Assembly (NCBI GenBank): GCA_023151185.1
Contig: JAKLJL010000002.1
Coordinates: 582,288-646,287, forward strand
DNA: 64,000 nucleotides
Direction of reading: 5' to 3'
From: Bacteroidota bacterium
GTDB lineage: Bacteria; Bacteroidota; JABWAT01
Shown: one piece after another, positions 1 through 64,000 of the stretch
How positions within the stretch are numbered: position 1 is the first letter of the stretch
How the letters are laid out: the number at the start of each line of letters is the position of its first letter
Notes under the pieces: generated by a model
What the model was told of the DNA's origin: nothing
Databases searched by the model: none
What the model saw: the letters and a program-made list of their open reading frames with translations, nothing else
Translations under genes and position numbers: made by a program

Positions 1-1
1 T

Positions 2-664
2 CCCAGATATCCTGAAAAAAAATACCACTTTCTTCGCAAGTCGGAAGATGGCAAATATCACCACTCATTTGATGGTCAAAAGGAAGAACTGTATTTTGAC
101 CCAGGTTTGAATGCCGGGGATACATTGATTTGGGAAGGAGAATCAGATCGCTTAGATATTGTTTATGAGACCGGATACATTTTGGTCTTTGATAAACCAG
201 TTAAGTTTTATAAAATTATTTATGATGTAAACAGTTTAATTTCTTACACAAATCTCTATTGCGAGAAATTTGGACTATTATTTACCAGTATGTCAGAAAG
301 CACAGAAAGTCTTTCCCTGCAAGGCTGTGTCCTTGATGGTGTGGTTTACGGTGACACCACCACCACTTCAGTCGGGGTTAAGGAAGCCCTTACCAAACCT
401 GAATCAGTCTGGCTGGGGCAGAACTATCCGAATCCGTTTAACCCTGAAACCGTGGTCCCGGTTCGGGTCAGCCGGGCTGGTTGGGTTAAAGTCGCCGTAT
501 TTGATGTTTCAGGCAGGGAAATACAGGTTCTGAAACAGGGATTTTGGGAACCCGGTGAGTACCGGCTTCCCTTTTCCGGAGCCGGTTTACCTTCAGGGCT
601 TTATTTAATCCGGCTGGAGGCAGCCGGGCAAACACAATCCCGGAAAATGATGCTGGTCAGATAG
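2..664 (+). CDS. T9SS C-terminal sorting domain (CTD) protein, 5'-truncated at the window edge
   Basis: The frame is open from nt 2. The C-terminus is NYPNPFNPETVVPVRV...GLYLIRLEAAGQTQSRKMMLVR, which fits the Por-secretion CTD (TIGR04183-like) consensus. Confidence 0.6.
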   Translation, partial: PRYPEKKYHFLRKSEDGKYHHSFDGQKEELYFDPGLNAGDTLIWEGESDRLDIVYETGYILVFDKPVKFYKIIYDVNSLISYTNLYCEKFGLLFTSMSESTESLSLQGCVLDGVVYGDTTTTSVGVKEALTKPESVWLGQNYPNPFNPETVVPVRVSRAGWVKVAVFDVSGREIQVLKQGFWEPGEYRLPFSGAGLPSGLYLIRLEAAGQTQSRKMMLVR

Positions 665-802
665 TGAAATTAATCCCGGCTTCCTATTTTTTTCGTAGCA
701 CAAGACTAACAGCCGAATAATTTCAGGACAAAAATCTAAAACTGAATCAATCCCGAAAATCTGATGGCCAAAGCCCAACCAGGTGTATCACCATTCCAGA
801 TT

Positions 803-2143
803 TTATTGTTTCATCTGACGGGCAAATTCTTCCCTCGTCCAGTTTTCAGGTCCGGCGGTGGTCATGCAGATATTGTCCTCTATCCGGATGCCGCCAAATT
901 GTTTGAACAGATCTACTTTCGGCCAGTTGACGTATTTCCCTTCCGGTTTTGTCCTGAGTTCGGCAAGCAACGGTTCAATGAAGTAAAAACCCGGTTCAAT
1001 GGTAAAAACAAAACCAGGTTCAATCGTTCTGGTCAGGCGCAGAAAGGGATGTCCGTCCGGTTTGGGTATCAGATCTCCTTTCGGGTTTGAGGCAAATCCG
1101 GCCGCATCATGAACCTGCATGCCAAGCAGATGGCCGATTCCGTGCGGGAAAAACCAGGATGTCAGTTTTTTATCGAGAATGGATTCTGCTGAAAGATCCA
1201 CAAACCGGAAATCGTGAAGCAGTCTGGCGACTGCACCGTGTGCTCTCAGATGCGTTTGCGGATAGGGGTCCCCAACCCTGAGCTGATCAATCAAAGCAAG
1301 CTGTTCACGGTCAAGTGCCTGAATCAGCTCCGAAAATTCATCCTGCAGAAAGGACCAGGTCCGGGTAATATCGGCGGCATATCCCGCAACCTGTGCACCG
1401 GCATCAATCAGAAACGAGTGAAGCTGCCCGGCCTCTTTCCGGTGCTTATCCGTCACCTGATAGTGAAGAACTGATCCGTGCTCATTCAGTGCAATAATGT
1501 TTCCGTAGGGCAGATCACTTTCCATCGACCTGGCTGCGGACAGATAGGCCAGGTGGATTTCAAATTCAGAACTTCCGGCATAAAACGCATCCTTTGCAGC
1601 CAGATGAGCCGTTACCGCCGTCCGGGTTGCCTGTTTCATCAGTTCCTGCTCATAACCGGTTTTGACTGCCCGGAAGTAATGCAGCCTGTTCATGAGATGC
1701 GGCGGGTTCAGTTGTTTAAGTCCCCACTGTTTGAACTGCATTCCGGAAGGGCCAATGTAGGCAGCCCCTGACAGGTTTGCCGGCAAAAATGGTTTCAGCT
1801 CTGCAACGTCCTGAATGATCGTAATTTCGAATCCCTCCACCCAGTATCCGCTGGGTGGTTCAGGCATGATGTACCAGAAATCAGTTGCCAGAAAATAGAG
1901 CAACCGGGGTTTTTTACCAGGTTCCAGAATTACAAAACAATCGGGGTTATCAGTTACCGGTACAAAGTAATTGAAATGGGCATTGACTTTAAACGGCAGG
2001 CTCATATCATCCTGAAACCGGTACTCAAGTGATCCTGAGTGAATAACCAGCCAGTCATACCCCAATTCCTCCATCACCCGGTGATAAGATGCCGTTACCG
2101 TTCTGAGGTGGTCTTGAAAAAGTGTTTTCAGGTCAGTCATCAT
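803..2143 (-). CDS. pepQ: Xaa-Pro dipeptidase (M24B peptidase, PepQ-like)
   Basis: 446 aa. It is colinear with E. coli PepQ (LNEHGSVLHY, FLIDAGA...GYAADITRTW, HGIGHLLGMQVHD, TIEPGFYFIEPLL, FGGIRIEDN), and the pita-bread metal ligands are conserved. Confidence 0.85.
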   Translation of the reverse strand: MMTDLKTLFQDHLRTVTASYHRVMEELGYDWLVIHSGSLEYRFQDDMSLPFKVNAHFNYFVPVTDNPDCFVILEPGKKPRLLYFLATDFWYIMPEPPSGYWVEGFEITIIQDVAELKPFLPANLSGAAYIGPSGMQFKQWGLKQLNPPHLMNRLHYFRAVKTGYEQELMKQATRTAVTAHLAAKDAFYAGSSEFEIHLAYLSAARSMESDLPYGNIIALNEHGSVLHYQVTDKHRKEAGQLHSFLIDAGAQVAGYAADITRTWSFLQDEFSELIQALDREQLALIDQLRVGDPYPQTHLRAHGAVARLLHDFRFVDLSAESILDKKLTSWFFPHGIGHLLGMQVHDAAGFASNPKGDLIPKPDGHPFLRLTRTIEPGFVFTIEPGFYFIEPLLAELRTKPEGKYVNWPKVDLFKQFGGIRIEDNICMTTAGPENWTREEFARQMKQ

Positions 2144-2646
2144 TTCCCCCGTAAATAAAGATCACGAACCGATTTGCCATGTGTACAATCATGGTCCATC
2201 ATTTCGGCAACCCAGAAAAAGTAATCCGTCCGTCCATACTCCGGATGGCGGGACTTCCAGTTCCAGACATCATCCTCCTGCTGGCCGAGAAAGTTAATCA
2301 GGCGTTTCCGGCGGGCAACCCAGGAGTCCAGGTGCCACATGTAGGACTTCCCGTGGAGGTTAACTGATTCCGGATTTAGGCTTTGCCAATTTGAAAGTGC
2401 CAGTTCTTTTGCCTTGTTTTCGATGGGAATAAACCGGTTTTCGTACATCCAGTCTTCCCAGAAATTGAGATGTGCCAGCACCTGAGCCGGAGTCCATTTT
2501 CCGTTTATTGATTCGCATTCTTCCAGAACGGCCCGGTTATCGGCAAAAAACCGGCGGGCATCCAGCGATTCCTGAAGAAAAAGGGTCACAGCCTCCATTG
2601 AAGTCTGGAACTGAACCTGATCCGGTTTAAGGTCAGGAAATGTCAT
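2140..2646 (-). CDS. DinB/YfiT-like (DinB_2) four-helix-bundle metalloenzyme family protein
   Basis: 168 aa. WTPAQVLAHL and a C-terminal HDCTHG His-rich motif are typical of the DinB_2 fold. Its stop overlaps the pepQ start by 4 nt (ATGA). Confidence 0.4.
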   Translation of the reverse strand: MTFPDLKPDQVQFQTSMEAVTLFLQESLDARRFFADNRAVLEECESINGKWTPAQVLAHLNFWEDWMYENRFIPIENKAKELALSNWQSLNPESVNLHGKSYMWHLDSWVARRKRLINFLGQQEDDVWNWKSRHPEYGRTDYFFWVAEMMDHDCTHGKSVRDLYLRGK

Positions 2647-3425
2647 AAATTCTCCTTGCAGCTTTCAGAAGCCATTAAATAAATCTGTCCGACCAGAACA
2701 TTTCCCTTTTGCGGAAACCGCCCGGTAAGCCGGCTGTCAGCGGCAATAACCAGCGGATGGTCCTGCCCGATATCCGTCCGGATCACCCAGAATTCTGATC
2801 CGGTCTCCGGATTTTTGATTTTATCGTAATCCATAACCAATCCCGAAAAAACAGTTTCAGCAGCCGGAATCCAGGCTTCACCCTGATCCTGCCGTTTCAG
2901 TGCAGATAATGAAATGATCTGTTTTCTGAATACCGCCTTGTTTTCACTTTCATACATCCCGACCGAATCATAAAGGGTCAGTTCGGTCCCGAATCCGGTC
3001 AGAAAAAAGGATCCATTGCCATTTTGAACCGGCGGAATCTTTTCGGCAACCAGATCAGCTCCATAGGCGGTGAACCGTTCAAAACCATCGTCATCCCGGC
3101 CGGGAACCCATTCTAGTGAGATAACCGGAATCTCCGTTTCCCGGTAAAAAGGTGTTGCCGCCAGCGGTTCACGGTCACCCGGTTTCCCCCAGAGCTCAAT
3201 GCCCAGGCCAGGCGTCAGACAAACCCAGCCATTCTGGTCCGGAATTCCCGTTTTCAATTTCAGGTTCAGTTCCTTCCAGGTTTCTTCCCGGTGAAAACCG
3301 GTAAACCCGATATCCGAAAAAAAGGAAATTTCATTTTCACTGATCAGCCGGTTCTGCCTGTTACGGAGCCGCCAGTAAAGAAAGAGAAGAAATGCAAGGA
3401 CCGCAAGGGCCAGAAAGGGTACCAT
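2643..3425 (-). CDS. Membrane-anchored hypothetical protein
   Basis: 260 aa. An N-terminal hydrophobic helix (FLALAVLAFLLFLYW) followed by RLRNR, then a soluble domain. It makes a 4-nt overlap with the downstream DinB-like gene. Confidence 0.4.
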   Translation of the reverse strand: MVPFLALAVLAFLLFLYWRLRNRQNRLISENEISFFSDIGFTGFHREETWKELNLKLKTGIPDQNGWVCLTPGLGIELWGKPGDREPLAATPFYRETEIPVISLEWVPGRDDDGFERFTAYGADLVAEKIPPVQNGNGSFFLTGFGTELTLYDSVGMYESENKAVFRKQIISLSALKRQDQGEAWIPAAETVFSGLVMDYDKIKNPETGSEFWVIRTDIGQDHPLVIAADSRLTGRFPQKGNVLVGQIYLMASESCKENL

Positions 3426-3484
3426 ATCAATCCGGAATTACTAAATTCAAAGATATTCGATTCCCGGGATAAAAATACCGGGTA

Positions 3485-4948
3485 TTAAAAATTTTCTGCT
3501 TCCGGAAACCCGGTTCCCTTCTTTTTTTCATGAAGAAGGTTTTTCATCATAACCCAATCCTGTTTACCGGCAACGTTCATCGAAAAAACTGTCGAAAGGT
3601 ACAATCCGCCGGCAACAATAATCCGGATCGTGACCGGCCAGTTATCCGAAAGGATCAGGAACCCTGACATTGCCAGAACCGGCACAAAAAACCGCCAGTT
3701 AATTCCAGCAGAAAACGTAAAGGCTTTTATTTTTCTGATTCTGACAAGCAGAAAGGCCAGCAGAACAGTTTCGGCAGCTACAGTTGCCCAGGCTGCACCC
3801 ACTGCACCAAATTGGGGGATAAAAAACCAATTCAGGATAAGATTTACCCCAACACTCACTGAAGTTAAAATCAGGTTCCACCGGGTTTTCCCGGCTATCA
3901 TCAGCAAATTCAGAAAAATCAGGTTCCACCCCATCGGGATGAGTCCCCACCAGAGAATTCTGGCCAGTTCACCTGCAACCAGAAATTCCGGACTGAACAG
4001 CCAAACCATCAGGTCACGGGCAACAAAGAATCCACCTGCAGAAACTGCAACCGAAAACAATAGTGAAAATTTGAGAAGTTTGCCGGTAAGTTCAGGCAGG
4101 TTTCGCCGTTCTTCTGCCCAGAAATAATTCAGTACCGGGAAAAAGGCAGCAATGGCCAGAACCGGGATTGTCTGGACCAAATCCTGAATTTTCATCACGG
4201 CGGTGTACTGACCGATTTCACTTAAATCGCCTCTGAAAAACTTCAGCATGACCACATCCACCCGAAGGTAGATGACCACCAGAAAGGCCGTCAGGGATAC
4301 AGGCAGAGCCTGACTGAAAACCTGCTTCCAGTTGAATCCGGAACCTGAAGGCAGATTTTCCCTCACTTTTACCTGTCTGATCCGGAACCATCCGGCACCG
4401 GCAGAAATCAGGTTTCCGGCAATCGATCCCGCAAGGGCAAGTTCAAGTGAACCGGCCGAAATCCCCGCAATTGATCCGGCAGCAACGAGAAACCGGTTCA
4501 GTGTTTTTATGATGGATTCAGCCTTCTGATCATCCAGACTCCAGAGCAGGTGCTGAACAAACTCTACCCAGGATCCGGTGACTAAAAATCCCAGCATGAG
4601 AAACAGCAAACTTTGCTCTTCAGGTGTCCAGGATGGAAGAAGGGCTGCCAAACCGGTAACTGCGGCAAAAATCAAAGACAGTCCAGCTTTCGCTGTCAGA
4701 ATCCGGCGGGCATACATCCTGAATACAGACCGGTTCTGACTTACATCCCGCACCAGAATGAGATTCAGCCCCAGATCAGTCAGAACTATAAAAAGAGACA
4801 GGAAACTGTAAACCGAAGACCAGGCCCCGTAGGCATCTGTCCCAAGTCGCCGGGTCATAAGCAGAATAACCCAGAACATTGCAAGGCGGGAAAGTGCCTC
4901 TGCAGTCAGTTTAAAGGCAAAATGGGAAAAGACCCTGGTCGCTGACAT
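3485..4948 (-). CDS. Wzx-like polysaccharide/oligosaccharide flippase (MOP superfamily, PF01943-like)
   Basis: 12-14 predicted TM segments. The N-terminal pattern LTAEALSRLAMFWVILLMTRRLG...YGAWSSVYSFLSLF is typical of polysaccharide-biosynthesis flippases. The likely start is the internal Met at 4948, which forms a TGATG overlap with the upstream gene stop. The ORF track extends to 5011. Confidence 0.7.
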   Translation of the reverse strand: MSATRVFSHFAFKLTAEALSRLAMFWVILLMTRRLGTDAYGAWSSVYSFLSLFIVLTDLGLNLILVRDVSQNRSVFRMYARRILTAKAGLSLIFAAVTGLAALLPSWTPEEQSLLFLMLGFLVTGSWVEFVQHLLWSLDDQKAESIIKTLNRFLVAAGSIAGISAGSLELALAGSIAGNLISAGAGWFRIRQVKVRENLPSGSGFNWKQVFSQALPVSLTAFLVVIYLRVDVVMLKFFRGDLSEIGQYTAVMKIQDLVQTIPVLAIAAFFPVLNYFWAEERRNLPELTGKLLKFSLLFSVAVSAGGFFVARDLMVWLFSPEFLVAGELARILWWGLIPMGWNLIFLNLLMIAGKTRWNLILTSVSVGVNLILNWFFIPQFGAVGAAWATVAAETVLLAFLLVRIRKIKAFTFSAGINWRFFVPVLAMSGFLILSDNWPVTIRIIVAGGLYLSTVFSMNVAGKQDWVMMKNLLHEKKKGTGFPEAENF

Positions 4949-6351
4949 CAGGCAAGTAACCCGTGGCCGACCCGGATACCGGCAACCACAGACCCGAACC
5001 AGGTCCACCAATCCGGATTTTCCTGATGGGTAAAGGAATTGTGGAACAATAAACTGACGTGGCCCTGCCAGGTTTTAACTTCTTTGAGTAAACCGGCGGT
5101 TAATCTGAGGGCTTCATCTGCAGAAACTTTCCGGTAATCCGTAAACGTAGCATCCATGGCAATCAGGGGTATGTACCAGGTATCGGTTAGCTTCCATGCA
5201 GTCAGATCAAATCCCTGAAAAGGATGAACCGAATTCCGTCTGAAGCCTTCATGGTCATGAAACCCAAGTGTATAATCTTCTTTGATGTTCAGATCCTGAA
5301 GGATAGAAGGCGTAACAGCCGGATCAAACATCAGAAAATGCTGACGGTTGATGGGATTCATTTCGGGAATTGCTGTCTGCAACTCCGTCAAATCCTTAAA
5401 AAACTGTTCCGGGTCGGATGCTGACCGGATGGTTGGATGCAGGCCAATCCGGCATTGGTTTTCTAGTGCCATTTTCCTGATTGTAGCAAGAATGGGATCC
5501 CTGAAATCAATCCGGCTGTCCCGTTTGTCGCTTTTCCCGGCTCTTAAAAAATAAACCGGCCGGGATTGGTGGTCGTTATGGAATCCGATGATTTCCTTCA
5601 GTGAAGTTTGATACGGATCTTCAGAAGTAAACTGCCGGCGGAATTCCTGCCAAACTCCCAGATTTTCCTGATTTGATCCGCCTGGGATCATAATCCGCCT
5701 GAGCCAGTAACCAGCTGTCCATTTTTTAAGATGATCCAGATCATGAGTCAATGTTACCCGCCAGGAATATCCGTCATGCAGAGCAAAAGAAGCCGGAATT
5801 CCCAAACTGTGAAGTCCGGTAACCAGACAGGCTATCGTTTCTTCGGCAAGTGCCCGTCCGGAACTGTTTAAGCGGGCAGCGAGTGACCCTGAAAAAAGAA
5901 CCCGGCCAAGGGCATCCCGTTCAGAAAATAATTCATTCCAGCCGGTGAGAAGAATAAAAAGCTGAGAAATCCAATCGGCATGATAAAGGACCCGGTCACC
6001 AGTCAGATCTGCAATTCCGGAAGTCTCCCGGTTAACAGGGAATAGCATCGGGAGGTCATGGTCAAGGTTTTCAAAATTCTGTGCCTGGTCGGGAGAAACC
6101 GGTTTCCGCCGGAACCAGAGGTTTTCTGCTTCCCGGCTGAACGGAACAAAAAGGCATCCGTCAACAGAGGCATACTTTTTCTGGTTTTCCGGGTAGTCCC
6201 AGATCAGAACCAGGTTATCACCGGGCTCAAGGGCAAAGACCCGTTCGATTTTTTCAGGCGTCAGGAGTGAATTCAGGTGGCGGATAGTATAATCGGCAAC
6301 CCTTTCTGCCTTCCCGGTTAACGGTGAGAAAAAAAGAATCATGACTCTCAA
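4948..6351 (-). CDS. Hypothetical protein (possibly a divergent carbohydrate-active or deacetylase-like enzyme)
   Basis: 467 aa with no signal peptide. It is translationally coupled to the flippase (1-nt overlap) and to the upstream HAD gene (4-nt overlap). I could not recognise a confident family motif. Confidence 0.35.
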   Translation of the reverse strand: MRVMILFFSPLTGKAERVADYTIRHLNSLLTPEKIERVFALEPGDNLVLIWDYPENQKKYASVDGCLFVPFSREAENLWFRRKPVSPDQAQNFENLDHDLPMLFPVNRETSGIADLTGDRVLYHADWISQLFILLTGWNELFSERDALGRVLFSGSLAARLNSSGRALAEETIACLVTGLHSLGIPASFALHDGYSWRVTLTHDLDHLKKWTAGYWLRRIMIPGGSNQENLGVWQEFRRQFTSEDPYQTSLKEIIGFHNDHQSRPVYFLRAGKSDKRDSRIDFRDPILATIRKMALENQCRIGLHPTIRSASDPEQFFKDLTELQTAIPEMNPINRQHFLMFDPAVTPSILQDLNIKEDYTLGFHDHEGFRRNSVHPFQGFDLTAWKLTDTWYIPLIAMDATFTDYRKVSADEALRLTAGLLKEVKTWQGHVSLLFHNSFTHQENPDWWTWFGSVVAGIRVGHGLLA

Positions 6352-7061
6352 ACCCCCGTTAAAGTAAGGATACGGGGAAATGCTTCAAGAAGCCTGTCAT
6401 GTCCCTGAACAACGGCAAGTGCCGGATCAGAATGACCCGATTTTCCGGAATAATCAAAAAAAACCGTCTTCCAACCGGCGGCGTGCGAACCCAGAACATC
6501 AGTTTCAAAAGAATCACCGATATAAAGATGGTCTCCTGAAGGAAGTCCGGTTCTCTGTTCGGCATATCTGAAAATTCCGGGATCCGGTTTTTGGACACCA
6601 GCCTCTTCACTCAGAACCACAACCTCAAAAAATGACTCCCACCCCAGGTTTTTTATTTTAAGGTATTGAAGTTCTGTAAATCCGTTCGAGAGAATCCCAA
6701 GCCGGTAATCTGCTTTTTTAACATACTCAAGTACTTTATCTGCACCCGCAACCGGTTGCCATTCCCGGATGTAATTTTCATAATAGGCTGCTGTAAACCG
6801 GTCAATAACCACTTTATCCCGGGTGAGCTGTCCTACACTTCGGTCAAAACGCCCGAATTTCACTTCTTCTTTGGATACTTCTGACCGGCTGTAAGCATCC
6901 CATAATTTCAGATTAATTGCATGATAGGCCAACCGGAAGGGTTCAAACCCGGTGTCTTCGCCAAAAACAGTTTTATAAGTCTTATAAAGGGCATTTTTTT
7001 CAGCAAGGGAGTGGTCGACGAGAGTGTTATCGAGATCAAAAAAAATAAACGGACCCGGCAT
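6348..7061 (-). CDS. HAD-IA hydrolase, YjjG-like pyrimidine 5'-nucleotidase family
   Basis: FFDLDNTL (DxDxT) motif I, ILSNG motif II, K...GDS..D motif III/IV. Colinear with E. coli YjjG. Confidence 0.7.
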   Translation of the reverse strand: MPGPFIFFDLDNTLVDHSLAEKNALYKTYKTVFGEDTGFEPFRLAYHAINLKLWDAYSRSEVSKEEVKFGRFDRSVGQLTRDKVVIDRFTAAYYENYIREWQPVAGADKVLEYVKKADYRLGILSNGFTELQYLKIKNLGWESFFEVVVLSEEAGVQKPDPGIFRYAEQRTGLPSGDHLYIGDSFETDVLGSHAAGWKTVFFDYSGKSGHSDPALAVVQGHDRLLEAFPRILTLTGV

Positions 7062-8599
7062 CAGGGCGTGACTCCCATTTTCCTGAGCTCAGTCTCTATT
7101 TCTCTCGAAAGAGAGTTTACGAAAACATGGTCCTCTGCTGCCAGTGCTTTGCGCATGGCTGTTTCAGCTTCTGCCTTCTTTCCTGTTTTGACCAATACTT
7201 TTCCCTGCTGGAAGAGTGAAAAGGGTTCGATCCAGCTTTGTTCAGGCAGGTCAGATCTTTCTGCAGACCGGTAATATTGCAGGGCAAGGTCTGGCTGTTT
7301 AAGTTCTTCATAGATGCGCCCAAGTCTGAAATCAGCTTCAGCTATAACTTCTGAGGACTTCCCGGCTGATTTTCTTGCATCAAGAAGTGACAGGAGGGCT
7401 TCATCAAAACTTCCCGAGTCGAAATAATTTCTGCCGATCCAAAGTGATTTTTCGGCAGGGGACATAGGTTTTTTGACCCACTTCTTCCCTTCCTCTGAAG
7501 CATACGTCTCAAAATCGTTTTGCTTTCTCGGTTCAAGATTGCCAAACCACTTTGCTGCCTGATCATGCTGGCCTGAAAGTTCATAGGAAAGTGCCAGCCG
7601 GAATTTGGCCAGAGTCAGGTTCGTAAGGGCCTTATTGCCATTTATAAATTCCTCAAGAAGCGGAATCGCTTTGGAGAAATTATTTTCAAAAAAATAACCT
7701 TCCGCAATCCGGAACAGAACCTGATCAGAAAACGCAGGTGAGGTTTTTTTGATGGATTCATATTTAGCTTCCATCAGTTCGACCGATTTCCTGATTTCCC
7801 GGTTTCGCTGATAGGCGATAGATTTTACCAGCAGAAAAACTCCGTTTTCAGGATACCTGAACAGCAGATCATCCAGTTTCCGGATGGCTTTCTCAGGGTC
7901 TTTATCCACAAAAAGATCAATCCCGGAAAGAAAAAACAAAGCTTCGTCCCGTGAAAAGGTACCTGCCTGTGCTGCCTTTTCGAGTTCTGCCCGACCCTGA
8001 GCCATCGAACCGGAAAACCCGGTAATTGAAGCCAGCCAGGAATAGCGTGCAGGTACTGTTCCAATCATAAAATGAAAAATCCCCAGTCCTTTAAGCAGGT
8101 CCGGATTTCCCGGCGTCCTTTCATTGGCACTCTCGTAATACTTATATGCAGACCTGGCATTCCAGGCGGCTGAAATAAAATCATTTTTTCTGACCTGAAC
8201 AATGGCCCGCCAAAGGGTACCTTCCCCTTTCAGAAACAAAATTTCATCAGACTCGGTCTGGGTGCCCAGATACTGATCCATAGCCGTCCAACTCGTTTCA
8301 AATTTTTGGAACTGAGCGTCATCCTCGGTCAGCAGATACATCCAGGCTGAAATCTGCATTGAATAAAACAGTCTGACGGCTTCTGACTCTCCCTTGAGTG
8401 GTTTTACCGGCAACAGACGTCGGGCTTCAGTAAAATCGAACCGGAGAATCGAGGTCCGGATTTGTTCAAACGGCGGCTGATTAAAGATCGGATATGATTT
8501 CGCAAATCCAGCGGAAACCTGAAAAAGCAGGGAGGCAAGGAGTAAAAAAGGCACAAAAACGGTCAGGTCAGATTGTTTTCGCATCCGGGTTTTCTTCAA
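7061..8599 (-). CDS. Tetratricopeptide-repeat protein with signal peptide
   Basis: 512 aa. N-terminal signal peptide (FVPFLLLASLLFQVSAGFA) and multiple TPR-like helical repeats. Its stop overlaps the HAD start (TGATG). Confidence 0.55.
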   Translation of the reverse strand: MKKTRMRKQSDLTVFVPFLLLASLLFQVSAGFAKSYPIFNQPPFEQIRTSILRFDFTEARRLLPVKPLKGESEAVRLFYSMQISAWMYLLTEDDAQFQKFETSWTAMDQYLGTQTESDEILFLKGEGTLWRAIVQVRKNDFISAAWNARSAYKYYESANERTPGNPDLLKGLGIFHFMIGTVPARYSWLASITGFSGSMAQGRAELEKAAQAGTFSRDEALFFLSGIDLFVDKDPEKAIRKLDDLLFRYPENGVFLLVKSIAYQRNREIRKSVELMEAKYESIKKTSPAFSDQVLFRIAEGYFFENNFSKAIPLLEEFINGNKALTNLTLAKFRLALSYELSGQHDQAAKWFGNLEPRKQNDFETYASEEGKKWVKKPMSPAEKSLWIGRNYFDSGSFDEALLSLLDARKSAGKSSEVIAEADFRLGRIYEELKQPDLALQYYRSAERSDLPEQSWIEPFSLFQQGKVLVKTGKKAEAETAMRKALAAEDHVFVNSLSREIETELRKMGVTP

Positions 8600-9863
8600 A
8601 AAGGTTTTCCTGAGTCGCTATGACAGATGCAACAACGGCATCGCCGGTTACATTAACAGTCGTTCTGAGCATATCCAAAACCCGGTCCACTCCAAAAATC
8701 AGGGCAATTCCCTCCGGGGGGATATGAACACTCTGTAAAACGATGACCAGCATAATCATTCCGACACCAGGAACGGCTGCAGTTCCGATCGACGCCAGTG
8801 TTGCCGTCAGAATAATCGTCAGTTGCTCAGACCAATGAAGCGGAATGCCATAAACCTGTGCAATAAAGACGGCAGCTACTCCCTGATACAAGGCAGTTCC
8901 ATCCATGTTGATGGTGGCCCCCAATGGCAAAACAAACCCGGTCACTTCTTCTTTAATTCCCAGTTTTTTCTGGCAGACGTCCATATTTAACGGAAGTGTA
9001 GCCGCCGAACTGGATGAACTGAAGGCCAAAAGCTGAACCTCTGAAATGGCTTTAAAAAACTTTCGAACTGTTAGTTTGGACAGAAAGGCAATCATCGGGG
9101 CATAGACAATCAGGACATGCAGAACCAGGCCGGCAACCACAACAAAGAAGTATTTACCCAGCGGAAGCAGGATTTCAAATCCGAAATCTGCAATGACGGC
9201 TGCGATAAGAGCAAATACGCCGTACGGGGCAGCCTTCATTACCAGTTCAATGATTTTGATGGTTGCATCCGTTAACCCGTCAAAAAACCGGACAACTGGC
9301 TCAGCCTTTTCGTGGGGTATCCGGTTTAGGGCAATTCCCAGAAATAGAGCAAAAAAGACAATCTGAAGCATTTCTCCCCGTTCAGTTGCCAGAGAATGAA
9401 ACGGATTGTAAGGTACAATATCCAGTAACTGCTCCGTAACACTGAATTGGGGCTGATCAGACAGTTTGGATTTGACCACATCTGAATACTCAGTCCTAAG
9501 CTGACTTTTTACTGAATCATCCAGGCCTTTACCCGGACCGGTCAGGTTGGCAATTAATAATCCAATGGTAATGGCTACAGCCGTTGTCGCCAGATAAAGG
9601 GCAAAAGTTTTGGTACCGATCCTGGAAAGTTTTTTCAGGTCTTTCATAGACGCCACACCAACAACCAGAGACGCCAGAACCAAAGGAACTGCAACCATGG
9701 ATATCAGCCGGATAAACAGAGATCCGACCGGTTTAACATAGTCCGTGACCAGCCAGGCATATCCGGCTGCTGAAAGAAGGGCTCCGGCAGCAGCACCAGA
9801 GACCATTGCAATCAGGATTTTCCAGTGCAGGCTCAGTTTTTTAGGTTGGTTCATGGTGGTCAA
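8568..9863 (-). CDS. gltP: Dicarboxylate/amino acid:cation symporter (DAACS family, GltP/DctA-like)
   Basis: 431 aa. PLGATINMDGTA and AAVPGVGMIMLV motifs and 8-10 TM segments are typical of the SLC1/DAACS family. Confidence 0.8.
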   Translation of the reverse strand: MTTMNQPKKLSLHWKILIAMVSGAAAGALLSAAGYAWLVTDYVKPVGSLFIRLISMVAVPLVLASLVVGVASMKDLKKLSRIGTKTFALYLATTAVAITIGLLIANLTGPGKGLDDSVKSQLRTEYSDVVKSKLSDQPQFSVTEQLLDIVPYNPFHSLATERGEMLQIVFFALFLGIALNRIPHEKAEPVVRFFDGLTDATIKIIELVMKAAPYGVFALIAAVIADFGFEILLPLGKYFFVVVAGLVLHVLIVYAPMIAFLSKLTVRKFFKAISEVQLLAFSSSSSAATLPLNMDVCQKKLGIKEEVTGFVLPLGATINMDGTALYQGVAAVFIAQVYGIPLHWSEQLTIILTATLASIGTAAVPGVGMIMLVIVLQSVHIPPEGIALIFGVDRVLDMLRTTVNVTGDAVVASVIATQENLFEENPDAKTI

Positions 9864-9930
9864 TTTTGGTAAAAAGCAGGAAAATGTGGCTGTAAATGTG
9901 TAGTTTTATAAAAACAAAAGCGAATATAGG

Positions 9931-10770
9931 ATGATTTTAAAGGCTTTCGCAAAAATAAATCTTGGATTGCGGATTCTGGAACGCCGTCCTGATGGTTTTC
10001 ATAATCTGGAAAGTATTTTTTGCTACATCAACTGGTATGATGACCTGATTTTCACACCATCCGGCCAGTTTCAGTTTACCTGTTCGGATCCATCCCTGCC
10101 AACTGATGAAGGAAATCTGGTTGTAAAGGCAGTCCGTCTGGTTGAAGAAACAACAGGAAAACCCTTTTCGTTTCAGATTCACCTTGAAAAACGGATTCCA
10201 CATGGGGCAGGGCTTGGCGGAGGGTCTTCGGATGCTGCCGCCGTTTTCAGATTTGCAATGGCCCGGTTTCCCGAAACCCTTTACTTCGAAAAAGCATCCG
10301 AACTTGCCGCCAGACTTGGGTCAGACCTGAATTTCTTTCTGTTACCGGTCACCCAGTATGCAACAGGAAGAGGAACAACTTTATCGCCGGTCGATTTTTT
10401 TATTCCGGGCTGGGTGTTAACAGTCTTTCCGGGAGTTCCGGTGCCCACCGGTTGGGCCTATCAGCAGATAAAACCCTACAATCTCCATCCGCTTCCACTT
10501 AATCAGGAACTTCCCTTGCTAAAGAACATCCGGGACTTTTCCGGTAAGCTGGTTAATGATTTTGATGCCCCGGTTTCATCTCAAAAACCAGAGATCCTGC
10601 AATTGAAAACTGAACTTGCCGAAACGCTGCCGGAGTACCTTTCCCTCTCAGGAAGTGGAAGTGCCTGTTTTGCCATCTACCAAACAAAAAGCCAGGCTGA
10701 GGAAGCGTTCAGGATATTTTCCGCAAAATACCCTTCAAACCTGACTCCGCCTGGCTTTAAACCTGATTAA
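9931..10770 (+). CDS. ispE: 4-diphosphocytidyl-2-C-methyl-D-erythritol kinase
   Basis: AKINLGLRIL N-terminal motif and the GHMP-kinase glycine loop PHGAGLGGGSSDAAA. Confidence 0.85.
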   Translation: MILKAFAKINLGLRILERRPDGFHNLESIFCYINWYDDLIFTPSGQFQFTCSDPSLPTDEGNLVVKAVRLVEETTGKPFSFQIHLEKRIPHGAGLGGGSSDAAAVFRFAMARFPETLYFEKASELAARLGSDLNFFLLPVTQYATGRGTTLSPVDFFIPGWVLTVFPGVPVPTGWAYQQIKPYNLHPLPLNQELPLLKNIRDFSGKLVNDFDAPVSSQKPEILQLKTELAETLPEYLSLSGSGSACFAIYQTKSQAEEAFRIFSAKYPSNLTPPGFKPD

Positions 10771-10776
10771 TGTAAG

Positions 10777-12387
10777 TTACTTTATTTTGTCAACCCAGGC
10801 ATCTTTGACAACTGCCTTGAATTCTTCCAGGGCCTTCAATGCATCGGGTCTGGTAGAAAACTGTCCCACCCGGATTCTGTAGAGGGTTTTTCCATTAACC
10901 TGAGCTTCTTTTAACCCCGAAGCATAGCCTTTCGACTGCCACGATTTTACTTGTTTTTCTGCCTGTTCTTTCGATGGAACAGAGGCAACATTAAAGGTAA
11001 ATCCGCCTTTTGCTTCATCATAAGTCCCTTTAAGACCGGCGGCGGAAACAGGTGCAGGAGCAGATGCTTTTGCCGGTTCCTGTTTTGGCCTGGGTTCAGT
11101 TGCAGCAGGTTTCAAAGCCGGGGTTTCTTTCACCTTCGGGTCAACAACCGGTTTCACAGGAGTTACGACTTTGGATGGCTGGGCTTCTGCAGGTTTTTTC
11201 GACTCGGATGGTGCAGCGACAGGACTTGAACCTACAGGGGTTTCGGTTGCAGCCGGGACCGGCAGGTTTACAGTGATACTATCTTTTTTTACCGAATCAG
11301 GAAGAACCGTTCCTGTTTTTTTCGCCGTATCAGCCTGAATTGCAGGTAAGGTGGTTGCCTGTTTAACTTTCTTCACTTCTGCAACATCATTTTTCATGAA
11401 CCAGTAAATAAACCCACCCAGAGCAATAACACCAACTGCAATCAGGAACCAGATCCAGCCACGGTCCATTTCCTTGCCAAGTTCGGTATGACTGAGGTAT
11501 TGATACTGGTAGGTATTTCCGTCAGAAGGCGGTGCAGAAGGTAAGGGCTCGCTGGATGCCGGTGAAATCGAGATATCCGGACCGGGTTCAGTCCATGTGA
11601 AAGGTTTCGGTTCCGGAGGAACAGGGGCGGCTGGTTCTGCAGCCGGCTCAGGAGCAGACTCTGCAACCAGGCCCGATATTTCTTCCTGGGTAAAGGCCGG
11701 AAGCTCATTCCCGGATTCTGGTGTGGGTTCCGGTAGTTTTTCCTCAGATTCAGGTGCAAATGCCGGAACGAAATCCTGCAAAAGAACCTGCTCGTCAGAC
11801 TGATCTGCCTGCGGCATTTCGGCAGCAACCGGCTCAGAGGTTTCTGGTTCACCTGAAACTGGCTCTGACAGGAATATCTGTTCCGGTTCTGATAGTGCAT
11901 CAGAAGGCTCGGTCATTTCTGCAAAGGAAATACCGGGTTCCTCAGTTACGATTTCTTCAGCAGCAACCAGATCAGAGTCTGTTTCTGAATCAGCAAGCGC
12001 AATAATTTCGGGACTTTCCGACACTGCGGATTCAATTTCCTCAGAAAATTCAGCAGCCTGTGGTTCAGAAAGTACTTGCGGACCGGCTGCAGGCGAAGAT
12101 TCGGCTTCAAGCACAACCGGTCCGTACCCGTTATATCTGAAATTAATCAGGCGTTCAAACTCCGGTTCGGGGATAAACGTCAGGCGGCCCGTATCGGAAA
12201 GCCCAAAAGAGCCTAAACCGGCAAAATCTGCCCGGTCACCGGCTTTGATTTTCTCGAGTTGTGAAGTAATCAGGGCATCCAGAATATGTGCGATATCGGT
12301 AGGATTTTTCCCTGAGCCGGTCTGGATTTTTTCGAATAGTTTTTCTGCATCCATGGGGGTACCTTTAGCTTTCAGGGATAAATTCAA
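10777..12387 (-). CDS. HU-like domain / acidic Pro-Glu-Ser-rich linker / TM helix / C-terminal SPOR domain protein
   Basis: N-terminus GDRADFAGLGSFGL matches the HU fold. The low-complexity acidic PE-rich region spans about 11500-12050. TM helix WIWFLIAVGVIALGGFIYWF. The C-terminal SPOR-like domain carries the YRIRVGQF motif. The start may instead be Met-12 at 12354. Confidence 0.6.
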   Translation of the reverse strand: MNLSLKAKGTPMDAEKLFEKIQTGSGKNPTDIAHILDALITSQLEKIKAGDRADFAGLGSFGLSDTGRLTFIPEPEFERLINFRYNGYGPVVLEAESSPAAGPQVLSEPQAAEFSEEIESAVSESPEIIALADSETDSDLVAAEEIVTEEPGISFAEMTEPSDALSEPEQIFLSEPVSGEPETSEPVAAEMPQADQSDEQVLLQDFVPAFAPESEEKLPEPTPESGNELPAFTQEEISGLVAESAPEPAAEPAAPVPPEPKPFTWTEPGPDISISPASSEPLPSAPPSDGNTYQYQYLSHTELGKEMDRGWIWFLIAVGVIALGGFIYWFMKNDVAEVKKVKQATTLPAIQADTAKKTGTVLPDSVKKDSITVNLPVPAATETPVGSSPVAAPSESKKPAEAQPSKVVTPVKPVVDPKVKETPALKPAATEPRPKQEPAKASAPAPVSAAGLKGTYDEAKGGFTFNVASVPSKEQAEKQVKSWQSKGYASGLKEAQVNGKTLYRIRVGQFSTRPDALKALEEFKAVVKDAWVDKIK

Positions 12388-12622
12388 GGCTGTCTTTGGG
12401 CGGGTAAAGAGAAACCCTGCCGGAAGAAGGATCCACTTCTTTCAGACTCGCCAGATGCTGAACCCTGAGTGTCCCCAAACCCGGAAGCTGGACGTCTTCG
12501 CCGGATAGAAGGGATTCCTTGATTGCAGTGTAAAATTGTCGGAGGACAAGGTCAACATCCGCCTCAGGAAGGTTGGTCTTGATTGCAATTTCCTGTACAA
12601 ATGTTTTTGAAAACATACTCAT
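12365..12622 (-). CDS. HU/IHF-family DNA-binding protein
   Basis: 85 aa. GEDVQLPGLGTLRVQH aligns with the HU consensus GDxVxLxGFGxFxVxxR. Confidence 0.7.
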   Translation of the reverse strand: MSMFSKTFVQEIAIKTNLPEADVDLVLRQFYTAIKESLLSGEDVQLPGLGTLRVQHLASLKEVDPSSGRVSLYPPKDSLEFIPES

Positions 12623-12627
12623 CCTGT

Positions 12628-14193
12628 TCAGAATTTAAAGGAAACACCAAAGGTTATTTGATTTGCTTCCCTGTTAAAACCGGGATAAACGAGATCCTTA
12701 TTATTTACGATAATCCTAATTTCACCGTAAAAATTCAATGTAGTAAAGTGAAAATCGTCAATTCTTAATAAAATATCACTGTAATCGGGCAGTTTCTTCT
12801 GTTTTTGGGGGTCTGTATACCTATTTGTGTGATAGCGGGCACGGGCAGAAATCCTGTTCTTTTGGTTTTCGGTCAGCCAGTCCAAATCCAGACCGGATGT
12901 AACGGCCGGTAAAAAAGGAACTGATTTGATTTTTCCAAAGAAAATTTCCTGACTGCCGTAAAGCCTGAGGACCAGTTCCGGGTTTAGATACCAGGAACAG
13001 GAAAGCGAAGCCTGGTGCGACGAAACCGTTACCCACTGTGTTGTCCCGGTTGTATCCGGATACAATCTGTCCTCTGATTCATGGTACAGAGTTCCCAATT
13101 TGACTATCCAGTGATCGGATGGAATCCATTCCAGAATATATTCAGCACGGTTGGTCTGATGGAGATTCAACGAGAAAGTTTTTCCGGGGTTAACCCAGAA
13201 AAATCCACCCGTGTAAAATTCTGGTGCCGGTAAAGACTGATAAAGCGTCCACTCCAGTTTATGGTGGAAATGACGGGTGTGCCCGAAGAGTTTTGCACTT
13301 CCCGAGGGCAGGTGGCGGATTGCCCCTGCATCATTGCGGTGAAAATAACCGCCCGCAACTTCAAGTGAGAACACCTCATTCCCTGCCTGAAAACCGGTTT
13401 CCGCCTTTCCTGCTCTGGAATCCGAACCTGACCGACCAGTTCCCTGCCAGCCTTCAACCCGGCTGATCCAGTATAAAAAAGATAAATCGAACCGGCTTTC
13501 AGCCAAAAGGCCTGCCGATCCACCCGAATTCTCTGACGGCCCCGAAGAAAAATAGTCGTGATAAAATCCATCAATCCGCCAGGAAGTTCCGTCCTCAAGC
13601 GGATCGCTTTTCACCTTTCCTTCAAGGCGGAGGGTTCTGTAAAGGGAGGTATCAATGGTGGACTGATGGGGTTGAATATCGGCATAGTCTAAACCGGCAG
13701 CCAGGGAATAGCTGGTTCCTGATGGGGTCATTCCGGTATTCAGCTGGCTGTTTCCCGTTATGAAGTCACCTCTGAACGTCTGGAGGCGGAAAGTCTTTTC
13801 TGTCTGGCGGTTGCCGAAAACTTCAAGCGTCCTGAACTGCCTGCTGCCAGGCGCCGTGTAAACAGCCCCCAGTTCACCATTATCAGAAAGGTGACTTCCC
13901 AGATAGAGAACCAGTTTGCTTTCCGGTTGAAAGTCGGGTTGACGGTAGGGCAGCAAATCGGACGGACCGTAAAGATCCAGCTCTGGGTTCAGCATGGAAA
14001 CCGGCTTGATTTCAGCCTTCCAGAAGGTAATTGGTACCGGCTTAAACGCCGGGCTGCCGGGTGGCTCCTTTCTGAAAACCTGAACAGAATCCGCTGTGCT
14101 CTGAGCCAGAACAGGTTCTGTCCCCAGCAGGAACCTAGCGGAAAAGAGCCCTGAGATCAGGAGAAACGGTATTTTTCGGGTACTTTTTGTCAT
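12628..14193 (-). CDS. Outer-membrane beta-barrel protein (unknown family)
   Basis: 521 aa. Signal peptide, alternating amphipathic beta-strand pattern, aromatic-rich, C-terminal ...GVSFKF (terminal Phe). Confidence 0.45.
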   Translation of the reverse strand: MTKSTRKIPFLLISGLFSARFLLGTEPVLAQSTADSVQVFRKEPPGSPAFKPVPITFWKAEIKPVSMLNPELDLYGPSDLLPYRQPDFQPESKLVLYLGSHLSDNGELGAVYTAPGSRQFRTLEVFGNRQTEKTFRLQTFRGDFITGNSQLNTGMTPSGTSYSLAAGLDYADIQPHQSTIDTSLYRTLRLEGKVKSDPLEDGTSWRIDGFYHDYFSSGPSENSGGSAGLLAESRFDLSFLYWISRVEGWQGTGRSGSDSRAGKAETGFQAGNEVFSLEVAGGYFHRNDAGAIRHLPSGSAKLFGHTRHFHHKLEWTLYQSLPAPEFYTGGFFWVNPGKTFSLNLHQTNRAEYILEWIPSDHWIVKLGTLYHESEDRLYPDTTGTTQWVTVSSHQASLSCSWYLNPELVLRLYGSQEIFFGKIKSVPFLPAVTSGLDLDWLTENQKNRISARARYHTNRYTDPQKQKKLPDYSDILLRIDDFHFTTLNFYGEIRIIVNNKDLVYPGFNREANQITFGVSFKF

Positions 14194-16891
14194 AGTCCTT
14201 AATCAGTTTCAGTGCGGCCTGTTTTTTCTTTTCCCTGACCAGTGATTGAACAGATAAAATCAGGATCTGATCCTCAATTTCACGGTCTTGCTGCCATTCG
14301 GTTCGATAAATTTCCAATTCTTTCTGGAGGTCTCCCGAGGATAGTTCCATCGCACGGATCTCCATTTTTTGCATGATTATTTTTTTCCGGAGCCGTTCAC
14401 TGAACTGGTTTTTTATCCGGAAATAATAGTCATCAAAGGCATCCCAACCGGCAGATTTCTGTGTAAAAAAAAGATCCTCCAGCAAGAGGGCTTCAAGAGA
14501 AGGAGAGATACTTTCTTCCCGCAAAGCTTCTTTCCTGAAAAACAGGGACAGAAGAGAATCCTTCCTGAAAGAATGGAACCGGTATAATCCCAAGTATAAC
14601 TGGAACCGGTCGCCGGGTGCTACAGGCCTTGATCCGTCATTAATCAGAATCTGAATCCGGGAAGTATCCAGCATTTCATATTCAGCCGGTGAAATCAACG
14701 TTCTGAGGTCAGAAATCCGGTCTGAAGGAACCCGGCCATCGTCCTTCCATTTCTGAAAATCCCGGGCTTTTGAAGTCAAAAAAAGTGACCGGATTACAAC
14801 CGGTTCTATCCATTCTTTATCCGGTGACAGATCCAGGCGCATCAGATTCTCGCCGGTTTTCTCCGGGTCAGGGCTTGCAGAGAGTAATTCCCGGAACAAA
14901 TCGGTTTTGTCGGGATCAATCCCGTTTTTCGCCAAAATCTGCGATTGGGAAGCAGGGATTCCTGAAGCCGCCAGTATAAAACAGCCACCATCACCAAAAT
15001 TTCGGAGAAGGTCCAGCAATGCCGGATTTTTCAGAACCGAAAGCACAGAATCATGGCCCAGAAACCGGATTCCGGTCTGCACGGAATAATGAAATGCCTG
15101 GGGCTCAGAGATCCTGAGCAGATTGCCGGCCAGCAGGTGTGTGGTCAGTTCCTTCCGCTTTCCGGAAAGTGTAGTTTCCACCGGGATAAGCCAGTTTTCG
15201 GCTTTGAACCCAAATTTTGACCGGTAATCCCGGATCCGGTTGTTCAGGTAAGCATAAGAACCTGTTGCGAATTCGGCCAGAATCTGCATCAACTCTACCG
15301 ACTCAGGAAAGAAGTCGGGGCTTAACCGGTTGAGAACCCGCAGGTATCCCAAAGCCAGATCCGGCCGGCCGGCATCCAGGGTCATTTTTGCCGCAGAAAA
15401 CATCATTCTGTTTTTTACTGAGTCGGATGCAGCGTACCGGATTTTTTTATCCAGAAGCGCAAGTCCGGTGCGTTGTTTCCCTGTCCTGAACAGGTTTTCT
15501 GATTGAATCAGATCGATATCATCATAATACCGGACGAAACGGTCACGGTAAAGCCGGATCCGTCTTTCGATGGAATCAGTCCAACCCAGGCGAATACAGG
15601 ATTCAAGCCCGGCCATAAAGGCGGGACCCTCGAGCCGGTGTCCCTTATAATCTGTCAGGAAATAGTCGAATTGCTGAATGGCCTCAGGATACTTTCCGGC
15701 TTTGAAAAGTGCAAAACCAGAATTATAAACCAACCCTGGCCAGGAGGCCTGCTGCCTTTTTTTATTGAATCCGGAAGCCGTCAGATAGGCCCTTCCGGCT
15801 TCCTTCCACCGGTTATTTTCAACGGCCACCTGCGCCACCTGAACCCAGAGTGAATCCAGGCTGAGCCCGGTGTCGGTTTCATCCGTTATCAGACTTAAAT
15901 CCCGTTCAAACAGATCCCAGCGATTCAATTTTAAGGCAGCCCAGAGACGGTGATTCAGGTTATACCGGTTGATTTCGGGTGAAAAGGTAAAAATCTGGAG
16001 ACGGGCCTCCAGAATCTGATCAATTTGCCCGGACTCTTTCCAGAGTTCAACAAAAAGGACTTTTTTAAAGGGTGCCAACCACGAATTGTCGCCGATTCGA
16101 TCAAGAATCTGCATGGCCCTGTTTTTTTGGTTTTCTTTCAGCAGGGCGTAAGCCAGCCTGAACCTGACAAAATCAATCTGGAAAGATCCCGGAAAAAGCT
16201 GGTCATACCGTCCCAGACTGATAATTGCATCCTTCCATAACCCGAGCCGGATGTAGGATTCAGAAACAATCAGAAGGCTCCGTTCCTTTTCATCCTGCCC
16301 AGTAATCAGTGGCTGAAGCAACAGGAGCTGATCAATGGCCCGGGCATACTGGCCAAGATGGTAATCGCAATCAGCAACGGACAGAGAAGCATAATTTCCG
16401 GACGGGGATTCCGGGTAGTGCTCAGAAAATCCCGAAAAAATCTGCCGGGCAGTTTCCCAGTTTCCCAGACGGGCGTGAATAAATCCTCTCAGTAAATAGG
16501 CGTGTTCAGACAGGTCTCCGCCCGGACCTGAACCAGCCGAATCGAGAAGGGAAAGTCCTTCGGTGAACTGATCGTAATCAATATAGGTCCGGGCAAGCCA
16601 GTAACTGATGGTAAAATTCCAGTCGCCGGTCGTTTTCCGGCGCAGTTCTGCCAGAAGTGGCCGTGAGTCCTGCAATCTACCCTGCTGAAGGTAAATTTGG
16701 GAAAGTTCCCACAACCAGACTGTACGTCTGGGGTGAACAGGATAGTGGTTCAGGTCAGCCCGCAATTGATGTTCGCTTTCAGCCCACAAACCGGAAGTAA
16801 AAAGGGGAGAATCAGGCGGGGGTAAAAACTGGGCCTTTCCGGTTCCGGCAAGAACGGTCATCAGAAAGACAAAAACCAGGACATTTTTCAT
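14135..16891 (-). CDS. Large TPR-repeat protein with signal peptide
   Basis: 918 aa. Signal peptide MKNVLVFVFLMTVLAGTGKAQ (no lipobox Cys) and many TPR-like repeats. Confidence 0.5.
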   Translation of the reverse strand: MKNVLVFVFLMTVLAGTGKAQFLPPPDSPLFTSGLWAESEHQLRADLNHYPVHPRRTVWLWELSQIYLQQGRLQDSRPLLAELRRKTTGDWNFTISYWLARTYIDYDQFTEGLSLLDSAGSGPGGDLSEHAYLLRGFIHARLGNWETARQIFSGFSEHYPESPSGNYASLSVADCDYHLGQYARAIDQLLLLQPLITGQDEKERSLLIVSESYIRLGLWKDAIISLGRYDQLFPGSFQIDFVRFRLAYALLKENQKNRAMQILDRIGDNSWLAPFKKVLFVELWKESGQIDQILEARLQIFTFSPEINRYNLNHRLWAALKLNRWDLFERDLSLITDETDTGLSLDSLWVQVAQVAVENNRWKEAGRAYLTASGFNKKRQQASWPGLVYNSGFALFKAGKYPEAIQQFDYFLTDYKGHRLEGPAFMAGLESCIRLGWTDSIERRIRLYRDRFVRYYDDIDLIQSENLFRTGKQRTGLALLDKKIRYAASDSVKNRMMFSAAKMTLDAGRPDLALGYLRVLNRLSPDFFPESVELMQILAEFATGSYAYLNNRIRDYRSKFGFKAENWLIPVETTLSGKRKELTTHLLAGNLLRISEPQAFHYSVQTGIRFLGHDSVLSVLKNPALLDLLRNFGDGGCFILAASGIPASQSQILAKNGIDPDKTDLFRELLSASPDPEKTGENLMRLDLSPDKEWIEPVVIRSLFLTSKARDFQKWKDDGRVPSDRISDLRTLISPAEYEMLDTSRIQILINDGSRPVAPGDRFQLYLGLYRFHSFRKDSLLSLFFRKEALREESISPSLEALLLEDLFFTQKSAGWDAFDDYYFRIKNQFSERLRKKIIMQKMEIRAMELSSGDLQKELEIYRTEWQQDREIEDQILILSVQSLVREKKKQAALKLIKDYDKKYPKNTVSPDLRALFR

Positions 16892-18378
16892 GGGCGGATA
16901 AACACATTGTAGGCAATTATCCCCAGGAAAACGGAAAGAGCAATACTGAAAAAGTTCACCGAGTCGTTATTAAACACCGTGTATCCCTTTACAATTCTGC
17001 CGGGTTCATTGCAGTGAGAGCCTTCCTCTGATTCCCTGCCGCAAATCCGGCAGGCGAATCTGACCTGGAAAGCAGATCCGAGAACGCTGTCAATCAGTGT
17101 TCCGGAAAAACCGGTTAAAGATATTAAAATCCAAAATTGCGCGGTTTTTTCAAAATAATAATCGGTCTGAAAATAAATCAGGGAGGAAATTAACGCGGCG
17201 CCGGCAAGACCGCCAAGGAGACCGGGAATTGAAATCCCGCCAGACCTCCCCTTTTCGATGGGATTAAAGGACAGGATATCAACCGGATTTCTCCGGCCAA
17301 ACAACTGCCCGATTTCAGTGCTCCAGGTATCTGCTGTGGCGGCGGCTACCGCAATAAGGAAAATTGCATAACTCCACGGCCACAGATTATTCATTGCAAC
17401 CAGAAACACCAGCAGCGCAGGTCCACCGTTGGCCCAGACCTGAGTTTGATTTCTTGGAGAACTTAATCCAGTCAATTCTCCCTTTTTCCTTCTGAAATAA
17501 TGGCTGATCAGAGTCAGAACGGAAGACAGAACAAAAAAGACCAGCATAGGAACCGTCCAGGCCCAACCACCCATTCCAAAAAGAATAAGTCCCATGAAAA
17601 ATACAGCCAGACTGCCGGAAAGTGACAAAAATCTGAACTTCCAGCTTATCCAGACAAAAGGAATCAACCCGGCTGCCACCATCCAGAAACGGGTAATATC
17701 AGAAGGGTCGATCAGAATATAATCAAGGAAAAGCGCACTGATAAGGGGAATTCCAAGATTATCGGTTCCGTTTGTCATCAGCAGTTCTGCAAGCGCCACC
17801 ATCAGACCGGTCAACCCTGCAATCTGAAAAAGTTCAAAGTAGGTAACCGGCGGAAGCTGTCCTGAAAACCCGGCAAACAGAATGATAAAGTACCCGGTGA
17901 TCATCATAACCAGAAAACCGTTGACCGATTTTCCTCTAGGCAAATCCTGAAACCGGGAGCCTTTTCCTCCCGGCTTTCCTAAAAAGGAGGCAAATGCATC
18001 GCCAAATCCCAGAATCAGCATGGATGCCTGCATTATGACCGGATCGCGTTCCCAATAGAAAAAACTAAGGACTGCAAAGGCGAGAGGAAAATAAATCACC
18101 CCTCTGGAAGCCTTATTGACAGAAAGAAACGGAAGCCAGGCAGGCCGGACGGAGGCAAGAAAATGAAGAAAAAAAAAGAGTCCGGCAAGCAGGATGACCG
18201 GAAATTTGTCCTGATAAAAATAAGGGGAAACAGCACAGGCCATTCCCCCAAGGATATGCAGATATTTCCGGCTGGTTTCCGGGAAAATCCAGTTTTTGGA
18301 TGCAGTAAAACTGAAAATGGCCTGAAGGAACAGAAAAAAGAGAAAGGTTACACCAAACCAAAACCAGTCAGATTGCAT
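16888..18378 (-). CDS. Fusion protein: CTP-dependent polyprenol/phytol kinase-like (VTE5/dolichol kinase family) N-terminal half + DUF92 (TMEM19/VTE6-like) C-terminal half
   Basis: N-terminal half GFGDAFASFLGKPGG...KSVNGF matches the GDxxAxxxG...KSxEG pattern of the dolichol/phytol kinase family. C-terminal half ATADTWSTEIG matches the DUF92 signature. Polytopic membrane protein. 4-nt overlap with the upstream TPR gene. Confidence 0.5.
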   Translation of the reverse strand: MQSDWFWFGVTFLFFLFLQAIFSFTASKNWIFPETSRKYLHILGGMACAVSPYFYQDKFPVILLAGLFFFLHFLASVRPAWLPFLSVNKASRGVIYFPLAFAVLSFFYWERDPVIMQASMLILGFGDAFASFLGKPGGKGSRFQDLPRGKSVNGFLVMMITGYFIILFAGFSGQLPPVTYFELFQIAGLTGLMVALAELLMTNGTDNLGIPLISALFLDYILIDPSDITRFWMVAAGLIPFVWISWKFRFLSLSGSLAVFFMGLILFGMGGWAWTVPMLVFFVLSSVLTLISHYFRRKKGELTGLSSPRNQTQVWANGGPALLVFLVAMNNLWPWSYAIFLIAVAAATADTWSTEIGQLFGRRNPVDILSFNPIEKGRSGGISIPGLLGGLAGAALISSLIYFQTDYYFEKTAQFWILISLTGFSGTLIDSVLGSAFQVRFACRICGRESEEGSHCNEPGRIVKGYTVFNNDSVNFFSIALSVFLGIIAYNVFIRP

Positions 18379-18382
18379 TCAG

Positions 18383-19324
18383 TCAGATTTTTAAGGTGAA
18401 TTGAAGGGCAGGAACGGAATATCCGGTTCCTGTCGGCAGACTGTTCAAAGATAACTTAACCTGATCGGTATGTAAACGGGCCTGCATGGCAGCATTGACA
18501 GCCGACACAGTATGGTTTACCAGGGTCAGGACGGCAAAAGTACTGGCGAGATTATGCATTTCATTGGCCCTGGTCCGGCTGTCACGGTAAGACCGGAAGG
18601 CCGGTGTCAGAAACTGCATATGACTCATTGGAAGACTGTTGTCATAATCATACCAACCCGGCATGAACTGTTCATACTTCCCGATCAGTTCATAATACTG
18701 CTGGGAATCATAACCGGGCAGGACATGTGAGAATTTAGCTCCGCCACCAAATGTAAATGTCATCTCCCTCTCGAGTGAATTCAATTCAGTCCACCATTCC
18801 CTGTTCCCGGGTGTCATATTGGGGTCTCCGTTGATTTTGTTTTTCAGTGCTACAGCAAGATCTTTTGCTTTCTGATCCTGGCCACCTCCAGAATCCTCGG
18901 CCCAATATATAAGGTAATCGGCATATTTACGGACACTCCACCCTTTAGCAGGGTCGTTGGCAACCTTCTGGTATGCTTTTTCTTTATTTGCGGCATCTTT
19001 GTCGAAATACAGGTAACTGCCAACCAAAACAATCTCTGCAGTAAAAAAGCCGATTGCCGACTTATAGGCTTCTGCATACCACTCACCGGTACCGGGAATG
19101 ACCGCAGAAAAAAAAGCCGCCTTCAGCGGACTTTTCTTTTCATCACTGAAAAAAGCCCAGGCTGAGGGTTGGGAATCCGAAATCCCCAGTTGGCTGTCCA
19201 GAAGCAGATTTCCGTACAGGGGTTGCAGATTCTCACCAGTCCGAGGCTCTGAAAGCGGCTGACCGGATGAGGCAGAAAAGTAAAAAATAAAAACAGAAAA
19301 GGAGAGTAATTTTAAAAAGTCCAT
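18383..19324 (-). CDS. Secreted hypothetical protein
   Basis: 313 aa with a signal peptide and no recognisable motif. Confidence 0.35.
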   Translation of the reverse strand: MDFLKLLSFSVFIFYFSASSGQPLSEPRTGENLQPLYGNLLLDSQLGISDSQPSAWAFFSDEKKSPLKAAFFSAVIPGTGEWYAEAYKSAIGFFTAEIVLVGSYLYFDKDAANKEKAYQKVANDPAKGWSVRKYADYLIYWAEDSGGGQDQKAKDLAVALKNKINGDPNMTPGNREWWTELNSLEREMTFTFGGGAKFSHVLPGYDSQQYYELIGKYEQFMPGWYDYDNSLPMSHMQFLTPAFRSYRDSRTRANEMHNLASTFAVLTLVNHTVSAVNAAMQARLHTDQVKLSLNSLPTGTGYSVPALQFTLKI

Positions 19325-22300
19325 TTTTCGAGTCCAAGATCAAAGTTAAACAACATTCCGAAATGGTATTGCCATTCCTGCCCGTACCGGACGGAATTTT
19401 TCCCGTCCGGTGTTTCAAAACCCTTGGTCAGGGCTACATCAAACCGGTCGAAACCGTAGGTTCCGGAAAAGAATATCCGGATAGGCATCAGATAAAATGA
19501 AGTGGATTCCAGGCGAAGTTCAAAACCTGCATCCCGCCTGAAAGAGGAAAGTGCAGGCATTTTGGCATTCCAGGCTTGCCCGATGTCAGCAAAGACTGAT
19601 CCGTAAAGCCGGTCGAAATAAAACATCTTGAAACTTTTATCCAGTTTTCTGAATATCGGGAACCGGTAGCTGATTTGACCGTGTGCCATTTCAAATCCGC
19701 CGATTGAATAAAACGGATATCCCCGCATCCCGGAAAAACCACCAGCATAATTATAATAGAACGGTTCACCCTTCCCACCTGTAACCCCGGCCCGACGGAT
19801 CCAGAATGATAGCGTGTGGTTGAAAAAGGGTAGTCCGATATGTTCCTTGTACCCGATGGAATATTTAAAAATAGAAAACTTCTTATAATGGAAAGTGAGT
19901 GCTCCATTTTCTACTAAAACCGAATCTAAAAGTTCATTGGCCTCGGCACCGATAGACAGGCTTCCCTCACGGCCTACCGGATTGATACTGGATTCCTTGG
20001 CTGGCTGTAAGTGCTCGAATGAATAATTCAGCAGTGCGCCATGTCCGGTAAAGTAGGTATCTGTAGAGGAGGAAACTTTTGAAATCTCATCGTTCACCTT
20101 AAAGAAAAAGGTGGCAATTTTATTTGAATAAGAGGAGTAAATATACTTCAGTGACAAAAGACCTGCGGGATCGGTTTTTATCTGGGCTCCTGCTTCAACC
20201 TGATTCAGATTATAAATGACATTTGCCCGTGCCGAATCCTCTCCAACTCCGAAATTCACTGCATCTTCTGACTGACGGGAAATATTGAAATAATCAATTG
20301 TCCAGCGAACCGGAAGCAGGCTGCTGAAAATCCCGTCTGCCAGATTCAGGCCCAGAAAAACATCCCGGTCCCACTCAGTAAACTTCCCGTCACCGAATGG
20401 GTTGATCAGGGCACCGGCACTGAACTGAATCCAATCCAGCGGATCAGATGAAAAAGCATAAGTCCCGATTTTTAAATCCCGTGACAAATTGTGCCCCAGC
20501 TTATCCCAGTTTTTTTGGCGGATATTATCCAGATAGCTCCCATCTGATTTGATATAGCCATCAAGCCGAAGTACCGGGTAAAACGATATCGGGTTCTGTG
20601 TTCTCATCCGGTAGGCAAAAACAGGACCGTCAACCGGCTGTATATTGGCATGATTCAGCGGAATTTCCTCAATTCCCTCTGATTCGGGATGGTTAACAAA
20701 CGGATAGGTAACCCTGGGTTTTAAAATTTTGGCGGCCGCAGTAAATACTCTCGCCTTAAATCCGGCTCCGGTAAAAACTGACCCGGCAACCTGCGATCCG
20801 GAAAGGGGCACTCCCTGAAAAACACTTCCTCTTACCTGAGTAATCTGAGTTCTTTTCCCGGTTGTCAAGTCCAGGGTGTAAAGATTGAAAATTCCGGTTT
20901 CATCAGAAGTTATCAGTAATTTTTCAGGAGTAATCCACCGGGGTTCCCGGTTATCACGGCCGGTCCTGAGTAGTTTTTTCCAGGCTTTTGTTCCTGCAGA
21001 ATAAAGTTGAATTTCTCTTCCATGGATCTCGGTAAAATCTACAGCAAGCTGCCCGGATTCCCGTTGAAAATCAAGGGTATGAAATTCAGTTTCTTCATTT
21101 TCGGGCGTGAGGTCAGAGGTTACTGATAGCATTTCCCCGGGTTCCCAGCCTGAAAGTGAAAGACAAACCACCGATTTCAGTGCATTTCTATTGCTGATGG
21201 CATAAATCAGGGAATCCCCATCCCAAACCGGAGAAAAAAGGCGGGCATCCCGGGTTAACCGGATGGCCTCTTCCTTCTGAAAATCCCAGATCCATAAATC
21301 AGAATACCGGGATCCAAGATGATTCGGTGTGCCAGTTTGGCTGTACAGCAGGTAGTTCTTTCCATTCCGGTTGAAAAAACGGATTCTGGCATTGGCATGG
21401 ATTTCTTCAACACGGCCCGTTTCAGTACCGGTCGTATCCATCAGCAAAACCACCGTTTGACCGAAATAATCGGCTTTCTGGTTGGACCGGATAATCAACC
21501 TGCCGGTCGCAGGATCAAAATCATCCACCCAGTTAGAAAATCCGGTTTCGGATAGGATTCGGCCTTCATCAATTTCGGGCTGGATTGGGGCAATCTGAGT
21601 GGCATAATGCGATCTGAGTACAGAAACCCACTCAGAATAGATGACGTCTCCAGGTTTACCGAAGGCATCCTCGAGGGCATCCCCGATCGAAAAAACAGTT
21701 TTCTTTTTCAGGGACAGGTTCAGCCGGTCAACTGCATCAAGTCCATAAGTTTTGCTTAAGTAGGAAACCAGATTGAATCCCTGGTTATAAACCGTCTCAC
21801 CATCAAGGGAGGTTTTGTTGAAACTGACCATTTCGGACCAGGTCAGTAAGGTAGAATCCAGAGTTCTCGCCCGCAGAATCATATCCCGGTGAGCATCCCA
21901 ATAGTCATAGTGAAGCCCGGGAACGTTAAACTGGGCAGTTCCTTCTGCCAGCCAGGCCGGAACCACAATGTTCAGGAACGGAAAAGAAACCAGCCGGTTC
22001 GGATATCCGTAGAGATAATCCGGCCGCCTGACATCTTCATATCCAAAATACTGAAAATAAAAAGCGGGGATCCGTTTCGACCATTTCATCGCCGACTGAA
22101 TCTGAACGATATGGGTAAATTCATGCGAAATGACATCCTCGAGCCATTTATGGTTGCCTCTGAGCGGGAAGTCGAGGGCCGTGGCATAGATTTCAATTTT
22201 ATCATCAAAAAAATAGGCAGCCCCGTTCGAGTAATCGTCGGTATCCTTCAGAATCAGGGTTTGTCTGGCCGGAAAATAATTATAAACCTTGCAGACCGGC

Positions 22301-22503
22301 AGATATACCGAATCGTATACGGCTGCCATTCTTCTCGCCATTTTTTCCATGGGCTCATGATACAAAACAGTTGCATATTTTGATTCCAAAGATTTCCAGG
22401 AGAGGTTTTTATACCCCATCGGGAAAAAAGGCTGGGCAAAAGAAGATCCTGCTGCCATTCCGCATAGAAGAATGACAGCAAAAAGAAAACGGGATCGGAT
22501 CAT
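19312..22503 (-). CDS. Multidomain outer-membrane protein: peptidase-MA-like (HExxH) domain + PD40/TolB-like propeller region + Omp85-type C-terminal beta-barrel
   Basis: 1063 aa. Signal peptide. HEFTH at aa 127-131, followed by WLAEGTAQF (an EGxA third-ligand-like motif). Mid-region repeats resemble PD40. The C-terminus MRGYPFYSIGG...SYRFPIF...FADIGQAW...FELRL...IRIFFSGTYGF...KWTF matches the BamA/Omp85 barrel signature, with a terminal Phe. Confidence 0.5.
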   Translation of the reverse strand: MIRSRFLFAVILLCGMAAGSSFAQPFFPMGYKNLSWKSLESKYATVLYHEPMEKMARRMAAVYDSVYLPVCKVYNYFPARQTLILKDTDDYSNGAAYFFDDKIEIYATALDFPLRGNHKWLEDVISHEFTHIVQIQSAMKWSKRIPAFYFQYFGYEDVRRPDYLYGYPNRLVSFPFLNIVVPAWLAEGTAQFNVPGLHYDYWDAHRDMILRARTLDSTLLTWSEMVSFNKTSLDGETVYNQGFNLVSYLSKTYGLDAVDRLNLSLKKKTVFSIGDALEDAFGKPGDVIYSEWVSVLRSHYATQIAPIQPEIDEGRILSETGFSNWVDDFDPATGRLIIRSNQKADYFGQTVVLLMDTTGTETGRVEEIHANARIRFFNRNGKNYLLYSQTGTPNHLGSRYSDLWIWDFQKEEAIRLTRDARLFSPVWDGDSLIYAISNRNALKSVVCLSLSGWEPGEMLSVTSDLTPENEETEFHTLDFQRESGQLAVDFTEIHGREIQLYSAGTKAWKKLLRTGRDNREPRWITPEKLLITSDETGIFNLYTLDLTTGKRTQITQVRGSVFQGVPLSGSQVAGSVFTGAGFKARVFTAAAKILKPRVTYPFVNHPESEGIEEIPLNHANIQPVDGPVFAYRMRTQNPISFYPVLRLDGYIKSDGSYLDNIRQKNWDKLGHNLSRDLKIGTYAFSSDPLDWIQFSAGALINPFGDGKFTEWDRDVFLGLNLADGIFSSLLPVRWTIDYFNISRQSEDAVNFGVGEDSARANVIYNLNQVEAGAQIKTDPAGLLSLKYIYSSYSNKIATFFFKVNDEISKVSSSTDTYFTGHGALLNYSFEHLQPAKESSINPVGREGSLSIGAEANELLDSVLVENGALTFHYKKFSIFKYSIGYKEHIGLPFFNHTLSFWIRRAGVTGGKGEPFYYNYAGGFSGMRGYPFYSIGGFEMAHGQISYRFPIFRKLDKSFKMFYFDRLYGSVFADIGQAWNAKMPALSSFRRDAGFELRLESTSFYLMPIRIFFSGTYGFDRFDVALTKGFETPDGKNSVRYGQEWQYHFGMLFNFDLGLEKWTF

Positions 22504-22508
22504 GGGTG

Positions 22509-25500
22509 TTACCGGATTAAAACGACTTTTAGAATTTTTGTGAGTGATTTGCCTTCACCCGAAAGGTCAACTGAAGCGAAGTACATCCCCGACTGGGCAG
22601 AACCCGAATTCCAGGTAATTTCAGTTTCAGTATTTTTTTGGACGGAAACTGACAGGTCAGTTACTTTCTGTCCGCCTAAATCGAGAAGTGTAATTTTACC
22701 CGTCCCGGTAAAAGGTACCAATATCCTGAAATGAACAAGTCCGTCTTTACTCGGATTTGGCCAGGAGTAAACCGTTTCTTCGTTTTCAGGCGTTTGGCTG
22801 ACCCAGGATTTCCGGCTGACTGAAGATTTCCCGGCAACCCGTAACGCCTCACCCGGGTTTTGGTCGGTGCCCTGGAAAAATCCGTTTAACAGAACAAGAT
22901 CAACCGAAAGTGAATCAGCCAGAAGCTGGGCAGAAACTACCCGGCCGTTAGCAGAAACCAGTCCGGAGGGATTGATTCCGGCAGATAACGGTGTTTTATT
23001 CGGGTACCCGTGAACCGGTGTTGTATACCAGGTTTGCCCGGATTTTAAAACCAAAACCAGATTTCCGGCAGATTCCAGCATTTGAATCCCGGTGATCTTT
23101 TGGGACATTTCCACCGGAAAACCTTCAAGCTGAAGGTTTCCATAATACCCGGAAACGGATAATGAATCAGAAGAAATGAAGAACTGGTACCGGTCTTCAG
23201 GCCCATTTAAAATCAGATTCCGGTTGGTGGATCCGGTTTTTTCATTAACCAGTTCCAAACTGCCGGGTGCAGAATACCCAACCAAAAATGTTTTGAACTG
23301 ACCATTTTGGGTTTGAATAACAACCTGATTATCCTCCGAAGAGGCAGTCACTGACCGGTAAGGTTCAGAATGCGGCAAAACACCCTCTGCCGACCCCAAT
23401 GACAGCGTCAGTTTATTTCCAAGGATTGAGAACCACTGCCCGTTTTGCTGGAAAAAAATCCGGTCAGTAAATCCTGAAGGATCTGAAAGCTGGCTGTGCG
23501 GGATCAGTTGACCGTCTTTCAACCGGGCAATAAACCAGTTATTATCCGTTTTGCTTTGAACCGGCAGGTAAAAAGAGCCTGAACTGAAAACCAAACTTCC
23601 GCTTAACCTCCAGTCGTCAGAATTCCGGCCGGGCAGAACAGGAATAGTGTAGAGAGCATCTGAGATTTGTCCGTTTAAAAGCTGAATAACCCGGATTCCA
23701 GCCGGGAACTGGGGAATTGCAATAAAAAGGGTGTCTCCTGAAGAAGCCGGGTTTGAAAACCCGGAAACCCATTCTTTTGCAGAAATTGGCCAGGTTCCGG
23801 CTGCTGCTGATCCCTGATAAAGGGAAACAGTCTCCGCATGAACTGCCACTGTCCAGATAGAATCCTGGTGGTAAAAGGATCTGATTTTACCAGTTACTTT
23901 TTCAGGAAGACTCAACAGCTTCCGGGAAATCAGAACCGGATTTGCCGGTGCAGAATAATTGAAAGAAATCTGAATCCCCGTCCCTGCCCGGATAAACCCT
24001 TTTACCTGAATGCCCGTCTGGGCTTGCTTTTCCCAATTTGAAGAAGGAACCGATTCAGCCGAAAATTCACCTTTATAAAGAGGTGAAATATTTCCATCCG
24101 TCCAGTAGTCGAAAATAGTCCCGGCTTCAGATCCGCTGCCCCCGGTAAAGGAACCATAAACCTGGCCGATATCCTGACTTCCGTCAGCCTCCAGAAGAGT
24201 CAGAACACGGGTTTCTTCTTTCGAATTTAATTTTGAAAATTCCCCGGGTGTCATCCCGGAATAAAGGTTTCCGTCATTTATCTTCCAGATCAGCATACCG
24301 CCACGGATCGTATCTTCCTTTTCGTTTATCCCTGCTGGAATAACCCACCAGGGATTGGAAATATCGGTGATAATTCCCTTCAGCAGAGACTGGTCGTACT
24401 CGTAAAATCCGTTAATATCCTTCGAAACCGGGAGGGTTTTTGCTTCCCCCCGGTCAAAATAGGAAATCGTGGTCCCATTTTCTTCCAGATTGGGATTCCG
24501 GTGAAGAGTTTCCAGTAAAAAGTACTTTTTATCGCCAAGATGAATAAAAAAGGGCTGTCCCGGGTTGATTGTTTTCAATTCAGGAAGCGCCGAAATATCC
24601 TTAACTTCGGGGGTAATCCACCCCAGTTGATATTGCTCCCAGGCATTTGGCGGGCTTGGAAAAAAACCGTTGAAATTGAAAATTCCATATCCGTCCATCA
24701 GTCCGAACCGGCCGGTCACCGATGCTCCGGTAGAGGTATTATATAAATCAGGCAACCCAAGAAAATTGCCGAAATTTGCAGTCATAATCCCGTTAATCCC
24801 AAAGGAAATCAGAACCTTTTTCCCGTAACTTTCAACCACCCGGGAAAGCGTTTCAGGAAGGATGGACAGGTTGGATAGTGTTATTCCCGGATAAATTTCA
24901 GCCGGTGAGAACGGAATGGCAGAAGATGGGCTCAGGTAAATAGAAGAGATATCTGCTGGAGTCGGGTCTCCGCCCAGAATTGATCCCCAGTTGATGTCTT
25001 TCCCCATTCCGGCGTGAAAAAGAATAAAATGGGTTTTCTTTTCACCGGAATAAAATGGCCGGATTTCATCCGCAAGCTCTGGTTTAGCAGCAGCCGCGGC
25101 AAGGAAATCTGAAACCAGCCTGGAATAGCCTTCAGCTGCAGTTTGCTTGTAGGCTGAATAGGTTCTCATTTTGCCGGGCAGAACCAGGATTTCTGAAGCA
25201 ACATGCAATTGGGAAAGACTGATTTTTCCGCCGGAAACCCGTTCCCAGTAAGATTTTAGAAATTCAAGGTGCTTTGAAAAATAGGTTTTCTCTCTGGGAT
25301 AGGAATCCAGAAATCCGGTATCAGGTGCGGTAGTTACAAACCGGCCTGTTCCCTCTGTAAAGGGATCCGAATCCTTCCCGTCAACCAGTTCATCCTGAAA
25401 TTCAACCTGAAAGGCAATAACGGAATACTCACCGGAAACAGGAGTTGGGTTCAGCCTGACCGGAAGCTGGGCTGAAACCAGCGAAGAGCAAAACAAAAAC

Positions 25501-25532
25501 AGATAAAAAAAGCTCGGTCTGGCTTTATACAT
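22509..25532 (-). CDS. T9SS CTD cargo protein with M6 (InhA-like) metallopeptidase-like N-terminal domain
   Basis: 1007 aa. Signal peptide. The VIAFQVEFQDE N-terminal strand is typical of M6-domain proteins. The position homologous to HExxHxxGxPDxY reads TANFGNFLGLPDLY (aa 251-264). The C-terminal CTD is YSWPNPSKDGLVHFRILV...ILKVVLIR. Confidence 0.55.
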   Translation of the reverse strand: MYKARPSFFYLFLFCSSLVSAQLPVRLNPTPVSGEYSVIAFQVEFQDELVDGKDSDPFTEGTGRFVTTAPDTGFLDSYPREKTYFSKHLEFLKSYWERVSGGKISLSQLHVASEILVLPGKMRTYSAYKQTAAEGYSRLVSDFLAAAAAKPELADEIRPFYSGEKKTHFILFHAGMGKDINWGSILGGDPTPADISSIYLSPSSAIPFSPAEIYPGITLSNLSILPETLSRVVESYGKKVLISFGINGIMTANFGNFLGLPDLYNTSTGASVTGRFGLMDGYGIFNFNGFFPSPPNAWEQYQLGWITPEVKDISALPELKTINPGQPFFIHLGDKKYFLLETLHRNPNLEENGTTISYFDRGEAKTLPVSKDINGFYEYDQSLLKGIITDISNPWWVIPAGINEKEDTIRGGMLIWKINDGNLYSGMTPGEFSKLNSKEETRVLTLLEADGSQDIGQVYGSFTGGSGSEAGTIFDYWTDGNISPLYKGEFSAESVPSSNWEKQAQTGIQVKGFIRAGTGIQISFNYSAPANPVLISRKLLSLPEKVTGKIRSFYHQDSIWTVAVHAETVSLYQGSAAAGTWPISAKEWVSGFSNPASSGDTLFIAIPQFPAGIRVIQLLNGQISDALYTIPVLPGRNSDDWRLSGSLVFSSGSFYLPVQSKTDNNWFIARLKDGQLIPHSQLSDPSGFTDRIFFQQNGQWFSILGNKLTLSLGSAEGVLPHSEPYRSVTASSEDNQVVIQTQNGQFKTFLVGYSAPGSLELVNEKTGSTNRNLILNGPEDRYQFFISSDSLSVSGYYGNLQLEGFPVEMSQKITGIQMLESAGNLVLVLKSGQTWYTTPVHGYPNKTPLSAGINPSGLVSANGRVVSAQLLADSLSVDLVLLNGFFQGTDQNPGEALRVAGKSSVSRKSWVSQTPENEETVYSWPNPSKDGLVHFRILVPFTGTGKITLLDLGGQKVTDLSVSVQKNTETEITWNSGSAQSGMYFASVDLSGEGKSLTKILKVVLIR

Positions 25533-25545
25533 AATTTAAACCGGT

Positions 25546-26697
25546 TTACTCTAAAATATTTGAAAGATTCATTCCCAGGGTAACCCGAACTGTACCTGCC
25601 AGCGGATGAGATTCTTCGAAGGTTGAAATATAACTGAAGTCCACATTCAGGAAGGAATAGAGAATTCCCGCACCATAAGTCATGAATTTCCGGTTACCGG
25701 CCCGGCGGTCTTCGTAGAAAAATCCTGCCCTGAGAGATACGTATTCATCATAGACAAATTCACCGCCCAGCATCAGGTTTGCTTTGTTCAGTTCATTGAC
25801 AACTCCATCCTGGTACCAGGCCTTATAGATGGCCTGGTAAACCGGATACTTATGATCCTTGTCTTTGTTGGATACCAATAATTTTGCCATTTCAATATAG
25901 GTATCCAGATAATAGTATTCGTCATTGATCAGCCGGTATGCAAACCCAGTTCTGAATTTTGTAGGAAGCGGATCGGCCTGTGCCTCGTCAATATAAGTCA
26001 TTGAAGGACCGATATTGGTGATACTTGTGCCCCAGCGGAACCGGTCTGAAAGGTCGGCAACTTCATACCAGCTAAAAACTGAAGAATCATCACTGGTTAA
26101 CACTGACGGGACAGGGATTCCAAGCGAAAAACGGGTAGGATGATACTCAAAGGCAAGGTCAATCCCAAAGCCGCTTGCGATTCCCCGACCCTCTTCCTGA
26201 GCAGTACCGAACGGGCTTAACCGTGAATAAATAAACCGGCCACCAGTCCCGATACTCCAACTGTCAGAGACCGGTACACCATAAGAAACTCCAACCGCCA
26301 TTTCCCAGCTTAAAAACCGACCGAGTTCCTGTCCGGTCTGATCTGTCCTTACATTTTCCCCTAAATTTAAAAAGGTAATATGTGCGCCCAGGGACCCCAG
26401 TTCTTCATCCAGCGGGTAAACAAATGCCAGATAATCATAAAACAAATCTCCGGTTAGCTGAGGTAACCAGTTGGAGTGAGTGATACTGACTTTCATTTCC
26501 TGAATGCGGTAAAGTGCTGCCGGATTCCAGAAAACGGTGTTCGGATCCTTACCGGCCATCGCAACACCCCCTTCTCCGAAACCGCTTGACCGGCTGTCTG
26601 GGGCAATTTGCAGGAATGGGACCGCTGTTGTGGTAACCTGTGAAAAAACGGCTGTTGACCAAAGGAAAAAAACGAATAAGGTCAGTTTGGCTTTCAT
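25546..26697 (-). CDS. porV: T9SS outer-membrane protein PorV (LptO)-like, FadL-family beta-barrel
   Basis: 383 aa. Signal peptide. N-terminus VPFLQIAPDSRSSGFGEGGVA...NPAAL fits the PorV/PorQ family pattern. It lies immediately downstream of porU, the conserved porU-porV arrangement. Confidence 0.55.
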   Translation of the reverse strand: MKAKLTLFVFFLWSTAVFSQVTTTAVPFLQIAPDSRSSGFGEGGVAMAGKDPNTVFWNPAALYRIQEMKVSITHSNWLPQLTGDLFYDYLAFVYPLDEELGSLGAHITFLNLGENVRTDQTGQELGRFLSWEMAVGVSYGVPVSDSWSIGTGGRFIYSRLSPFGTAQEEGRGIASGFGIDLAFEYHPTRFSLGIPVPSVLTSDDSSVFSWYEVADLSDRFRWGTSITNIGPSMTYIDEAQADPLPTKFRTGFAYRLINDEYYYLDTYIEMAKLLVSNKDKDHKYPVYQAIYKAWYQDGVVNELNKANLMLGGEFVYDEYVSLRAGFFYEDRRAGNRKFMTYGAGILYSFLNVDFSYISTFEESHPLAGTVRVTLGMNLSNILE

Positions 26698-26730
26698 TTA
26701 AAAATCTCTCCGGTAAGGTTTGAGAATTGT

Positions 26731-29700
26731 TTAGTTATACTTCATTAATTTTATGATTTCGGTTTTTGTTTTCCCGGATCCGGTTTCTTTAAGGACCAGT
26801 CGGGCCAGATAAATGCCATTTGCAACAGGATCTCCGTCAGAATCCAGCCCATCCCAAACCAGCAGGCCCCCGTTGTTTGTTTCCGTTGGGTGCTGTTTAA
26901 GTGTTCGGATGAGAAGACCGTTAAGTGTATAAATTGACGCTGTTATCTGAACTTTTGCATCGGGTAAATTTTGGTTGTAAAAAAAACGTACCGTTTTCCC
27001 GAACGGGTTTGGATAGGGATACAGGTTGCTGACTGAAAAATCAGTTCCTTCTGTTACAACAAAGCGGATTGTAGATTCTGCACCATTGTTGAAAGAATCC
27101 CAAACCTTTAGTTTGAATTCGTGGGGACCTGCTGAAACTGTACTCAGCGGATACTCAATGGTTCCGGTTGTAAAGTCGTTCAGATTGGCTGTAAAATAAG
27201 GACTCATGTCAATGGCACCCGTAAGATCATTATCGAGAATACCTAAAAGCTGGTGGCCTATCCCAAGCCCGGTAGTATTAATACCGGATGAATCAGAAAT
27301 GACAGCCTTCAGAAAACCGGAATTTGCAACCCGCTGACCATCAGAAAAAGAGGAATCATTGATAAAAAGGGAAACCGAAGGCGGTAAGGTATCGGTAAGA
27401 GCTCCGGTACCACCTGATATGTACTGGATCCGGGGAGAGAGAATTAATCCGGCATCTTTTTCGTTCCATAAAAACCCGGAAACTCTGGCTGGAGACCGGC
27501 TTGGCGTTACGTCGGATGGAACCATAAATTTCATTGAAAACTGACCATCCGAAACAGAAACAAGACCCTTAAAGATATCTGATCCTTCATTTTGATATTC
27601 GGTCACATCTGTCCCTGGTTTTGAAACCCATTCCGGAACCGTAACCGTTACCGGTTCTCCTGCTAGCCGGATTAAGGCAGACCCGGAAAACTGGTCTGCG
27701 TTCCCAGCGGGAAGTTCCGAGAGTCTTCCAGAAAGTCTGCCAACAGACTGAATCTGAAATTGAATCAGGCTATCCTGGGTGAGTTCAGCTTCCTTATTCA
27801 GAAGGCGGCCTCTGCCTTCAGGAATCAGAAGGCGGGTGGCTGGGTCTGCAAGCAGGGAAAATTTATTCACATTTTCATCTGTGTAGAATTTTCCGGTTTT
27901 AACATCAAGTTCAGAAAAATGCTGCTTGGTCAGAGTATAAACTTCGCCAAGTGATAAATTTTTCCCGGTATCATTCTTTTTAAACAGGTTTGAAAACAAA
28001 TAATAATTCAGCGCAAGATTATAAGGACCGTCCAGTCTTCTGTCTGTATAAACGAGCCGCGTGGTGGTAAACATTCCGATTACACCGGTTTCTTTTTGTG
28101 TCACCAGAAGTTCTGCGGCACTTTGCTCATCAGGATCATCATATTTTCCGAAATCACAGGTAGCGGTGATCAGAAACGGAAGTTTTGAGGAATTGGTTAG
28201 TCTCGGAAGGAAGGCTCCGATTTCCAGAATCCGTTCATGAGTCCAGACTTTTGTGTTTCCATGCCCGGAGTAATTAATAACTACACTGCCGGAATTAAAA
28301 TAATTGATCAGGGAATTTGCAGCTTCTGGTTTTCTTCTTCCTTCACTGGTTGTAATGGTCGGGAACGAAACGGAATATAATTTTCTGACCGAAAGGTAGG
28401 GTGGTATGAGTGTAGAAACGACTTCTGCATTGTAGGTGTGCAGATCGTAATCATCACCGCTGGAAGTCAGACCATCATCTGCAACCATGGTGACTTTCAT
28501 CCGCCAGTCCCCTTTTTCTGAATTGAGATCATAGTTGATGAGCTTATCAACCATCTGATCTGCCTCTGCAACCGTTACAACCGGAAGCCGGCCGATACCA
28601 ACCCGGAATTGGCCATCAGAGGTTACCCGGCTGAAATCATCATCCGAGCAAAACGTAGAACGCTGAAGTAAGGATTCCTGACTTTCAAATGTAGGAATTA
28701 GTCCCGGAAAAGATTTCTTTCCGCCAATTTCTTTGAAATCATAGGATGCATCCCCCAGCAGAAGCACATTTTTCAGCACTCCTGACCCTGCAGAATAAAC
28801 CTGCCCGATGAATTTCCGAATAGCCTCCGGATTTGCCTTTCCCCCTGAAAAATGAGTATAGATATCTTCGGTGGTTACAACGGCCCCGTTCCAGTTTTGG
28901 GCAACCCGGTGAGCCAGAAGCCGTTTTGCAGGTAAGGTAAACTGCGGAGGAGTAATTATCACGTAATCAATCCCGGCAGCAAACGCATCCGGAACAGTAG
29001 AGACCCCCAAGCGTTCCCAGCTTAATGATCCGGCGGAAATAACACCGTCTGTTTTGTGTACTGCAAAGAAACGGTTTGCTTTTTCCGGACTCAAAATAGA
29101 CCCGAAACGGATATCACCACCAGAAATTGAAGTCTGGGATACAACTTTGGGAGAAAGCGGATTGTCAAGATTAAACACCAAAATACCAGAATCCCGAAAA
29201 CCGCCTATCCTGAAATTCACCGGGCCACCGGATGAAGGTTGAAAAAAATCGATTTCAGTTTTGGAGGCTAAAAGGGACCTGCTGTACTGCAGGGTGAACC
29301 AATCCAGCCACCCGGTAGCAGTACCATTGCTGACCAGGGCAATTTCAATCGAGGCCCTGTCCTGATTGAGTTTTGAAATCTGTCCGGAAACCGTTCGCTC
29401 ACGGGCAACCTTGTCTTCATAATTAGCCGGATTTGAATAGCCGGTGATAATATCCTTAACAACATACTGGCCGGATTCCAGTATAGATAGTCTTGCAAGA
29501 GATGTCGAAGGGTATTGCGCAAGAACGGAGCCCCTGAACAGTACCGGTGATCCGGTTACATAATCAGGAAGTTTCTGAGTCCAGATCTGGGTGCTGTTTG
29601 CCGAAATTCTGGGTCCGACCCAAAGGGTTCCCGATTTCAGCAGATTCTCAGATTCCGGATTCTCCCACACCATAAACTGAGCTGTACCGGTTTCGGAAAC

Positions 29701-30543
29701 CCCTTCGATGAGAGTCCCTGGAACACTTTCCATTCTTTTTCCGGGCGAAGTCCCAAATCCCAGAAATAAATACTGGTTTTCAGAGTAAATATCATCATAC
29801 CAGGAAAATGCCCGGGAAGTAGAATCAAAATATATTCCCTGCTGAATATCAGAATAGAAATACCAGACCTGAGAGTCACTCCAAACATCCGGTTCGGTAG
29901 TTTCAGAAAACAGGGGAATTTCGACTGTTCCAGGTCCTGACGGCCGGGGGCCTGAACTCGAAAATACCCTTAGATTTTTTGGATTTTCTGTCTTTGAAAA
30001 TCCAAATGAGATCAGATCTGAGGCTGTAAGTTTAAAAATACCGGAGCGCAGCGGTTTCAACCTGACCCAAAGCCCGCTTTCAAACAGAGATTCGGCTGCT
30101 GTTGTTTTCTGAAATGCAATCCTTGAAGATTCCGGCTGCCTTTTCCCGGTGCCGGAAAGAGTAAATTTTGTACAAATAAGAACATCGTTTCCGGAAAACA
30201 CACCAATTTGGCGCCGTTTCCAGAATCGGAAATCAGGCTCGGAAGTGACGGTAACTGCCTGTGGTCTGGTACCGGGATCCGAAATTGAAAAAGAAACAAA
30301 GGACCCCCTTTCGGGAATGACTTCATCAGACGGATCAGACTCAGATCCCACGTAAATAATTTCACCGGAAGGGGAAACCATCAGCCGGGGATTTGACAAT
30401 GTCCAGACAGACTTGTCTCCTGCATCTCTTAGCTTGAAAAGTTTTGGAAGGTCCGGACGGATATCTGCATACCTGAAGTTTTGGGCTGTAAGAAGCCCGG
30501 AAGGCACCAAAAAAAGCAGCAAATAAAACAGGGTTTTAAGCAT
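26731..30543 (-). CDS. porU: T9SS C-terminal signal peptidase/sortase PorU (C25 gingipain-like cysteine peptidase) with its own CTD
   Basis: About 1270 aa from the Met at 30543 (signal peptide MLKTLFYLLLFLVPSGLLTAQ). The ORF track extends to 30699. C25 catalytic His in NYSGHGN and Cys in ITATCDFG. The C-terminal CTD is YPYPNPFGKTVRFFYNQ...IIKLMKYN. Confidence 0.7.
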   Translation of the reverse strand: MLKTLFYLLLFLVPSGLLTAQNFRYADIRPDLPKLFKLRDAGDKSVWTLSNPRLMVSPSGEIIYVGSESDPSDEVIPERGSFVSFSISDPGTRPQAVTVTSEPDFRFWKRRQIGVFSGNDVLICTKFTLSGTGKRQPESSRIAFQKTTAAESLFESGLWVRLKPLRSGIFKLTASDLISFGFSKTENPKNLRVFSSSGPRPSGPGTVEIPLFSETTEPDVWSDSQVWYFYSDIQQGIYFDSTSRAFSWYDDIYSENQYLFLGFGTSPGKRMESVPGTLIEGVSETGTAQFMVWENPESENLLKSGTLWVGPRISANSTQIWTQKLPDYVTGSPVLFRGSVLAQYPSTSLARLSILESGQYVVKDIITGYSNPANYEDKVARERTVSGQISKLNQDRASIEIALVSNGTATGWLDWFTLQYSRSLLASKTEIDFFQPSSGGPVNFRIGGFRDSGILVFNLDNPLSPKVVSQTSISGGDIRFGSILSPEKANRFFAVHKTDGVISAGSLSWERLGVSTVPDAFAAGIDYVIITPPQFTLPAKRLLAHRVAQNWNGAVVTTEDIYTHFSGGKANPEAIRKFIGQVYSAGSGVLKNVLLLGDASYDFKEIGGKKSFPGLIPTFESQESLLQRSTFCSDDDFSRVTSDGQFRVGIGRLPVVTVAEADQMVDKLINYDLNSEKGDWRMKVTMVADDGLTSSGDDYDLHTYNAEVVSTLIPPYLSVRKLYSVSFPTITTSEGRRKPEAANSLINYFNSGSVVINYSGHGNTKVWTHERILEIGAFLPRLTNSSKLPFLITATCDFGKYDDPDEQSAAELLVTQKETGVIGMFTTTRLVYTDRRLDGPYNLALNYYLFSNLFKKNDTGKNLSLGEVYTLTKQHFSELDVKTGKFYTDENVNKFSLLADPATRLLIPEGRGRLLNKEAELTQDSLIQFQIQSVGRLSGRLSELPAGNADQFSGSALIRLAGEPVTVTVPEWVSKPGTDVTEYQNEGSDIFKGLVSVSDGQFSMKFMVPSDVTPSRSPARVSGFLWNEKDAGLILSPRIQYISGGTGALTDTLPPSVSLFINDSSFSDGQRVANSGFLKAVISDSSGINTTGLGIGHQLLGILDNDLTGAIDMSPYFTANLNDFTTGTIEYPLSTVSAGPHEFKLKVWDSFNNGAESTIRFVVTEGTDFSVSNLYPYPNPFGKTVRFFYNQNLPDAKVQITASIYTLNGLLIRTLKQHPTETNNGGLLVWDGLDSDGDPVANGIYLARLVLKETGSGKTKTEIIKLMKYN

Positions 30544-30683
30544 AAAAATTAGGGCTGAATGATGAACTTTAGGTTCAAAATAATCAAAAAATATTACTTC
30601 TTTAGCATTCGGCCGATATGCAGTTTCCCTGTTTTGAATTGGTTCTAAGAAAGTTACGATTCCGGCGAAAGAAAAACAACCTG

Positions 30684-31028
30684 TCAGCCCGGAGGCCACA
30701 AAAATTTGCGCTTTCCAAGGAAATGGGCATGAAGATGAAAAACGGTTTGCCCGGCATCTTCATTGGCATTAAGAACAACCCGGTAGCCGGAATCAGAAAT
30801 TCCGAGTTCTTTGGCAATCCTGGCACCGGTCGCCAGGAGAGACCCGACCAGTTCCGGGTCAGATTCTGCAGCATCAGTTAAATTCCTGAAATGGATTTTA
30901 GGGATGACCAGAAAATGAACTGGCGCCTGAGGGTTAATGTCATTGAAGGCCAGTACAGAATCATCCTCATATACAGGATTTACCGGTATTTCTCCAGAAA
31001 CAAACTTACAAAAAAGACAGTCTGTCAT
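30684..31028 (-). CDS. HIT-family (histidine triad) nucleotide hydrolase/transferase
   Basis: 114 aa. HLHAH histidine-triad motif near the C-terminus, with typical Hint-like length and order. Confidence 0.8.
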   Translation of the reverse strand: MTDCLFCKFVSGEIPVNPVYEDDSVLAFNDINPQAPVHFLVIPKIHFRNLTDAAESDPELVGSLLATGARIAKELGISDSGYRVVLNANEDAGQTVFHLHAHFLGKRKFLWPPG

Positions 31029-31076
31029 TGGTATCCTCCGGATGGTTCAGGGGTAAACTTAATCATACCAACTTTA

Positions 31077-31108
31077 TTTGTAAAAAGAAACAGAGTTTCG
31101 TATTTTTG
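31077..31108 (+). promoter_or_regulatory. Bacteroidetes-type sigma-A promoter candidate upstream of glgA (-33 TTTG, 20-nt spacer, -7 TATTTTTG)
   Basis: TTTG at 31077-31080 and TATTTTTG at 31101-31108. This matches the Bacteroides consensus TTTG-N19-21-TAnnTTTG. The glgA ATG is at 31156. Confidence 0.35.
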
Positions 31109-31155
31109 TGAATATTTTCTTTTACAAACCTCCTCATAAGCTGATCGAGTTAGAG

Positions 31156-32637
31156 ATGGCCAAACCTGCAAGTGTTTTATATGTATCAACTGAAGTCAGT
31201 CCGTTTGCAAAAACCGGAGGACTCGCTGATGTTGCCAATTCCCTCCCGGTTTCCCTTTTCAATTCGGGCGTGGAAGTCCGTGTTGTCATGCCGAAGTATG
31301 GTTTTATCAGTGAACGGCGCAGCAGGCTCCATGAAGTTATCCGGCTGAAGGACATTCCTGTTTCCCTTAATGGTGAGACCAGGAAGATCAACGTCCGGGT
31401 AGGAGTTCTGCCCGAAACCCGGGTCCAGGTTTACTTCATCGATAATGAAGAGTTCTTCAAAAGAGACAGTCTCTATACCAACCCCAAAACCCAGTCAGAT
31501 TACGAGGATAACCACATCCGGTTTGCCTTTTTTGCCAAGAGTATTTTCGAGATGCTGAAAAGACTGGGCTGGCAGCCAAATATTATCCATTGTAATGAAT
31601 GGCATACAGGTCTGATTCCGTTATACCTTAAATCCCACTACCATCAGGACGAATTTTTCAGTCATACTAAAACTCTTTTCACTGTTCACAATACTGCCTA
31701 CCAGGGTATTTTCCCTTCTTCTCACTCGACTGTTCTCGACATTCCGTCTGAGTTCCAGAATGACCAGGGAGTTCTTCACAACGGAAGTCTTAACTTCCTT
31801 AAAACTGGGGTTCAATTTTCTGAATTTGTCAATACAATCAGCGATTTTTACGCCAAAGAAACCAAGACAAATGATGAAATGACAGGCGGTTTGTCCGGTG
31901 TTTTCGAGTCAAAAGGGGCTCATTACACCGGAATTGGAAACGGAATTGATTACAAAATCTGGAACCCTGAAACTGATTCCCTGATCCCGGCAAATTATTC
32001 GTTTGATCACCTTGCCGGCAAAAATGAGTGCAAAAAAGCCATCGTTGAAAAACTGGGCCTCCCCTTCCATGAGCATACACCTGTTTTGGGTATTGTAACC
32101 CGGATGGTGGACCTGAAGGGAATCGACTTAATGGTGGAAGCTATTCCTGATCTTCTTCAAAAAGAAGTTCAGATTGTTTTCATGGGGCAGGGCGAAGAAA
32201 AATACCAAAAAGTTCTCGAACAAATGAAGTCAAAGTATCCCGGAAAAATGGGAATTATGTTTTCCCATGATCAAACTCTGGCTCATCTTGTGTTTTCAGG
32301 CGCTGATATCTTCCTGATGCCCTCACGCTTCGAAACAAGTGCAACCAGCCACCTTCAGGCTTTAAGGTACGGCACCGTTCCGGTTGTCAAAGAAACCGGC
32401 TCTTTGGCTGATACCATCCAGGATGCCAAAGAGAATTCAAAGTCCGGGAACGGGTTTAAGTTCAGAGACTATTCAAAAACGGCCTTTCTCGAGTCTGTAG
32501 GACATGCTCTTGAGTTGTTTAAAAACCGTGAAAAATGGCTTCACATCATGAAAGCCGGCATGCACTCTGATCATTCATGGGAAAATACAGCGTTGGGTTA
32601 TCAGGGACTTTATAAAAAAATTCTCAAGGAAAAGTGA
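31156..32637 (+). CDS. glgA: Glycogen (starch) synthase, GT5
   Basis: The N-terminus SPFAKTGGLADV is the KTGGL motif. Colinear with GlgA. An ATG at 31156 is preferred over the GTG at 31108. Confidence 0.85.
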   Translation: MAKPASVLYVSTEVSPFAKTGGLADVANSLPVSLFNSGVEVRVVMPKYGFISERRSRLHEVIRLKDIPVSLNGETRKINVRVGVLPETRVQVYFIDNEEFFKRDSLYTNPKTQSDYEDNHIRFAFFAKSIFEMLKRLGWQPNIIHCNEWHTGLIPLYLKSHYHQDEFFSHTKTLFTVHNTAYQGIFPSSHSTVLDIPSEFQNDQGVLHNGSLNFLKTGVQFSEFVNTISDFYAKETKTNDEMTGGLSGVFESKGAHYTGIGNGIDYKIWNPETDSLIPANYSFDHLAGKNECKKAIVEKLGLPFHEHTPVLGIVTRMVDLKGIDLMVEAIPDLLQKEVQIVFMGQGEEKYQKVLEQMKSKYPGKMGIMFSHDQTLAHLVFSGADIFLMPSRFETSATSHLQALRYGTVPVVKETGSLADTIQDAKENSKSGNGFKFRDYSKTAFLESVGHALELFKNREKWLHIMKAGMHSDHSWENTALGYQGLYKKILKEK

Positions 32638-33206
32638 AACCCGGTATTTTTATTGACCGGGACGGAACCCTGATCCGGGAAGTCAATTATCTTCACAAAC
32701 CCGACCAGGTTATCCTGATCTCGGGTATGTCAGAAGCTATTAAAAGGGCAAATGAAATCGGCATACCGGTTATTGTAATTTCAAATCAGTCTGGTGTAGG
32801 GCGGGGATTCTTTACTCTGGAAGATGTTTTCCGTGTTCACCGCCATATTGATGAGGTACTGCTGGATTCAGGAGCTTTTATAACCGGCTGGTTCGTATGT
32901 CCTCACCTTCCCCCTGCCGGGAAATCCCCAATTTCTGATTGTTCCTGCCGGAAACCTAAACCCGGGCTATTTCTTGAAGCAGCCGGAATTCATGGTATCG
33001 ATCTGTTCAAATCTGTCATGGTTGGGGATAAATCCATTGATATAGAAGCCGGAAAGGCACTTTCTATGCAAACAGGTTTGGTAGAAACCGGATACGGCCG
33101 GAAAACTTTAGCTGAATCAGAACTATTCAAACCCGACTTCGTCTTTACCACCGCCTCGGTGGCCCTTCATTTCTTTCTGGATCAATATGAGAAACTACTC
33201 AATTAA
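32634..33206 (+). CDS. gmhB: D,D-heptose 1,7-bisphosphate phosphatase-like HAD-IIIA phosphatase (GmhB family)
   Basis: FIDRDGTL, VISNQSGVGRG, and CSCRKPKPG (Cx-CRKP-PG zinc-binding loop), then GDK..D. GTG start overlapping the glgA stop by 4 nt. Confidence 0.7.
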   Translation: MKPGIFIDRDGTLIREVNYLHKPDQVILISGMSEAIKRANEIGIPVIVISNQSGVGRGFFTLEDVFRVHRHIDEVLLDSGAFITGWFVCPHLPPAGKSPISDCSCRKPKPGLFLEAAGIHGIDLFKSVMVGDKSIDIEAGKALSMQTGLVETGYGRKTLAESELFKPDFVFTTASVALHFFLDQYEKLLN

Positions 33207-34446
33207 ATTTAACAGTTTTACCCCTTTCCTTTTGGTAACCTCCTTTTGGTTTGCAAGCTGCAGTGATGATAACCCGGAACTTGGTGCTGACCTGATTGAT
33301 GACAGTTTGAAACCGGTTTTGAGTTCTGTATCAACGGATACTCTTCCTGGTTCCTTTACGGTTGAATATGTAGATTACAACCCGGTCACGTCAAGTTCAA
33401 CCCGTCTGGTTATCGGTTCTGGCTCAACCGATATCGGAAGAATTGACGCAGCAGGAATTATCCGTCTGATTCCTTCAACAAAAGCATTTGAACCGGATTC
33501 GATGGTTAAAATTCTTTCCGCAAGAATATTCTTAACTCCGTTTTTTGTCACCAAAAACTCAGTCTCTGTTCCTTACAGCACCGGTGACACCACTCAGCCA
33601 TTTAATATCAAGATTTCTGTTCTGGGCGAAAGGACCTATTTCTCCCAGAAAAAGCTGAAAGATGATGTCCCCGTAACAGGACTGCCGGTTGCCGACACAA
33701 CCTTTACCGGGAACCAGTGGAATACCTTTTCATTCGCTGCCAGCGATACCAACTGGGTTCGGAAAATGATACAGGGAATGAATTCCGTTTCAGATACGTC
33801 CACCCTTTATGAAGATAATTTTGGGCTTAAAATTTATTCTGGCAATTCGGGAAACCGAACACTGGGGATCTATGGTTTTGCCTCAAATGAGAGTGTGCTG
33901 AATTACGATTACGAACCCCAGCTAAAAGTGACTGCACTGGTAAAATCAGGCTCAAAAACTGATACTTTATCTGCCTCCTTTTACCTAGGATCCGCCAATC
34001 AGCTTTCAAAATTTACCCAGCTTGGTCCCTGGTGGTCAGGAAATAATTTTGTTGTTCTGGCCGGATTAAGTGGGTTAAGACCTCTGATCAAATTTGATAG
34101 TCCCTCCGTTGTTCCATCTAAAGTATTGTTTTATTCAGCTCTCATGAGTGCTGAATATGATACAACCGTATCCAAAGTAATTGACTCAGATTATTTTGCA
34201 GTCTGGAATTCAACTACCGACAAGGTTTTGCAGTCCCCCGGCCTTTTCTCCACTTTTGGCAAGGAAAACAGCGTTTCATTGAGCGTGGCTTCCCTTGCCC
34301 AATACTGGAGTCTGAACTCGACAGAAAAGGGGTTTTTCCTGATCCCATCCGGTGAGCTGAACCGAACTGAGATGCAGGCCATCTACCTGAACCATTCCGA
34401 TCCGGATAAGAAACTATCCTTCACTTTTACCTATACTGGTCTGTAA
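33187..34446 (+). CDS. Lipoprotein of unknown function (possibly DUF4270-like)
   Basis: 419 aa. Lipobox LLVTSFWFASC at the N-terminus. Overlaps the gmhB-like gene by 20 nt. Confidence 0.4.
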   Translation: MRNYSIKFNSFTPFLLVTSFWFASCSDDNPELGADLIDDSLKPVLSSVSTDTLPGSFTVEYVDYNPVTSSSTRLVIGSGSTDIGRIDAAGIIRLIPSTKAFEPDSMVKILSARIFLTPFFVTKNSVSVPYSTGDTTQPFNIKISVLGERTYFSQKKLKDDVPVTGLPVADTTFTGNQWNTFSFAASDTNWVRKMIQGMNSVSDTSTLYEDNFGLKIYSGNSGNRTLGIYGFASNESVLNYDYEPQLKVTALVKSGSKTDTLSASFYLGSANQLSKFTQLGPWWSGNNFVVLAGLSGLRPLIKFDSPSVVPSKVLFYSALMSAEYDTTVSKVIDSDYFAVWNSTTDKVLQSPGLFSTFGKENSVSLSVASLAQYWSLNSTEKGFFLIPSGELNRTEMQAIYLNHSDPDKKLSFTFTYTGL

Positions 34447-34449
34447 TTT

Positions 34450-35685
34450 ATGAAGCGCATTTTCTTTTTAAGCATTTTACTATTCCTTGCCAGACCTATT
34501 GTTTTTGCTGGCGCAAATGGCCCGATAACATCATCAATTGGTATTGGCACACTGAAAACCGGCGCCATTCTTGGCATGAATGGAATCGGTGGAGCCGGTA
34601 CCGCATTGCCCTCCTATTCCTTTTTCAATGGACTAAATCCGGCTCAATGGGTCTATTCAAGATCTACTCACCTGATCTCCGGCTTTGACTACACGGGAAA
34701 CACCCAATCATATGGGGGAGGATCCGCTTTTTCAGGTTCTGCCGGGTTTTCTGGTCTTATCTTTATCTTCCCGGTTAAAAATGATTTCAATTTCGGACTG
34801 AGCCTATTACCCTATTCCCTAAGCAATTTTGAAGTCAATTCAACTGAGTCCTTTCAGGGAGTTTCTCATGAGGTCAGGTATTATGGAACCGGAGGACTTA
34901 GTCAAGCCGGACTTTCAGGCGCCTGGAAAGTGACCTCAGCCACAAGCATTGGCGGAACAATTTCTTATTATTTCGGTAATACCACACAAAACCGGTCACT
35001 GGTATTTTCCTCAACCGGAGTGACAACAGAAAGAATCGTTTCAAATAAGGTAAAAGGGGCCGGGGTTGGCCTTTCAGTTATGACACTCGCTGCTGAAAAT
35101 CTATTCAAAGAAAATGACCGGCTGTTTTTTTCAGGAATGGCCGACATTCCGTTTACCTTAACCGGAACCCGGGATATTGAGAATTTTTCTGATCTCGTTG
35201 ATGATACATTGAAAACCTCTGAATCCTCGACCCTTAAACTCGGAAAGGCATTCAGGGCCGGATTGGGGTACCAGGTTGGTTCGAGGTTTTTTGCTGCCGC
35301 AGACCTGGTGTACAAAACAACTTCCGAAATTGCCTATGACAACGGACCAACCGGCAGCCATAGTGATGTTTTGACTTTACGGACGGGACTTTCTTATATT
35401 CCCGACAATTCAGCAGGTGCATATTATTTTGAAAGAATGAACTATCGTGCCGGCTTCTTCATCGGGAATTCTGCAGTAAAAGTAAAGGGTATCACTCAGG
35501 ATGAAGCAGGTTTGACTGCTGGACTCGGGTTTCCCCTTCCTCAAATGAAAACACTGCTTGATCTGTCAGGAGGTGTCAGTTGGAAAGGTTATCTGAATGA
35601 CTGCCCTGCAAAGGACACCGAATTCAGCCTTTCGGTTGGCATCAATTTAAATGAACTTTGGCTCCAGAAAAGAATTATCGACTAA
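34450..35685 (+). CDS. Putative outer-membrane beta-barrel protein
   Basis: 411 aa. Signal peptide, Gly/Ser/aromatic-rich with alternating strand pattern. Confidence 0.35.
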   Translation: MKRIFFLSILLFLARPIVFAGANGPITSSIGIGTLKTGAILGMNGIGGAGTALPSYSFFNGLNPAQWVYSRSTHLISGFDYTGNTQSYGGGSAFSGSAGFSGLIFIFPVKNDFNFGLSLLPYSLSNFEVNSTESFQGVSHEVRYYGTGGLSQAGLSGAWKVTSATSIGGTISYYFGNTTQNRSLVFSSTGVTTERIVSNKVKGAGVGLSVMTLAAENLFKENDRLFFSGMADIPFTLTGTRDIENFSDLVDDTLKTSESSTLKLGKAFRAGLGYQVGSRFFAAADLVYKTTSEIAYDNGPTGSHSDVLTLRTGLSYIPDNSAGAYYFERMNYRAGFFIGNSAVKVKGITQDEAGLTAGLGFPLPQMKTLLDLSGGVSWKGYLNDCPAKDTEFSLSVGINLNELWLQKRIID

Positions 35686-35700
35686 ACAAAAGGTATCATT

Positions 35701-36996
35701 ATGAAACGGCTAATCCTTACCCTGCTTTCAGGCCTGGCTGCCTTGACAACCCTAACTGCCCAAACTACCGATCCGGGTGTAAATACCAGCCTGATTAACC
35801 GGAACTGGAGCCTTTTTTTCGAATACCATAAAAACAAGGATTTTATATCTTCTGTAAAGTATGGTATGTGGCTGGTTAAGAATGCCCCTGATGCAAAAAA
35901 AACATTGTGGGCAAAACTGAATGAATCTTATTACAGCCTGGCAAATGATTCAACTCTGGCACCTGAGGTAAAGGCAGCATACTTCGATACCTCTATGTAT
36001 ATTCTGAATCTGGGAATCAAATACACGCCAGACAAAGCAAAATCCTTTTATGTGATAAAAGGATATAACTTTGAAACTTTCCCTGGGGGTAACTCTGACA
36101 GTGCAATTGGCAATTACCTGGCAGCCTTTAAACTTGGGTTCCAGGATGTGGACTACCGGTTTATCGTTCGCTGCGGGCAGCTTATGGCCAAAAAAGAGCA
36201 GATCGGTGATGCCATTGACCTCTATTCTTCTGCAAAAGACTTCATGGATGCCAACGGCCAGGCAGATGCTTCGGCATTTCTGGTCAATGAATTAAATGGT
36301 ATTGCCAGCCCGGAACAGATTATTGACGTTAACAATAAAACACTTGCTATCGAAACTTCAACAGAAAAGAAACTGAAGCTCAGATGGCAGAACTTCAAAC
36401 TTTATCTGAACCAACTTAAAGAGGATGATAAAGCTCTTGCCGAAGTTCTCGAAATTCTGAAACTCGAGCAAACTTCCTACGCCTACCGGATGGCCGGTCA
36501 ATCCTACTACAACCTTGGGAAATATTCCAATGCAGTCGAAATGTATCAGAAATCGCTGAAACTGGAAGAATCGAAGGAAGACTATCTGAATATTGCCCAA
36601 TGCTATGTAAATCTGGACAGGGGTCAATCTGCAAAGGAATTTGCCTATAAAGCTCTGAAACTGGATAAAGGTCTTGGCAGAGCCTACCTGGTTATCGGTC
36701 AGGCCTATGAAGCGGCTGTTTCTTCCTGTGTCTCTCAAAAAGGGGGCTGGGCGGAAATAAAATTCGATGATAAAGTAGTTTATCTGGCAGTACTGGATAT
36801 GTATCAAAAGGCAAAAGCTGTTGAACCTGCTTTAACCGGAGAGGTTAACCAACGGATCAACAGCATTTATTCAAGCAATTTATTACCGACAAAGTCTGAT
36901 TACTTTTTCAAAAAGAAGAAATCGGGCGATAAAATCCAGGTTAAAGGAAATTGTTATAACTGGATCGGTGAAACGGTTACTGTGCCTAGCTTCTAA
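35701..36996 (+). CDS. TPR-repeat protein with signal peptide
   Basis: 431 aa. Signal peptide ending TLTAQ, and repeated A..Y...G/AY..LG TPR-like helices. Confidence 0.45.
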   Translation: MKRLILTLLSGLAALTTLTAQTTDPGVNTSLINRNWSLFFEYHKNKDFISSVKYGMWLVKNAPDAKKTLWAKLNESYYSLANDSTLAPEVKAAYFDTSMYILNLGIKYTPDKAKSFYVIKGYNFETFPGGNSDSAIGNYLAAFKLGFQDVDYRFIVRCGQLMAKKEQIGDAIDLYSSAKDFMDANGQADASAFLVNELNGIASPEQIIDVNNKTLAIETSTEKKLKLRWQNFKLYLNQLKEDDKALAEVLEILKLEQTSYAYRMAGQSYYNLGKYSNAVEMYQKSLKLEESKEDYLNIAQCYVNLDRGQSAKEFAYKALKLDKGLGRAYLVIGQAYEAAVSSCVSQKGGWAEIKFDDKVVYLAVLDMYQKAKAVEPALTGEVNQRINSIYSSNLLPTKSDYFFKKKKSGDKIQVKGNCYNWIGETVTVPSF

Positions 36997-37000
36997 GCAA

Positions 37001-37441
37001 ATGATCTTCCTTTCAACCGACCATGCCGGAATCAAACTCAAGCAGGAACTCGTAGATTTCCTGCTTGAGAAAAAACTTGAAGTTCAGGATCTGGGACCAT
37101 TTTCTGAAGAAAGTTCTGATTATCCTGATTTTGCACAGTTGTTGTGCCGCCATGTTCTTAATTCTCCAAACTCTCTCGGGGTATTGATTTGCGGAAGCGG
37201 AATCGGGATGAGTATCGCCGCCAACCGGTTTAAAGGAATCCGGGCTGCATTGGTTTGGAATGAAGACACGGCCAGACTGTCCAGACAGCATAATAATGCC
37301 AATGTTTTGGTTCTCCCTGCCCGGTTTATCACTTCGGATGAAGCAAAAAAACTTCTTGAAACCTGGCTTTCATTTGAATTTGAAGGCGGCAGACATGAAC
37401 GCAGGGTGCAAAAAATTGAATCTGGTCTGTCAAATTCATAA
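37001..37441 (+). CDS. rpiB: Ribose-5-phosphate isomerase B (RpiB/LacAB family)
   Basis: MIFLSTDHAG...LICGSGIGMSIAANR...ANVLVLPARF, with the catalytic Cys and His region conserved. ATG at 37001. Confidence 0.85.
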   Translation: MIFLSTDHAGIKLKQELVDFLLEKKLEVQDLGPFSEESSDYPDFAQLLCRHVLNSPNSLGVLICGSGIGMSIAANRFKGIRAALVWNEDTARLSRQHNNANVLVLPARFITSDEAKKLLETWLSFEFEGGRHERRVQKIESGLSNS

Positions 37442-37473
37442 CATTGCGTCTGTTGTTTTATTCTTTGAATTTT

Positions 37474-37505
37474 AAGCCACTTTTTGAGTGGCTTTTTAAT
37501 TTTAA
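37474..37505 (+). terminator. Rho-independent terminator after rpiB
   Basis: Perfect 7-bp stem AGCCACT/AGTGGCT with loop TTTTG, followed by TTTTAATTTTAAAT. Confidence 0.6.
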
Positions 37506-37520
37506 ATCTGGGAATTTCTT

Positions 37521-38819
37521 ATGGCCCTCTCTCATCTTGCTTCAAGTGATCCTGAATTATTTACAGCCATTCAAAATGAAACCCGCAGGCAAACTGAAAA
37601 AATTGAGCTGATTGCCAGCGAGAATTATGTTTCTGAATCTGTATTGGAAGCTGCTGGCAGTGTTCTTACAAATAAGTATGCTGAGGGATATCCCGGGAAA
37701 CGGTATTATGGCGGTTGCGAATGGGTTGATGTTGCTGAGAATTTAGCCAAGGACCGGCTGAAAGAACTCTTTGGGGCAGAATATGCCAATGTTCAGCCAC
37801 ACTCGGGCAGTCAGGCAAATATGGCGGTATATTTCACTTTTTTAAAACCCGGCGACACCATTCTGGGTCTCGACCTGAATCACGGTGGCCACCTTACCCA
37901 CGGGTCGCCTGTTAATTTTTCAGGTCAGCTTTATTCTGTTGTTTCTTACGGAGTATCCAAAGAAACCGGCAGGATAGACATGAACCAGGTTCAGGAGCTT
38001 GCCCTGAAACATAAGCCAAAAATGATTGTGGTGGGGGCAAGTGCCTATACCCGGGATTACGACTATGCCACATTCAGGAAAATTGCAGATCAGACCGGAG
38101 CCTTTCTTTGGGCAGACATTGCCCATCCTGCAGGATTAATTGCAACCGGAAAACTAAATAATCCCCTACCGCATTGCCATGTTGTGACCTCAACAACCCA
38201 CAAAACCCTAAGAGGTCCACGGGGCGGCGTTATTTTACTGGGAAAGGATTTTGAAAATCCGTTTGGCCTTACCATGCCCAAGACCGGCAGATTGAAAATG
38301 ATGAGTGAGATATTTGACTCCAAAGTCATGCCGGGCATTCAGGGTGGACCGCTGATGCATGTCATTGCAGCAAAGGCTACTGCTTTCAAAGAGGCCCTTT
38401 CCCCTGGTTTTTCGGACTACACCTCCCAAATCATGCAGAATGCAAAAAAACTGGCTGCAGAACTTACCCAAAAGGACTATCACCTGATATCTGGCGGAAC
38501 GGATAACCATTTGATGCTGATTGACCTCCGGAATAAATCCATTACCGGAAAGGAAGCCGAAATTGCCCTTGGAAAAGCCGGTATCACAGTCAACAAAAAC
38601 ATGGTTCCCTTCGATACCCAATCCCCCTTTGTTACATCGGGCATCCGGATCGGAACACCTGCTGTTACATCACGGGGGCTCAAAGAAACAGAAATGAGCC
38701 AACTGGCTTCCTGGATCGATGAGGCAATCTGCAACCATCAGAACGACCAGAAACTTGACGGGATTAAAGAGGAAGTCAGGCACTTTTCTTCTGGTTACCC
38801 GATTCATCCGGTAATCTGA
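37521..38819 (+). CDS. glyA: Serine hydroxymethyltransferase
   Basis: [37 protein letters not shown] and the PLP-lysine region [14 protein letters not shown]. Confidence 0.95.
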
Positions 38820-38823
38820 TCGT

Positions 38824-39594
38824 ATGTCTGACACAGCAAAGGAAAAAAGTGAACTTGGTACTGCCGGGTTTCTGGAGCATCTGGAAGCTCTGCGGTGGAC
38901 CCTGGTCAAGGTTGCATTAGGACTTGTGGTTACAACCGCTGTTTCGGCCTATTTCATCGACTTTATTTTTGATGATGTCCTGCTCAGGCCATTAAAGCAA
39001 TTCACCCCTCCGGTCCATCTTCAAAATCTGAAACCCTACGGTCAGGTGGTTCTTTATCTGCAGGTCGCTTTATTTTCCGGATTAATTCTTGGAATTCCCT
39101 GGGTTTTGTTGCAAATCTGGAATTTTATCGCTCCGGCCCTGCATAAAAAGGAAGTGAAGTACATCAAATCAATTGTTGCTTTCAGTTCTCTTTGCTTTCT
39201 GCTCGGTGTTTCTTTCAGTTATTTCATTGTAATTCCCTATTCCGTAGCCTTCTTTTTGGGTTTCGGTTCCCCTATGATCGAAAACAACCTGGCAGCAGAT
39301 GAATATTTGACCTTTATTATCCAGATTTTACTTGCCGGGGGAGTTATTTTTGAATTGCCGATGGTGTCTTATTTTTTAAGCAAACTGGGAATTCTGACTC
39401 CTGCCTTTATGCAGCATTACCGCAGATATGCCTATTTCGCAGTCGTAGTACTGGCTGGGATTTTAACTCCACCCGATGTGATTTCTCAGGTTTTACTGGT
39501 AGTTCCCATGTTATTTCTCTATGAACTGTCTATTTATATTTCAGGTATCGTTCAAAAGAATAAACTCAAGAAAGAAAGAGCCGCCAGAAGTTGA
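38824..39594 (+). CDS. tatC: Twin-arginine translocase subunit TatC
   Basis: 256 aa with 6 TM helices. N-terminus FLEHLEALRWTLVK, typical of TatC. Confidence 0.8.
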   Translation: MSDTAKEKSELGTAGFLEHLEALRWTLVKVALGLVVTTAVSAYFIDFIFDDVLLRPLKQFTPPVHLQNLKPYGQVVLYLQVALFSGLILGIPWVLLQIWNFIAPALHKKEVKYIKSIVAFSSLCFLLGVSFSYFIVIPYSVAFFLGFGSPMIENNLAADEYLTFIIQILLAGGVIFELPMVSYFLSKLGILTPAFMQHYRRYAYFAVVVLAGILTPPDVISQVLLVVPMLFLYELSIYISGIVQKNKLKKERAARS

Positions 39595-40565
39595 AACCAA
39601 TTTCTGACATATTAAGACCCCTTGAAGATGATTTCCAGGTCTTTCACTCCCGGTTTTCTGATTATTTAAAGTCAGATACACCGTTATTGGACAAAATTCT
39701 GCAGTATATCCTCAGGCAGAAGGGGAAGCAGATTCGTCCTGCATTGGTCCTGCTGAGCTCTCATCTTACCGGCGGCATCAACGAAAAGTCCTACAGAGGA
39801 GCAATTCTGGTCGAATTGCTGCATACCGCCACTCTTGTTCATGATGATGTGGTTGATGATGCCGATATGAGAAGAAGCCTCCCGAGTGTCAATGCACTCT
39901 GGAAAAATAAAATTGCGGTCCTGATCGGCGACTACCTTCTTTCCAGAGGGCTATTGCTTTCCCTAAACAACCAGGATTTTTCTCAACTGGCCATATTGAG
40001 CCGTGCAGTTAAAGAAATGAGTGAGGGTGAACTTATTCAGATCGAAAAAAGCCGGCTTCTGAATACAACTGAAGAAATTTACTTTAAGATCATTCAGGGG
40101 AAAACTGCCAGTCTTATATCTTCCGGATGCGAAATTGGTGGCCTTAGCAATACTACTGATCCTGAAAAACTTCTGACACTGCGGAATATCGGTCATTATC
40201 TGGGTCTAGCCTTCCAGATAAGGGATGATGTGTTTGATTATATGATCAATGATGATGACATCGGGAAGCCAATTGGTCTGGACATTAAGGAAAAGAAATT
40301 GACACTTCCGCTGATTTATGCACTTGATCAAAGCAGTGAGAGTGAAAAAAAGGCAATAAAGAAATTGATTGAAAGTGGGAAGAAAGCTGCCGAATTTCTC
40401 GAAATTGTGGATTTTATCCGCCAAAAACGGGGAGTAGAGTACTCAAATCAGGTTGCCTATGACTATGCCGGGAAGGCAAAAGCTGAACTGATGAAATTCC
40501 CGGAAAGTGAATACCGGGCAGCATTCAGTGACCTTATTGATTTTGTCATCACCCGCACCCGTTAG
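39591..40565 (+). CDS. ispB: Polyprenyl diphosphate synthase (IspB/octaprenyl-diphosphate synthase-like)
   Basis: First DDxxD motif in LVHDDVVDDAD and second motif FQIRDDVFDY. TTG start with a 4-nt overlap with tatC. Confidence 0.8.
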   Translation: MKPISDILRPLEDDFQVFHSRFSDYLKSDTPLLDKILQYILRQKGKQIRPALVLLSSHLTGGINEKSYRGAILVELLHTATLVHDDVVDDADMRRSLPSVNALWKNKIAVLIGDYLLSRGLLLSLNNQDFSQLAILSRAVKEMSEGELIQIEKSRLLNTTEEIYFKIIQGKTASLISSGCEIGGLSNTTDPEKLLTLRNIGHYLGLAFQIRDDVFDYMINDDDIGKPIGLDIKEKKLTLPLIYALDQSSESEKKAIKKLIESGKKAAEFLEIVDFIRQKRGVEYSNQVAYDYAGKAKAELMKFPESEYRAAFSDLIDFVITRTR

Positions 40566-40570
40566 GCCTG

Positions 40571-42820
40571 CTAAAAAGAGTGACCAATTCCGATATAAAA
40601 ACTCATCTGACTGATAAACCCGCTGAAGTCGTTTAACCGGTAGGTATTGGGAATCCACCTTTCACCTGCCGGATTGGCAGGATCATAGGCTTTCCAGGCA
40701 AAATCAAGCCGGGCGGGCCCAATCGGAAGAAAATACCGAAGCCCAAAACCATAATCAACCGCAATTTCCTTCCAGAATGAACTGAAGGTAAATGCTCCCG
40801 GATTTCCTGAACGGCTCCACAGGTTGCCATAGTCGATAAACAAAGCATATCCCCAGGAGTCGCTCCATTTTTTTCTGTATTCCAGGGAACCTTCCAGTTT
40901 GATATCATAAAACCCTTCTGAACTTCCCGGCACGCTGCCAGGCCCCAGTGCGGTTGGGGCCCAGGCTCTCAGGCTTGTAATCCCACCGCCAAAAAAACGG
41001 TTCAGCGGGGGCGTCTCCCTTGAAACACCATACGGAAAAATATACCCGCCAAACAGTTTAATCGCAACCGTTTCGTTCTTACCTGCCGGGATGTACTGGC
41101 GGTGGTCAAAGTAAATCTTTGAGTATTGATAGTAATCCAGTCCAAAAATCCGGCCCGTGTTACCATTCGCAGATACTTTTTCGGTGCTTTTGTCAAACTG
41201 GCCTGCTATCAAGCGGGGTAGGATCCCTGATTCTTCGAAGGTAAATTCCTGAATTCCGCCATAGTTTTTCTCAATCACATCGGTGTTTGTCCATTGAACA
41301 GTCCACCTGAAAACACTGTTTAAATAGGGATCCTGAATAAAACGGGAACCCTGCGAGGTAAAATAGACCTTATCGGCCTTTACCCAGTTCAATTCCAGAA
41401 GGTCAATAAAACTTTTGGTGTAGGTTGCATGTTTCCATTGAACCCGAAAACCTGTACTCAGAACCGTCAGGTAATATTGCTGATAAACGTCATTACCCAG
41501 ACTGGCCCTTTTTGAAGCATGCTGCCCTCTGAAACCGAGCTGTGACCTGTTTCTTGTTCCCCAGAAATACGGAAAATTCAGGTCAATTCCCCCGTTCATG
41601 TTCCATTCACTGATCTGGGATTCAACACCGGTCCATTTTGCCGGAAGCTGAACTGATCCCCCGACACTGATTCTCAGGTTTTCTGCCGAATGGAAAATAT
41701 TTTTGTTGGAATAGATCAGATCTGAACCAAAGGATCCGTCACTCCGGCTGTCAATTCTGACTTCAGGTCTGATTTCATGCTTTGGTGACATTCTGAGCTG
41801 ATAATTTGGAAAAACCTGATAGCTATTGAATTCCGGCTGAAATACGACCGAATCAACCGACATTGTTACCGAATTAAACACACCGAGATCCGTCAGGTTT
41901 CTTATGGATGCCAGCCGGAGTTGGGGGGAGTATATCCGGTTTTGCTCCAGTTCAATGTGCCTGATCAGAATTCCAGGGTCGAGTTCCTTCAACTCCGTTG
42001 AGTGTATTTTAAATCCGTCTGATTTCAAAGTATCAGTCAGAACAGAATCCACACCGGTGCGGTTGGTATATATATACAGGTTTTGCCGGGCTGTCAGTGT
42101 CTTCAGGCTCGGGCGGATCTGGTATCGTACTGAGATTGCCGGGAAATGAGTGGTATCGGCAATCACAGAAATTGAATCCAGAGTGGTAAAAGAGTACCCC
42201 AGTTCAAGAATCGAATTCAGAATCCGGTTTCTTTCATCCCGGATGTCAAAAACCGAGTATCCCTGTCCTTCCGTCAGAATCTGATTTTTAGATACGGATT
42301 GAACCACTTCCTGTGCGGCATCATCAGGGAGCTCATAGGTTATTGATTTAATTTCTGCTCTCTGCTGTTCAGAAACTAAAAACCTGATCCGGATGCCACC
42401 AGGTGTAAATTGCGAGGCCGTATCAACTTTTACCCTGAAGAAACCAAAATACCGGTAATAGGTTTCGAGATAGGATTTATCATCTGCTAATGCAGTTTCC
42501 CAAAAATAGGCTGGCGGTTCACCAAAGTTATTTTTCAGGTAGTTTTTCAGATAGGCAAAAAAGGAAATTTTCGTATCCGGAAGCAACCAGTCGAAGGTTC
42601 GGTACCAAAACAGCCCGGGCTTAATAGACTGGGCAAGAAACCAGCTATTTTGTTTGGTTTGAACACCGTCTGCGAGATCAGGGACATTAAAAAACTGAAC
42701 TCCTTCAAAATCTACCCTCGAAATAAAAATCCGGGAATCCTGAGCAGGCTCAGTTTCGGTTTGCGCACTAACCAAACCCGTATAGGTAAGCAGAATAAGG
42801 AGGAGAAATCGGATGAGCAA
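40571..42820 (-). CDS. Omp85-family outer-membrane protein (BamA/TamA-like)
   Basis: 749 aa. Signal peptide, POTRA-like N-terminal repeats, a C-terminal barrel with surface-antigen motifs, ending ...YIGIGHSF. Confidence 0.7.
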   Translation of the reverse strand: MLIRFLLLILLTYTGLVSAQTETEPAQDSRIFISRVDFEGVQFFNVPDLADGVQTKQNSWFLAQSIKPGLFWYRTFDWLLPDTKISFFAYLKNYLKNNFGEPPAYFWETALADDKSYLETYYRYFGFFRVKVDTASQFTPGGIRIRFLVSEQQRAEIKSITYELPDDAAQEVVQSVSKNQILTEGQGYSVFDIRDERNRILNSILELGYSFTTLDSISVIADTTHFPAISVRYQIRPSLKTLTARQNLYIYTNRTGVDSVLTDTLKSDGFKIHSTELKELDPGILIRHIELEQNRIYSPQLRLASIRNLTDLGVFNSVTMSVDSVVFQPEFNSYQVFPNYQLRMSPKHEIRPEVRIDSRSDGSFGSDLIYSNKNIFHSAENLRISVGGSVQLPAKWTGVESQISEWNMNGGIDLNFPYFWGTRNRSQLGFRGQHASKRASLGNDVYQQYYLTVLSTGFRVQWKHATYTKSFIDLLELNWVKADKVYFTSQGSRFIQDPYLNSVFRWTVQWTNTDVIEKNYGGIQEFTFEESGILPRLIAGQFDKSTEKVSANGNTGRIFGLDYYQYSKIYFDHRQYIPAGKNETVAIKLFGGYIFPYGVSRETPPLNRFFGGGITSLRAWAPTALGPGSVPGSSEGFYDIKLEGSLEYRKKWSDSWGYALFIDYGNLWSRSGNPGAFTFSSFWKEIAVDYGFGLRYFLPIGPARLDFAWKAYDPANPAGERWIPNTYRLNDFSGFISQMSFYIGIGHSF

Positions 42821-42890
42821 AAGTCAGTTTGGGATGGAAGGGAAAACCCAGCCGGTGATTTTGACTTTCCCGGCCGGATTAAAACCCGGA

Positions 42891-43115
42891 TTAATATTCA
42901 TCTTCATCAGAATAGTAGAATTCACTGCTTGACGGGAAATCAGGCCAGATTTCTTCCATTCCTTCATATACTTCTTCATCATCTTCCAGACTTTGAAGGT
43001 TTTCTATCACTTCAAACGGGGCACCAGTCCGGTAAGAAAAGTCAATCAGCTCTGCTTTAGTACAAGGCCAGGGGGCATCATTCAAGTAATTTGCAAGTTC
43101 CAGAGTCCAATACAT
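42891..43115 (-). CDS. DUF2795 family small protein
   Basis: 74 aa. LANYLNDAPWPCTKAELIDFSYRTGAP matches the DUF2795 pattern. Confidence 0.55.
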   Translation of the reverse strand: MYWTLELANYLNDAPWPCTKAELIDFSYRTGAPFEVIENLQSLEDDEEVYEGMEEIWPDFPSSSEFYYSDEDEY

Positions 43116-43221
43116 TCACTACCTCATTGTTTCATTCAGTTTCGGGGGCTTCATTTTTGGCGCAAATGTACGATACGAAACCAGAAAAAGCAATGAAAAA
43201 ATTAACTTGGCCGAAAAGTTT

Positions 43222-44190
43222 TTAATCCAGGGTCGGACGGTCAATATCGCTCGAGTGAATGGCAATATTGTACTCGACCGGATCAAGGTCATCCAGGAAA
43301 TAGACCGAAGGATCCTGAGGGCGTCCCTGGTAGTGAACTTCGTAGTGGAGGTGAGGAGCAGTGGAAACACCCGTATTGCCAGAGTAGGCGATCACATCGC
43401 CGCGTTTAACCTTCTGGCCTTTTTTTACACTTACGCTTGAGAGGTGGGCATAATAGGTTTTCAGCGAGAATCCATGATTCAGGATCACCAGCCTGCCGAA
43501 TCCGGTTCTGGGATTCCCGCCGGAAAATTCAACAGTTCCGCTGCCCGTTGCATAGATCGGGGTTCCTCTTGGAATTGAAATATCAATACCCTGATGGGGA
43601 CGGCGGATTTTATAAATCGGGTGAATTCTGCTGCCAAACCCAGAACTCAGGCGTCCTTTGGCGGGTTTGATAGCCGGGAAATTTTCAAAATACAATTCGT
43701 TGACTTTGTATTGTTCAAGAATCTCTGTGTAGGAGTCTTTTTGGATTTTAAGCTGTCGGTCGATCTGATCCAGAGCAATCTGTGTCGAGGCCAGCATTTT
43801 ATCTACATCAATGTTTCCTGTAATCAGGTCACCGGTTAATTCAGATCCCCCGATCCCGGCTTGCCGGCTGTCAGAATCGATACCGGGTAAATCGACCAGA
43901 TTCCTGAGTTCCTCATCTTTGTTCGAAAGAGTTGAAACGACCCGGTTAAATGATGCAATTTTTTCAGCAAACTTTCCGATCTGAATCCGGAGAGATTCAT
44001 TTTCCACCTTTAGGGATTTGGAGTACTGGCTTTCAAGCTGATCTCCGAAGAAGTAAAGGGTTACAGTCGAAAGGATGGAAGAAACGAAAACAATCAGTCC
44101 AAACCAAAACAGGTAATGGGAAACGGGGTTTTTATCCTCCACCACTTTCAGAGTTACCGGGTCGATGGAGTATTTTTTAAAACCTTTCAT
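43222..44190 (-). CDS. M23 family peptidase with N-terminal TM helix and coiled-coil (EnvC/LytM-like murein hydrolase or activator)
   Basis: HQGIDISIPRGTPIYATGSGTV...HGFSLKTYYAHLS...GNTGVSTAPHLHYEV is the M23 HxxxD...HxH metal site. The N-terminal half is coiled-coil. Confidence 0.8.
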   Translation of the reverse strand: MKGFKKYSIDPVTLKVVEDKNPVSHYLFWFGLIVFVSSILSTVTLYFFGDQLESQYSKSLKVENESLRIQIGKFAEKIASFNRVVSTLSNKDEELRNLVDLPGIDSDSRQAGIGGSELTGDLITGNIDVDKMLASTQIALDQIDRQLKIQKDSYTEILEQYKVNELYFENFPAIKPAKGRLSSGFGSRIHPIYKIRRPHQGIDISIPRGTPIYATGSGTVEFSGGNPRTGFGRLVILNHGFSLKTYYAHLSSVSVKKGQKVKRGDVIAYSGNTGVSTAPHLHYEVHYQGRPQDPSVYFLDDLDPVEYNIAIHSSDIDRPTLD

Positions 44191-44424
44191 TCTTTCCTGT
44201 CAGGTTATTTGTAAGGGTAACGGGAATTTTATCAGGCAAAATTACACTCAAGCCAGACGGGGCACAAGAACGAGTCCGGTTTCCTAATGATTTTTTCAGG
44301 TTATCCTAAACCAAACCAACCAGACTACTTCTTTTATTTACAATGAGTTACAGGAAACCCGATTTGAGAGGACTCCCGGGGTGCGGTGAGTTAAATCACA
44401 CCCTCACAGGATTCACTTCCGGGT

Positions 44425-45456
44425 TTACTCAAAATCATGCTCAAAGTAGGGGGTAATTCTGTCCGGATCCTGCCCGGCCTTAACTTTTGATTTATTTTCA
44501 ATCGCCTGTTGCAGTTTTTCAGCAAAAACCTGAGCAGAGTCATAACCGTAATGCTTCAGAAGATGGTTCAGGGCAATGGTTTCGAGAATAACCGTTACAT
44601 TCTTTCCGGCATAAACCGCAAGTGAGATCAACGGAATGCGGACACCCAGAATTTCTGTGTACTCTCCATCGAGCCCCAGGCGGGTATATTCTTTATCCGG
44701 ATCCCAGTCATCGAGTTCAACGACGATTTCGACTCTTTTCTGGTACCGGATGGATCTGACCCCAAAAATGGACCGGATATCAAGAATACCGACGCCTCTG
44801 ATTTCCATAAAATGTTCCACCAGGTTATTGGAACTCCCGATCAGGATTTCCTCACCTTTTCGGGTAATCAGAACCACATCGTCAGAAACCAGCCGGTGTC
44901 CCCGTTCTACAAGATCCAAACCAACTTCACTTTTTCCGATCCCCGAACGCCCCACAATCAGGATTCCGATCCCGTAAACATCAACCAGAACCCCATGCAC
45001 AGATTGCTGGTGGCTGAACTGATCATCGAGGAAATCTGTGACCAGATAAATAAACTTGGAACTGTTATAGATAGTTTGGTAAACCGGAATTCCCTTTTCG
45101 CCACACATGGCAATCAGTTCAGGGGCAACACTGTTTTTATCTGCTTCGGTGACGACGATACAGGGAATATCATAGTTGAGCAGCAGCCGGAAGGAAGAAA
45201 TCTGTTCCTCGAGAGTGAGTGATTTCAGAAACCGGCATTCGGTATTCCCTAAAATCTGGACCCGGTGAAAGGTAAACAGATCGGTAAACCCAGCAAGCGC
45301 CAGACCGGGACGGTGAACTTCACGTTCTGTTATCAGTTTTTTTGATGCATCAACCCGGGTCAGTTCCTCAAGCGGAATTCTTAACCGGTTTTTCAGCATC
45401 CGGTAAAAAAAGTCAGCATTGATTTCCTGTTTTCTGATCAGCGGTCCAAGTTTCAT
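44425..45456 (-). CDS. hprK: HPr kinase/phosphorylase
   Basis: Walker A GILIVGRSGIGKSEVG. HprK family order and length, 343 aa. Confidence 0.85.
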   Translation of the reverse strand: MKLGPLIRKQEINADFFYRMLKNRLRIPLEELTRVDASKKLITEREVHRPGLALAGFTDLFTFHRVQILGNTECRFLKSLTLEEQISSFRLLLNYDIPCIVVTEADKNSVAPELIAMCGEKGIPVYQTIYNSSKFIYLVTDFLDDQFSHQQSVHGVLVDVYGIGILIVGRSGIGKSEVGLDLVERGHRLVSDDVVLITRKGEEILIGSSNNLVEHFMEIRGVGILDIRSIFGVRSIRYQKRVEIVVELDDWDPDKEYTRLGLDGEYTEILGVRIPLISLAVYAGKNVTVILETIALNHLLKHYGYDSAQVFAEKLQQAIENKSKVKAGQDPDRITPYFEHDFE

Positions 45457-45460
45457 TGAA

Positions 45461-45488
45461 TTAAAAAAGGCATCTTTTCAGATGCCTT
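45461..45488 (-). terminator. Rho-independent terminator-like hairpin downstream of hpf, immediately 5' of the hprK start
   Basis: On the minus strand: stem AAGGCATC/GATGCCTT, loop TGAAAA, then TTTTTTAA. It ends 5 nt before the hprK ATG. Confidence 0.5.
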
Positions 45489-45511
45489 CCTCCGGTAAAA
45501 GGGTTTCGGGC

Positions 45512-45820
45512 TTAATGGTCACGTTTTAGTTCTTTGTATTTTTTCAACTGCTTGATCAGGTCATCTACGGCTGCATCAATCGCCACTTCGAAATGTTCTG
45601 ATTTTTCGGTAGCCTTCATCAGCTGGTTAAACACGTTCACCTTGATTTCAACAATTTTGATGTGCTGTCCGTTTTGGGAATTATTCTTTTCGTAATCGAG
45701 AGTTACCGTGCAGTCAATGATGTTATCGTAATACTTTTCCAGTTTTGAGGTCGCATTCATAACATATTCTTTTAGTTCTTCTCTGGCATTGAAGTGTCGG
45801 GCAGTTAAAAACGTATTCAT
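45512..45820 (-). CDS. hpf: Ribosome hibernation promoting factor / RaiA family
   Basis: 102 aa. RaiA/YfiA-HPF short-form fold pattern (the motif quoted earlier could not be located in the protein). Confidence 0.8.
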   Translation of the reverse strand: MNTFLTARHFNAREELKEYVMNATSKLEKYYDNIIDCTVTLDYEKNNSQNGQHIKIVEIKVNVFNQLMKATEKSEHFEVAIDAAVDDLIKQLKKYKELKRDH

Positions 45821-45830
45821 AGGACCTCCA

Positions 45831-46721
45831 TCATGATTTTGCTTTCGGATGCGCCAGCTGATAAACCTGTTTCAGTCTTTCGATGCTGACATGGGTATAA
45901 ACCTGTGTGGTAGACAGTGACTCGTGACCTAAAAATTCCTTGACGGCCCTCAGATCTGCCCCATGATCAATCATGTGGGTTGCAAACGAGTGCCTGAGGA
46001 CGTGAGGTGATTTTTTAGGAATCTCGGTAACCTGCTCCAGATATTTTTTCACAATTCTCTGGACGGATGCGGCCGCAAGAGGTTTCATTTTCTGATTGAT
46101 AAACAGACTTCCAGCAGAAGAATTCAATTTTTCCCGTTCACTCATCCAGTTGCGGATCGCTGCAATGGCAGGTTTACCGACAGGAACAATCCGGTCTTTG
46201 GCACCCTTCCCGTGGACCTTTATTGTTGACCCGGAAAGGCTGATCTGGGCGCAGGAAAGAGCCGTCAGTTCTGAAAGCCGGATTCCGGTTGAGTAAAAAA
46301 GTTCAAGGATTGCCTTATCCCTGATTCCTTCCCATCCAGTGGTATCGGGTAAGGACATCACTTTTTCAATTTCGGTTTCAGTTAAAAACTGAGGAAGTCG
46401 TTTTTCGGGTTTGGGGAAAATTAACTGCAAAGCAATATTGTGAGAAACCGCCCCTGCCCTGCGGGCATAACGGAAAAAAGACCGGAGAACTGCAATTTTC
46501 CTCGAGACCGTTTTTTTGCTCAGATCCTGATCATACAGAACAGTGATAAAATATTTGAGATCGTTCCGGGTGACTTTTTTCAGGTCGGCTTCGTCATTAC
46601 CGTTTTGAATGAGGAAGGAATAAAATTGATCAAGATCAGTTTTATAGGCTGTCAGAGTAAGTTCTGAATAATTTCGTTCGATCCGGAGGTACTGGAGAAA
46701 TTTGGGGAGTAATTCGATCAT
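45831..46721 (-). CDS. xerD: Tyrosine site-specific recombinase XerC/XerD
   Basis: N-terminal SAM-like domain FLQYLRIERNYSELTLTAYKTDL. The C-terminal catalytic box has HVLRHSFATHM and LGHESLSTTQVYTHV (R-H-R-Y residues). Confidence 0.8.
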   Translation of the reverse strand: MIELLPKFLQYLRIERNYSELTLTAYKTDLDQFYSFLIQNGNDEADLKKVTRNDLKYFITVLYDQDLSKKTVSRKIAVLRSFFRYARRAGAVSHNIALQLIFPKPEKRLPQFLTETEIEKVMSLPDTTGWEGIRDKAILELFYSTGIRLSELTALSCAQISLSGSTIKVHGKGAKDRIVPVGKPAIAAIRNWMSEREKLNSSAGSLFINQKMKPLAAASVQRIVKKYLEQVTEIPKKSPHVLRHSFATHMIDHGADLRAVKEFLGHESLSTTQVYTHVSIERLKQVYQLAHPKAKS

Positions 46722-46841
46722 AATCCGGTCAGATTTTAGTTCAAGATAACCAAACCGGCGGGGGTTGTCAAGCCCCCTTATTGATTTCTAATTGTGGTTG
46801 TGAGGATACTCAAATAGCTGAAATAATTCAATTTACGGAGT

Positions 46842-49136
46842 TTATACTTTCCCTTCAGAATTGTCTTCAGATTCGGGTACTTCGGTTTTGTAACTACAGG
46901 CCGGACAGTACCGTGAGGTTCCGGCTTTGGTGACTTTATCCAGCAGGAATGGGTTTTGACAGGATGGACAGGTTTCGGCAACCGGGCGGTCCCAAAGTGC
47001 ATAATCACAGGCCGGATACCGGTTACAGCTAAAGAATATTTTCCCGCGTTTTGATTTTTTCTCTTCAATCTGCCCTTCCTTACATTTCGGACAGGGAATA
47101 AGCGGCTTCTTCTCGGTCTGAATATTTTCGGAGTATTTACAGGCCGGATAGGTTGAGCAGGAAATAAACTTGCCAAACCGCCCTTTTCTGAACACCAGGG
47201 GATTTCCGCAGGTGGGACAGTTTTCACCGGTGTATTCCGGACTGGCTTTTTCAGCTTTGTCTGTGCCCTGATCGTCGAGTGATTTGGCATTTTTACAGGC
47301 CGGAAAGTTGGAGCAGGCAAGGAATTTTCCGTTTTTGCCCCACCGGATTACCATCGGCGAGCCACATTTGTCACAAATGACATCGGTGGATTCAACAAGC
47401 TGCTTTTTAATTGAACTGACGTTGGATTTCAAGGATTCCAAAGTGTTCTGAAGCGGATGGTAAAATCCGTCAAGGACCTTCAGATAGGGTTTTTTGCCTT
47501 CGGCAATTTCATCAAGATTTTCTTCCATTCTGGCAGTAAAATCAAAACTGAAAATGTCTTTGAAGTTCTCAACCAGAATATCATTGACACTCAGCCCGAT
47601 GTCCGTGGCAAAAAATTTCCTTTCCTTCAGTTCTGCATATTTTCTTTCAACCAGAGTTGAAACAATTCCGGCATATGTTGAAGGTCTCCCGACACCATTG
47701 GCTTCAAGTTCTTTAACCAGGCTGGCTTCAGTAAACCGTGCCGGCGGCTTTGTAAAGTTTTGTTTGGAGATCAGTTTTGTCAGATCCGTTTTTTGTCCGG
47801 CGGCAAGTTCCTTCGGCAATTGAACTGAATCGTCGTCCTGATCAGAACTTTCTGTTTCCTTTTCTTCGGCGGAATCACCATAAACAGCAAGAAAACCGCT
47901 AAACCGGATGACCCGGCCTGTTGCTCTGAACGTGTAACTACCACCTGTAATATCAACAGTTGTCTGATCGAATACAGCAGATTCCATCTGGCTGGATACA
48001 AACCGGTTCCAGATCAGTTCATAAAGTTTAAACTGGTCGGGTGACAATGATTTTTTGATTGCCTTAGGTTCGTACTCCAAACTGGTAGGCCGTATTGCCT
48101 CGTGGGCATCCTGGGCTGATTTCTTGGTTTTATACACCCGGGGGGATGCGGGAACATACTCTTTCCCATAGGTTTCATGAATATAAACACGGGCCGACTG
48201 AATCGCCTGTTCGCTTACCCTTACCGAATCTGTTCTCATGTAGGTAATGAGCCCCACCGTTTCGCCGTTCTGCAGTTCAATTCCTTCATATAACTGCTGG
48301 GCGACCATCATGGTTTTCTTTGTATTGAACCGGAGCCGGGAAGACGCATCCTGCTGAAGCGTACTGGTAATAAAAGGTGCGCCCGGATTTCGTTTTACTT
48401 CCTTTTTTTCAACAGACGCAATCTGCCAGTTTTCTGCCCGGACTGCCTTTTCGTGGCTTTTCGCCTCTTCTTCGGTTTTAATTACGGGATCTTTTCCTGA
48501 AATTTTAAATAACCTTGCCGGAAAAGTGGCAGAGGAGGCTGTTTTAAACTGCCCTGTCAGAGTCCAGAATTCCTCGGGATTGAAGGCAGAAATAGCCCGC
48601 TCCCGCTCGGCAATTAACCTGAGGGCAACTGTTTGAACCCGGCCGGCAGAAAGTCCCTTGTAAATTGCTTTCCAGAGAAACGGACTGACCTGGTACCCGA
48701 CGATACGGTCCATCACCCGGCGGGCCTGCTGGGCCTCTACCATTTTATCGTCAATCGAAATCGGATTTTCAATTGAGTGTTTTACGGCTTCTTTGGTAAT
48801 CTCATGAAAAAGAACCCGGTGTATATTCTGGTTTTTCTTTTGAACAGCCTGTGCTATATGCCAGGCAATTGCCTCTCCCTCACGGTCAGGGTCAGTTGCA
48901 ATGAAAACCCTGTCGGTTTTACCCGCAAGATCAACCAGTTTTTTAATGACCTCATTCTTGCCCTTAATGGTTACATATTCTGGGGTGTATCCTTTTTCGA
49001 TATCAATCCCGAGTTTGCTTTCGGGAAGGTTTTTTATATGCCCGGCAGAAGATTCAATTACGTAATCTTTGCCCAGATATTTGGAAATAGTTTTTGCTTT
49101 TGTCGGAGACTCGACGATTACAAGAGATTTTGCCAT
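46842..49136 (-). CDS. topA: DNA topoisomerase I
   Basis: MAKSLVIVESPTKAKTISKYLG Toprim start, catalytic Tyr region, and a C-terminal run of Cys4 zinc ribbons. Confidence 0.95.
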   Translation of the reverse strand: MAKSLVIVESPTKAKTISKYLGKDYVIESSAGHIKNLPESKLGIDIEKGYTPEYVTIKGKNEVIKKLVDLAGKTDRVFIATDPDREGEAIAWHIAQAVQKKNQNIHRVLFHEITKEAVKHSIENPISIDDKMVEAQQARRVMDRIVGYQVSPFLWKAIYKGLSAGRVQTVALRLIAERERAISAFNPEEFWTLTGQFKTASSATFPARLFKISGKDPVIKTEEEAKSHEKAVRAENWQIASVEKKEVKRNPGAPFITSTLQQDASSRLRFNTKKTMMVAQQLYEGIELQNGETVGLITYMRTDSVRVSEQAIQSARVYIHETYGKEYVPASPRVYKTKKSAQDAHEAIRPTSLEYEPKAIKKSLSPDQFKLYELIWNRFVSSQMESAVFDQTTVDITGGSYTFRATGRVIRFSGFLAVYGDSAEEKETESSDQDDDSVQLPKELAAGQKTDLTKLISKQNFTKPPARFTEASLVKELEANGVGRPSTYAGIVSTLVERKYAELKERKFFATDIGLSVNDILVENFKDIFSFDFTARMEENLDEIAEGKKPYLKVLDGFYHPLQNTLESLKSNVSSIKKQLVESTDVICDKCGSPMVIRWGKNGKFLACSNFPACKNAKSLDDQGTDKAEKASPEYTGENCPTCGNPLVFRKGRFGKFISCSTYPACKYSENIQTEKKPLIPCPKCKEGQIEEKKSKRGKIFFSCNRYPACDYALWDRPVAETCPSCQNPFLLDKVTKAGTSRYCPACSYKTEVPESEDNSEGKV

Positions 49137-49182
49137 AAATTTTTTCTGAGAGTTACCGGACTCTAACAGCCGGGAGGGGAAT

Positions 49183-49476
49183 TTAATTCACGGAATCGGA
49201 AAGATTCATCAGTCTGATCTGAGGAAGTCCGTCTGCAGTACGTTCAAGAATCAGTGAGGAAGCGGCAATTTTGATGTCATCAACAGTAACCTGGTCATAG
49301 GGAGTAAAGGTAATCCGTTCCATCAATTGCTCAATTTCAGAAGACGTCATCAGCCCGGATCCAGCCAAACTGATCAGATACCCCTGCGCCTGAACAGTCA
49401 GAACTGACCGCTCAAAATCATTGAGTATCCGGAATGAAGGTGTTTGTCCCGGGGTTTGTTCCTGGTAAATGGACAT
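49183..49476 (-). CDS. Small hypothetical protein, translationally coupled to ybeY
   Basis: 97 aa. Its start overlaps the ybeY stop (TGATG). No recognisable family. Confidence 0.35.
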   Translation of the reverse strand: MSIYQEQTPGQTPSFRILNDFERSVLTVQAQGYLISLAGSGLMTSSEIEQLMERITFTPYDQVTVDDIKIAASSLILERTADGLPQIRLMNLSDSVN

Positions 49477-49901
49477 CAGAGTGACCCTCCTGCGGCCAGG
49501 TAAAAATCTTCCTTCTGCCGCATTTCTGCCTGCTGCCCGGCTGTTGCATCATCGTAACCGCAAAGGTGAAGGCACCCGTGAATGACCAGCCGGTTCAGTT
49601 CATTTCCAAAGGTGACCCTGAATTCCCCGGCCTGAATCTTTGCCTGGTCCAGACTGATGTAAATTTCACCTTCAACCGGCCCGCTATCCTGAAGGCTGAA
49701 GGTAATAACATCGGTATCAAAGTCGTGGTTGAGAAACTCGGTATTCATTTTCAGAAGAAAGGCAGCATCCGTCAAAATGATATTGATGTATTTTACCGGC
49801 GTGTTCTCGCCGGAAAACACAGTCTTTGCAAGATTCTGAAGTTCTTTTTTGATGACTCTTGGTGAATCAGGGTGTTCGTTAAAAACAGAAACTGAACCCA
49901 A
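49476..49901 (-). CDS. ybeY: rRNA maturation endoribonuclease YbeY
   Basis: IHGCLHLCGYDD is the HGxLHLxGYDH zinc motif. 141 aa. Confidence 0.85.
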   Translation of the reverse strand: MGSVSVFNEHPDSPRVIKKELQNLAKTVFSGENTPVKYINIILTDAAFLLKMNTEFLNHDFDTDVITFSLQDSGPVEGEIYISLDQAKIQAGEFRVTFGNELNRLVIHGCLHLCGYDDATAGQQAEMRQKEDFYLAAGGSL

Positions 49902-49905
49902 AGGG

Positions 49906-50391
49906 TTAATCTTCTTTCTCTTCGGAGGGGTTTTGAAGAATATGTTCGGTTAATGACAGGGCGATACTGCTCATCATGACTTCTGGGGCCATCTGTGTAA
50001 AATCACCCGATAAAACTGCCCTGTCCACATTACAGAAAAGAGAACATCCGCCCAGTTTTTCAATGATCAGCCCGGAAACCTTTTTCCCGGATTCGGCAAC
50101 AAAGGTGACCTCTTCACACATTTCGCTGACTACAAAACCGGTTACAAAGTGAAGCTGCAGGTGGCTGTTTGCAGTATAAACAGAAACAAGAGTCCCGTTC
50201 ACGTCCCCGATCGGGATGTCTGAGTAAATTTCAAGTGTCAGCTTTCGGGTTTCGTCGTGATGGTTAACTTCGAACCGGATATTATTGCCTAGAATCTTGG
50301 GCTCAACGCCCAAAACACCCGAAATTTCAGCCAGATTTTCTTTGATAAGCTTGAAAGACATGTTTCTGACATCCCGTTTTAAGATGTACAA
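49906..50391 (-). CDS. Hypothetical protein
   Basis: 161 aa. It sits 4 nt upstream of ybeY. There is an alternative Met at 50361. No recognisable motif. Confidence 0.35.
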   Translation of the reverse strand: MYILKRDVRNMSFKLIKENLAEISGVLGVEPKILGNNIRFEVNHHDETRKLTLEIYSDIPIGDVNGTLVSVYTANSHLQLHFVTGFVVSEMCEEVTFVAESGKKVSGLIIEKLGGCSLFCNVDRAVLSGDFTQMAPEVMMSSIALSLTEHILQNPSEEKED

Positions 50392-50421
50392 ATATAACTG
50401 AAAATAAAATGAATGAAAAAG

Positions 50422-51435
50422 TTACCGACCGGTTATTGCTCTGATAATCACCGGTAAGGGTGACAACCGGGGTAAAACAAACCTTCTGAATCCCAAAATA
50501 ACCTTCGAATTCTCTTTCCGCTTGGCACCAAGAAGCCCAGCATTTTTTACAAGCCACCACCAGGCTTCCGGAATAATTCTGAATCCCTGCCAGCCTTTTT
50601 GAAAAGTATATACCAGCCAGGCGAGAATATCGAGTCCCATTCTGACTGGGAAAATGAATCCAAAAAACCAGAATGGAGTATTTTTAAACAGAAGATACCA
50701 GTTGTTCCGGTGGTTCAGATACAGTTTTCTTGGGTTTCCGAGAGCCAGTGTCTGCCCGCCAAGATGGTAAACAACCGATCCTGGCGCCGACATGACCCCT
50801 CCACCCAGGGCAAGCACCCGCCAGCACAGATCAATCTCCTCCATGTGGGCAAAATAATCTCCATCAAAAAAACCAAGCTGACCGGCAATTTGTCTTTGAA
50901 TTACGAGTGCAGTACCCGAAGCCCAGAAAACCGGTTTGGGTTCATCATACAATCCAAAATCTTCCTCGACACGGCCCATAACCCGGCCCCAGGCAAACGG
51001 GTAACCCAGAAAATCCATCCTGCCGCCGGCAGCCCCTGCGTAATCGAAAACCTTTTTTCCCTCTCTGAATGCCTGGAGGGATAAAATTTTAGGCTGAAAG
51101 ACACTGGCTTCCGGATACGCCTGAATGACAAGGTCCAGTTCAGAAAGCCACTCGGATTCTGTTTCTGTATCATTGTTCAGAAAGATGAGAAAATCACCCG
51201 ATGCAAATCCGGCACCATAGGTACAGCCGCCGGCATAACCCAGGTTTTTTCCCGGTTGAACGATGACTACAGAAGGATATTTTTCCCGGGTTTGGGGAAT
51301 TGACTGGTCGGTTGACCCGTTATCAACCAAAATAATTTCGAAGGAACCAGCCGAACGAAAAAGCGAATTCAGGCAGTTTGCCAGAATCCGCTCTCCGTTG
51401 AAATGGGGAATGATGACAGAAAACCGGACGCTCAC
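50422..51435 (-). CDS. Family 2 glycosyltransferase
   Basis: FSVIIPHFNGERIL...VDNGSTDQS and a DxD region, as in GT-A/GT2. Confidence 0.75.
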   Translation of the reverse strand: MSVRFSVIIPHFNGERILANCLNSLFRSAGSFEIILVDNGSTDQSIPQTREKYPSVVIVQPGKNLGYAGGCTYGAGFASGDFLIFLNNDTETESEWLSELDLVIQAYPEASVFQPKILSLQAFREGKKVFDYAGAAGGRMDFLGYPFAWGRVMGRVEEDFGLYDEPKPVFWASGTALVIQRQIAGQLGFFDGDYFAHMEEIDLCWRVLALGGGVMSAPGSVVYHLGGQTLALGNPRKLYLNHRNNWYLLFKNTPFWFFGFIFPVRMGLDILAWLVYTFQKGWQGFRIIPEAWWWLVKNAGLLGAKRKENSKVILGFRRFVLPRLSPLPVIIRAITGR

Positions 51436-51442
51436 GGGAAGA

Positions 51443-54073
51443 TTATTTTACCGGAGCCGGAACTGAACCTGCTGCAAGACTGTCGTAAAATTTGATCTTG
51501 TTCAAAACGTAGGGTTCACCCGGATATTGCTCAAGAATTGACCGGAAGAAATCAGATGCTTCCTTATACCGTTTCATATCCCGGTAAATTCTTTCCATGA
51601 AATACACATTTTTCGGATCTCCCCTTCTCGAAAAGAGATCGGCCTTAACCATTTCTTCAGCTTTCAGCATGTATTCTGTGTACTTCTGCTTAAAGTCAGG
51701 CTTATCCTTGTATACCGCTGCCATATTGATAAGCGAAAGTGCGTCATCAATCGGGAAAGTTTTCTCTGAGAAAAAAGTTCCCATTTTCTCGATGACTGCA
51801 AATGCCTGATCCATCTCATTTTTTTCTGAATAAGATGTAGCGAGCTGGATAAACAGATTCCGGTAATTGGTTACCAGACGCCGGATATTTTCATCGTAGT
51901 AAACATCATCCAGATTCAGATTTCTGTACTGATAAACCTCAGTGAGGTTTTTGAACATGACATCTTCTTTCATCCGGAAAAACGGTGACCCGCCCTTAGA
52001 CGGAACCAGGCGGTAGACCATTCCTTCGAGACGAAGGTAATTATCAAGTCCGATCCGGTTTTCTTCGGGAACCGTAATAGCAAAGTAAACCGGACGTTTC
52101 CAGGCATTGGCCACAATAATATCATAGATCAGGTAGTCCTGGACCCGGATGAGACTGTAGCCCTGGTATTTCATGGATGGTTCGAGTTTAAATTTAATCT
52201 GGGGGTCAATTTTGAGGTCAGACTCACGACCCAGGTCTGATTCCATAATTGCCTGCCGGTTCAGCGGAACAGAAAGGACATAGCCAGTATCCGGCCAGAT
52301 TTGGGGCTGGATATCAGAAATAGTCTGGTCGGTATAATTTGCCGGAAGGGCCACTTTTTTGGCACCTCTTGGTTCTTCGTTTTTCAATTGGCTGATGTAC
52401 CAGTCTGTATTCAAAAGAGAAAGATTCACCACCCGAACATCCGTCCGGTACCGTTCAACTTCCTGCTGGTACCACAACGGGAAGGTATCGTTATCCCCAT
52501 TTGTGAAAATAATGGCATCTTTTTCAAGTCCGCCAAGTAAATTGATAGCATAATCTGCCGGGACGTACCAATGACTGCGGTCATGGGAATAATAATTTAC
52601 AGCCAGCATCCGGCCGGGAATGAAGACCAACCCGGCTACCACACCAGCGCCGACTGCTGCTTTCTGAAGACTTTCACTCCTGACCAGTTCCCGAAGAGTT
52701 TCAAGAAACCCATGCATCCCGATTCCGATCCAGACAGCAAAGGCAAAAAAGGCCCCAACGTAGGAATAATCCCGTTCACGAGGCTGGGGTTCGGTCTGGT
52801 TCAGGTAAAGTACAATAGCATATCCGGTCAGGAAAAACAGGGCCAGAAGAGCCATTCCACGTTTATAATCCCTGTAAAAGTGGTACCAGGCCCCGAACAA
52901 ACCGAAAATCAGCGGGATGGCCCAATATTTTGAAAAGTCCACATCTGCATCCTGAATATCCGACTCCCTGCCAACAAAATTCCAGCCGAGATACCGGTTG
53001 AACATGTGATTGACTTGATAAGACCAAAAATAGTCCCATGGACCGTCATACCGGGCATAGGCTCTCTGGTGAACCGGATCCGGGCTCCAGGTCCGGTTCA
53101 GAATAGGACTGTCCCCATACTGCTCCCTGTTCAGATAGGAAAACATTTTAGCCGGGGTGGACGGGTCATTTTCATTAATCGGCGGATGGGCATTTGCCCG
53201 GATGTAAATAGCAGCATAAGAGGCGTATCCGACTACAATCATCAAAACTGAAAGCAAAATCAGATTGATAACTTTGTGGCGGTTAACATGGCTCCAGTAA
53301 ATTCCGTATCCGATTAAACCCAGAACAGCTACTGAATAAAACCAGTGGTTTTTAAGCAGGAGAGGAACACCTTTGATAATTCCGGGATAAATGGATCCGA
53401 AGACCAGTACAGAAATAATCATCATCAGGAAAAAGGACAAAACCGAGAATTCGTATTTTCTAAAATAGTAAATAACGGCAACAGCAAAAATGGTCAGCAT
53501 ATTGAGCAGGTGAATTCCGATTGCCAGCCCGATGACATAAGCAATGAGCAGAAGATACCGTTCATTGTGTCCTTCGTCGCCATGATCTGTCCATTCCAGA
53601 ATCAACCAGAATACAATTGCTGTAAAGAACATGGAAAGAGCATAAACTTCAGATTCAACCGCATTGAACCAGAAGCTGTCAGACACGGCGAAGGCAAGGG
53701 AGCCAATCACGGCGGAACCATAAATGGAAAGCTTATCCAGCAGGGTCCAGTTGGCAACATCCGGTTTGTAAAACTGAATCAGGCGGACAATGATCAGGTA
53801 CCCGAGCAGAACTGAGAGTGCCGATGAAATCACACTCATGTAATTCATTCTCAGCGAAATGTCATCAAAAACCGGAATTGTGGTAAAAAACCGGCCCAGA
53901 ACAAGGAATATCGGCGATCCCGGAGGGTGGGGAACTCCCATGGTGTAGGAAGTTGCAACAAACTCTCCGCAATCCCAGAACGAGACAGTCGGCGCCACCG
54001 TAAGGGCATAAAGGATAAAGGAAGCAAGAAAAACGGCACCGCCGATCACTCTGTTCAGCTGTTTATGTGTCAT
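51443..54073 (-). CDS. DUF2723 (GT117/PMT-like) polytopic membrane protein with C-terminal TPR-like region
   Basis: 876 aa. N-terminus YALTVAPTVSFWDCGEFVATSYTMGVPHPPGSPIF is typical of DUF2723/TMEM260-like proteins. More than 10 TM segments, then a soluble helical-repeat tail. Confidence 0.6.
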   Translation of the reverse strand: MTHKQLNRVIGGAVFLASFILYALTVAPTVSFWDCGEFVATSYTMGVPHPPGSPIFLVLGRFFTTIPVFDDISLRMNYMSVISSALSVLLGYLIIVRLIQFYKPDVANWTLLDKLSIYGSAVIGSLAFAVSDSFWFNAVESEVYALSMFFTAIVFWLILEWTDHGDEGHNERYLLLIAYVIGLAIGIHLLNMLTIFAVAVIYYFRKYEFSVLSFFLMMIISVLVFGSIYPGIIKGVPLLLKNHWFYSVAVLGLIGYGIYWSHVNRHKVINLILLSVLMIVVGYASYAAIYIRANAHPPINENDPSTPAKMFSYLNREQYGDSPILNRTWSPDPVHQRAYARYDGPWDYFWSYQVNHMFNRYLGWNFVGRESDIQDADVDFSKYWAIPLIFGLFGAWYHFYRDYKRGMALLALFFLTGYAIVLYLNQTEPQPRERDYSYVGAFFAFAVWIGIGMHGFLETLRELVRSESLQKAAVGAGVVAGLVFIPGRMLAVNYYSHDRSHWYVPADYAINLLGGLEKDAIIFTNGDNDTFPLWYQQEVERYRTDVRVVNLSLLNTDWYISQLKNEEPRGAKKVALPANYTDQTISDIQPQIWPDTGYVLSVPLNRQAIMESDLGRESDLKIDPQIKFKLEPSMKYQGYSLIRVQDYLIYDIIVANAWKRPVYFAITVPEENRIGLDNYLRLEGMVYRLVPSKGGSPFFRMKEDVMFKNLTEVYQYRNLNLDDVYYDENIRRLVTNYRNLFIQLATSYSEKNEMDQAFAVIEKMGTFFSEKTFPIDDALSLINMAAVYKDKPDFKQKYTEYMLKAEEMVKADLFSRRGDPKNVYFMERIYRDMKRYKEASDFFRSILEQYPGEPYVLNKIKFYDSLAAGSVPAPVK

Positions 54074-54100
54074 AAAATTCCTTGAAAATTTTCGGCCTGA

Positions 54101-55318
54101 TCAGACCGTTGAATCCAGAAAAAGTTCCTCTGCCAATCCGTCCCCGAAACGAAGTCCGGATGGGGTGGCTTTTAAAAATGAATCAGACCAGTTAAGATAA
54201 CCCTTTTTTTCAAGGGTGTCGAGTTTCAGGCGCAAATTCGTCGCCCGTGAGGGGGAAAGAGCCTGCCAGATTTCCCCCAACCGAACACCTTCTGTTGTCC
54301 GCACTCCCATCATCAGTTTCTCATTGATCAGATCGAGGTTTGTAAGCGTTTCGGTTTCTTCGCCGGGCAACTGCCCGGCCTCGACCAGGGCCAGATACTT
54401 CTGAAGGTTTCTGACATTTTTGTACCTGGATCCCCCCAGAAACCCATGGGCTGAAGGCCCGAATGCCATCCAGGGATCCAGAGACCAGTAGCCAGAGTTA
54501 TGCAGAGATTCAAATCCGGGCCGGCAGAAATTGCTGACTTCATACTGAACAAACCCCTGATCAGCCAAAAACTCTATGGTCATTTCATACAGTTCACCGG
54601 CAAGATCCTCATCGGGAACCTGAACTTTTCCGGTGTGGACCCAGGCATGAAGGGGTGTTTTTTCTTCGACAATCAGGTGGTAGCAGCTCAGGTGGGTTAC
54701 CGGCAATGAAACGGCACGTTCAAGATTTTTTTTCCAGGCCCCGGGGGTCTGGCCGGGAAGGCCAAAGATCAAATCGGCTGAAATATTCGAAAAACCGGCA
54801 GAGAAAGCTTCACGAAGGGCTGTTTCAGCAGTTTCCGCAGAATGAATCCGGCTCAGAAACCGGAGATCCTGATCAGAAAAAGATTGAACTCCCATCGAAA
54901 TCCGGTTAAACCCCTGAGCAAGCAGCCTGTCCAGTTTCCCACGGTTCAGCGTTCCCGGATTGGCTTCCAGGGTAATCTCCGGGTCAGAAACAAACCTTCT
55001 GCTTTCCCGGATGAGCCTGATGCAGTCACCAAGATCTTCCGGATCGGCTAAAGAAGGTGTACCGCCGCCAAAAAACACAGAGGAAACCGGTGTTTCTTCC
55101 GGAAACTGGTGATACCTGAGACGGATTTCCTCTTTCAGCCCCTTATAAAAACGAACAGCCTGATCATGATTGGTCAGGCTGTAAAAATCGCAGTATACGC
55201 ATTTGGTATCGCAGAACGGAATGTGCAGGTAGGCGCCGAGCCGCGATCCGGGTTTAGTAGATAAGCCGGGCAATCCGACTCCAGCGGATACTGGCCAGCA
55301 GGTCAATCGGATGGGCAA
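54101..55318 (-). CDS. hemW: Radical-SAM heme chaperone HemW (HemN-like, oxygen-independent coproporphyrinogen oxidase family)
   Basis: YLHIPFCDTKCVYCDFYS CxxxCxxC motif. HemN C-terminal domain. The annotated start overlaps lepB by 65 nt. Confidence 0.8.
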   Translation of the reverse strand: MPIRLTCWPVSAGVGLPGLSTKPGSRLGAYLHIPFCDTKCVYCDFYSLTNHDQAVRFYKGLKEEIRLRYHQFPEETPVSSVFFGGGTPSLADPEDLGDCIRLIRESRRFVSDPEITLEANPGTLNRGKLDRLLAQGFNRISMGVQSFSDQDLRFLSRIHSAETAETALREAFSAGFSNISADLIFGLPGQTPGAWKKNLERAVSLPVTHLSCYHLIVEEKTPLHAWVHTGKVQVPDEDLAGELYEMTIEFLADQGFVQYEVSNFCRPGFESLHNSGYWSLDPWMAFGPSAHGFLGGSRYKNVRNLQKYLALVEAGQLPGEETETLTNLDLINEKLMMGVRTTEGVRLGEIWQALSPSRATNLRLKLDTLEKKGYLNWSDSFLKATPSGLRFGDGLAEELFLDSTV

Positions 55319-56099
55319 AACTGATAGCCTGATCCCAGGACCAGTAGGTAATCAGGGCCTTTCCTCTGACATTGGATTCCGGAACGAATCCCCAGTATCT
55401 CGAATCGGCAGAGTTATCCCGGTTGTCCCCCATCATGAAATAATAATTCTGCTGAACGGTATAGGAAGTCAGGGGTTTGCCGTTCAGATAAACCATATCA
55501 TCAAGAAGCCTGGGTTTTACACCTGTTTCGTAAATGATACAATCCTGGTACAAAGAGAAAGTCTCACTGTTCATTGGCAGAACATCTCCCTTTTTCGGAA
55601 CATATAACGGGCCGTAATTATCCCGGTTCCAGGGTTTTTCAAACGGAAAAACCTGATCGTTGATGTACCGGACACCGGCTTTATTTGTATCGGGCAGGAA
55701 TTGGGATTTGGGAGGATTTTCGAATGGGATTCCATTCACGAACACTTGTTTATCTTTCACCTGGATGGTGTCTCCACCAACAGCTATACACCTTTTGATG
55801 TAGTCAAGTGAATGATCTTTCGGGTAAATAAAGACCACAATATCTCCCTGCTCCGGCATTCTGAGACCTGGCACCCGCCAGTCGGTAAAGGGGATTTTTG
55901 CACCGTAAATAAAGTTGTTGACAAACAGAAAGTCTCCGGCAAGCTGTGTACTTTCCATAGACTCCGTCGGAATGCGGTAGGCCTGGATGAAGAAGATCCG
56001 GATAAATCCGGCAACCACCAGGGCAAAAATAATTGCATCCAGCCATTCGGCCAGTTTAGAATCGTATTTCTTTTTTTCTTTCTTCTTGAACCATTTCAT
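55254..56099 (-). CDS. lepB: Signal peptidase I
   Basis: Catalytic Ser/Lys boxes, with GDNRDNSADSRYWGFVPE as box E. Start chosen at MKWFKKKEKKK (56099) rather than the 56159 ORF start. Confidence 0.85.
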   Translation of the reverse strand: MKWFKKKEKKKYDSKLAEWLDAIIFALVVAGFIRIFFIQAYRIPTESMESTQLAGDFLFVNNFIYGAKIPFTDWRVPGLRMPEQGDIVVFIYPKDHSLDYIKRCIAVGGDTIQVKDKQVFVNGIPFENPPKSQFLPDTNKAGVRYINDQVFPFEKPWNRDNYGPLYVPKKGDVLPMNSETFSLYQDCIIYETGVKPRLLDDMVYLNGKPLTSYTVQQNYYFMMGDNRDNSADSRYWGFVPESNVRGKALITYWSWDQAISFAHPIDLLASIRWSRIARLIY

Positions 56100-56139
56100 T
56101 TGTTTCGTCCTGAACGCTGGGTTGTGTCTGGTTGTTGGG

Positions 56140-57945
56140 TTATTTATCGTCCATGGCAAGAACAGCCAGGAATGCTTCCTGCGGAATTTCGACGTTGCCG
56201 ACCTGTTTCATCCGTTTTTTACCTTCCTTCTGTTTTTCCAGAAGTTTTCGTTTACGGGAAATATCACCACCGTAACATTTTGCAAGAACATTCTTGCGCA
56301 TGGCTTTAATTGTTTCACGGGCAATGACTTTTGCCCCGATCGCAGCCTGTACGGCGATTTCGAACATCTGTTTCGGAATAAGTTCCTTCAGCTTGCCGGT
56401 CAGCTTCCGTCCCCAGTCGTAGGCTTTATCCCGGTGAACGATCATGGAAAGTGCATCTACAATTTCACCGTTCAGCATAATATCCAGTTTGATTACAAAA
56501 GACGGCCGGTACCCGTGAATTTCATAATCGAAAGAGGCATATCCCCGGCTGATCGATTTCAGTTTGTCGTAGAAATCAAATATCACTTCACCAAGCGGCA
56601 GATAAAAGGTCATATCAACCCGGTTTGACCCGATATAATGTGTATTCAGCCACTCACCCCGCCGGTCTATACACAATTGCATAATTGACCCGATATACTC
56701 CTCGGGTGTAATGATCTGGGCCTTGATAAACGGTTCTTCAATCCGTTCAATTTTGGATGGATTCGGAAGGTGGGCCGGATTATCCACTTTCAGGGTTTCT
56801 CCGTCGAGTGTATACACCATATATTCCACGTTGGGAACAGTGGTGATAATATCCATATTATATTCACGGGTCAGGCGTTCCTGAATAATTTCCATGTGAA
56901 GCAGACCCAGAAATCCGCAGCGGAACCCAAACCCGAGGGCTGCAGAAGTATCCGGTTCATAGAAAAGAGATGCATCGTTCAGACTGAGCTTATCCAGAGA
57001 AGCCCGCAAATCCTCAAAATCGTCTGAATTGGTCGGGTAAACTCCGGCAAAAACCATCGGTTTTACGTCTTTGTAACCGGCAACCGGTTCTGTAGCCGGG
57101 CGGTCAGCATGGGTTAAGGTGTCTCCTACCTTCGTATCGGCTACTTCCTTGATGTTTCCGATAATGTACCCCACTTCACCGGCCACCAGAATTTCAGTCG
57201 GCTGACGGCGAAGGCCCAGAACCCCGATTTCATCGGCAAAGTATGACTTACCCGTTGCCATCGATTTAATTTTATCGCCCTTTTTCAAAGTTCCCTCGAA
57301 CACCCGGATGTAGGCAATTGCCCCCCTGAAGGCATCGAACGTGGAATCAAAGATCAACGCTTTTAAGGGTGTTTCGGTTTCAGTACCCGGTGCCGGGACC
57401 TTATCGATAATCTGTTCAAGAATTTCCTCGATCCCGATTCCTTCTTTTGCAGATGCCGGGATGATGTCTTCTTCAGGACACCCGATCAGGCTGATGGCCT
57501 CTGCTTTGGCTTTGGGAATGTCGGCAGCAGGCAGGTCAATTTTGTTGACTACCGGAACAATTTCAAGTCCGGCATCAATGGCCAGGTACAGATTGGAAAT
57601 GGTTTGGGCTTCGACACCCTGTGAGGCATCAATGATCAGGATGGCCCCTTCACATGCCGCGAGAGACCGGGATACCTCATAGGTAAAGTCGACGTGCCCG
57701 GGGGTATCAATCAGGTTCAGGGTATAAAGCTGATTTCTTTTTTTGGAAAAATATTTCATCTGGATGGCGTGGGCCTTGATCGTAATTCCCTTCTCACGTT
57801 CCAGATCCATATCGTCGAGAAGCTGGGCTTTCATTTCACGCTGGGTCACAGCCCCCGTAAATTCAAGCAACCGGTCGGCAAGTGTCGACTTACCGTGATC
57901 AATATGGGCGATAATACAAAAATTACGAATTGTTGACTTGTTCAT
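56140..57945 (-). CDS. lepA: Elongation factor 4 (LepA)
   Basis: [18 protein letters not shown]1 motif, DTPGHVDF G3, and the LepA-specific C-terminal domain. 601 aa. Confidence 0.95.
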
Positions 57946-58041
57946 CCGAAAATGGGTTTCCTGCTTTTAAAAAGAGGGGCAAAGATAGCAAACCGGGAAG
58001 GATTTTCCTATCTGTGATCAGGTTAGGCAGACCGGCAACAG

Positions 58042-59034
58042 TTAACCGGGAATTTGTTTCAGGATCTGCCTGACAGTTTTAAGCAGGATTGGAAGCGATT
58101 CAGGATTGCAGGTCAGTTTTTTGGCAGGAATCCGGGCCAGATTCAACTCCCGGGCCCTGCCCTGTACGTCTTCGTACTGGTCCAGACAGACAAAGCCAAA
58201 CCCCCAGACCGGTGAAAGCATGGTAAAAAATTCACCGGCCAGAACCGGGTTTATTGTCAATCCGGAAAAGGCAGTCCGGGTTTTCCGGATCTCGGTTCCA
58301 AGACGGATTCTGAGACTGCGGGAATTGGGCGACCGGGTTGCCAGAGTCTGCCATCCATTCTGAAAATCCTGGTGAATATCCAGAATGTCTTCGAGCAGCC
58401 TGAGGGTGCCGGCAAGCTGAAAGATGGCCATTTCCTCACCATACAGGATCTGCCGGTCAATCAGAGACCGCAACGCCAGCATCGAATAGGCAGCCCGTTC
58501 CCAGGAAAGGCGTTCGATATCCGGTTGGGTGATCGAATCAGACTGCTGCCAGAGATGGTCCCGTTCTGCATCAAAGAGCTTCATCAACCAGGACCGGAAC
58601 AAAGTCTGATCCGGAACCGTCCGGTAAATTTCAGTCAGCAACTGGATGAACAAGGTTTCTTCAGGGGTTTCCGGAACAATGATTTCGGGGTGATTGATAA
58701 GTCTCAGAATCCGGGAATAGTCTGGTGCAGCAACTCTGAAAAAGCCTTCAAAAACCGGCAGAGCAGCACAATAATGAATAACCCGGGACTCCTCTTCACC
58801 TGACATGGCCTGATGATGCAATGAACTCAGGCATTCTGCCAGATACAATCCGGTCAGGGCATACCGGTTCATGCGGTCCTGAAGCTGACTATCCGTCCGG
58901 GAAGATTCCATTATCCACCTGCGGACGGGGGAAAAATCCAGAACCTGATTCCGGACCAGTTTCCTGTGCCGGAAATGACTTCTGAGAGATTTCAGCAACG
59001 TACGGGTAACTGCAGCAAGTTTCATCTTCTTCAC
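58042..59034 (-). CDS. Hypothetical protein
   Basis: 330 aa with no signal peptide or recognisable motif. It is upstream of, and co-directional with, lepA. Confidence 0.3.
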   Translation of the reverse strand: MKKMKLAAVTRTLLKSLRSHFRHRKLVRNQVLDFSPVRRWIMESSRTDSQLQDRMNRYALTGLYLAECLSSLHHQAMSGEEESRVIHYCAALPVFEGFFRVAAPDYSRILRLINHPEIIVPETPEETLFIQLLTEIYRTVPDQTLFRSWLMKLFDAERDHLWQQSDSITQPDIERLSWERAAYSMLALRSLIDRQILYGEEMAIFQLAGTLRLLEDILDIHQDFQNGWQTLATRSPNSRSLRIRLGTEIRKTRTAFSGLTINPVLAGEFFTMLSPVWGFGFVCLDQYEDVQGRARELNLARIPAKKLTCNPESLPILLKTVRQILKQIPG

Positions 59035-59176
59035 CTTGCGGAAATGTACATCTTTTTTTTCGTGAATTCCAGAGGGTCAGTGGGGCTAAAAGCCTGTTCA
59101 CAACCCCATCTCACTTTTTTTTGATGGATTTTACCCAGCCGGCCGGTTTTTATACTGGTACATTCTTTTTACCTTT

Positions 59177-59650
59177 ATGGTCCTTATGGCAAAAGAAACC
59201 AGACCCATTCATATTGATAACCGCCGGGCACGGCATGAATACACCATTCATGAAACCCTCGAAGCCGGACTTGTACTTCAGGGGACTGAAGTTAAATCAC
59301 TCCGTGAAGGCCGAGCCAATTTAAGCGATGCCTATGCCCGGGTCATGAACGGCGAGGTTTTCATTATCGGGATGCACGTCTCGATTTATGAAATGGGCAG
59401 TTACAGCAATCATGATCCGGTCAGAAACCGGAAATGCCTGCTTCATGCCAGAGAAATTACAAAACTGAAATCCCGCATCGAGAAAGAGGGATTTACCCTG
59501 GTACCCCTGAAAATCTATTTCAATGAAAAGGGCATTGCCAAAGTTGAACTGGGGATCTGCAAGGGTAAAAAACTGCACGATAAACGGGATGATATCAAAG
59601 ACCGGGAAGTTAAACGGGAACTGGACCGGGCAAGACGTGACAAGGGCTGA
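59177..59650 (+). CDS. smpB: SsrA-binding protein SmpB
   Basis: NRRARHEY...GTEVKSLR...LSDAY...LLHAREI are SmpB signature blocks. There is an alternative ATG at 59186. Confidence 0.9.
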   Translation: MVLMAKETRPIHIDNRRARHEYTIHETLEAGLVLQGTEVKSLREGRANLSDAYARVMNGEVFIIGMHVSIYEMGSYSNHDPVRNRKCLLHAREITKLKSRIEKEGFTLVPLKIYFNEKGIAKVELGICKGKKLHDKRDDIKDREVKRELDRARRDKG

Positions 59651-59651
59651 A

Positions 59652-60863
59652 ATGAACCAATTTCCATCAATTAATGAACAAATGGATCTGATCAGGCGGG
59701 GCGTTTCTGATCTGATTCCCGAAGAAGAACTGGTTAAAAAACTGGAGCGGTCAAAGGCAACCGGGAAACCGATTGTCGTTAAACTGGGATGCGACCCTTC
59801 CCGGCCCGACCTGCACATCGGGCATGCAGTAATTTTAAGAAAAATGCGTCAGTTTCAGGATTTAGGACACCATGCCATTCTGATTATCGGCGATTTTACC
59901 GGTATGATCGGTGATCCGACAGGAAAAAGTAAAACACGTCCGCCGTTAACCCTGGAAGAAACCCGGATCAACGGCCGGACTTATACTGAGCAGGCCGTTA
60001 AAATTCTTGATCCGGCCAAACTGGAAATTCTTCATAACTCTGACTGGCTGGGCAAACTGACCTTTGAAGAGGTGGTTAAACTTTCGGCCAAGTTTACCGT
60101 TTCGCAGATGATGGAACGGGATGATTTCCATAAACGCTTCAATCAGGAAATCCCGATTTCCCTCCATGAATTTCTCTACCCCCTGGCCCAGGCACAGGAT
60201 TCAGTTGTCATTAAGGCAGACGTGGAACTTGGCGGAACCGATCAGAAATTCAATCTGCTGATGGGCCGTGAACTGCAACGGGCAAACGGACAGGAACCCC
60301 AGTGTATTCTGACAATGCCGATTCTGGAAGGAACCGACGGGGTTGAAAAAATGTCGAAGTCATTGAATAATTACATCGGGATCACAGAAGACCCGTTCGA
60401 CATGTACGGGAAAACCCTTTCAATTCCGGATTCTTCGATTTACAACTGGTTTGTTCTCTGCACCAATTTCCCAACCGGCCAGCTTGCCGGGCTGAAAGAC
60501 CAGATTTCCTCGGATCCGCGGAATACCAAACGGCTTCTGGCCCGGGAAATTGTAAAGGTCTATTATTCTGAAGCGGAAGCCCGGAAGGCAGAAGAAAAAT
60601 TCGACACGATGTTTATCAAAAAAGATGTGCCGGATGATATTCCTGAAGTCACTCTGACGTACTCTGGCGGTGAGTACAGCCTGACCCAGTTTCTTGCAGA
60701 TCAGGGATTTGTTCCATCGAAGGGGGAAGGCAAACGGCTTATTCAGGGTGGCGGTGTATCGGTCAACGGCGAAAAAATCACGGATCCGAACTACCTCCTG
60801 AAAGAAGGCGGTGAAAAAATCGTTAAGGCCGGCAAACGGAATTTCGTTAAAATTCTGAAGTAA
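59652..60863 (+). CDS. tyrS: Tyrosine--tRNA ligase
   Basis: HIGH motif (DLHIGHAV) and KMSKS motif (KMSKSLNN), with a C-terminal S4-like domain. ATG at 59652 is 1 nt after the smpB stop. The ORF track start at 59523 would overlap smpB. Confidence 0.9.
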   Translation: MNQFPSINEQMDLIRRGVSDLIPEEELVKKLERSKATGKPIVVKLGCDPSRPDLHIGHAVILRKMRQFQDLGHHAILIIGDFTGMIGDPTGKSKTRPPLTLEETRINGRTYTEQAVKILDPAKLEILHNSDWLGKLTFEEVVKLSAKFTVSQMMERDDFHKRFNQEIPISLHEFLYPLAQAQDSVVIKADVELGGTDQKFNLLMGRELQRANGQEPQCILTMPILEGTDGVEKMSKSLNNYIGITEDPFDMYGKTLSIPDSSIYNWFVLCTNFPTGQLAGLKDQISSDPRNTKRLLAREIVKVYYSEAEARKAEEKFDTMFIKKDVPDDIPEVTLTYSGGEYSLTQFLADQGFVPSKGEGKRLIQGGGVSVNGEKITDPNYLLKEGGEKIVKAGKRNFVKILK

Positions 60864-60908
60864 CGTTACCCAGGAATGGCGGGATCAGGAAGCCTTTCCG
60901 GAAAAATC

Positions 60909-61955
60909 TTATCCTTTAAACCGGACTTCCTGCCAGGTTCCGGTTTCTGCAGATTTCATCGCCAGTTCCATGAGATAGACCTGAAAATGCCCGTCGGAAA
61001 AGGTAGCAACACCTTCGGGGCCATTCCCGTCTACCCAACTGATGAAATCGGAAAAGACCTCGAACTGACCGTGGGTATTAAATCTGGACGGTTCCACCCC
61101 GATGACCTCGTCTTCGTCGTTATACCGTTTCAGAATGATTTTATCCTCTTCCCGTTCCCGCCAGAGAAGTCCCTTTCGGGTACCCGAAATTTCGACCCAC
61201 ATATCCGAACCGATATGGCCGGCCGCAGTCTGGCAAAAGGTAAAAACACCCTGTGCCCCTGAGGTAAACCGGATCATCAGCGTTCCGTAATCCTCATTCT
61301 CAATTTTAATCCACTCTCCCGAGGGTTTTTTCCGCATGGGGATAAGGGTTTGCTTTTCGTAAAAAACAGATCTCGGGGTCAGGCCGGAGACAAACAGGGA
61401 CATATCCACCAGATGGGATCCGATATCTGCCAGAGCCCGTGAGACTTCACCGTTGGCCGGATCAACCCGCCAGTTCCAGGTTTGCGGAAACAGGAGCCAA
61501 TCCTGAAGATAATTCCCCCGGATCAGTAAAATATCGCCCAGTTCCCCGGCTTCAATCATTTGCCTGATCTGACGAACGGCCGGGAAGCCACGGCGGTTGT
61601 AATTTACAACATTGGCAACAGGTTTCCCCTTAAGGGCTTCCATCATCCCTTTGGTTTCGGCGGTATTGCGGCCAAGGGGTTTTTCGGCATAAATCGGTTT
61701 GCCAAGTTTCAGGCATTCCATATTTACCTCGAAGTGCAGATGGTTGGGAGTATTGTTGATGACGATGTCGATAGAGGGCGAGTTAACCAGTTCATTCCAG
61801 GACTGGAACGGTTTGGTGTCGTACAAGTCGGCATAAACATTCGACGAGTGGGCAGAAGAGCCGGTAACGCCGGCTAACTGATGACCGGTTTTCTGAACGA
61901 TATCAATATACCGCTGCCCGATGATCCCCATTCCGATTAATCCAACCCGATGCAT
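60909..61955 (-). CDS. Gfo/Idh/MocA family NAD(P)-dependent oxidoreductase
   Basis: N-terminal Rossmann GLIGMGIIGQRY and an EKP motif (YAEKPLG). Confidence 0.75.
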   Translation of the reverse strand: MHRVGLIGMGIIGQRYIDIVQKTGHQLAGVTGSSAHSSNVYADLYDTKPFQSWNELVNSPSIDIVINNTPNHLHFEVNMECLKLGKPIYAEKPLGRNTAETKGMMEALKGKPVANVVNYNRRGFPAVRQIRQMIEAGELGDILLIRGNYLQDWLLFPQTWNWRVDPANGEVSRALADIGSHLVDMSLFVSGLTPRSVFYEKQTLIPMRKKPSGEWIKIENEDYGTLMIRFTSGAQGVFTFCQTAAGHIGSDMWVEISGTRKGLLWREREEDKIILKRYNDEDEVIGVEPSRFNTHGQFEVFSDFISWVDGNGPEGVATFSDGHFQVYLMELAMKSAETGTWQEVRFKG

Positions 61956-62129
61956 ATAACCTCCAGGATGCTGTATGACTAGGTGAGCACTCTGGTGAAA
62001 TTACCACTGAACCTACTGAATATCAATAGGTGTTTTAATCTTTTAATCCGGCAGGAGGTTTCAGAAAACAACCGGGAGCAACTACCACCCGGCTTTCAGA
62101 ACCAGGTGGCAACGGCTGGGCTGCAGGAG

Positions 62130-63662
62130 TTAGTGCAGATGAAGATCTTTGTGCAGAACCTTCCGGGTCTCCTTCAGCCGGTCATCGGGTGGCAGAGCCG
62201 CCAGTTGCCGGTTCAGGTTTTCATCATATTCAGCAGAAAGCTGCCTGGCCAGGTATTCAATCAGGCTGGTCGGGAATATTCCGTCTTTTTCGTACAGGTT
62301 TCTTTTTTCGAGGAGAAGCCGGGCAGATTCCACACAGCTTTTCGGAAGCGGCGTCAGGCGGTTCCAGATTTCCTTATTTTCAAAAATATTTCCCCTGACG
62401 TACAACTCTTCAGCCGTTTTCACGCCGGCGGCATCTGCAAGACCGGATTCGGCTGCCAGAATAATTCCGGCAAGCAGCAAATGAACATAGGCACTTCCGT
62501 CTCCGGTTCTGAGTTCAACCGTCTGGCGGCTGTCTGCATCCAGATAGGGTTCGGTCTGTGCAGGGTTAACCAGTTTCGCCAGATCGGGTACATTCGACCA
62601 GCCCAGCGGGACTCTGACCATGGCACTGCGGTTCATATCACTCCAGCAGACCCGGGTCGGGGCTTCCTGATCGGGAACCAGACGAAGGTAGGAAGACGCA
62701 ACCGTGTTTCCGAAAGCTGTCAGGGAGTCCGCATACCGGCAAAGACCGCCGATTACTTTCAGGGCCGGATCAGACAGAGTCCCTTCGGGACGGACCATCT
62801 GGTTATGTCCGTTTTTCATCAAGGCCATGTGGACATGAAGTCCTGAACCGGCAATTCCCTCTTCCAGTTTGGGTGTAAAGGTTGCCACCATTCCATGCCG
62901 GTAAGCCACATTCCGGATAATCCAGCGGGCCAGAACCAGATGATCTCCCATTTCATCAGCCGGAACAGGAAGAAACTCAATTTCAACCTGTTCAGCCTGC
63001 TTACCGTTGATTTCAGTCAATTCAGAAACCAGATTTTCAACATAGCCGACTTCATAATGCCCATATTTCACGGCGCCCGTGATGGAAGAAATGTGGTTCA
63101 GCATTTCATTCAGAACCGAACCTGATTTAGCAAACGGCGAAGAGGCATGGTATCCCCGCTGTTTCGGATTTGGGAAAAGGTGGTCTTCTTCCTTCCGGAT
63201 CAGGAAGAATTCAAGTTCACCCAGGGCATGCAGTTCATAACCGGTCGACTTTTTAAAAAACTCATGGGCTTTATGGACCACGTTATCCAGAGCAAACGGG
63301 ACCCGTTCTCCATTTCTGTTGATGAACCGGCAGATAAAATCCAGACTTCCAGGATCAAACGGATTCAGAAAGGCAGTTTTATAATCCGGGATGACATACA
63401 AATCAGAAACAGCAGCATCCACCAGCCCCTTAAACAGGGATGAGCCATCTGCACGTTCACCATTTGCCAGAATCCGTTCGGCTTGTTTCCGGTTCTGAAC
63501 CGGGATTTTAAGTTCTTTCAGTTTTCCGTCAAGGGCAGTATAGTGGAAGGTAATCCGTTCAATCTGGCGGGTCACCAGGATATTCATCAGATCCTGGCGG
63601 GTTAAGTCATGCGGATCTTTTCCGGTTAACAGCGTAATCGGATTGGTCAGGGCCAAAGACAT
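62130..63662 (-). CDS. glnA: Glutamine synthetase family protein (gamma-glutamyl ligase catalytic domain)
   Basis: 510 aa. N-terminal beta-grasp region and catalytic-domain motifs, including GSGLHVHMAL (like GSGMHxHxSL) and a C-terminal Arg-rich nucleotide site. Confidence 0.7.
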   Translation of the reverse strand: MSLALTNPITLLTGKDPHDLTRQDLMNILVTRQIERITFHYTALDGKLKELKIPVQNRKQAERILANGERADGSSLFKGLVDAAVSDLYVIPDYKTAFLNPFDPGSLDFICRFINRNGERVPFALDNVVHKAHEFFKKSTGYELHALGELEFFLIRKEEDHLFPNPKQRGYHASSPFAKSGSVLNEMLNHISSITGAVKYGHYEVGYVENLVSELTEINGKQAEQVEIEFLPVPADEMGDHLVLARWIIRNVAYRHGMVATFTPKLEEGIAGSGLHVHMALMKNGHNQMVRPEGTLSDPALKVIGGLCRYADSLTAFGNTVASSYLRLVPDQEAPTRVCWSDMNRSAMVRVPLGWSNVPDLAKLVNPAQTEPYLDADSRQTVELRTGDGSAYVHLLLAGIILAAESGLADAAGVKTAEELYVRGNIFENKEIWNRLTPLPKSCVESARLLLEKRNLYEKDGIFPTSLIEYLARQLSAEYDENLNRQLAALPPDDRLKETRKVLHKDLHLH

Positions 63663-63682
63663 AGGTTCTCCATGGTTTAATC

Positions 63683-63714
63683 AGAAAAAAAACCCGGTGT
63701 GGTCGGCACCGGGT
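63683..63714 (-). terminator. Rho-independent terminator after the H+-PPase gene
   Basis: On the minus strand: CCCGGTG-ccgacca-CACCGGG stem-loop followed by TTTTTTTTT. Confidence 0.55.
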
Positions 63715-63722
63715 CAGGAAAA

Positions 63723-64000
63723 TCAGGCTTCAATTCTCATTGCATAGAACGACCGCCAGACAAATACTGCCGAGATCAGGAAGAAGATCAGGGCAATTGC
63801 CGAAGTCAGTCCCGAGCCGCCTTCAGATGACATACTGACGGCCAGTTCAACTGCCAGAAGTCCGAAAAGCGTGGTAAATTTAATCACCGGGTTCATGGCG
63901 ACTGAGGAAGTATCTTTAAACGGATCGCCAACAGTATCCCCAACGACAGTAGCCGCATGCAGTTCAGTTCCCTTTTCGTGCAGTTCGGTTTCTACAATTT
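63723..64000 (-). CDS. hppA: Membrane-bound proton/sodium-translocating pyrophosphatase, 3' end (5'-truncated by the window edge)
   Basis: The minus-strand translation ends ...GDTVGDPFKDTSSVAMNPVIKF...MRIEA*. This matches the conserved GDTxGDPxKDTxGP C-terminal block of H+-PPases. Confidence 0.75.
   Translation of the reverse strand, partial: IVETELHEKGTELHAATVVGDTVGDPFKDTSSVAMNPVIKFTTLFGLLAVELAVSMSSEGGSGLTSAIALIFFLISAVFVWRSFYAMRIEA

What the first reader, a model, noticed from the sequence alone, without database searches (positions are those of the whole stretch)
12628..30543. porU-porV head an 18-kb, eight-gene, tightly coupled minus-strand gene chain that extends well beyond known T9SS components
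All eight genes between 30543 and 12628 are co-directional. Four of the seven junctions overlap: 4 nt ATGA at 16891/16888, 13 nt at 19324/19312, 59 nt at 14193/14135, and the porV/cargo junction. Downstream of the T9SS attachment-complex genes porU (C25 sortase) and porV come six more genes. In order they are a CTD cargo with a degenerate M6 domain, a peptidase-Omp85 fusion, a secreted unknown, a polyprenol-kinase/DUF92 fusion, a 918-aa TPR protein and a 521-aa outer-membrane barrel. None of the last five is a described T9SS component, yet the coupling suggests co-expression and possibly a shared cell-surface function. That function might be cargo processing, lipid-linked modification, or a novel outer-membrane complex.
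Basis: partly seen in the sequence, partly recalled or inferred. Interest (0 to 1): 0.65.

Follow-up and report, generated by a model that had tools for sequence, protein, structure and literature searches.

The report
Conserved five-gene porU-porV cassette plus neighbours
The 18-kb gene chain is real, but only its first five genes (porU, porV, a dead M6-like protease cargo, a protease-propeller-Omp85 barrel protein and a DUF5683-like protein) stay together across about 160 distantly related loci, mostly labelled Ignavibacteria-type. The last three genes are neighbours only in this organism's own small clade.

Summary
The eight minus-strand genes exist as described, and NCBI's own annotation calls them the same way. 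PorU and PorV are confirmed.

Two details are wrong:
- The porV/cargo junction is a 13-nt gap, not an overlap, so 3 of 7 junctions overlap, not 4.
- The tight chain does not stop at 12628. An HU gene follows 5 nt later, then an HU-SPOR gene.

Tight packing is also the norm in this window: the median same-strand gap is 4 nt both inside and outside the chain. It is therefore no evidence of shared function.

Synteny splits the chain.
- porU-porV-M6i-"MAbar"-"g313" keeps its order and strand. With MAbar as anchor, all five genes are present in 49 of the 54 loci that have room. With M6i as anchor in metagenomes, porV is present in 67/68 and MAbar in 39/45. The flanks of the block vary.
- The DUF92 fusion, the 918-aa TPR protein and the 521-aa barrel adjoin the block only in the window's own clade, and in none of about 160 distant loci. 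The TPR protein and the barrel have no detectable relatives outside that clade.

MAbar has an intact HEFTH…E zinc site, a TolB-like propeller and an Omp85-type barrel. Neither it nor g313 has a curated family.

Verdict: partly supported. This is a new variant of a known kind, of moderate interest.

The parts
26731..30543 (-). porU, the T9SS C25-type sortase (1270 aa; signal peptide ...LLTAQ|NF)
   Evidence: NCBIfam NF033707 scores 755.9 bits (cut-off 420). Pfam Peptidase_C25 scores 276.6 bits over the full profile. NCBI names it PorU, MCK6601489. It lies upstream of porV in 58/60 loci anchored on MAbar and 40/43 anchored on M6i.
25546..26697 (-). porV, the outer-membrane PorV/PorQ-family barrel (383 aa)
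   Evidence: NF033709 PorV_fam scores 276.7 bits (cut-off 90). The PorV equivalog NF033710 scores 236.5, just under its cut-off of 250. Pfam PorV scores 106.2. It is adjacent in 63/64 and 67/68 distant loci.
22509..25532 (-). M6i, a T9SS type-A CTD cargo with a catalytically dead M6 (InhA-like) metalloprotease domain (1007 aa)
   Evidence: NF052323 T9SSA_dep_M6i scores 414.8 bits, below its cut-off of 600. The positional orthologue in L003 scores 908.1. TIGR04183 (CTD) scores 26.1 (cut-off 23). There is no HExxH in the window protein or in 14 homologues. The site reads A-N-F-G-N-F-LGLPDLY.
19312..22503 (-). MAbar: signal peptide, then a gluzincin-like domain (HEFTH at 127-131, E187), a TolB/PD40 propeller (about 315-590), a POTRA-like beta-alpha-alpha-beta-beta unit (about 640-700) and a 16-strand Omp85-type barrel (about 713-1052)
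   Evidence: H127, E128, H131 and E187 are invariant in 16 sequences. The profile matches TolB in PDB at 1e-15. The AF2 model has pLDDT 73.9. Foldseek finds TolB, BamA (8xnb, TMt 0.58; 9n2e), TamA (8us2) and a BAM complex (9hg5). Several homologues carry PF01103. NCBI calls it a hypothetical protein.
18383..19324 (-). g313, a secreted DUF5683-like protein (313 aa) and the fifth gene of the conserved block
   Evidence: Pfam DUF5683 scores 25.2 bits (cut-off 26.7) in the window protein. 11 of 12 family members match, best E 4.3e-11. Motifs are strongly conserved. There is no PDB relative. It follows MAbar in 61/69 loci anchored on MAbar and 36/43 anchored on M6i.
16888..18378 (-). Integral-membrane fusion: an N-terminal CTP_transf_1-like (phytol/dolichol-kinase-like) half plus a C-terminal DUF92 (VTE6/COG1836 family) half. 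Neighbour only in the window's clade.
   Evidence: Pfam DUF92 scores 194 bits for residues 241-481. The N-terminal half matches PF01148 only at E = 0.33, over residues 5-196. About 8 hydrophobic segments. It is adjacent to the block only in L001/L002, L004 and L084, and in 0 of 160 distant loci.
14135..16891 (-). TPR918, a secreted TPR protein with no lipobox. Restricted to the window's clade.
   Evidence: Several TPR Pfam families match. PorW/SprE NF052312 scores only 40.9 bits (cut-off 250). Only 8 full-length homologues were found, all in the window's clade. The weak TPR hits sit in an unrelated ExbBD context.
12628..14193 (-). bar521, a secreted predicted 22-strand outer-membrane barrel without a plug. 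Restricted to the window's clade.
   Evidence: No Pfam or NCBIfam hit. Only 2 hits in the 90% cluster database and 8 in 1.84 billion representatives. The AF2 model has pLDDT 67.9, 22 strands, and residues 1-87 disordered. Foldseek's best matches are TonB-dependent transporter barrels, TMq about 0.6. The C-terminus is ...GVSFKF.
12365..12622 (-). HU-like DNA-binding protein (85 aa).
   Evidence: Pfam Bac_DNA_binding scores 49.7 bits. It is called independently on several contigs.
10777..12387 (-). HU-like N-terminus plus SPOR-domain protein, the last gene of the co-directional run
   Evidence: Pfam SPOR scores 46.1 bits. Independent calls give 525 aa starting 10 nt after HU.
30684..31028 (-). 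HIT-family gene, 140 nt upstream of porU on the same strand. A flank, not part of the cassette.
   Evidence: Pfam HIT scores 94.5 bits. It is syntenic only in the close relatives L001 and L004.

Best explanation
The chain has two parts.

**Part A, 18383..30543: a conserved five-gene cassette, porU-porV-M6i-MAbar-g313.**
- From established T9SS knowledge, PorV takes CTD-bearing cargo from the SprA/Sov translocon. PorU then cuts off the CTD and attaches the cargo to the surface.
- M6i is itself a type-A CTD cargo whose zinc site is destroyed. I infer that it acts as a surface-bound scaffold or binding subunit, not as an enzyme.
- MAbar is an outer-membrane protein with a 16-strand Omp85-type barrel. 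It carries an apparently active gluzincin domain and a TolB-like propeller.
- Propeller-gated peptidases generally act on peptides or unfolded chains. I therefore infer that MAbar, with its DUF5683-like partner g313, trims or clears T9SS-related polypeptides at the outer membrane: cleaved CTDs, stalled cargo or misfolded cargo.
- It is open whether the protease faces the periplasm, as Omp85 N-terminal domains usually do, or is exported as in type Vd.

**Part B, 10777..18378: neighbours only in the window's clade.**
- These genes are the DUF92 fusion, TPR918, bar521, HU and HU-SPOR.
- The DUF92 fusion probably phosphorylates an isoprenoid alcohol twice. This rests on its VTE5-like and VTE6-like halves.
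- TPR918 and bar521 probably form a periplasmic TPR plus outer-membrane barrel pair of unknown substrate.
- All of these genes may still be co-transcribed with part A in this organism, but there is no evidence that they function with T9SS.

**What is shown:** gene identities, domain architecture, active-site status and synteny statistics.
**What is inferred:** all the protein roles beyond PorU and PorV.
For: **Anchors.** PorU and PorV are confirmed by curated HMMs.

**Synteny anchored on MAbar** (80 species-representative genomes, 31-35% identity to the window protein). Among loci with enough flank:
- M6i is present in 67/69.
- porV is present in 63/64.
- porU is present in 58/60.
- g313 is present in 61/69.
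- All five are present in 49/54, in the same order and on the same strand.

**Synteny anchored independently on M6i** (80 metagenome contigs):
- porV is present in 67/68.
- porU is present in 40/43.
- MAbar is present in 39/45.
- g313 is present in 36/43.

**Flanks of the block vary.** They include der, an LptF/G-like gene, upp, nth, an HD-domain gene and glgA. None occupies more than about 21 of 72 loci.

**T9SS genes cluster nearby in some loci.**
- porZ and a GT2 gene lie upstream in L003.
- A sprA-like 2058-aa ORF lies 2-3 genes downstream in 11 loci.

**Proteins of the block.**
- MAbar's HEFTH and E187 are invariant. M6i lacks HExxH in all 15 sequences checked.
- The MAbar model and fold matches show a TolB-like propeller plus a BamA/TamA-like barrel.
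- g313 belongs to a well-conserved family.

**Part B.**
- DUF92, TPR918 and bar521 are adjacent only in L001/L002, L004 and L084. The flanking glgA, HIT, HU, SPOR and ispE genes are syntenic there too.
- They are adjacent in none of 160 distant loci.
- TPR918 and bar521 have no relatives outside the window's clade.
- In the relatives, gaps of 117-196 nt open before the TPR gene, and a gap of 142 nt before the barrel gene.
- Tight junctions are the norm in this window.
Against: - No transcript data exist, so operon boundaries are unknown. In this window every junction from porU to SPOR is 33 nt or less, so all ten genes may be co-transcribed.
- Conserved adjacency shows linkage, not mechanism. 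No experiment ties MAbar or g313 to T9SS.
- In 5-6 of 45 loci anchored on M6i, MAbar and g313 are absent downstream. In L106 and L116 a GT2 gene follows instead. In one locus, L078, a MAbar homologue stands alone. MAbar and g313 are therefore not obligatory partners.
- The window's M6i and PorV fall below their equivalog cut-offs (414.8 against 600; 236.5 against 250).
- The window MAbar does not hit PF01103 at E <= 0.01. Profile comparison with the window's TamL-like barrel was not significant. Omp85 membership therefore rests on a model of medium confidence (pLDDT 73.9), on homologues' Pfam hits and on a motif read by eye.
- The taxonomic survey is limited to the best 80 hits of each scan. 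Classical Bacteroidia were not examined.
Confidence: 0.7

Rival explanations
1. All eight genes (or all ten) form one operon that encodes a single extended T9SS-related cell-surface system. In it, the DUF92 fusion supplies lipid-linked carriers for cargo anchoring, and TPR918 with bar521 forms a new outer-membrane complex.
For: - All junctions are 33 nt or less, and three overlap.
- Seven of the eight proteins have Sec signal peptides and the eighth is an integral membrane protein, so all are envelope proteins.
- The whole order is kept in relatives with MAbar identity of 50-66% and TPR identity down to 35%.
- Glycosyltransferase genes do sit next to porU or M6i in some Ignavibacteria loci, so glycan genes can accompany the cassette.
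Against: - DUF92, TPR918 and bar521 are adjacent in 0 of 160 distant loci that keep the five-gene block.
- In the close relatives the unrelated flanks (glgA, HIT, HU, SPOR, ispE) are equally conserved, so this is ordinary local synteny.
- Intergenic gaps of 117-196 nt open before the TPR gene in the relatives, and a gap of 142 nt before the barrel gene.
- The same tight packing links HU and SPOR genes to the chain and is the window-wide norm.
- DUF92 belongs to a family whose characterised member is plant VTE6 (PMC9782597). From my own knowledge the family is widespread outside T9SS-bearing organisms.
- TPR918 does not reach PorW/SprE (40.9 against a cut-off of 250).
Confidence: 0.1
2. Only porU-porV-M6i is a T9SS unit. 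MAbar and g313 are an outer-membrane biogenesis or quality-control module: a BamA/BamB-like 'WD40-Omp85' with a protease. They merely share an envelope-gene operon with porUV and have no specific role in type IX secretion.
For: - Heinz & Lithgow (PMC4104836) catalogued a WD40-Omp85 subfamily and likened it to a BamA-BamB fusion.
- About 13% of loci anchored on M6i lack MAbar and g313 downstream.
- A MAbar homologue occurs alone in L078.
- The window also carries BamG-like and TamL-like genes, so outer-membrane biogenesis genes are common in this region.
Against: The order M6i-MAbar-g313 is kept in about 87-97% of loci across deep divergence while both flanks turn over. Such persistence usually reflects functional coupling. 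Pairing a dead protease cargo with a live protease next to it suggests a shared substrate or complex.
Confidence: 0.17
3. There is no functional signal at all. The arrangement is an accident of a compact genome with long co-directional gene runs.
For: Junction statistics inside and outside the chain are indistinguishable. Runs of 8-12 co-directional genes fill the window.
Against: Chance cannot explain the same five genes in the same order in about 90% of about 100 informative loci at 27-40% protein identity with varying flanks.
Confidence: 0.03

Closest known systems
T9SS attachment complex PorU-PorV(-PorZ-PorQ) of Porphyromonas gingivalis and Flavobacterium johnsoniae
   Same: porU and porV are adjacent and co-directional, and both match the curated PorU and PorV-family models. 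In L003 a porZ gene lies just upstream. The next gene encodes a CTD-bearing protein.
   Different: Three further genes (M6i, MAbar, g313) are locked to porU-porV in Ignavibacteria-type lineages. None of them is on the published component lists (about 20 proteins; PMC8754138 abstract). From my own knowledge, the P. gingivalis and F. johnsoniae porU-porV loci lack them. That was not tested here.
NCBIfam NF052323, 'T9SS-dependent M6-like inactivated metalloprotease'
   Same: The window protein aligns over residues 30-557 at 414.8 bits. It has a type-A CTD and no HExxH. It sits where the full-scoring member (908 bits) sits in L003.
   Different: It scores below the 600-bit equivalog cut-off, so it is a divergent member (25-26% identity to the Ignavibacteria members). 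No publication on the family was found.
'WD40-Omp85' subfamily of the Omp85/TpsB superfamily (Heinz & Lithgow 2014, PMC4104836)
   Same: A TolB-like beta-propeller sits N-terminal to an Omp85-type barrel, and the function is unknown.
   Different: MAbar has an additional, invariant HExxH...E gluzincin domain ahead of the propeller, and a conserved position after porU-porV-M6i. Neither is mentioned in that paper's text. Whether MAbar falls inside their cluster was not tested.
Type Vd autotransporters (PlpD, FplA): enzyme passenger, one POTRA, Omp85 barrel
   Same: The order of parts is the same: an N-terminal enzyme, a single beta-alpha-alpha-beta-beta unit (DSSP 640-700), then a 16-strand barrel.
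   Different: The passenger is a metalloprotease plus propeller, not a patatin lipase. Surface exposure is untested. The POTRA assignment rests on the secondary-structure pattern of a model of medium confidence.
VTE5 (phytol kinase) and VTE6 (phytyl-phosphate kinase, COG1836/DUF92)
   Same: The C-terminal half is a clear DUF92 domain at 194 bits. VTE6 was identified through COG1836 genes of photosynthetic prokaryotes (PMC9782597). The N-terminal half has a GDAFASFLGK motif that resembles the CTP_transf_1/phytol-kinase signature; I read this by eye and from my own knowledge.
   Different: The N-terminal match to PF01148 is not significant (E = 0.33). TIGR00297 is below its cut-off (91 against 206). 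The substrate is unknown, and nothing in the window points to photosynthesis.
TonB-dependent transporter barrels such as BtuB and FhuA (compared with bar521)
   Same: The model has 22 strands, and the best fold matches have TMq about 0.6.
   Different: There is no plug domain and no TonB box. No Pfam or NCBIfam TBDT match exists. Residues 1-87 are predicted to be disordered. The family is restricted to one small clade.

Membership tests
T9SS sortase PorU (NF033707) | Curated equivalog-domain HMM at or above its cut-off | tested here: met
   755.9 bits against a cut-off of 420, covering residues 206-1319 of the long ORF.
T9SS sortase PorU (NF033707) | Peptidase C25 catalytic domain | tested here: met
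   PF01364 scores 276.6 bits over profile positions 1-374 of 374.
T9SS sortase PorU (NF033707) | Own C-terminal CTD-like domain | tested here: inconclusive
   TIGR04183 scores 19.2 (cut-off 23) and FlgD_ig scores 18.8 (cut-off 27) at residues 1229-1304.
PorV (NF033710) / PorV-PorQ family (NF033709) | HMM at or above its cut-off | tested here: inconclusive
   The family model scores 276.7 against a cut-off of 90 and is met. The PorV equivalog scores 236.5 against 250 and narrowly misses, matching in two stretches. PorQ scores only 90.4 against 220. The position next to porU fits PorV.
T9SS-dependent M6-like inactivated metalloprotease (NF052323) | Equivalog HMM at or above its cut-off | tested here: not met
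   414.8 bits against a cut-off of 600. The positional orthologue in L003 scores 908.1. The window protein is a divergent relative and not a member by NCBI's rule.
T9SS-dependent M6-like inactivated metalloprotease (NF052323) | Type A CTD sorting signal | tested here: met
   TIGR04183 scores 26.1 against a cut-off of 23 at residues 924-1002.
T9SS-dependent M6-like inactivated metalloprotease (NF052323) | M6 fold retained but the HExxH zinc site lost | tested here: met
   TIGR03296 scores 58.8 bits. There is no HExxH in the window protein or in 14 homologues. The downstream LGLPDL motif is retained.
Omp85/TpsB superfamily (MAbar C-terminus) | 16-strand barrel with the Omp85 fold | tested here: met
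   The AF2 model shows about 16 strands at 713-1052. Foldseek matches BamA (8xnb, TMt 0.58; 9n2e), TamA (8us2) and a BAM complex (9hg5). Model confidence is medium, pLDDT 73.9.
Omp85/TpsB superfamily (MAbar C-terminus) | Sequence match to PF01103 or to BamA models | tested here: inconclusive
   The window protein has no hit at E <= 0.01. Several homologues carry PF01103. The L003 homologue hits BamA NF058613 at E = 3.8e-4. hhalign against the window's TamL-like protein gave E = 0.08. A loop-6-like MRGY at 926-929 is conserved. Reading it as the Omp85 RGF/Y motif comes from my own knowledge.
Omp85/TpsB superfamily (MAbar C-terminus) | POTRA domain before the barrel | tested here: inconclusive
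   DSSP shows a beta-alpha-alpha-beta-beta pattern at 640-700. There is no POTRA Pfam hit.
Gluzincin / Peptidase MA clan (MAbar N-terminus) | HExxH plus a downstream Glu ligand, conserved | tested here: met
   HEFTH at 127-131 and E187, within WLAEGTA, are invariant in 16 sequences at 34-66% identity.
Gluzincin / Peptidase MA clan (MAbar N-terminus) | Pfam Peptidase_MA_2 at or above gathering score | tested here: not met
   22.7 bits against a cut-off of 32.4. Many homologues carry PF13485 in precomputed hits.
Type Vd autotransporter (PlpD-like) | Patatin-like passenger that is exported to the surface | tested here: not met
   The passenger is a metalloprotease plus propeller, and no patatin hit exists. 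Surface export cannot be tested with these tools.
DUF5683 (PF18935) (g313) | Pfam HMM at or above gathering score | tested here: inconclusive
   The window protein scores 25.2 against a cut-off of 26.7. 11 of 12 family members match at E <= 0.01, best 4.3e-11. Only the first 63 or so of the 151 profile positions are covered in the window protein.
DUF92 / COG1836 / VTE6 family | Pfam DUF92 at or above gathering score | tested here: met
   194 bits against a cut-off of 27.5, residues 241-481. TIGR00297 scores 91.1 against 205.85 and is not met.
Phytol/dolichol kinase (CTP_transf_1, PF01148) (N-terminal half of the DUF92 fusion) | HMM match | tested here: not met
   E = 0.33 and 11.2 bits against a cut-off of 24, although the alignment spans residues 5-196 against profile positions 24-216. 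The motif resemblance was read by eye only.
PorW/SprE (NF052312) (TPR918) | Equivalog HMM at or above its cut-off, and a lipoprotein signal | tested here: not met
   40.9 bits against a cut-off of 250. There is no Cys in the first 30 residues.
TonB-dependent transporter (bar521) | 22-strand barrel plus N-terminal plug and TonB box | tested here: not met
   The barrel fold is similar, TMq about 0.6. There is no plug: residues 1-87 are disordered, and there are no Plug or TonB_dep_Rec hits.
Single operon (all eight genes) | Co-directional, short junctions, no internal terminator or promoter, one transcript | tested here: inconclusive
   Co-directionality and junctions of 33 nt or less are met. 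The consensus scans found only intragenic sites, with promoter-like sites at background rate. The Bacteroidetes-type promoter motif occurs only before glgA. Transcript evidence cannot be obtained here.

The most novel reading that the evidence does not exclude
MAbar and g313 are previously unrecognised, lineage-specific components of the type IX secretion attachment and processing machinery. MAbar would be an Omp85-anchored, propeller-gated active zinc protease. With a DUF5683-like partner and the dead-protease cargo M6i, it would work beside PorU/PorV to mature cargo or to clear cleaved CTDs and stalled substrates. That would be the first Omp85-family protein and the first dedicated second protease assigned to T9SS.
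Probability: 0.35. Interest if true: 0.7.

Novelty: new variant of a known kind. Interest (0 to 1): 0.45.

Why it matters
T9SS has been dissected almost entirely in Porphyromonas and Flavobacterium. Its make-up in the other Bacteroidota-related classes (Ignavibacteria, Kryptonia and this unnamed clade) is essentially unstudied.

A five-gene block that persists across about 160 loci supplies two concrete candidates for new accessory components. They can be tested genetically.
- MAbar is a hypothetical protein to NCBI in this genome. Its homologues are mislabelled 'biopolymer transporter Tol'.
- g313 is an extended DUF5683-like protein.

The block also gives a functional context to the orphan 'WD40-Omp85' architecture, and to the NCBIfam M6i family, for which no paper was found.

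The result also guards against over-reading. In this compact genome, tight gene junctions carry no functional information. Three of the eight genes should not be annotated as T9SS-linked.

Tried and rejected
- **Sigma-70 promoter and intrinsic-terminator scan of 12000-31500.** Promoter-like sites were at the shuffled background rate (19 against 21.4). Terminator-like sites were more frequent than in the shuffles but all intragenic. The scan is not informative, and the sigma-70 consensus may not apply to this lineage.\n- **Bacteroidetes-type promoter pattern TTTG-N17-23-TAnnTTTG.** There was one match in the window, before glgA, and none inside the chain. That is no better than chance (2.3 expected).\n- **Literature searches.** I searched PorU+PorV+Ignavibacteria, PorU2/PorV2/'M6-like', DUF5683, and T9SS distribution. 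Nothing describes the cassette. A DUF92 search with word-start matching returned only DUF92x noise.\n- **PDB sequence searches.** M6i and the g313 profile gave nothing. The MAbar profile gave only the propeller.\n- **Word-index homologue search for bar521.** It gave 2 hits. A full phmmer against 1.84 billion representatives gave 8. The family really is tiny, so its context outside the window's clade could not be studied.\n- **Distant TPR918 hits (P0131-P0137).** They turned out to be generic TPR similarity in an ExbB/ExbD context. I rejected them as orthologues.\n- **hhalign of the MAbar profile against the window's TamL-like Omp85.** The result was not significant.\n- **The afdb50 fold library.** It was unavailable, so a taxonomic spread from AFDB annotations could not be obtained.\n- **Rfam, tRNA and repeat scans.** Nothing was found in or near the chain.\n- **PorU2/PorV2 paralogue idea.** I considered that the window's porU and porV might be the NCBIfam paralogues PorU2 and PorV2. 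I rejected this: they score 99 against 450 and 37.6 against 325, while the canonical models score 755.9 and 276.7.

Full report
**1. What is in the sequence**

All eight proteins, with the same lengths, are in NCBI as consecutive accessions MCK6601482-89 from a 'Bacteroidetes bacterium' MAG. There they are annotated as:
- PorU
- PorV/PorQ family protein
- T9SS type A sorting domain-containing protein
- hypothetical protein
- hypothetical protein
- DUF92 domain-containing protein
- tetratricopeptide repeat protein
- hypothetical protein

The junctions are +33, +13, +5, -13, +4, -4 and -59 nt. I read the ATGA overlap at 16891/16888 directly. Independent gene calls on other contigs reproduce the 59-nt overlap.

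Two details of the observation are wrong.
- The porV/cargo junction is TAA-13 nt-ATG, so three junctions overlap, not four.
- The tight chain does not stop at 12628. An 85-aa HU gene (12365..12622) starts 5 nt after the barrel gene. An HU-SPOR gene follows about 10 nt later.

A HIT gene precedes porU by 140 nt on the same strand.

**2. Is the coupling special?**

No. Using the longest-ORF gene set of the whole window, the 29 same-strand junctions outside the chain have a median of 4 nt. Thirteen of them overlap and 19 are at most 35 nt. Inside the chain the median is 4.5 nt. The window consists of co-directional runs of 8-12 genes. Tight packing is a property of this genome and cannot carry the functional inference.

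Other scans added nothing:
- The sigma-70 and terminator scan gave only intragenic sites, with promoter-like sites at background level.
- A Bacteroidetes-type promoter pattern occurs only before glgA.
- There are no Rfam families, tRNAs or notable repeats.

**3. Gene identities**

*PorU.* NF033707 scores 755.9 bits (cut-off 420), and the C25 domain is matched in full.

*PorV.* PorV_fam scores 276.7 (cut-off 90). The PorV equivalog scores 236.5, just under its cut-off of 250.

*The cargo, M6i.*
- NF052323, 'T9SS-dependent M6-like inactivated metalloprotease', scores 414.8 bits, below its cut-off of 600.
- The M6 domain model TIGR03296 scores 58.8.
- The type-A CTD model scores 26.1 (cut-off 23).
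- HExxH is absent from the window protein and from 14 homologues, while the following LGLPDL motif is kept.

*The 1063-aa protein, here called MAbar.*
- Its HEFTH at 127-131 and E187 (within WLAEGTA) are invariant across 16 sequences.
- Its central region matches TolB at 1e-15.
- An AF2 model (pLDDT 73.9) shows four parts. An alpha/beta protease domain spans 30-310 and a propeller spans 315-590. A beta-alpha-alpha-beta-beta unit spans 640-700, and about 16 barrel strands span 713-1052.
- Foldseek finds TolB, and also BamA, TamA and BAM-complex chains.

*The 313-aa protein, here called g313.*
- It has a signal peptide.
- Its family has strongly conserved motifs: KKSP..AG..S..PGAGE.Y, QQYYELIGKY and RGKANDYY.
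- 11 of 12 members hit Pfam DUF5683.
- No structure or paper was found.

*The 496-aa protein.*
- It is a polytopic membrane protein.
- It has a clear DUF92 half at 194 bits.
- The N-terminal half matches CTP_transf_1 only at E = 0.33.
- DUF92/COG1836 is the VTE6 phytyl-phosphate kinase family (PMC9782597). The equation of the Pfam family with the COG is from my own knowledge.

*The 918-aa protein, TPR918.*
- It is a secreted TPR protein.
- It is not PorW/SprE (40.9 against a cut-off of 250).

*The 521-aa protein, bar521.*
- It has no family hit.
- It models as a 22-strand barrel after an 87-residue disordered N-terminus (pLDDT 67.9).
- Its closest folds are TonB-dependent transporter barrels, but it has no plug.

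All seven secreted proteins have Gln right after the likely signal-peptidase site. This fits the Bacteroidetes 'Q-rule' (PMC5837995 abstract).

**4. The decisive test: gene neighbourhoods**

*Anchored on MAbar.* MAbar has more than 1,700 homologues, full-length at about 35% identity and mostly labelled Ignavibacteria. A scan of one genome per species with a MAbar alignment returned 80 loci, each with up to ±10 kb of flank where the contig allowed. I compared all window proteins against the ORFs of these loci with blastp. Counting only loci whose contig extends far enough:

| Gene | Present / loci with room |
|---|---|
| M6i | 67/69 |
| porV | 63/64 |
| porU | 58/60 |
| g313 | 61/69 |
| all five | 49/54 |

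Order and strand were always those of the window.

*Anchored on M6i.* A second, independent scan of metagenome contigs used an M6i alignment:

| Gene | Present / loci with room |
|---|---|
| porV | 67/68 |
| porU | 40/43 |
| MAbar | 39/45 |
| g313 | 36/43 |

*Flanks.* Outside the block the neighbours change: der/EngA, an LptF/G-like gene, upp, nth, an HD-domain gene and glgA. None occupies more than about 21 of 72 loci.

*Variations on the block.*
- An extra small gene sits between M6i and MAbar in 17 loci.
- A GT2 gene replaces MAbar and g313 in a minority of loci, including L106 and L116.
- porZ and a GT2 gene lie upstream in L003.
- A sprA-like giant ORF lies 2-3 genes downstream in 11 loci.

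In L003 the PorU, PorV and M6i homologues all pass their NCBIfam cut-offs (963, 257.9 and 908 bits). MAbar and g313 have no NCBIfam family.

*The last three genes.* The DUF92 fusion, TPR918 and bar521 were adjacent to the block only in four loci from the window's own clade: L001/L002, L004 and L084. MAbar identity there is 50-66% and TPR identity goes down to 35%. They were adjacent in none of the 160 distant loci. In those close relatives the unrelated flanks (glgA, HIT, HU, SPOR, ispE) are equally syntenic. Gaps of 117-196 nt appear before the TPR gene, and a gap of 142 nt before the barrel gene.
- TPR918 has only 8 full-length homologues, all in the window's clade. Weaker TPR hits lie in an unrelated ExbBD context.
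- bar521 has 8 relatives among 1.84 billion representatives.

**5. Interpretation**

The chain is a composite.

*Part A, porU to g313.* This is a conserved cassette. PorU and PorV act as established for T9SS. The roles below are inferred, not shown.
- M6i is a CTD cargo with a destroyed active site. It may be a surface scaffold or binding subunit.
- MAbar is an outer-membrane-embedded Omp85-type protein with an apparently active gluzincin behind a TolB-like propeller. Propeller-gated peptidases usually admit only peptides or unfolded chains. My preferred mechanism is therefore that MAbar, with g313, trims or clears T9SS-related polypeptides (cleaved CTDs, stalled cargo) at the outer membrane.
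- Topology is open. The protease may face the periplasm, as Omp85 N-terminal domains do, or be surface-exposed, as type Vd passengers are.

*Part B.* The DUF92 fusion, TPR918, bar521, HU and SPOR are neighbours only in the window's clade. They may be co-transcribed here but have no demonstrated link to T9SS.

**6. Comparison with what is known**

The nearest known entities are:
- the PorU/PorV attachment complex;
- the NCBIfam M6i family, which is curated although I found no paper on it;
- the 'WD40-Omp85' subfamily catalogued without a function by Heinz & Lithgow (PMC4104836);
- type Vd autotransporters, for the order of parts;
- VTE5/VTE6, for the DUF92 fusion.

Published T9SS component lists (about 20 proteins; PMC8754138 abstract) contain no Omp85-family protease and no DUF5683-like protein.

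**7. Verdict**

It holds for two of the five 'extra' genes and fails for three.
- Novelty: a new variant of a known kind. This is a T9SS porU-porV locus with two undescribed, conserved accessory genes in Ignavibacteria-type lineages.
- Interest is moderate, 0.45.

Limits:
- There are no transcript or experimental data.
- The structure models are of medium confidence.
- The surveys are restricted to the best 80 hits of each scan.
- Classical Bacteroidia were not examined.

Noticed in passing
window 12365..12622 (-) and 10777..12387 (-): An 85-aa HU-like gene sits 5 nt after the barrel gene. A protein with an HU-like N-terminus, a long Pro/Glu-rich linker, a TM segment and a C-terminal SPOR domain follows it. 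This HU + HU-SPOR pair is conserved in the clade (L001, L084).
   Followed up: partly
window 34450..35685 (+), 33187..34446 (+), 40571..42820 (-): A BamG-family-like protein (205 bits, cut-off 250) is preceded by a 419-aa secreted protein with no NCBIfam family hit. A TamL-like Omp85 lipoprotein (341 bits, cut-off 400) lies nearby. The window is therefore rich in outer-membrane biogenesis genes besides the porU chain.
   Followed up: no
window: N-termini of the genes at 30543, 26697, 25532, 22503, 19324, 16891 and 14193: All seven secreted proteins of the chain have Gln immediately after the likely signal-peptidase site (…TAQ|N, FS|QV, SA|QL, FA|QP, SG|QP, KA|QF, LA|QS). Many g313 homologues from Ignavibacteria loci do too. 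This fits the 'Q-rule' described for Bacteroidetes (PMC5837995).
   Followed up: no
L010 16900..23073 (+) and 10 other loci: A sprA/sov-like ORF of more than 2000 aa lies 2-3 genes downstream of the five-gene block in 11 Ignavibacteria loci. I recognised it by its sequence only and did not test it with an HMM.
   Followed up: no
L003 9342..9995 (+) and 16 other loci: A gene of about 217-222 aa, lipoprotein-like with a weak FlgD_ig hit, is inserted between M6i and MAbar in 17 loci. It is absent from the window.
   Followed up: partly
L003 1..810 (+); L106 12979..14079 (+); L116 12908..14011 (+): Glycosyltransferase family 2 genes flank the cassette in some lineages. In L003 one lies upstream of porU together with porZ. 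In L106 and L116 one lies directly after M6i in place of MAbar and g313.
   Followed up: partly
window 31077..31108 (+): The only match in the window to the Bacteroidetes promoter pattern TTTG-N-TAnnTTTG lies just before glgA. It overlaps the GTG start of the longest ORF, so the real glgA start is probably the downstream Met (MAKPASVLYV).
   Followed up: no
protein P0143: A 2824-aa protein matches residues 134-179 of bar521 in 11 separate stretches. A short bar521 segment therefore resembles a repeat unit of a giant protein.
   Followed up: no
window 51443..54073 (-): An 876-aa ORF has no NCBIfam match at E <= 1e-5.
   Followed up: no
L078 about 9974..13070 (+): One Ignavibacterium locus carries a full-length MAbar homologue with none of porU, porV, M6i or g313 within ±10 kb. 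This is probably a stand-alone paralogue.
   Followed up: no

What the first reader, a model, noticed from the sequence alone, without database searches (positions are those of the whole stretch)
16888..18378. Natural fusion of a VTE5-like CTP-dependent polyprenol/phytol kinase with a DUF92 (VTE6/TMEM19-like) domain, embedded in the T9SS-linked chain
The N-terminal half has the GD(x)2A(x)3G...KSxxG pattern of the dolichol/phytol kinase family. The C-terminal half has the ADTWSTEIG signature of DUF92. In plants and cyanobacteria the unfused homologs (VTE5 phytol kinase, VTE6 phytyl-phosphate kinase) act in consecutive steps, so this is a Rosetta-stone fusion pointing to two sequential isoprenoid-alcohol phosphorylations. 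Its operon context (TPR protein, OM barrels, T9SS) hints at a polyprenyl-phosphate carrier role in envelope or glycan biogenesis rather than tocopherol or chlorophyll metabolism.
Basis: partly seen in the sequence, partly recalled or inferred. Interest (0 to 1): 0.6.

Follow-up and report, generated by a model that had tools for sequence, protein, structure and literature searches.

The report
Fused prenol kinase–DUF92 membrane enzyme
This gene really does encode one membrane protein joining a phytol/dolichol-kinase-like half to a DUF92 (VTE6-like) half, most likely to phosphorylate an isoprenoid alcohol twice, but the same fusion was described in archaea in 2015 and its link to the type IX secretion genes holds only in close relatives.

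Summary
Window 16888–18378 (minus strand) is one uninterrupted 496-aa ORF. Its C-half is DUF92/PF01940 (E 3.7e-57). Its N-half misses Pfam's threshold alone, but as a profile it finds proteins named SEC59/DGK1/VTE5, phytol kinase or dolichol kinase (E down to 1e-44), and it keeps every family motif.

The two halves are distant paralogues of the CTP-dependent CdsA/CarS/dolichol-kinase superfamily. All conserved residues lie on the predicted cytoplasmic face.

The most likely function is a CTP-dependent two-step salvage, prenol to prenyl-phosphate to prenyl-diphosphate. This is inferred from plant VTE5/VTE6 and was not tested.

It is not new in kind. Makarova, Galperin and Koonin (2015) described the same SEC59-like + COG1836 fusion in archaea, and the homology of DUF92 to cytidylyltransferases.

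What is unremarked:
- The fusion is widespread in FCB bacteria, with full-length matches in 80 species genomes and 107 of the 150 best N-half relatives.
- It is annotated everywhere only as "DUF92".

The T9SS/TPR neighbourhood is conserved only in the window's own clade. In other phyla the neighbours are housekeeping genes. A diphosphate product also argues against a glycan-carrier role.

Interest is low to moderate.

The parts
16888..18378 (-). Whole gene: 496-aa, 16-helix integral membrane protein. NCBI MCK6601484.1, annotated only as 'DUF92 domain-containing protein'.
   Evidence: ORF with no stops. Exact protein found in the public collection. AlphaFold2 mean pLDDT 91.2, pTM 0.90, 16 helices.
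17671..18378 (-). N-terminal half (aa 1-236): SEC59/DGK1/VTE5-type (COG0170) CTP-dependent prenol-kinase-like domain, helices H1 to H8/H9.
   Evidence: The N-half profile hits named VTE5-family, phytol kinase and dolichol kinase proteins at E 1e-44 to 1e-30. 7 of 26 N-halves hit PF01148. The window's own N-half scores only 10.8 bits.
18256..18270 (-). R37-K38-Y-L-H41, an Arg-Lys-x-x-His 'charged clamp' at the cytoplasmic start of helix 2.
   Evidence: R37 and H41 are invariant. The same Arg-Lys-x-x-His pattern is described as the end of the CTP pocket in the PfPolK model (PMC10849223). Coordinates verified.
17977..18003 (-). G126-D127-A-F-A130-S-F-L-G134 (GDxxAxxxG), with putative catalytic/metal-binding Asp127.
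   Evidence: D127 and A130 are invariant in 26 N-halves. D127 is lost in the sister clade P0002/P0004/P0006. Coordinates verified.
17917..17931 (-). K150-S-V-N-G154 (K[ST]xxG) in cytoplasmic loop 5.
   Evidence: K150 and G154 are invariant in all 37 homologues. Coordinates verified.
17758..17787 (-). E198...D206-N207 (ExxxxxGxDN), the second acidic cluster of the N-half.
   Evidence: Invariant in 26 N-halves. Changed to D...ET/EK in the sister clade. Coordinates verified.
16936..17658 (-). C-terminal half (aa 241-481): DUF92 / COG1836 / VTE6-TMEM19 family domain.
17308..17334 (-). A349-D350-T-W-S-T-E355-I-G357, the DUF92 signature. It aligns in register with GD127xxAxxxG of the N-half.
   Evidence: D350, W352, T354, E355 and G357 are invariant. 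hhalign register shown. Coordinates verified.
17221..17250 (-). G377-R-S-G380-G-I-S-I-P-G386, a glycine-rich cytoplasmic loop. It is the counterpart of K150SxxG154.
   Evidence: G377, G380, G381 and G386 are invariant. hhalign register shown.
17077..17094 (-). I-D430-S431-V-L-G434, the second acidic position of the DUF92 half. It aligns with E198 of the N-half.
   Evidence: D430, S431 and G434 are invariant. Alignment shown.
17011..17052 (-). C443-R-I-C446-G-R-E-S-E-E-G-S-H455-C456, a CxxC...HC zinc-ribbon-like insert in the last cytoplasmic loop. It forms short beta strands in the model.
   Evidence: Present in most fused and stand-alone bacterial DUF92 proteins; absent in P0051-53 and P0056. 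It lies on the K/R-rich face. Metal binding is inferred, not tested.
18383..19324 (-). Upstream gene: DUF5683-like, 313 aa. Its stop lies 4 nt before the target's ATG.
   Evidence: Pfam DUF5683 E 1.8e-5. Junction sequence. Syntenic in the close clade.
14135..16891 (-). Downstream gene: 918-aa TPR protein. Its ATG overlaps the target's stop (ATGA).
   Evidence: TPR families. Weak PorW/SprE similarity, 40.9 bits against a cutoff of 250. Junction. Syntenic in the close clade.

Best explanation
The gene encodes a bifunctional, 16-helix inner-membrane enzyme built from two distantly paralogous domains of the CTP-dependent CdsA/CarS/dolichol-kinase superfamily.

Proposed mechanism:
- The N-half (VTE5/SEC59/PolK-like) transfers a phosphate from CTP to a free isoprenoid alcohol (farnesol, geranylgeraniol, phytol or a longer prenol) to give the prenyl monophosphate.
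- The C-half (DUF92/VTE6-like), packed against it in the same chain, adds the second phosphate to give the prenyl diphosphate.
- The diphosphate re-enters prenyl-transfer or chain-elongation reactions, so this is a prenol salvage pathway.
- Both active sites face the cytoplasm, where CTP is available. The fusion acts as a covalent pseudo-dimer that can hand the membrane-bound intermediate from one site to the other.

Shown here: the domain identities, the intact motifs, the paralogy of the halves, the topology, and the wide distribution of the fusion.

Inferred: the kinase chemistry of each half (from plant VTE5/VTE6 and Plasmodium PolK), CTP as the donor, the substrate, and channelling between the sites.
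For: - Single ORF.
- C-half is PF01940 at 194 bits.
- The N-half profile hits named VTE5/phytol/dolichol kinases at E 1e-44. PF01148 is hit by 7 of 26 N-halves.
- All N-half motifs are intact in the window protein: R37K38xxH41, GD127, K150SxxG154, E198, D206N207. The RKxxH pattern matches the CTP 'charged clamp' described for PfPolK (PMC10849223).
- All DUF92 invariant residues are intact.
- The halves align in register by hhalign: probability 85-90%, E 2e-6, score 48.8, against 27.2 or less for reversed profiles and 24.0 or less for 23 block-shuffled controls. This agrees with the published HHpred result of 97.6% for COG1836 against pfam01148 (PMC5898192).
- Topology: 25 K+R on odd loops against 4 on even loops, with every conserved motif of both halves on the K/R-rich side.
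- Confident inter-domain packing, pTM 0.90.
- The fusion is maintained as one ORF in 78 of 80 loci across five FCB phyla.
- VTE5 and VTE6 catalyse the two consecutive steps in plants (PMC5694494, PMC10849223).
Against: - No biochemical data exist for any bacterial member.
- The window's own N-half fails Pfam's threshold, and the C-half fails the TIGR00297 equivalog cutoff.
- The closest relatives (P0002/P0004/P0006) have lost the N-half catalytic residues but keep the domain. P0055 shows the reverse. So in some lineages one step suffices, or one half is only structural.
- A review notes that VTE6 might itself also phosphorylate phytol (PMC5694494).
- The superfamily contains cytidylyltransferases as well as kinases, and the best structural match of the DUF92 half is a cytidylyltransferase.
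- Gene context gives no pathway partner. There is no uppS or prenyltransferase nearby. IspE lies 6 kb away on the other strand and a polyprenyl synthetase 21 kb away.
Confidence: 0.6

Rival explanations
1. Envelope carrier-lipid recycling tied to the T9SS operon. The enzyme re-phosphorylates free undecaprenol or polyprenol to supply the polyprenyl-phosphate carrier for glycan or anionic-LPS synthesis used in anchoring T9SS cargo.
For: - The junctions are tight: a 4-nt gap upstream and an ATGA overlap downstream.
- The complete order PorU-PorV-T9SS cargo-MA-like peptidase-DUF5683-fusion-TPR-unknown-HU-SPOR is conserved at 41-55% protein identity.
- The TPR protein has faint PorW/SprE similarity.
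- The window also encodes polyprenyl-phosphate-dependent glycosylation genes: a Wzx/MurJ-like flippase at 3485-5011 and a TMEM260-like GT-C at 51443-54073.
Against: - None of these neighbours accompanies the fusion in 80 loci from other FCB lineages, other Bacteroidota included. Neighbours there are housekeeping genes.
- A second phosphorylation would produce the diphosphate, which must be dephosphorylated again before it can serve as carrier (inference).
- The sister clade with the same synteny has lost the catalytic residues of the very domain that would make the monophosphate carrier.
Confidence: 0.12
2. The DUF92 half is a cytidylyltransferase and not a kinase. It would convert the prenyl phosphate made by the N-half, or another lipid phosphate, plus CTP into a CDP-activated lipid, as CdsA and CarS do.
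For: - The best solved structural match of the DUF92 half is CDP-archaeol synthase, followed by CdsA.
- DUF92 is homologous to pfam01148, with the metal-binding aspartates conserved (PMC5898192).
- FCB bacteria widely carry archaeal-type GGGP/DGGGP synthases (bioRxiv 10.1101/448035).
Against: - The only characterised DUF92 member, plant VTE6, is reported as a phytyl-phosphate kinase (reviews).
- Kinases such as dolichol kinase and VTE5 share the same fold, so fold alone cannot discriminate between the two chemistries.
- No DUF92 member is known to have cytidylyltransferase activity.
Confidence: 0.1
3. Only one half is catalytically relevant. The other is a structural partner, a pseudo-enzyme completing a covalent pseudo-dimer, so the protein performs a single phosphorylation.
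For: - Reciprocal degeneration occurs in relatives. P0002/P0004/P0006 lost D127, E198 and D206N207 but keep an N-half 64-78% identical within the clade. P0055 has a degenerate C-half.
- The N-half evolves faster than the C-half in every pair compared.
- From my own knowledge, CdsA is a homodimer.
Against: In the window protein itself, and in 33 of 37 aligned homologues, every conserved residue of both halves is intact.
Confidence: 0.1

Closest known systems
Archaeal two-domain arCOG02245 proteins (e.g. Mbar_A3310 of Methanosarcina barkeri), described by Makarova, Galperin and Koonin 2015 (PMC5898192)
   Same: Identical architecture: an N-terminal SEC59/dolichol-kinase-like (COG0170) domain fused to a C-terminal COG1836/pfam01940 domain. 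Both domains belong to the cytidylyltransferase/kinase superfamily with conserved aspartates. The predicted role was a kinase step in isoprenoid metabolism.
   Different: - This protein is bacterial (FCB superphylum), not archaeal.
- The archaeal genes' one conserved neighbour, uppS, is absent from the window and from 86 related loci (using a probe sequence recalled from memory).
- Whether the bacterial and archaeal fusions share one origin was not tested. No archaeal relative surfaced in my searches.
VTE5 (phytol kinase) / FOLK / PfPolK / SEC59 dolichol kinase, the CTP-dependent prenol kinases (PF01148 clan, COG0170)
   Same: The N-half has the RKxxH clamp, GDxxAxxxG, K[ST]xxG and E...DN motifs and about 8 TM helices. 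The profile-level match to named family members reaches E 1e-44.
   Different: - It is very diverged. The window's N-half alone scores 10.8 bits against PF01148, below the cutoff of 24.
- It is fused to DUF92.
- The organism is non-photosynthetic, so phytol from its own chlorophyll is not the obvious substrate.
VTE6 (phytyl-phosphate kinase) / Synechocystis Sll0875 / human TMEM19, the DUF92 family (PF01940, COG1836)
   Same: The C-half matches PF01940 end to end at 194 bits and carries the ADTWxTEIG, GxSGGxSxxG and DSxLG motifs.
   Different: - It falls below the TIGR00297 equivalog cutoff.
- It carries a CxxC...HC insert, shared with many bacterial DUF92 proteins.
- It is covalently joined to its presumed upstream enzyme.
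CdsA (CDP-diacylglycerol synthase, PDB 4q2e) and CarS (CDP-archaeol synthase, PDB 5guf)
   Different: These enzymes transfer CMP to a lipid phosphate and are not kinases. Sequence identity is 11-17%. Neither has a two-domain fused architecture.

Membership tests
SEC59/DGK1/VTE5 prenol kinase family (COG0170; Pfam PF01148 clan) | Sequence match to the family model above its curated threshold | tested here: not met
   The window's N-half alone scores 10.8 bits against PF01148 (E 0.43, cutoff 24), aligned over profile positions 24-215 of 264. There is no NCBIfam hit.
SEC59/DGK1/VTE5 prenol kinase family (COG0170; Pfam PF01148 clan) | Profile-level homology to recognised family members | tested here: met
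   The profile of 26 N-halves hits stand-alone proteins named SEC59/DGK1/VTE5 family, phytol kinase or dolichol kinase at E 1e-44 to 1e-30. 7 of 26 N-halves hit PF01148 individually, best E 2.5e-7. The exhaustive search found 13,845 representatives at E<=1e-3.
SEC59/DGK1/VTE5 prenol kinase family (COG0170; Pfam PF01148 clan) | Conserved motifs: Arg-Lys-x-x-His clamp, GDxxAxxxG, K[ST]xxG and an acidic E...DN cluster, on about 8 TM helices | tested here: met
   R37K38xxH41, G126D127xxA130xxxG134, K150SxxG154, E198 and D206N207 are all present and invariant. The N-half has 8-9 helices in the model. The clamp is described in PMC10849223.
SEC59/DGK1/VTE5 prenol kinase family (COG0170; Pfam PF01148 clan) | CTP-dependent phosphorylation of an isoprenoid alcohol | not testable with these tools
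   Requires an enzyme assay.
DUF92 / VTE6 / TMEM19 (PF01940, COG1836) | Match to PF01940 above the gathering score, over the full domain | tested here: met
   194 bits against 27.5, covering aa 241-481 and profile positions 6-249 of 251.
DUF92 / VTE6 / TMEM19 (PF01940, COG1836) | Equivalog-level match to TIGR00297 | tested here: not met
   91.1 bits against a cutoff of 205.85. The protein is a diverged subfamily member.
DUF92 / VTE6 / TMEM19 (PF01940, COG1836) | Prenyl-phosphate kinase activity (VTE6: phytyl-P to phytyl-PP) | not testable with these tools
   Known only for plant VTE6, from the literature. No bacterial DUF92 has been assayed in the papers I could read.
Fused SEC59-like + COG1836 architecture (arCOG02245 two-domain proteins, Makarova et al. 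2015) | An N-terminal COG0170-like domain and a C-terminal pfam01940 domain in one polypeptide | tested here: met
   The description of the archaeal proteins is in PMC5898192.
Fused SEC59-like + COG1836 architecture (arCOG02245 two-domain proteins, Makarova et al. 2015) | The two domains are homologous to each other and to pfam01148, with conserved acidic residues in both | tested here: met
   hhalign N-half against C-half gives probability 85-90% and score 48.8, against controls of 27.2 or less. D127/D206 and D350/D430 are invariant. CarS and CdsA are structural matches.
Fused SEC59-like + COG1836 architecture (arCOG02245 two-domain proteins, Makarova et al. 2015) | Genomic association with uppS (cis-prenyltransferase) | tested here: not met
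   tblastn with E. coli UppS (sequence recalled from memory) finds nothing at E<=1e-3 in the 64-kb window or in 86 related loci. No Prenyltransf family appears among the annotated neighbours.
Type IX secretion system component or accessory | Consistent co-occurrence with T9SS genes across the protein family | tested here: not met
   The synteny with PorU/PorV is found only in the close clade. It is absent in 80 of 80 loci from other lineages.

The most novel reading that the evidence does not exclude
The FCB-wide fused enzyme would be the missing bacterial prenol salvage pathway, the first pairing of a prenol kinase with a prenyl-phosphate kinase outside photosynthetic organisms and apicomplexans.

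Its archaeal-type architecture and its FCB distribution parallel those of the GGGP/DGGGP synthases reported across the FCB superphylum. On this reading it recycles geranylgeraniol into GGPP for archaeal-type ether lipids or other GGPP-derived products, and it may have been acquired together with those genes.

In this Bacteroidota clade it has additionally been captured into a T9SS/outer-membrane operon.
Probability: 0.1. Interest if true: 0.55.

Novelty: new member of a known kind. Interest (0 to 1): 0.25.

Why it matters
A 2026 review states that all prenol kinases characterised so far come from photosynthetic organisms or a parasite related to algae, and that the animal enzymes remain unidentified (PMC13022625). 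Outside plants, the second kinase (the polyprenyl-phosphate kinase) has no characterised gene.

A single bacterial polypeptide carrying both putative activities could help in several ways:
- It is compact, models with high confidence, and would be a convenient system for expression and structural work.
- Both steps could be studied together, including whether DUF92 proteins such as human TMEM19 are generally prenyl-phosphate kinases.
- It could serve as a one-gene tool for feeding prenols into engineered terpenoid pathways.

There is also a practical annotation gap. Public annotation calls hundreds of these proteins just 'DUF92 domain-containing' and misses the kinase-like N-terminal half.

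The conceptual advance is small, because the fusion and its implication were already published for archaea.

Tried and rejected
- Plus-strand reading: rejected, full of stops.
- Sequence search of the full protein against PDB: nothing. A DUF92 profile against PDB sequences gave zero hits at E<=10, so no solved relative is detectable by sequence.
- Foldseek of the two-domain model against PDB: no hit below E 0.5. CdsA 4q2g reached only E 0.66.
- Sigma-70 promoter scan: no better than shuffles (16 sites against 17.4 expected), and not appropriate for Bacteroidota.
- Looking for the window's neighbours next to distant homologues: none found.
- Looking for any pathway-specific recurrent neighbour: only housekeeping genes, the most frequent in 18 of 80 loci.
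- The primary papers that predicted and proved VTE6 (PlantSEED, PMC4084441; vom Dorp 2015, PMC4682318) are not held. My recollection that prokaryotic clustering or fusion with phytol kinase underlay that prediction could not be verified and is not used as evidence.
- Source names for divergent two-domain homologues: none carried an organism name.
- Third homology search with the full-length profile, to reach archaeal fusions: none surfaced.
- A literature search including 'TMEM19' was swamped by TMEM19x names.
- Weak PDB sequence hits of the N-half profile to a designed protein (4hhu) and an 'LHCI-2' chain (9vfj) were judged to be chance.

Full report
**1. What is there**

Window 16888–18378 holds one open reading frame of 496 codons on the minus strand, ATG to TGA, with no internal stop. 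The plus-strand frame is riddled with stops.

The identical protein is already public as NCBI MCK6601484.1, "DUF92 domain-containing protein" from a Bacteroidota metagenome-assembled genome. It occurs on at least nine contigs. The gene's GC content equals that of the window, 0.465 against 0.466.

**2. The two halves**

The C-terminal half (aa 241–481) matches Pfam DUF92/PF01940 end to end, with E 3.7e-57 and 194 bits against a cutoff of 27.5.

The N-terminal half is more diverged:
- Alone it reaches only 10.8 bits on PF01148 (E 0.43, cutoff 24) and hits nothing in NCBIfam. Strictly, the curated membership test is not met.
- At profile level the assignment is secure. An alignment of 26 N-halves retrieves stand-alone ~220-aa proteins that their sources name "SEC59/DGK1/VTE5 family protein", "phytol kinase" and "dolichol kinase", with E 1e-44 to 1e-30.
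- Seven of the 26 N-halves hit PF01148 individually, best E 2.5e-7.
- Ten positions are invariant in these N-halves: R37, H41, G93, D127, A130, K150, G154, E198, D206 and N207. The window protein has all of them.
- The R37-K38-x-x-H41 pattern is the same as the Arg-Lys-x-x-His "charged clamp" described at the end of the CTP pocket in the model of the experimentally validated Plasmodium prenol kinase (PMC10849223).

**3. The halves are paralogues**

Profile–profile comparison of the N-halves with the C-halves aligns 140 columns in register. R92 pairs with R309, GD127 with AD350, KSxxG154 with SGGxSxxG386, and E198 with D430.

| Comparison | Score |
|---|---|
| Real N-half against C-half (probability 85–90%, E about 2e-6) | 48.8 |
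| Reversed profiles | 27.2 or less |
| 23 block-shuffled controls | 24.0 or less |

A plain N-half HMM scores three of 45 real DUF92 sequences above all 270 reversed or shuffled controls.

Structure supports the same conclusion:
- AlphaFold2 gives a confident two-domain model with pLDDT 91.2, pTM 0.90 and 16 helices.
- The margin over noise is modest, but it agrees with the sequence evidence.

**4. Topology**

Using the model's 16 helices, K+R residues number 25 on the odd-numbered loops and 4 on the even ones. Every conserved motif of both halves lies on the K/R-rich side, presumably cytoplasmic, where CTP is available. So does the Cys-rich loop C443-x2-C446…H455-C456.

That CxxC…HC insert is also present in many stand-alone bacterial DUF92 proteins, so it is not a property of the fusion.

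**5. Distribution**

- A scan of one genome per species found 582 relatives. The 80 best all match nearly full-length (query residues about 2–485). They come from Marinimicrobia/Fidelibacterota, Ignavibacteriota, KSB1, Calditrichota and Bacteroidota.
- In 78 of the 80 loci the match is a single ORF with a median length of 500 aa.
- In an exhaustive profile search with the N-half, 107 of the best 150 cluster representatives (50% identity clusters) are 430–535 aa long.
- Every public name I saw for these proteins is "DUF92 domain-containing" or "TIGR00297 family".

**6. Context**

In the window the gene is packed into a minus-strand chain. The upstream DUF5683-like gene stops 4 nt before the target's ATG, and the target's stop overlaps the start of the downstream 918-aa TPR gene.

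Three relatives at 41–55% identity share the whole gene order:
- PorU
- PorV
- T9SS M6-like cargo protein
- MA-like peptidase
- DUF5683
- the fusion
- TPR protein
- unknown protein of about 520 aa
- HU
- SPOR
- IspE, on the opposite strand

None of these neighbours has a homologue within 8 kb of the fusion gene in any of the 80 more distant loci. There the recurrent neighbours are holA, enolase, cyclophilin, FtsK and DivIC, the most frequent in 18 of 80 loci. The T9SS link is therefore clade-level synteny and not a property of the family.

No cis-prenyltransferase (uppS) lies in the window or in any of the 86 loci (the probe sequence was recalled from memory). The nearest isoprenoid genes are ispE, 6 kb away on the other strand, and a polyprenyl synthetase 21 kb away.

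**7. Function**

The best-supported reading is a bifunctional CTP-dependent kinase: prenol to prenyl phosphate in the N-half, then prenyl phosphate to prenyl diphosphate in the C-half. This rests on analogy with VTE5 and VTE6, which act consecutively in plants, and with PfPolK. The chemistry, the phosphate donor and the substrate are inferred and were not tested.

- The end product would be a diphosphate, and the carrier form is the monophosphate.
- The sister clade with the same T9SS synteny (P0002/P0004/P0006) has lost D127, E198 and D206-N207 of the N-half, which is the domain that would make the monophosphate.

That N-half is nevertheless still 64–78% identical within the clade, against 80–88% for the C-half. 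One relative, P0055, shows the reverse pattern with a degenerate DUF92 half. This reciprocal decay with retention of the domain suggests that the two paralogous halves form an obligate structural unit, a covalent pseudo-dimer. It also leaves open that in some lineages only one step is catalysed.

**8. Comparison with what is known**

Makarova, Galperin and Koonin (2015, PMC5898192) already reported three things:
- COG1836/pfam01940 is homologous to pfam01148 (HHpred 97.6%), with the metal-binding aspartates conserved.
- Several archaeal members, such as Mbar_A3310, carry an additional N-terminal Sec59/dolichol-kinase-like domain (99.85%).
- The family probably performs a kinase step in isoprenoid biosynthesis.

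VTE5 and VTE6 were established in plants in 2006 and 2015, as cited. The fusion, the paralogy and the implied two-step logic are therefore all known.

What I did not find described:
- the breadth of the fusion in FCB bacteria
- the pseudo-enzyme variants
- the capture of the gene into a T9SS-linked operon in one Bacteroidota clade

As of 2026, reviews still say that all characterised prenol kinases come from photosynthetic organisms or an alga-related parasite.

**9. Verdict**

- Novelty: a new (bacterial) member of a known kind.
- Interest: 0.25.

The most novel reading not excluded is that this is the FCB prenol-salvage enzyme feeding GGPP to the archaeal-type lipid enzymes reported across the same superphylum. 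I put that at about 10%.

Noticed in passing
P0002, P0004, P0006 (closest relatives; e.g. L083:9001-10482): The sister clade at 54-55% identity has lost the N-half catalytic residues: D127 to S/A/G, E198 to D, D206N207 to ET/EK, and the RKxxH clamp is partly lost. All DUF92 residues are kept, and the N-half stays 64-78% identical within the clade, so it looks like a retained pseudo-kinase domain. P0055 shows the opposite pattern, with a degenerate DUF92 half.
   Followed up: partly
window 17011-17052 (-), aa 443-456: A Cys-rich CxxC...HC loop (CRICGRESEEGSHC) forms short beta strands on the predicted cytoplasmic side of the DUF92 half and is probably a small zinc ribbon. It is also present in stand-alone bacterial DUF92 proteins but absent in some divergent members (P0051-53, P0056).
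   Followed up: partly
window 10777-30699 (-); L081, L083, L085: A ten-gene order is conserved among relatives whose fusion proteins are only 41-55% identical: PorU (26731-30699), PorV, a T9SS-dependent M6-like 'inactivated' metalloprotease (22509-25532; NF052323 at 415 bits, below its cutoff of 600), a 1063-aa MA-like peptidase, DUF5683, the fusion, a 918-aa TPR protein, an unknown 521-aa protein, HU and SPOR. The 521-aa (12628-14193) and 313-aa proteins have no significant family assignment.
   Followed up: partly
window 14135-16891 (-): The 918-aa TPR protein has a faint match to the T9SS lipoprotein PorW/SprE model (40.9 bits against a cutoff of 250), alongside BamD/YbgF-like TPR hits. It may be a diverged PorW-like component.
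   Followed up: no
window 9931-10770 (+): This is IspE, the MEP-pathway CDP-ME kinase (TIGR00154 at 167 bits, above its cutoff of 138.7). It lies at the end of the chain on the opposite strand, and its position is conserved in the three syntenic relatives.
   Followed up: partly
L057:1322-2353 and 12 other loci: A UPF0104/LPG_synthase_TM (COG0392) membrane protein gene recurs about 3 kb upstream on the same strand in 13 of 80 fusion loci. Makarova et al. predicted this family to be glycan-lipid flippases. It may be no more than lineage synteny, since holA and cyclophilin lie in between.
   Followed up: no
window 50422-54073 (-) and 3485-5011 (-): Polyprenyl-phosphate-dependent glycosylation genes lie elsewhere in the window: a TMEM260-like GT-C O-mannosyltransferase (876 aa) next to a GT2, and a Wzx/MurJ-type flippase. 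They are more than 12 kb from the target, and I found no evidence of linkage.
   Followed up: no
window 44425-45456 (-): An HPr kinase/phosphorylase gene (Hpr_kinase_C, E 4e-65). From my own knowledge this is unusual for classical Bacteroidia, which suggests the MAG belongs to a deep or atypical Bacteroidota lineage.
   Followed up: no
window 10777-12622 (-): The mechanical ORF 10777-12387 (536 aa, TTG start) has an HU-like N-terminus plus a C-terminal SPOR domain. Relatives have a separate 83-89-aa HU gene followed by a 480-550-aa SPOR protein. The 85-aa ORF at 12365-12622 is probably that separate HU gene.
   Followed up: no
window 39591-40565 (+): A trans-polyprenyl diphosphate synthase (PF00348, E 5.6e-65) follows tatC, 21 kb from the fusion gene. 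It would be the natural consumer of salvaged short-chain prenyl diphosphates, but it is not linked.
   Followed up: no

What the first reader, a model, noticed from the sequence alone, without database searches (positions are those of the whole stretch)
19312..22503. Unusual three-part architecture: HExxH peptidase-MA-like domain + PD40 propeller + Omp85-type beta-barrel in a single 1063-aa protein
The N-terminus carries HEFTH (nt 22111-22125) followed by WLAEGTAQF, a gluzincin or peptidase-MA-like HExxH...EGxA arrangement. The middle has TolB/PD40-like repeats. The C-terminal 150 aa match the BamA/Omp85 barrel signature (MRGYPF...SYRFPIF...FADIGQAW...ELRL...IRIFFSGTYGF...KWTF). Canonical Omp85 proteins carry POTRA domains, not a protease and propeller. 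An Omp85 barrel that tethers a periplasmic or surface metalloprotease would be a previously uncharacterised combination. Its location next to porU/porV suggests a role in surface-protein processing.
Basis: seen in the sequence. Interest (0 to 1): 0.7.

Follow-up and report, generated by a model that had tools for sequence, protein, structure and literature searches.

The report
Protease-propeller-Omp85 barrel fusion beside porU/porV
The gene encodes an outer-membrane Omp85-type barrel fused to an apparently active zinc protease and a TolB-like propeller; the architecture was listed in a 2014 survey but never studied, and here it sits in a conserved operon with type IX secretion genes.

Summary

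The novelty claim is overstated. Heinz & Lithgow (2014) defined a "WD40-Omp85" subfamily, and their Table S3 records BamA, TolB and peptidase-like hits for its members. The family is large: about 3,100 cluster representatives at 50% identity and more than 578 species genomes. Its function has never been tested.

I found no report of the gene context. porU-porV-(M6-like inactive metalloprotease with a T9SS sorting domain)-target-(DUF5683-like) is co-directional and tightly spaced in 58-70 of 60-71 evaluable Ignavibacteria-type loci. A PorV-family barrel, an M6-like protein and the target homolog also recur together in Fibrobacterota. Other clades instead place the gene after an Opp-type ABC transporter.

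Best reading (inferred): an outer-membrane-anchored, periplasm-facing peptidase that works with the T9SS PorV module.

The parts
19312..22503 (-). Whole ORF, 1063 aa: signal peptide + gluzincin peptidase + six-bladed propeller + Omp85 barrel
   Evidence: ORF list and translation; full-length homologs; AF2 model pLDDT 84.4, pTM 0.83
22435..22503 (-). Sec-type signal peptide, residues 1-23 (MIRSRFLFAVILLCGMAAGSSFA|Q)
   Evidence: Read from the sequence: basic n-region, hydrophobic core, SFA-Q cleavage-like site. Low pLDDT for residues 15-30. No predictor was run.
21568..22413 (-). Gluzincin (clan MA, Peptidase_MA_2-like) metallopeptidase domain, residues 31-312
22111..22125 (-). HEFTH zinc-binding/catalytic motif, residues 127-131, on helix 120-137
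   Evidence: H127, E128 and H131 are present in 52/52 homologs. It is the only H[ED]xxH in the protein.
21928..21954 (-). WLAEGTAQF, residues 184-192: candidate third zinc ligand Glu187 on the next helix (183-192)
   Evidence: W184, A186, E187, G188, A190 and Q191 are present in 52/52 homologs. Helix assignment. The ligand role is inferred from the gluzincin pattern.
20734..21567 (-). Six-bladed TolB/PD40-type beta-propeller, residues 313-590 (24 strands = 6 blades x 4)
20587..20733 (-). Linker, residues 591-639, mostly coil
   Evidence: DSSP of the model
19315..20586 (-). Omp85-type beta-barrel, residues about 640-1052, plus a short C-terminal tail
19711..19731 (-). GMRGYPF, residues 925-931: counterpart of the Omp85 L6 (V/I)RG(F/Y) motif, between strands 11 and 12
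   Evidence: G925 52/52, K/R927 52/52, G928 48/52, Y929 52/52. Position from DSSP. The motif is described for BamA in PMC12611786.
19579..19593 (-). FADIG, residues 971-975: counterpart of the Omp85 strand-13 (F/G)xDxG motif
   Evidence: F/Y971 50/52, D973 51/52, G975 52/52. It lies on the second strand after L6. Naming the motif rests on my knowledge of FhaC/BamA.
22509..25532 (-). Upstream operon partner: 1007-aa M6-like inactivated metalloprotease with a T9SS type A sorting domain
   Evidence: NF052323 414.8 bits (cut-off 600), Por_Secre_tail 26.1 bits (cut-off 23). No HExxH. Present in 70/71 evaluable loci. Homolog adjacent in Fibrobacterota.
25546..26697 (-). porV (PorV/PorQ-family outer-membrane barrel)
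   Evidence: Pfam PorV 2.6e-30. NF033709 276.7 bits. Present in 64/65 evaluable loci.
26731..30699 (-). porU (T9SS sortase, peptidase C25)
   Evidence: Peptidase_C25 5e-82. NF033707 755.9 bits, cut-off 420. Present in 58/60 evaluable loci.
18383..19324 (-). Downstream operon partner: 313-aa DUF5683-like membrane protein; its start overlaps the target stop by 13 nt
   Evidence: DUF5683 25.2 bits, cut-off 26.7. Coordinates. Present in 63/68 evaluable loci, median gap 9 nt.

Best explanation
The protein is a member of the WD40-Omp85 subfamily. A 16-stranded Omp85 barrel anchors in the outer membrane. To its N-terminus are tethered a catalytically intact gluzincin zinc peptidase and a six-bladed TolB-like propeller.

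Shown here:
- the three folds;
- the invariant HExxH...E site;
- the conserved Omp85 L6 and strand-13 motifs;
- the conserved operon with porU, porV and a T9SS-sorted M6-like pseudo-protease.

Inferred:
- Topology: as in other Omp85 proteins, including PlpD, the N-terminal domains hang in the periplasm under the barrel.
- Role of the propeller: it acts as a binding or gating platform for unfolded polypeptide, as in TolB-box binding and in propeller-gated peptidases such as tricorn and the S9 family, and it feeds the peptidase.
- Function in this lineage: the enzyme sits next to PorV-family complexes and cleaves or clears polypeptides on the periplasmic side of the T9SS attachment/shuttle module. 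Substrates could be stalled or unexported CTD-bearing cargo, or peptide products.
- Function in other phyla: the same enzyme is coupled to an Opp-type peptide importer.
For: Folds:
- Foldseek hits BamA barrels at E about 1e-8.

Active site and barrel motifs:
- H127, E128, H131 and E187 are present in 52/52 homologs.
- (K/R)GY is in 52/52 and (F/Y)xDxG in 50-52/52.

Operon:
- All five genes are co-directional, with median gaps of 9-74 nt.
- The M6-like gene is present in 70/71 evaluable loci, PorV in 64/65, PorU in 58/60 and the DUF5683-like gene in 63/68, at about 33% target identity.
- A PorV-family barrel, an M6-like protein and the target homolog are also adjacent in three Fibrobacterota loci. 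tblastn gives E about 1e-30 for PorV and 1e-15 to 1e-19 for the M6-like protein; NCBIfam gives NF033709 187 bits and NF052323 329.6 bits.
- In 4 of 7 loci examined from a distant clade, the gene directly follows Opp-type permease and ATPase genes. This fits a real peptide-handling enzyme.

Topology precedent: the N-terminal domain of the Omp85 protein PlpD is exclusively periplasmic (PMC11116518).
Against: - No experiment bears on activity, topology, partners or substrate.
- The model coordinates could not be inspected. The zinc-site geometry, the domain packing and the side of the membrane are therefore unverified.
- The T9SS neighbourhood is clade-specific. It is absent from 7 of 7 loci examined in a distant clade labelled Latescibacteria/Gemmatimonadota and from one Ignavibacterium locus, L075.
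- Known T9SS CTD cleavage by PorU happens on the cell surface, where a periplasmic enzyme could not reach it.
- The window protein itself fails the Pfam gathering thresholds for all three domains.
Confidence: 0.45

Rival explanations
1. Specialised BAM-like assembly module. The Omp85 barrel is catalytic rather than a passive anchor. It helps insert or assemble the PorV-family barrel together with its surface-bound CTD protein (PorU, or the M6-like protein). The propeller plays a BamB-like scaffold role and the peptidase a BepA-like quality-control role.
For: - The L6 (K/R)GY and strand-13 (F/Y)xDxG motifs, which are conserved in Omp85 proteins such as BamA, are conserved here.
- Heinz & Lithgow proposed a BamA-BamB-fusion-like role for this subfamily.
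- In Bacteroidota BAM, the BamA barrel pairs with a FadL-like barrel (BamG) that anchors a surface protein canopy (PMC12611786). This resembles an Omp85 barrel plus a PorV-family barrel plus a surface M6-like protein.
Against: - No POTRA domain is detectable by sequence: 0/40 homologs in Pfam, and there are no POTRA entries for this subfamily in Table S3.
- PlpD keeps the same Omp85 motifs without a known insertase role.
- The same family occurs with Opp-type transporters and no T9SS genes in other phyla.
- The BepA match covers only 105 residues, which is the generic zincin core.
Confidence: 0.2
2. General nutritional peptidase. The protein is an outer-membrane-anchored periplasmic oligopeptidase that trims peptides for uptake. 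The peptides may be generated by T9SS-secreted proteases. Its place in the porU/porV operon reflects co-regulation rather than physical or mechanistic coupling to the secretion machinery.
For: - The active site is invariant.
- The fold resembles M1 aminopeptidases and other peptide-degrading gluzincins.
- It lies next to Opp-type ABC importer genes in 4 of 7 loci examined from another clade.
- The family is very broad: about 3,141 representatives at E<=1e-30.
Against: - Co-regulation alone seldom preserves gene order and tight spacing across about 33% identity and two phyla.
- The conserved partner is specifically a PorV-family barrel plus an inactive M6-like protein, not secreted hydrolases.
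- A nutritional peptidase has no obvious need for an Omp85 barrel with conserved L6 and strand-13 motifs.
Confidence: 0.2
3. Surface-exposed protease. The barrel exports or displays the peptidase and propeller on the cell surface in a type V-like manner. There the enzyme processes T9SS cargo alongside the PorU sortase.
For: - It sits in an operon with porU and porV, whose known chemistry happens at the cell surface.
- PlpD was long assumed to work this way.
Against: - PlpD's N-terminal domain was shown to be exclusively periplasmic (PMC11116518).
- Omp85 N-termini emerge on the periplasmic side. This rests on established knowledge of BamA, TamA and FhaC structures.
- A folded 280-residue propeller and a 280-residue peptidase are unlikely passengers for a 16-strand barrel whose lumen holds L6.
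- The target has no T9SS CTD.
Confidence: 0.1
4. Non-catalytic scaffold. The HExxH domain is a pseudo-enzyme, like its M6-like neighbour. The protein only tethers partners (peptidoglycan, Pal-like lipoproteins or PorV complexes) through the propeller.
For: - The neighbouring M6-like protein has lost its HExxH.
- TolB propellers are binding modules.
Against: HExxH, Glu187 and further motifs (WDxHRDMI, Y239-N240) are invariant across 52 sequences at 34-66% identity. HExxH, the PxW(F/L)xEGxAQ motif and WD(S/T)xRDM(I/V/L/F) also persist in more distant members, as seen by inspecting the sequences. That conservation pattern is typical of an active site under selection.
Confidence: 0.05

Closest known systems
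WD40-Omp85 ('WD40-like') subfamily of the Omp85/TpsB superfamily (Heinz & Lithgow 2014, PMC4104836)
   Same: - It has an N-terminal TolB-like PD40 propeller plus a C-terminal BamA/TamA-like barrel without a detectable POTRA.
- Table S3 of that paper also lists a peptidase-like hit per member: M1 aminopeptidases 1z5h, 4kxd, 3qnf and 4fgm, or collagenase 4ar1.
- The list includes accessions whose prefixes match Ignavibacterium album and Melioribacter roseus entries in the same table (I0AKC8; I7A1M2, I6YZ00, I6Z7G7).
   Different: - That paper discussed only the propeller (a BamA-BamB-like fusion). It did not discuss the peptidase domain in the text, gave no gene context and reported no experiments.
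- Direct sequence clustering of the window protein with the listed accessions could not be run here.
PlpD (patatin-like Omp85, Pseudomonas aeruginosa; PMC11116518)
   Same: An Omp85 barrel carries a non-POTRA N-terminal enzyme domain. That enzyme domain was shown to be periplasmic. It shows that the Omp85 scaffold has been reused to anchor enzymes.
   Different: PlpD has a lipase (patatin) domain plus one POTRA and forms homodimers. It has no propeller, no metallopeptidase and no T9SS link.
BamA with BepA (E. coli), and the Bacteroidota BAM complex BamA-BamG-BamH (PMC12611786)
   Same: - The barrel fold and the L6 RGY motif match BamA.
- BepA is a periplasmic zinc metallopeptidase that works at an Omp85 barrel.
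- BamG is a FadL-like barrel bound to BamA that anchors a surface protein. This parallels the conserved neighbours here, a PorV-family barrel and the surface M6-like protein.
   Different: - Here the protease and barrel are one polypeptide.
- There are no five POTRA domains.
- BepA is an M48 peptidase with TPR repeats, not a Peptidase_MA_2 domain with a propeller.
- A separate canonical POTRA+Omp85 gene exists in the same window at 40571-42820.
T9SS attachment complex PorU-PorV-PorZ-PorQ (Porphyromonas gingivalis)
   Same: It shares an operon with bona fide porU and porV. The neighbouring M6-like protein carries a T9SS sorting domain, as PorU and PorZ do.
   Different: - The target has no CTD and no PorV/PorQ-type barrel.
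- No Omp85-family protein with a peptidase is among the described T9SS components in the papers retrieved.
Propeller-gated peptidases (tricorn protease, S9 prolyl oligopeptidase/DPP-IV) and TolB
   Same: - The PD40/Tricorn_N-type six-bladed propeller sits next to a peptidase domain.
- The propeller is the closest structural match to TolB.
   Different: - The catalytic domain is a zinc gluzincin, not a serine peptidase.
- The TolB N-terminal TolA-binding domain is absent: the NCBIfam TolB score is 16.7 against a cut-off of 343.
- The database name 'biopolymer transporter Tol' is therefore a misnomer.

Membership tests
Omp85/TpsB superfamily | Membrane-embedded 16-stranded Omp85-type beta-barrel | tested here: met
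Omp85/TpsB superfamily | L6 loop (V/I)RG(F/Y) motif between strands 11 and 12 | tested here: met
   G925-M-(K/R)927-G-Y929. K/R and Y are present in 52/52 homologs. The motif lies between strands 897-909 and 938-951.
Omp85/TpsB superfamily | Strand-13 (F/G)xDxG motif | tested here: met
   F971-A-D973-I-G975. D is present in 51/52 and G in 52/52 homologs. The motif lies on the second strand after L6.
Omp85/TpsB superfamily | [quoted passage not shown] | tested here: inconclusive
   No Pfam POTRA hit in 40 homologs, and none is recorded for this subfamily in Table S3. The model has a beta-alpha-alpha-beta-beta element at 640-700 that could be barrel strands 1-3 or a vestigial POTRA. Heinz & Lithgow define the superfamily by the barrel alone.
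Omp85/TpsB superfamily | Pfam PF01103 match above the gathering score | tested here: not met
   The window protein has no PF01103 hit at E<=1. 8 of 40 homologs match, best E 4.3e-8. Membership therefore rests on structure and motifs.
WD40-Omp85 subfamily (Heinz & Lithgow 2014) | TolB-like PD40 propeller N-terminal to the Omp85 barrel, with a peptidase-like region at the N-terminus | tested here: met
   The domain order peptidase 31-312, propeller 313-590, barrel 640-1052 matches the Table S3 pattern of BamA/TamA + TolB + peptidase hits.
WD40-Omp85 subfamily (Heinz & Lithgow 2014) | Sequence clustering with the listed member accessions (for example I0AKC8, I7A1M2, H1XQ58) | not testable with these tools
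   UniProt sequences cannot be fetched here. The inference rests on full-length homologs at 31-36% identity in Ignavibacterium and Melioribacter genomes and on accession prefixes shared with _IGNAJ and _MELRP entries in the same table.
Gluzincin metallopeptidases (clan MA(E); Pfam Peptidase_MA_2) | HExxH on one helix, plus a Glu third zinc ligand on a following helix | tested here: met
   H127-E-x-x-H131 on helix 120-137 and E187 on helix 183-192 are all present in 52/52 homologs.
Gluzincin metallopeptidases (clan MA(E); Pfam Peptidase_MA_2) | Thermolysin-like (zincin) catalytic fold | tested here: met
Gluzincin metallopeptidases (clan MA(E); Pfam Peptidase_MA_2) | Pfam PF13485 gathering score | tested here: not met
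   22.7 bits against a cut-off of 32.4 for the window protein. 40/40 homologs match at E<=0.01, best 2.5e-13.
M1 aminopeptidases | GxMEN exopeptidase motif and HExxH-x18-E spacing | tested here: not met
   The strand about 35 residues upstream of HExxH reads S92-N-G-A-A96 and has no Glu. The spacing from HExxH to E187 is 55 residues, with a beta-hairpin insert at 147-177. This was read from the sequence, not from a structural superposition. The domain works like a gluzincin but is not an M1 member.
TolB (Tol-Pal system) | N-terminal TolA-binding alpha/beta domain plus a six-bladed propeller; equivalog score | tested here: not met
   Only the propeller aligns: 240 of 397 TolB residues. The NCBIfam TolB score is 16.7 against a cut-off of 343.
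T9SS accessory/attachment components | Conserved genomic linkage with core attachment genes porU and porV | tested here: met
   PorV is present in 64/65 and PorU in 58/60 evaluable loci. All genes are co-directional with short gaps. A PorV-family barrel, an M6-like protein and the target homolog are adjacent in Fibrobacterota. The linkage is absent in another clade.
T9SS accessory/attachment components | Requirement for secretion or attachment of CTD cargo, or physical presence in the complex | not testable with these tools
   This needs genetics or biochemistry in a cultured carrier.

The most novel reading that the evidence does not exclude
The fusion protein is a previously unrecognised structural component of the type IX secretion attachment/shuttle module in non-Bacteroidia FCB lineages (Ignavibacteria-type Bacteroidota, Kryptonia, Fibrobacterota). 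In this reading an Omp85 barrel pairs in the membrane with a PorV-family barrel, and that PorV-family barrel holds an inactive M6-like protein on the surface. The arrangement would be analogous to BamA-BamG-BamH. The periplasmic propeller-peptidase would then clear or process CTD-bearing polypeptides from below, which would give the T9SS a dedicated periplasmic protease.
Probability: 0.3. Interest if true: 0.75.

Novelty: new member of a known kind. Interest (0 to 1): 0.55.

Why it matters
The Omp85 superfamily is best understood through BamA, TamA and TpsB. The enzyme-bearing subfamilies were still called uncharacterised in 2024. This family is large, with thousands of sequence clusters, and keeps an intact zinc-peptidase site, so it probably represents a widespread but unstudied way of anchoring a protease at the outer membrane.

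The conserved operon with porU, porV and a T9SS-sorted pseudo-protease gives a concrete, testable hypothesis for its role. It also points to a possible missing accessory of type IX secretion outside the well-studied Bacteroidia. Cultured carriers probably exist (Ignavibacterium album, Melioribacter roseus, Chitinispirillum alkaliphilum), so the hypothesis can be tested directly.

The work also shows that the common database name 'biopolymer transporter Tol / TolB precursor' is wrong for these proteins.

Tried and rejected
- Single-sequence Pfam, NCBIfam and PDB searches of the window protein gave only sub-threshold hits. Profiles and structure prediction were needed.
- A family profile searched against PDB sequences found only propellers, with no peptidase or barrel.
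- BLASTP of the target barrel against the canonical POTRA+Omp85 protein in the same window found nothing. The relationship is visible only through structure and motifs.
- The afdb50 fold library was unavailable, so no AlphaFold-database architecture census could be made.
- Literature searches for an Omp85/peptidase/T9SS link, for PorU2/PorV2/M6-like proteins and for Ignavibacteria T9SS returned nothing relevant beyond Heinz & Lithgow and the PlpD and BAM papers. The Fibrobacter proteomics paper does not mention the family.
- TolB identity was rejected: there is no N-terminal TolB domain and the equivalog score is far below the cut-off.
- M1 aminopeptidase membership was rejected: there is no GxMEN motif and the ligand spacing is wrong.
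- A universal T9SS role was rejected for the whole family, because distant clades have other contexts.
- The pseudo-enzyme idea was considered unlikely because the active site is invariant.

Full report
OBSERVATION

The minus-strand ORF at 19312-22503 is real and encodes 1063 aa. HEFTH is residues 127-131 (nt 22111-22125). WLAEGTAQF is 184-192. MRGYPF is 926-931. FADIGQAW is 971-978. ELRL is 995-998. The protein ends in KWTF.

The N-terminus reads as a Sec signal peptide (MIRSRFLFAVILLCGMAAGSSFA|Q). This was judged by inspection only.

Alone, the sequence gives only weak family hits. Peptidase_MA_2 scores 22.7 bits against a cut-off of 32.4. There are faint flagellinolysin, TolB and BamA hits, and TolB in the PDB at E about 0.4.

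HOMOLOGS AND DOMAINS

A database search returned at least 1,796 relatives. The best 120 cover 96-100% of the query and are about 1,015-1,150 aa long. They are mostly named 'biopolymer transporter Tol', 'PD40 domain-containing protein' or 'hypothetical'.

In an alignment of 52 homologs (34-66% identity), H127, E128, H131 and E187 are invariant. So is a further N-domain motif, W202-D-x-H-R-D-M-I209, and so is Y239-N240. In the C-terminal domain G925, Y929, G975, W978 and R997 are invariant.

Scanning 40 members against Pfam gave Peptidase_MA_2 in 40/40, PD40 in 35/40 and Omp85 in 8/40, with a best E of 4.3e-8.

STRUCTURE

An AlphaFold2 model built from the alignment is confident (mean pLDDT 84.4, pTM 0.83).

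Foldseek gave BamA barrels at E about 1e-8 with target-normalised TM 0.52-0.60. It found no solved chain that combines the domains.

The DSSP string shows 24 strands between 315 and 588. That is six four-stranded blades.

It also shows 16 long strands between 640 and 1052. The strands near both ends of that range are short (9-10 residues) and those in the middle are long (20-23 residues). GM(R/K)GY lies between strands 11 and 12, which is the position of the BamA L6 VRGF/Y motif (described in PMC12611786). (F/Y)xDxG lies on strand 13.

Details that differ from named families:
- The spacing from HExxH to the Glu ligand is 55 residues, with a beta-hairpin insert. M1 has 18.
- The strand that corresponds by position to the M1 GxMEN motif reads SNGAA.
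- The TolB N-terminal domain is absent.
- No POTRA is detectable by sequence.

One element is ambiguous. Residues 640-700 form a beta-alpha-alpha-beta-beta unit. It could be the first three barrel strands with a helical loop, or a vestigial POTRA. Its strands are needed to reach 11 strands before L6, and they have alternating hydrophobicity. I could not inspect coordinates to settle this.

IS IT NEW?

No, not as an architecture. Heinz & Lithgow (2014, PMC4104836) divided the Omp85/TpsB superfamily into ten subfamilies. One is 'WD40-Omp85', described as a TolB-like propeller fused to an Omp85 barrel and likened to a BamA-BamB fusion.

Their supplementary Table S3 lists three Phyre2 hits for each WD40-like member:
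- a BamA or TamA barrel hit (4k3b or 4c00);
- a TolB hit (2w8b or 2ivz);
- a 'best aminopeptidase hit' (1z5h, 4kxd, 3qnf or 4fgm, or collagenase 4ar1).

The list includes I0AKC8 and I7A1M2, I6YZ00 and I6Z7G7. Their accession prefixes match entries labelled _IGNAJ and _MELRP elsewhere in the same table. That these are Ignavibacterium album and Melioribacter roseus proteins is my inference.

Hanson et al. (2024, PMC11116518) still describe the WD40-like subfamily as not well characterised.

The family is large. A profile search of 1.84 billion cluster representatives found 3,141 at E<=1e-30, many of them 1,000-1,250 aa and matched end to end.

GENE CONTEXT

This appears to be the new part. In the window the gene sits in a tightly packed minus-strand array:
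- porU (26731-30699; NF033707 755.9 bits).
- porV (25546-26697).
- A 1007-aa protein with a T9SS type A sorting domain (22509-25532). It matches NF052323 'T9SS-dependent M6-like inactivated metalloprotease' at 414.8 bits, below the 600 cut-off, and has no HExxH.
- The target.
- A DUF5683-like membrane protein (18383-19324), whose start overlaps the target's stop by 13 nt.

I examined the 80 best genome loci. They are labelled mainly Ignavibacteria, Ignavibacteriales, Melioribacteraceae, Kryptonia or generic 'Bacteroidota'/Bacteroidetes MAGs, plus a few other labels. Target identity is 31-36% in 79 of them and 66% in one.

Among loci with enough flanking DNA, the neighbours are present as follows:
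- M6-like gene: 70/71.
- porV: 64/65.
- porU: 58/60.
- DUF5683-like gene: 63/68.

All are co-directional, with median gaps of 9-74 nt. Only one evaluable locus, L075, lacks all four neighbours.

Starting from distant family members, I then looked at other clades.

In three Fibrobacterota (Chitinispirillales) loci the homolog is preceded by two genes. The first is an ~800-aa protein whose C-terminal half is a PorV/PorQ-family barrel (NF033709 187 bits; tblastn with the window's PorV gives E about 1e-30). The second is a ~1,240-aa M6-like inactivated metalloprotease (NF052323 329.6 bits; tblastn E 1e-15 to 1e-19).

In a clade labelled Latescibacteria/Gemmatimonadota or unlabelled, none of the 7 loci examined has T9SS neighbours. 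Four of them place the gene directly after an Opp-type ABC cluster: OppB- and OppC-like permease genes (both present in L090; only one of the two is annotated in L082 and L087, and none in L083), five unknown genes, and two oligo_HPY ATPases.

MECHANISM

Shown here:
- an outer-membrane Omp85 barrel with its hallmark motifs;
- an apparently intact gluzincin site;
- a TolB-like propeller;
- a conserved operon partnership with a PorV-family barrel and a T9SS-sorted M6-like pseudo-protease, in two phyla.

Inferred:
- Omp85 N-termini emerge on the periplasmic side, and the one tested non-POTRA enzyme fusion, PlpD, is exclusively periplasmic. The peptidase and propeller therefore most likely face the periplasm.
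- The propeller probably binds or gates unfolded polypeptide for the peptidase, by analogy with TolB-box binding and with tricorn and S9 peptidases.
- The enzyme probably acts beside PorV complexes on the periplasmic side of the T9SS attachment/shuttle module. In other phyla the same enzyme is instead coupled to peptide import.

I give this reading 0.45.

Rivals:
- A BAM-like assembly module for PorV-family complexes (0.2). It is encouraged by the BamA-BamG-BamH precedent in Bacteroidota and by the idea Heinz & Lithgow put forward themselves.
- A general nutritional oligopeptidase that is merely co-regulated with T9SS (0.2).
- A non-catalytic scaffold (0.05).

VERDICT

The claim of an unknown combination is not correct, because the subfamily was catalogued in 2014. 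Its function remains unknown.

The cross-phylum linkage to PorV and an M6-like pseudo-protease is not described in any paper I could retrieve. That linkage makes the family's function directly testable. I rate interest as moderate at 0.55 and classify the protein as a new member of a known but uncharacterised kind.

Noticed in passing
window 40571-42820 (-): A canonical 749-aa POTRA + Omp85 protein (Omp85 7.6e-24, POTRA 2.1e-07) lies in the same window. It may be BamA or TamL-like. It shows no BLASTP similarity to the target's barrel.
   Followed up: partly
window 22509-25532 (-): A 1007-aa protein with a T9SS type A sorting domain matches NCBIfam NF052323 'T9SS-dependent M6-like inactivated metalloprotease' (414.8 bits, below the 600 cut-off). 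It has no HExxH. It is the most constant neighbour of the target (70/71 loci) and is also adjacent in Fibrobacterota. It could be a PorZ-like surface partner.
   Followed up: partly
window 18383-19324 (-): A 313-aa DUF5683-like protein has an N-terminal signal-like segment and one strong hydrophobic stretch near residue 89-107. Its start overlaps the target stop by 13 nt, which suggests translational coupling. It is present in 63/68 evaluable loci but not in the Fibrobacterota loci.
   Followed up: partly
L082 1161-8978, L083 2366-8952, L087 1-8916, L090 1-8895: In a distant clade the homolog directly follows a conserved cluster. The cluster has OppB/OppC-like permeases, five genes with no or obscure Pfam hits (DUF6754, faint RnfC_N) and two oligo_HPY ABC ATPases. 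UbiA and/or DUF362 genes often follow the homolog. This unusual Opp-like cluster was not analysed further.
   Followed up: no
L084 2828-5227 (also L085 2654-5047, L086 2553-4970): Fibrobacterota encode an ~800-aa fusion. Its N-terminal region has faint propeller (Reg_prop) hits and a weak PorZ-like match (41 bits). Its C-terminal region is a PorV/PorQ-family barrel (187 bits). This may be a single-chain PorZ/PorQ-like unit.
   Followed up: partly
window 20404-20586 (target residues 640-700): A beta-alpha-alpha-beta-beta element sits at the N-terminal edge of the barrel. It has the strand-helix order of a POTRA domain but strands of transmembrane length. Whether it is barrel strands 1-3 or a POTRA remnant is unresolved.
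   Followed up: partly
L075 9992-13102: This is the only Ignavibacteria-type locus with full flanks in which the homolog lacks porU, porV, the M6-like gene and the DUF5683-like gene. It sits instead next to a divergently oriented 2192-aa ORF. It may be a rearrangement or a paralog.
   Followed up: no
window 26731-30699 (-): PorU here is 1322 aa. The NCBIfam PorU sortase model aligns only from residue 206, so there is an N-terminal extension of about 200 aa of unknown nature.
   Followed up: no
window 803-30699 (-): Nearly all genes from porU down to a PepQ-like M24 peptidase are on the minus strand in one long array. They include a DUF92 membrane protein, a 918-aa TPR protein, a SPOR-domain protein and a polysaccharide flippase-like protein. 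Beyond the five-gene core, this order is shared only with the closest relative, L001.
   Followed up: partly
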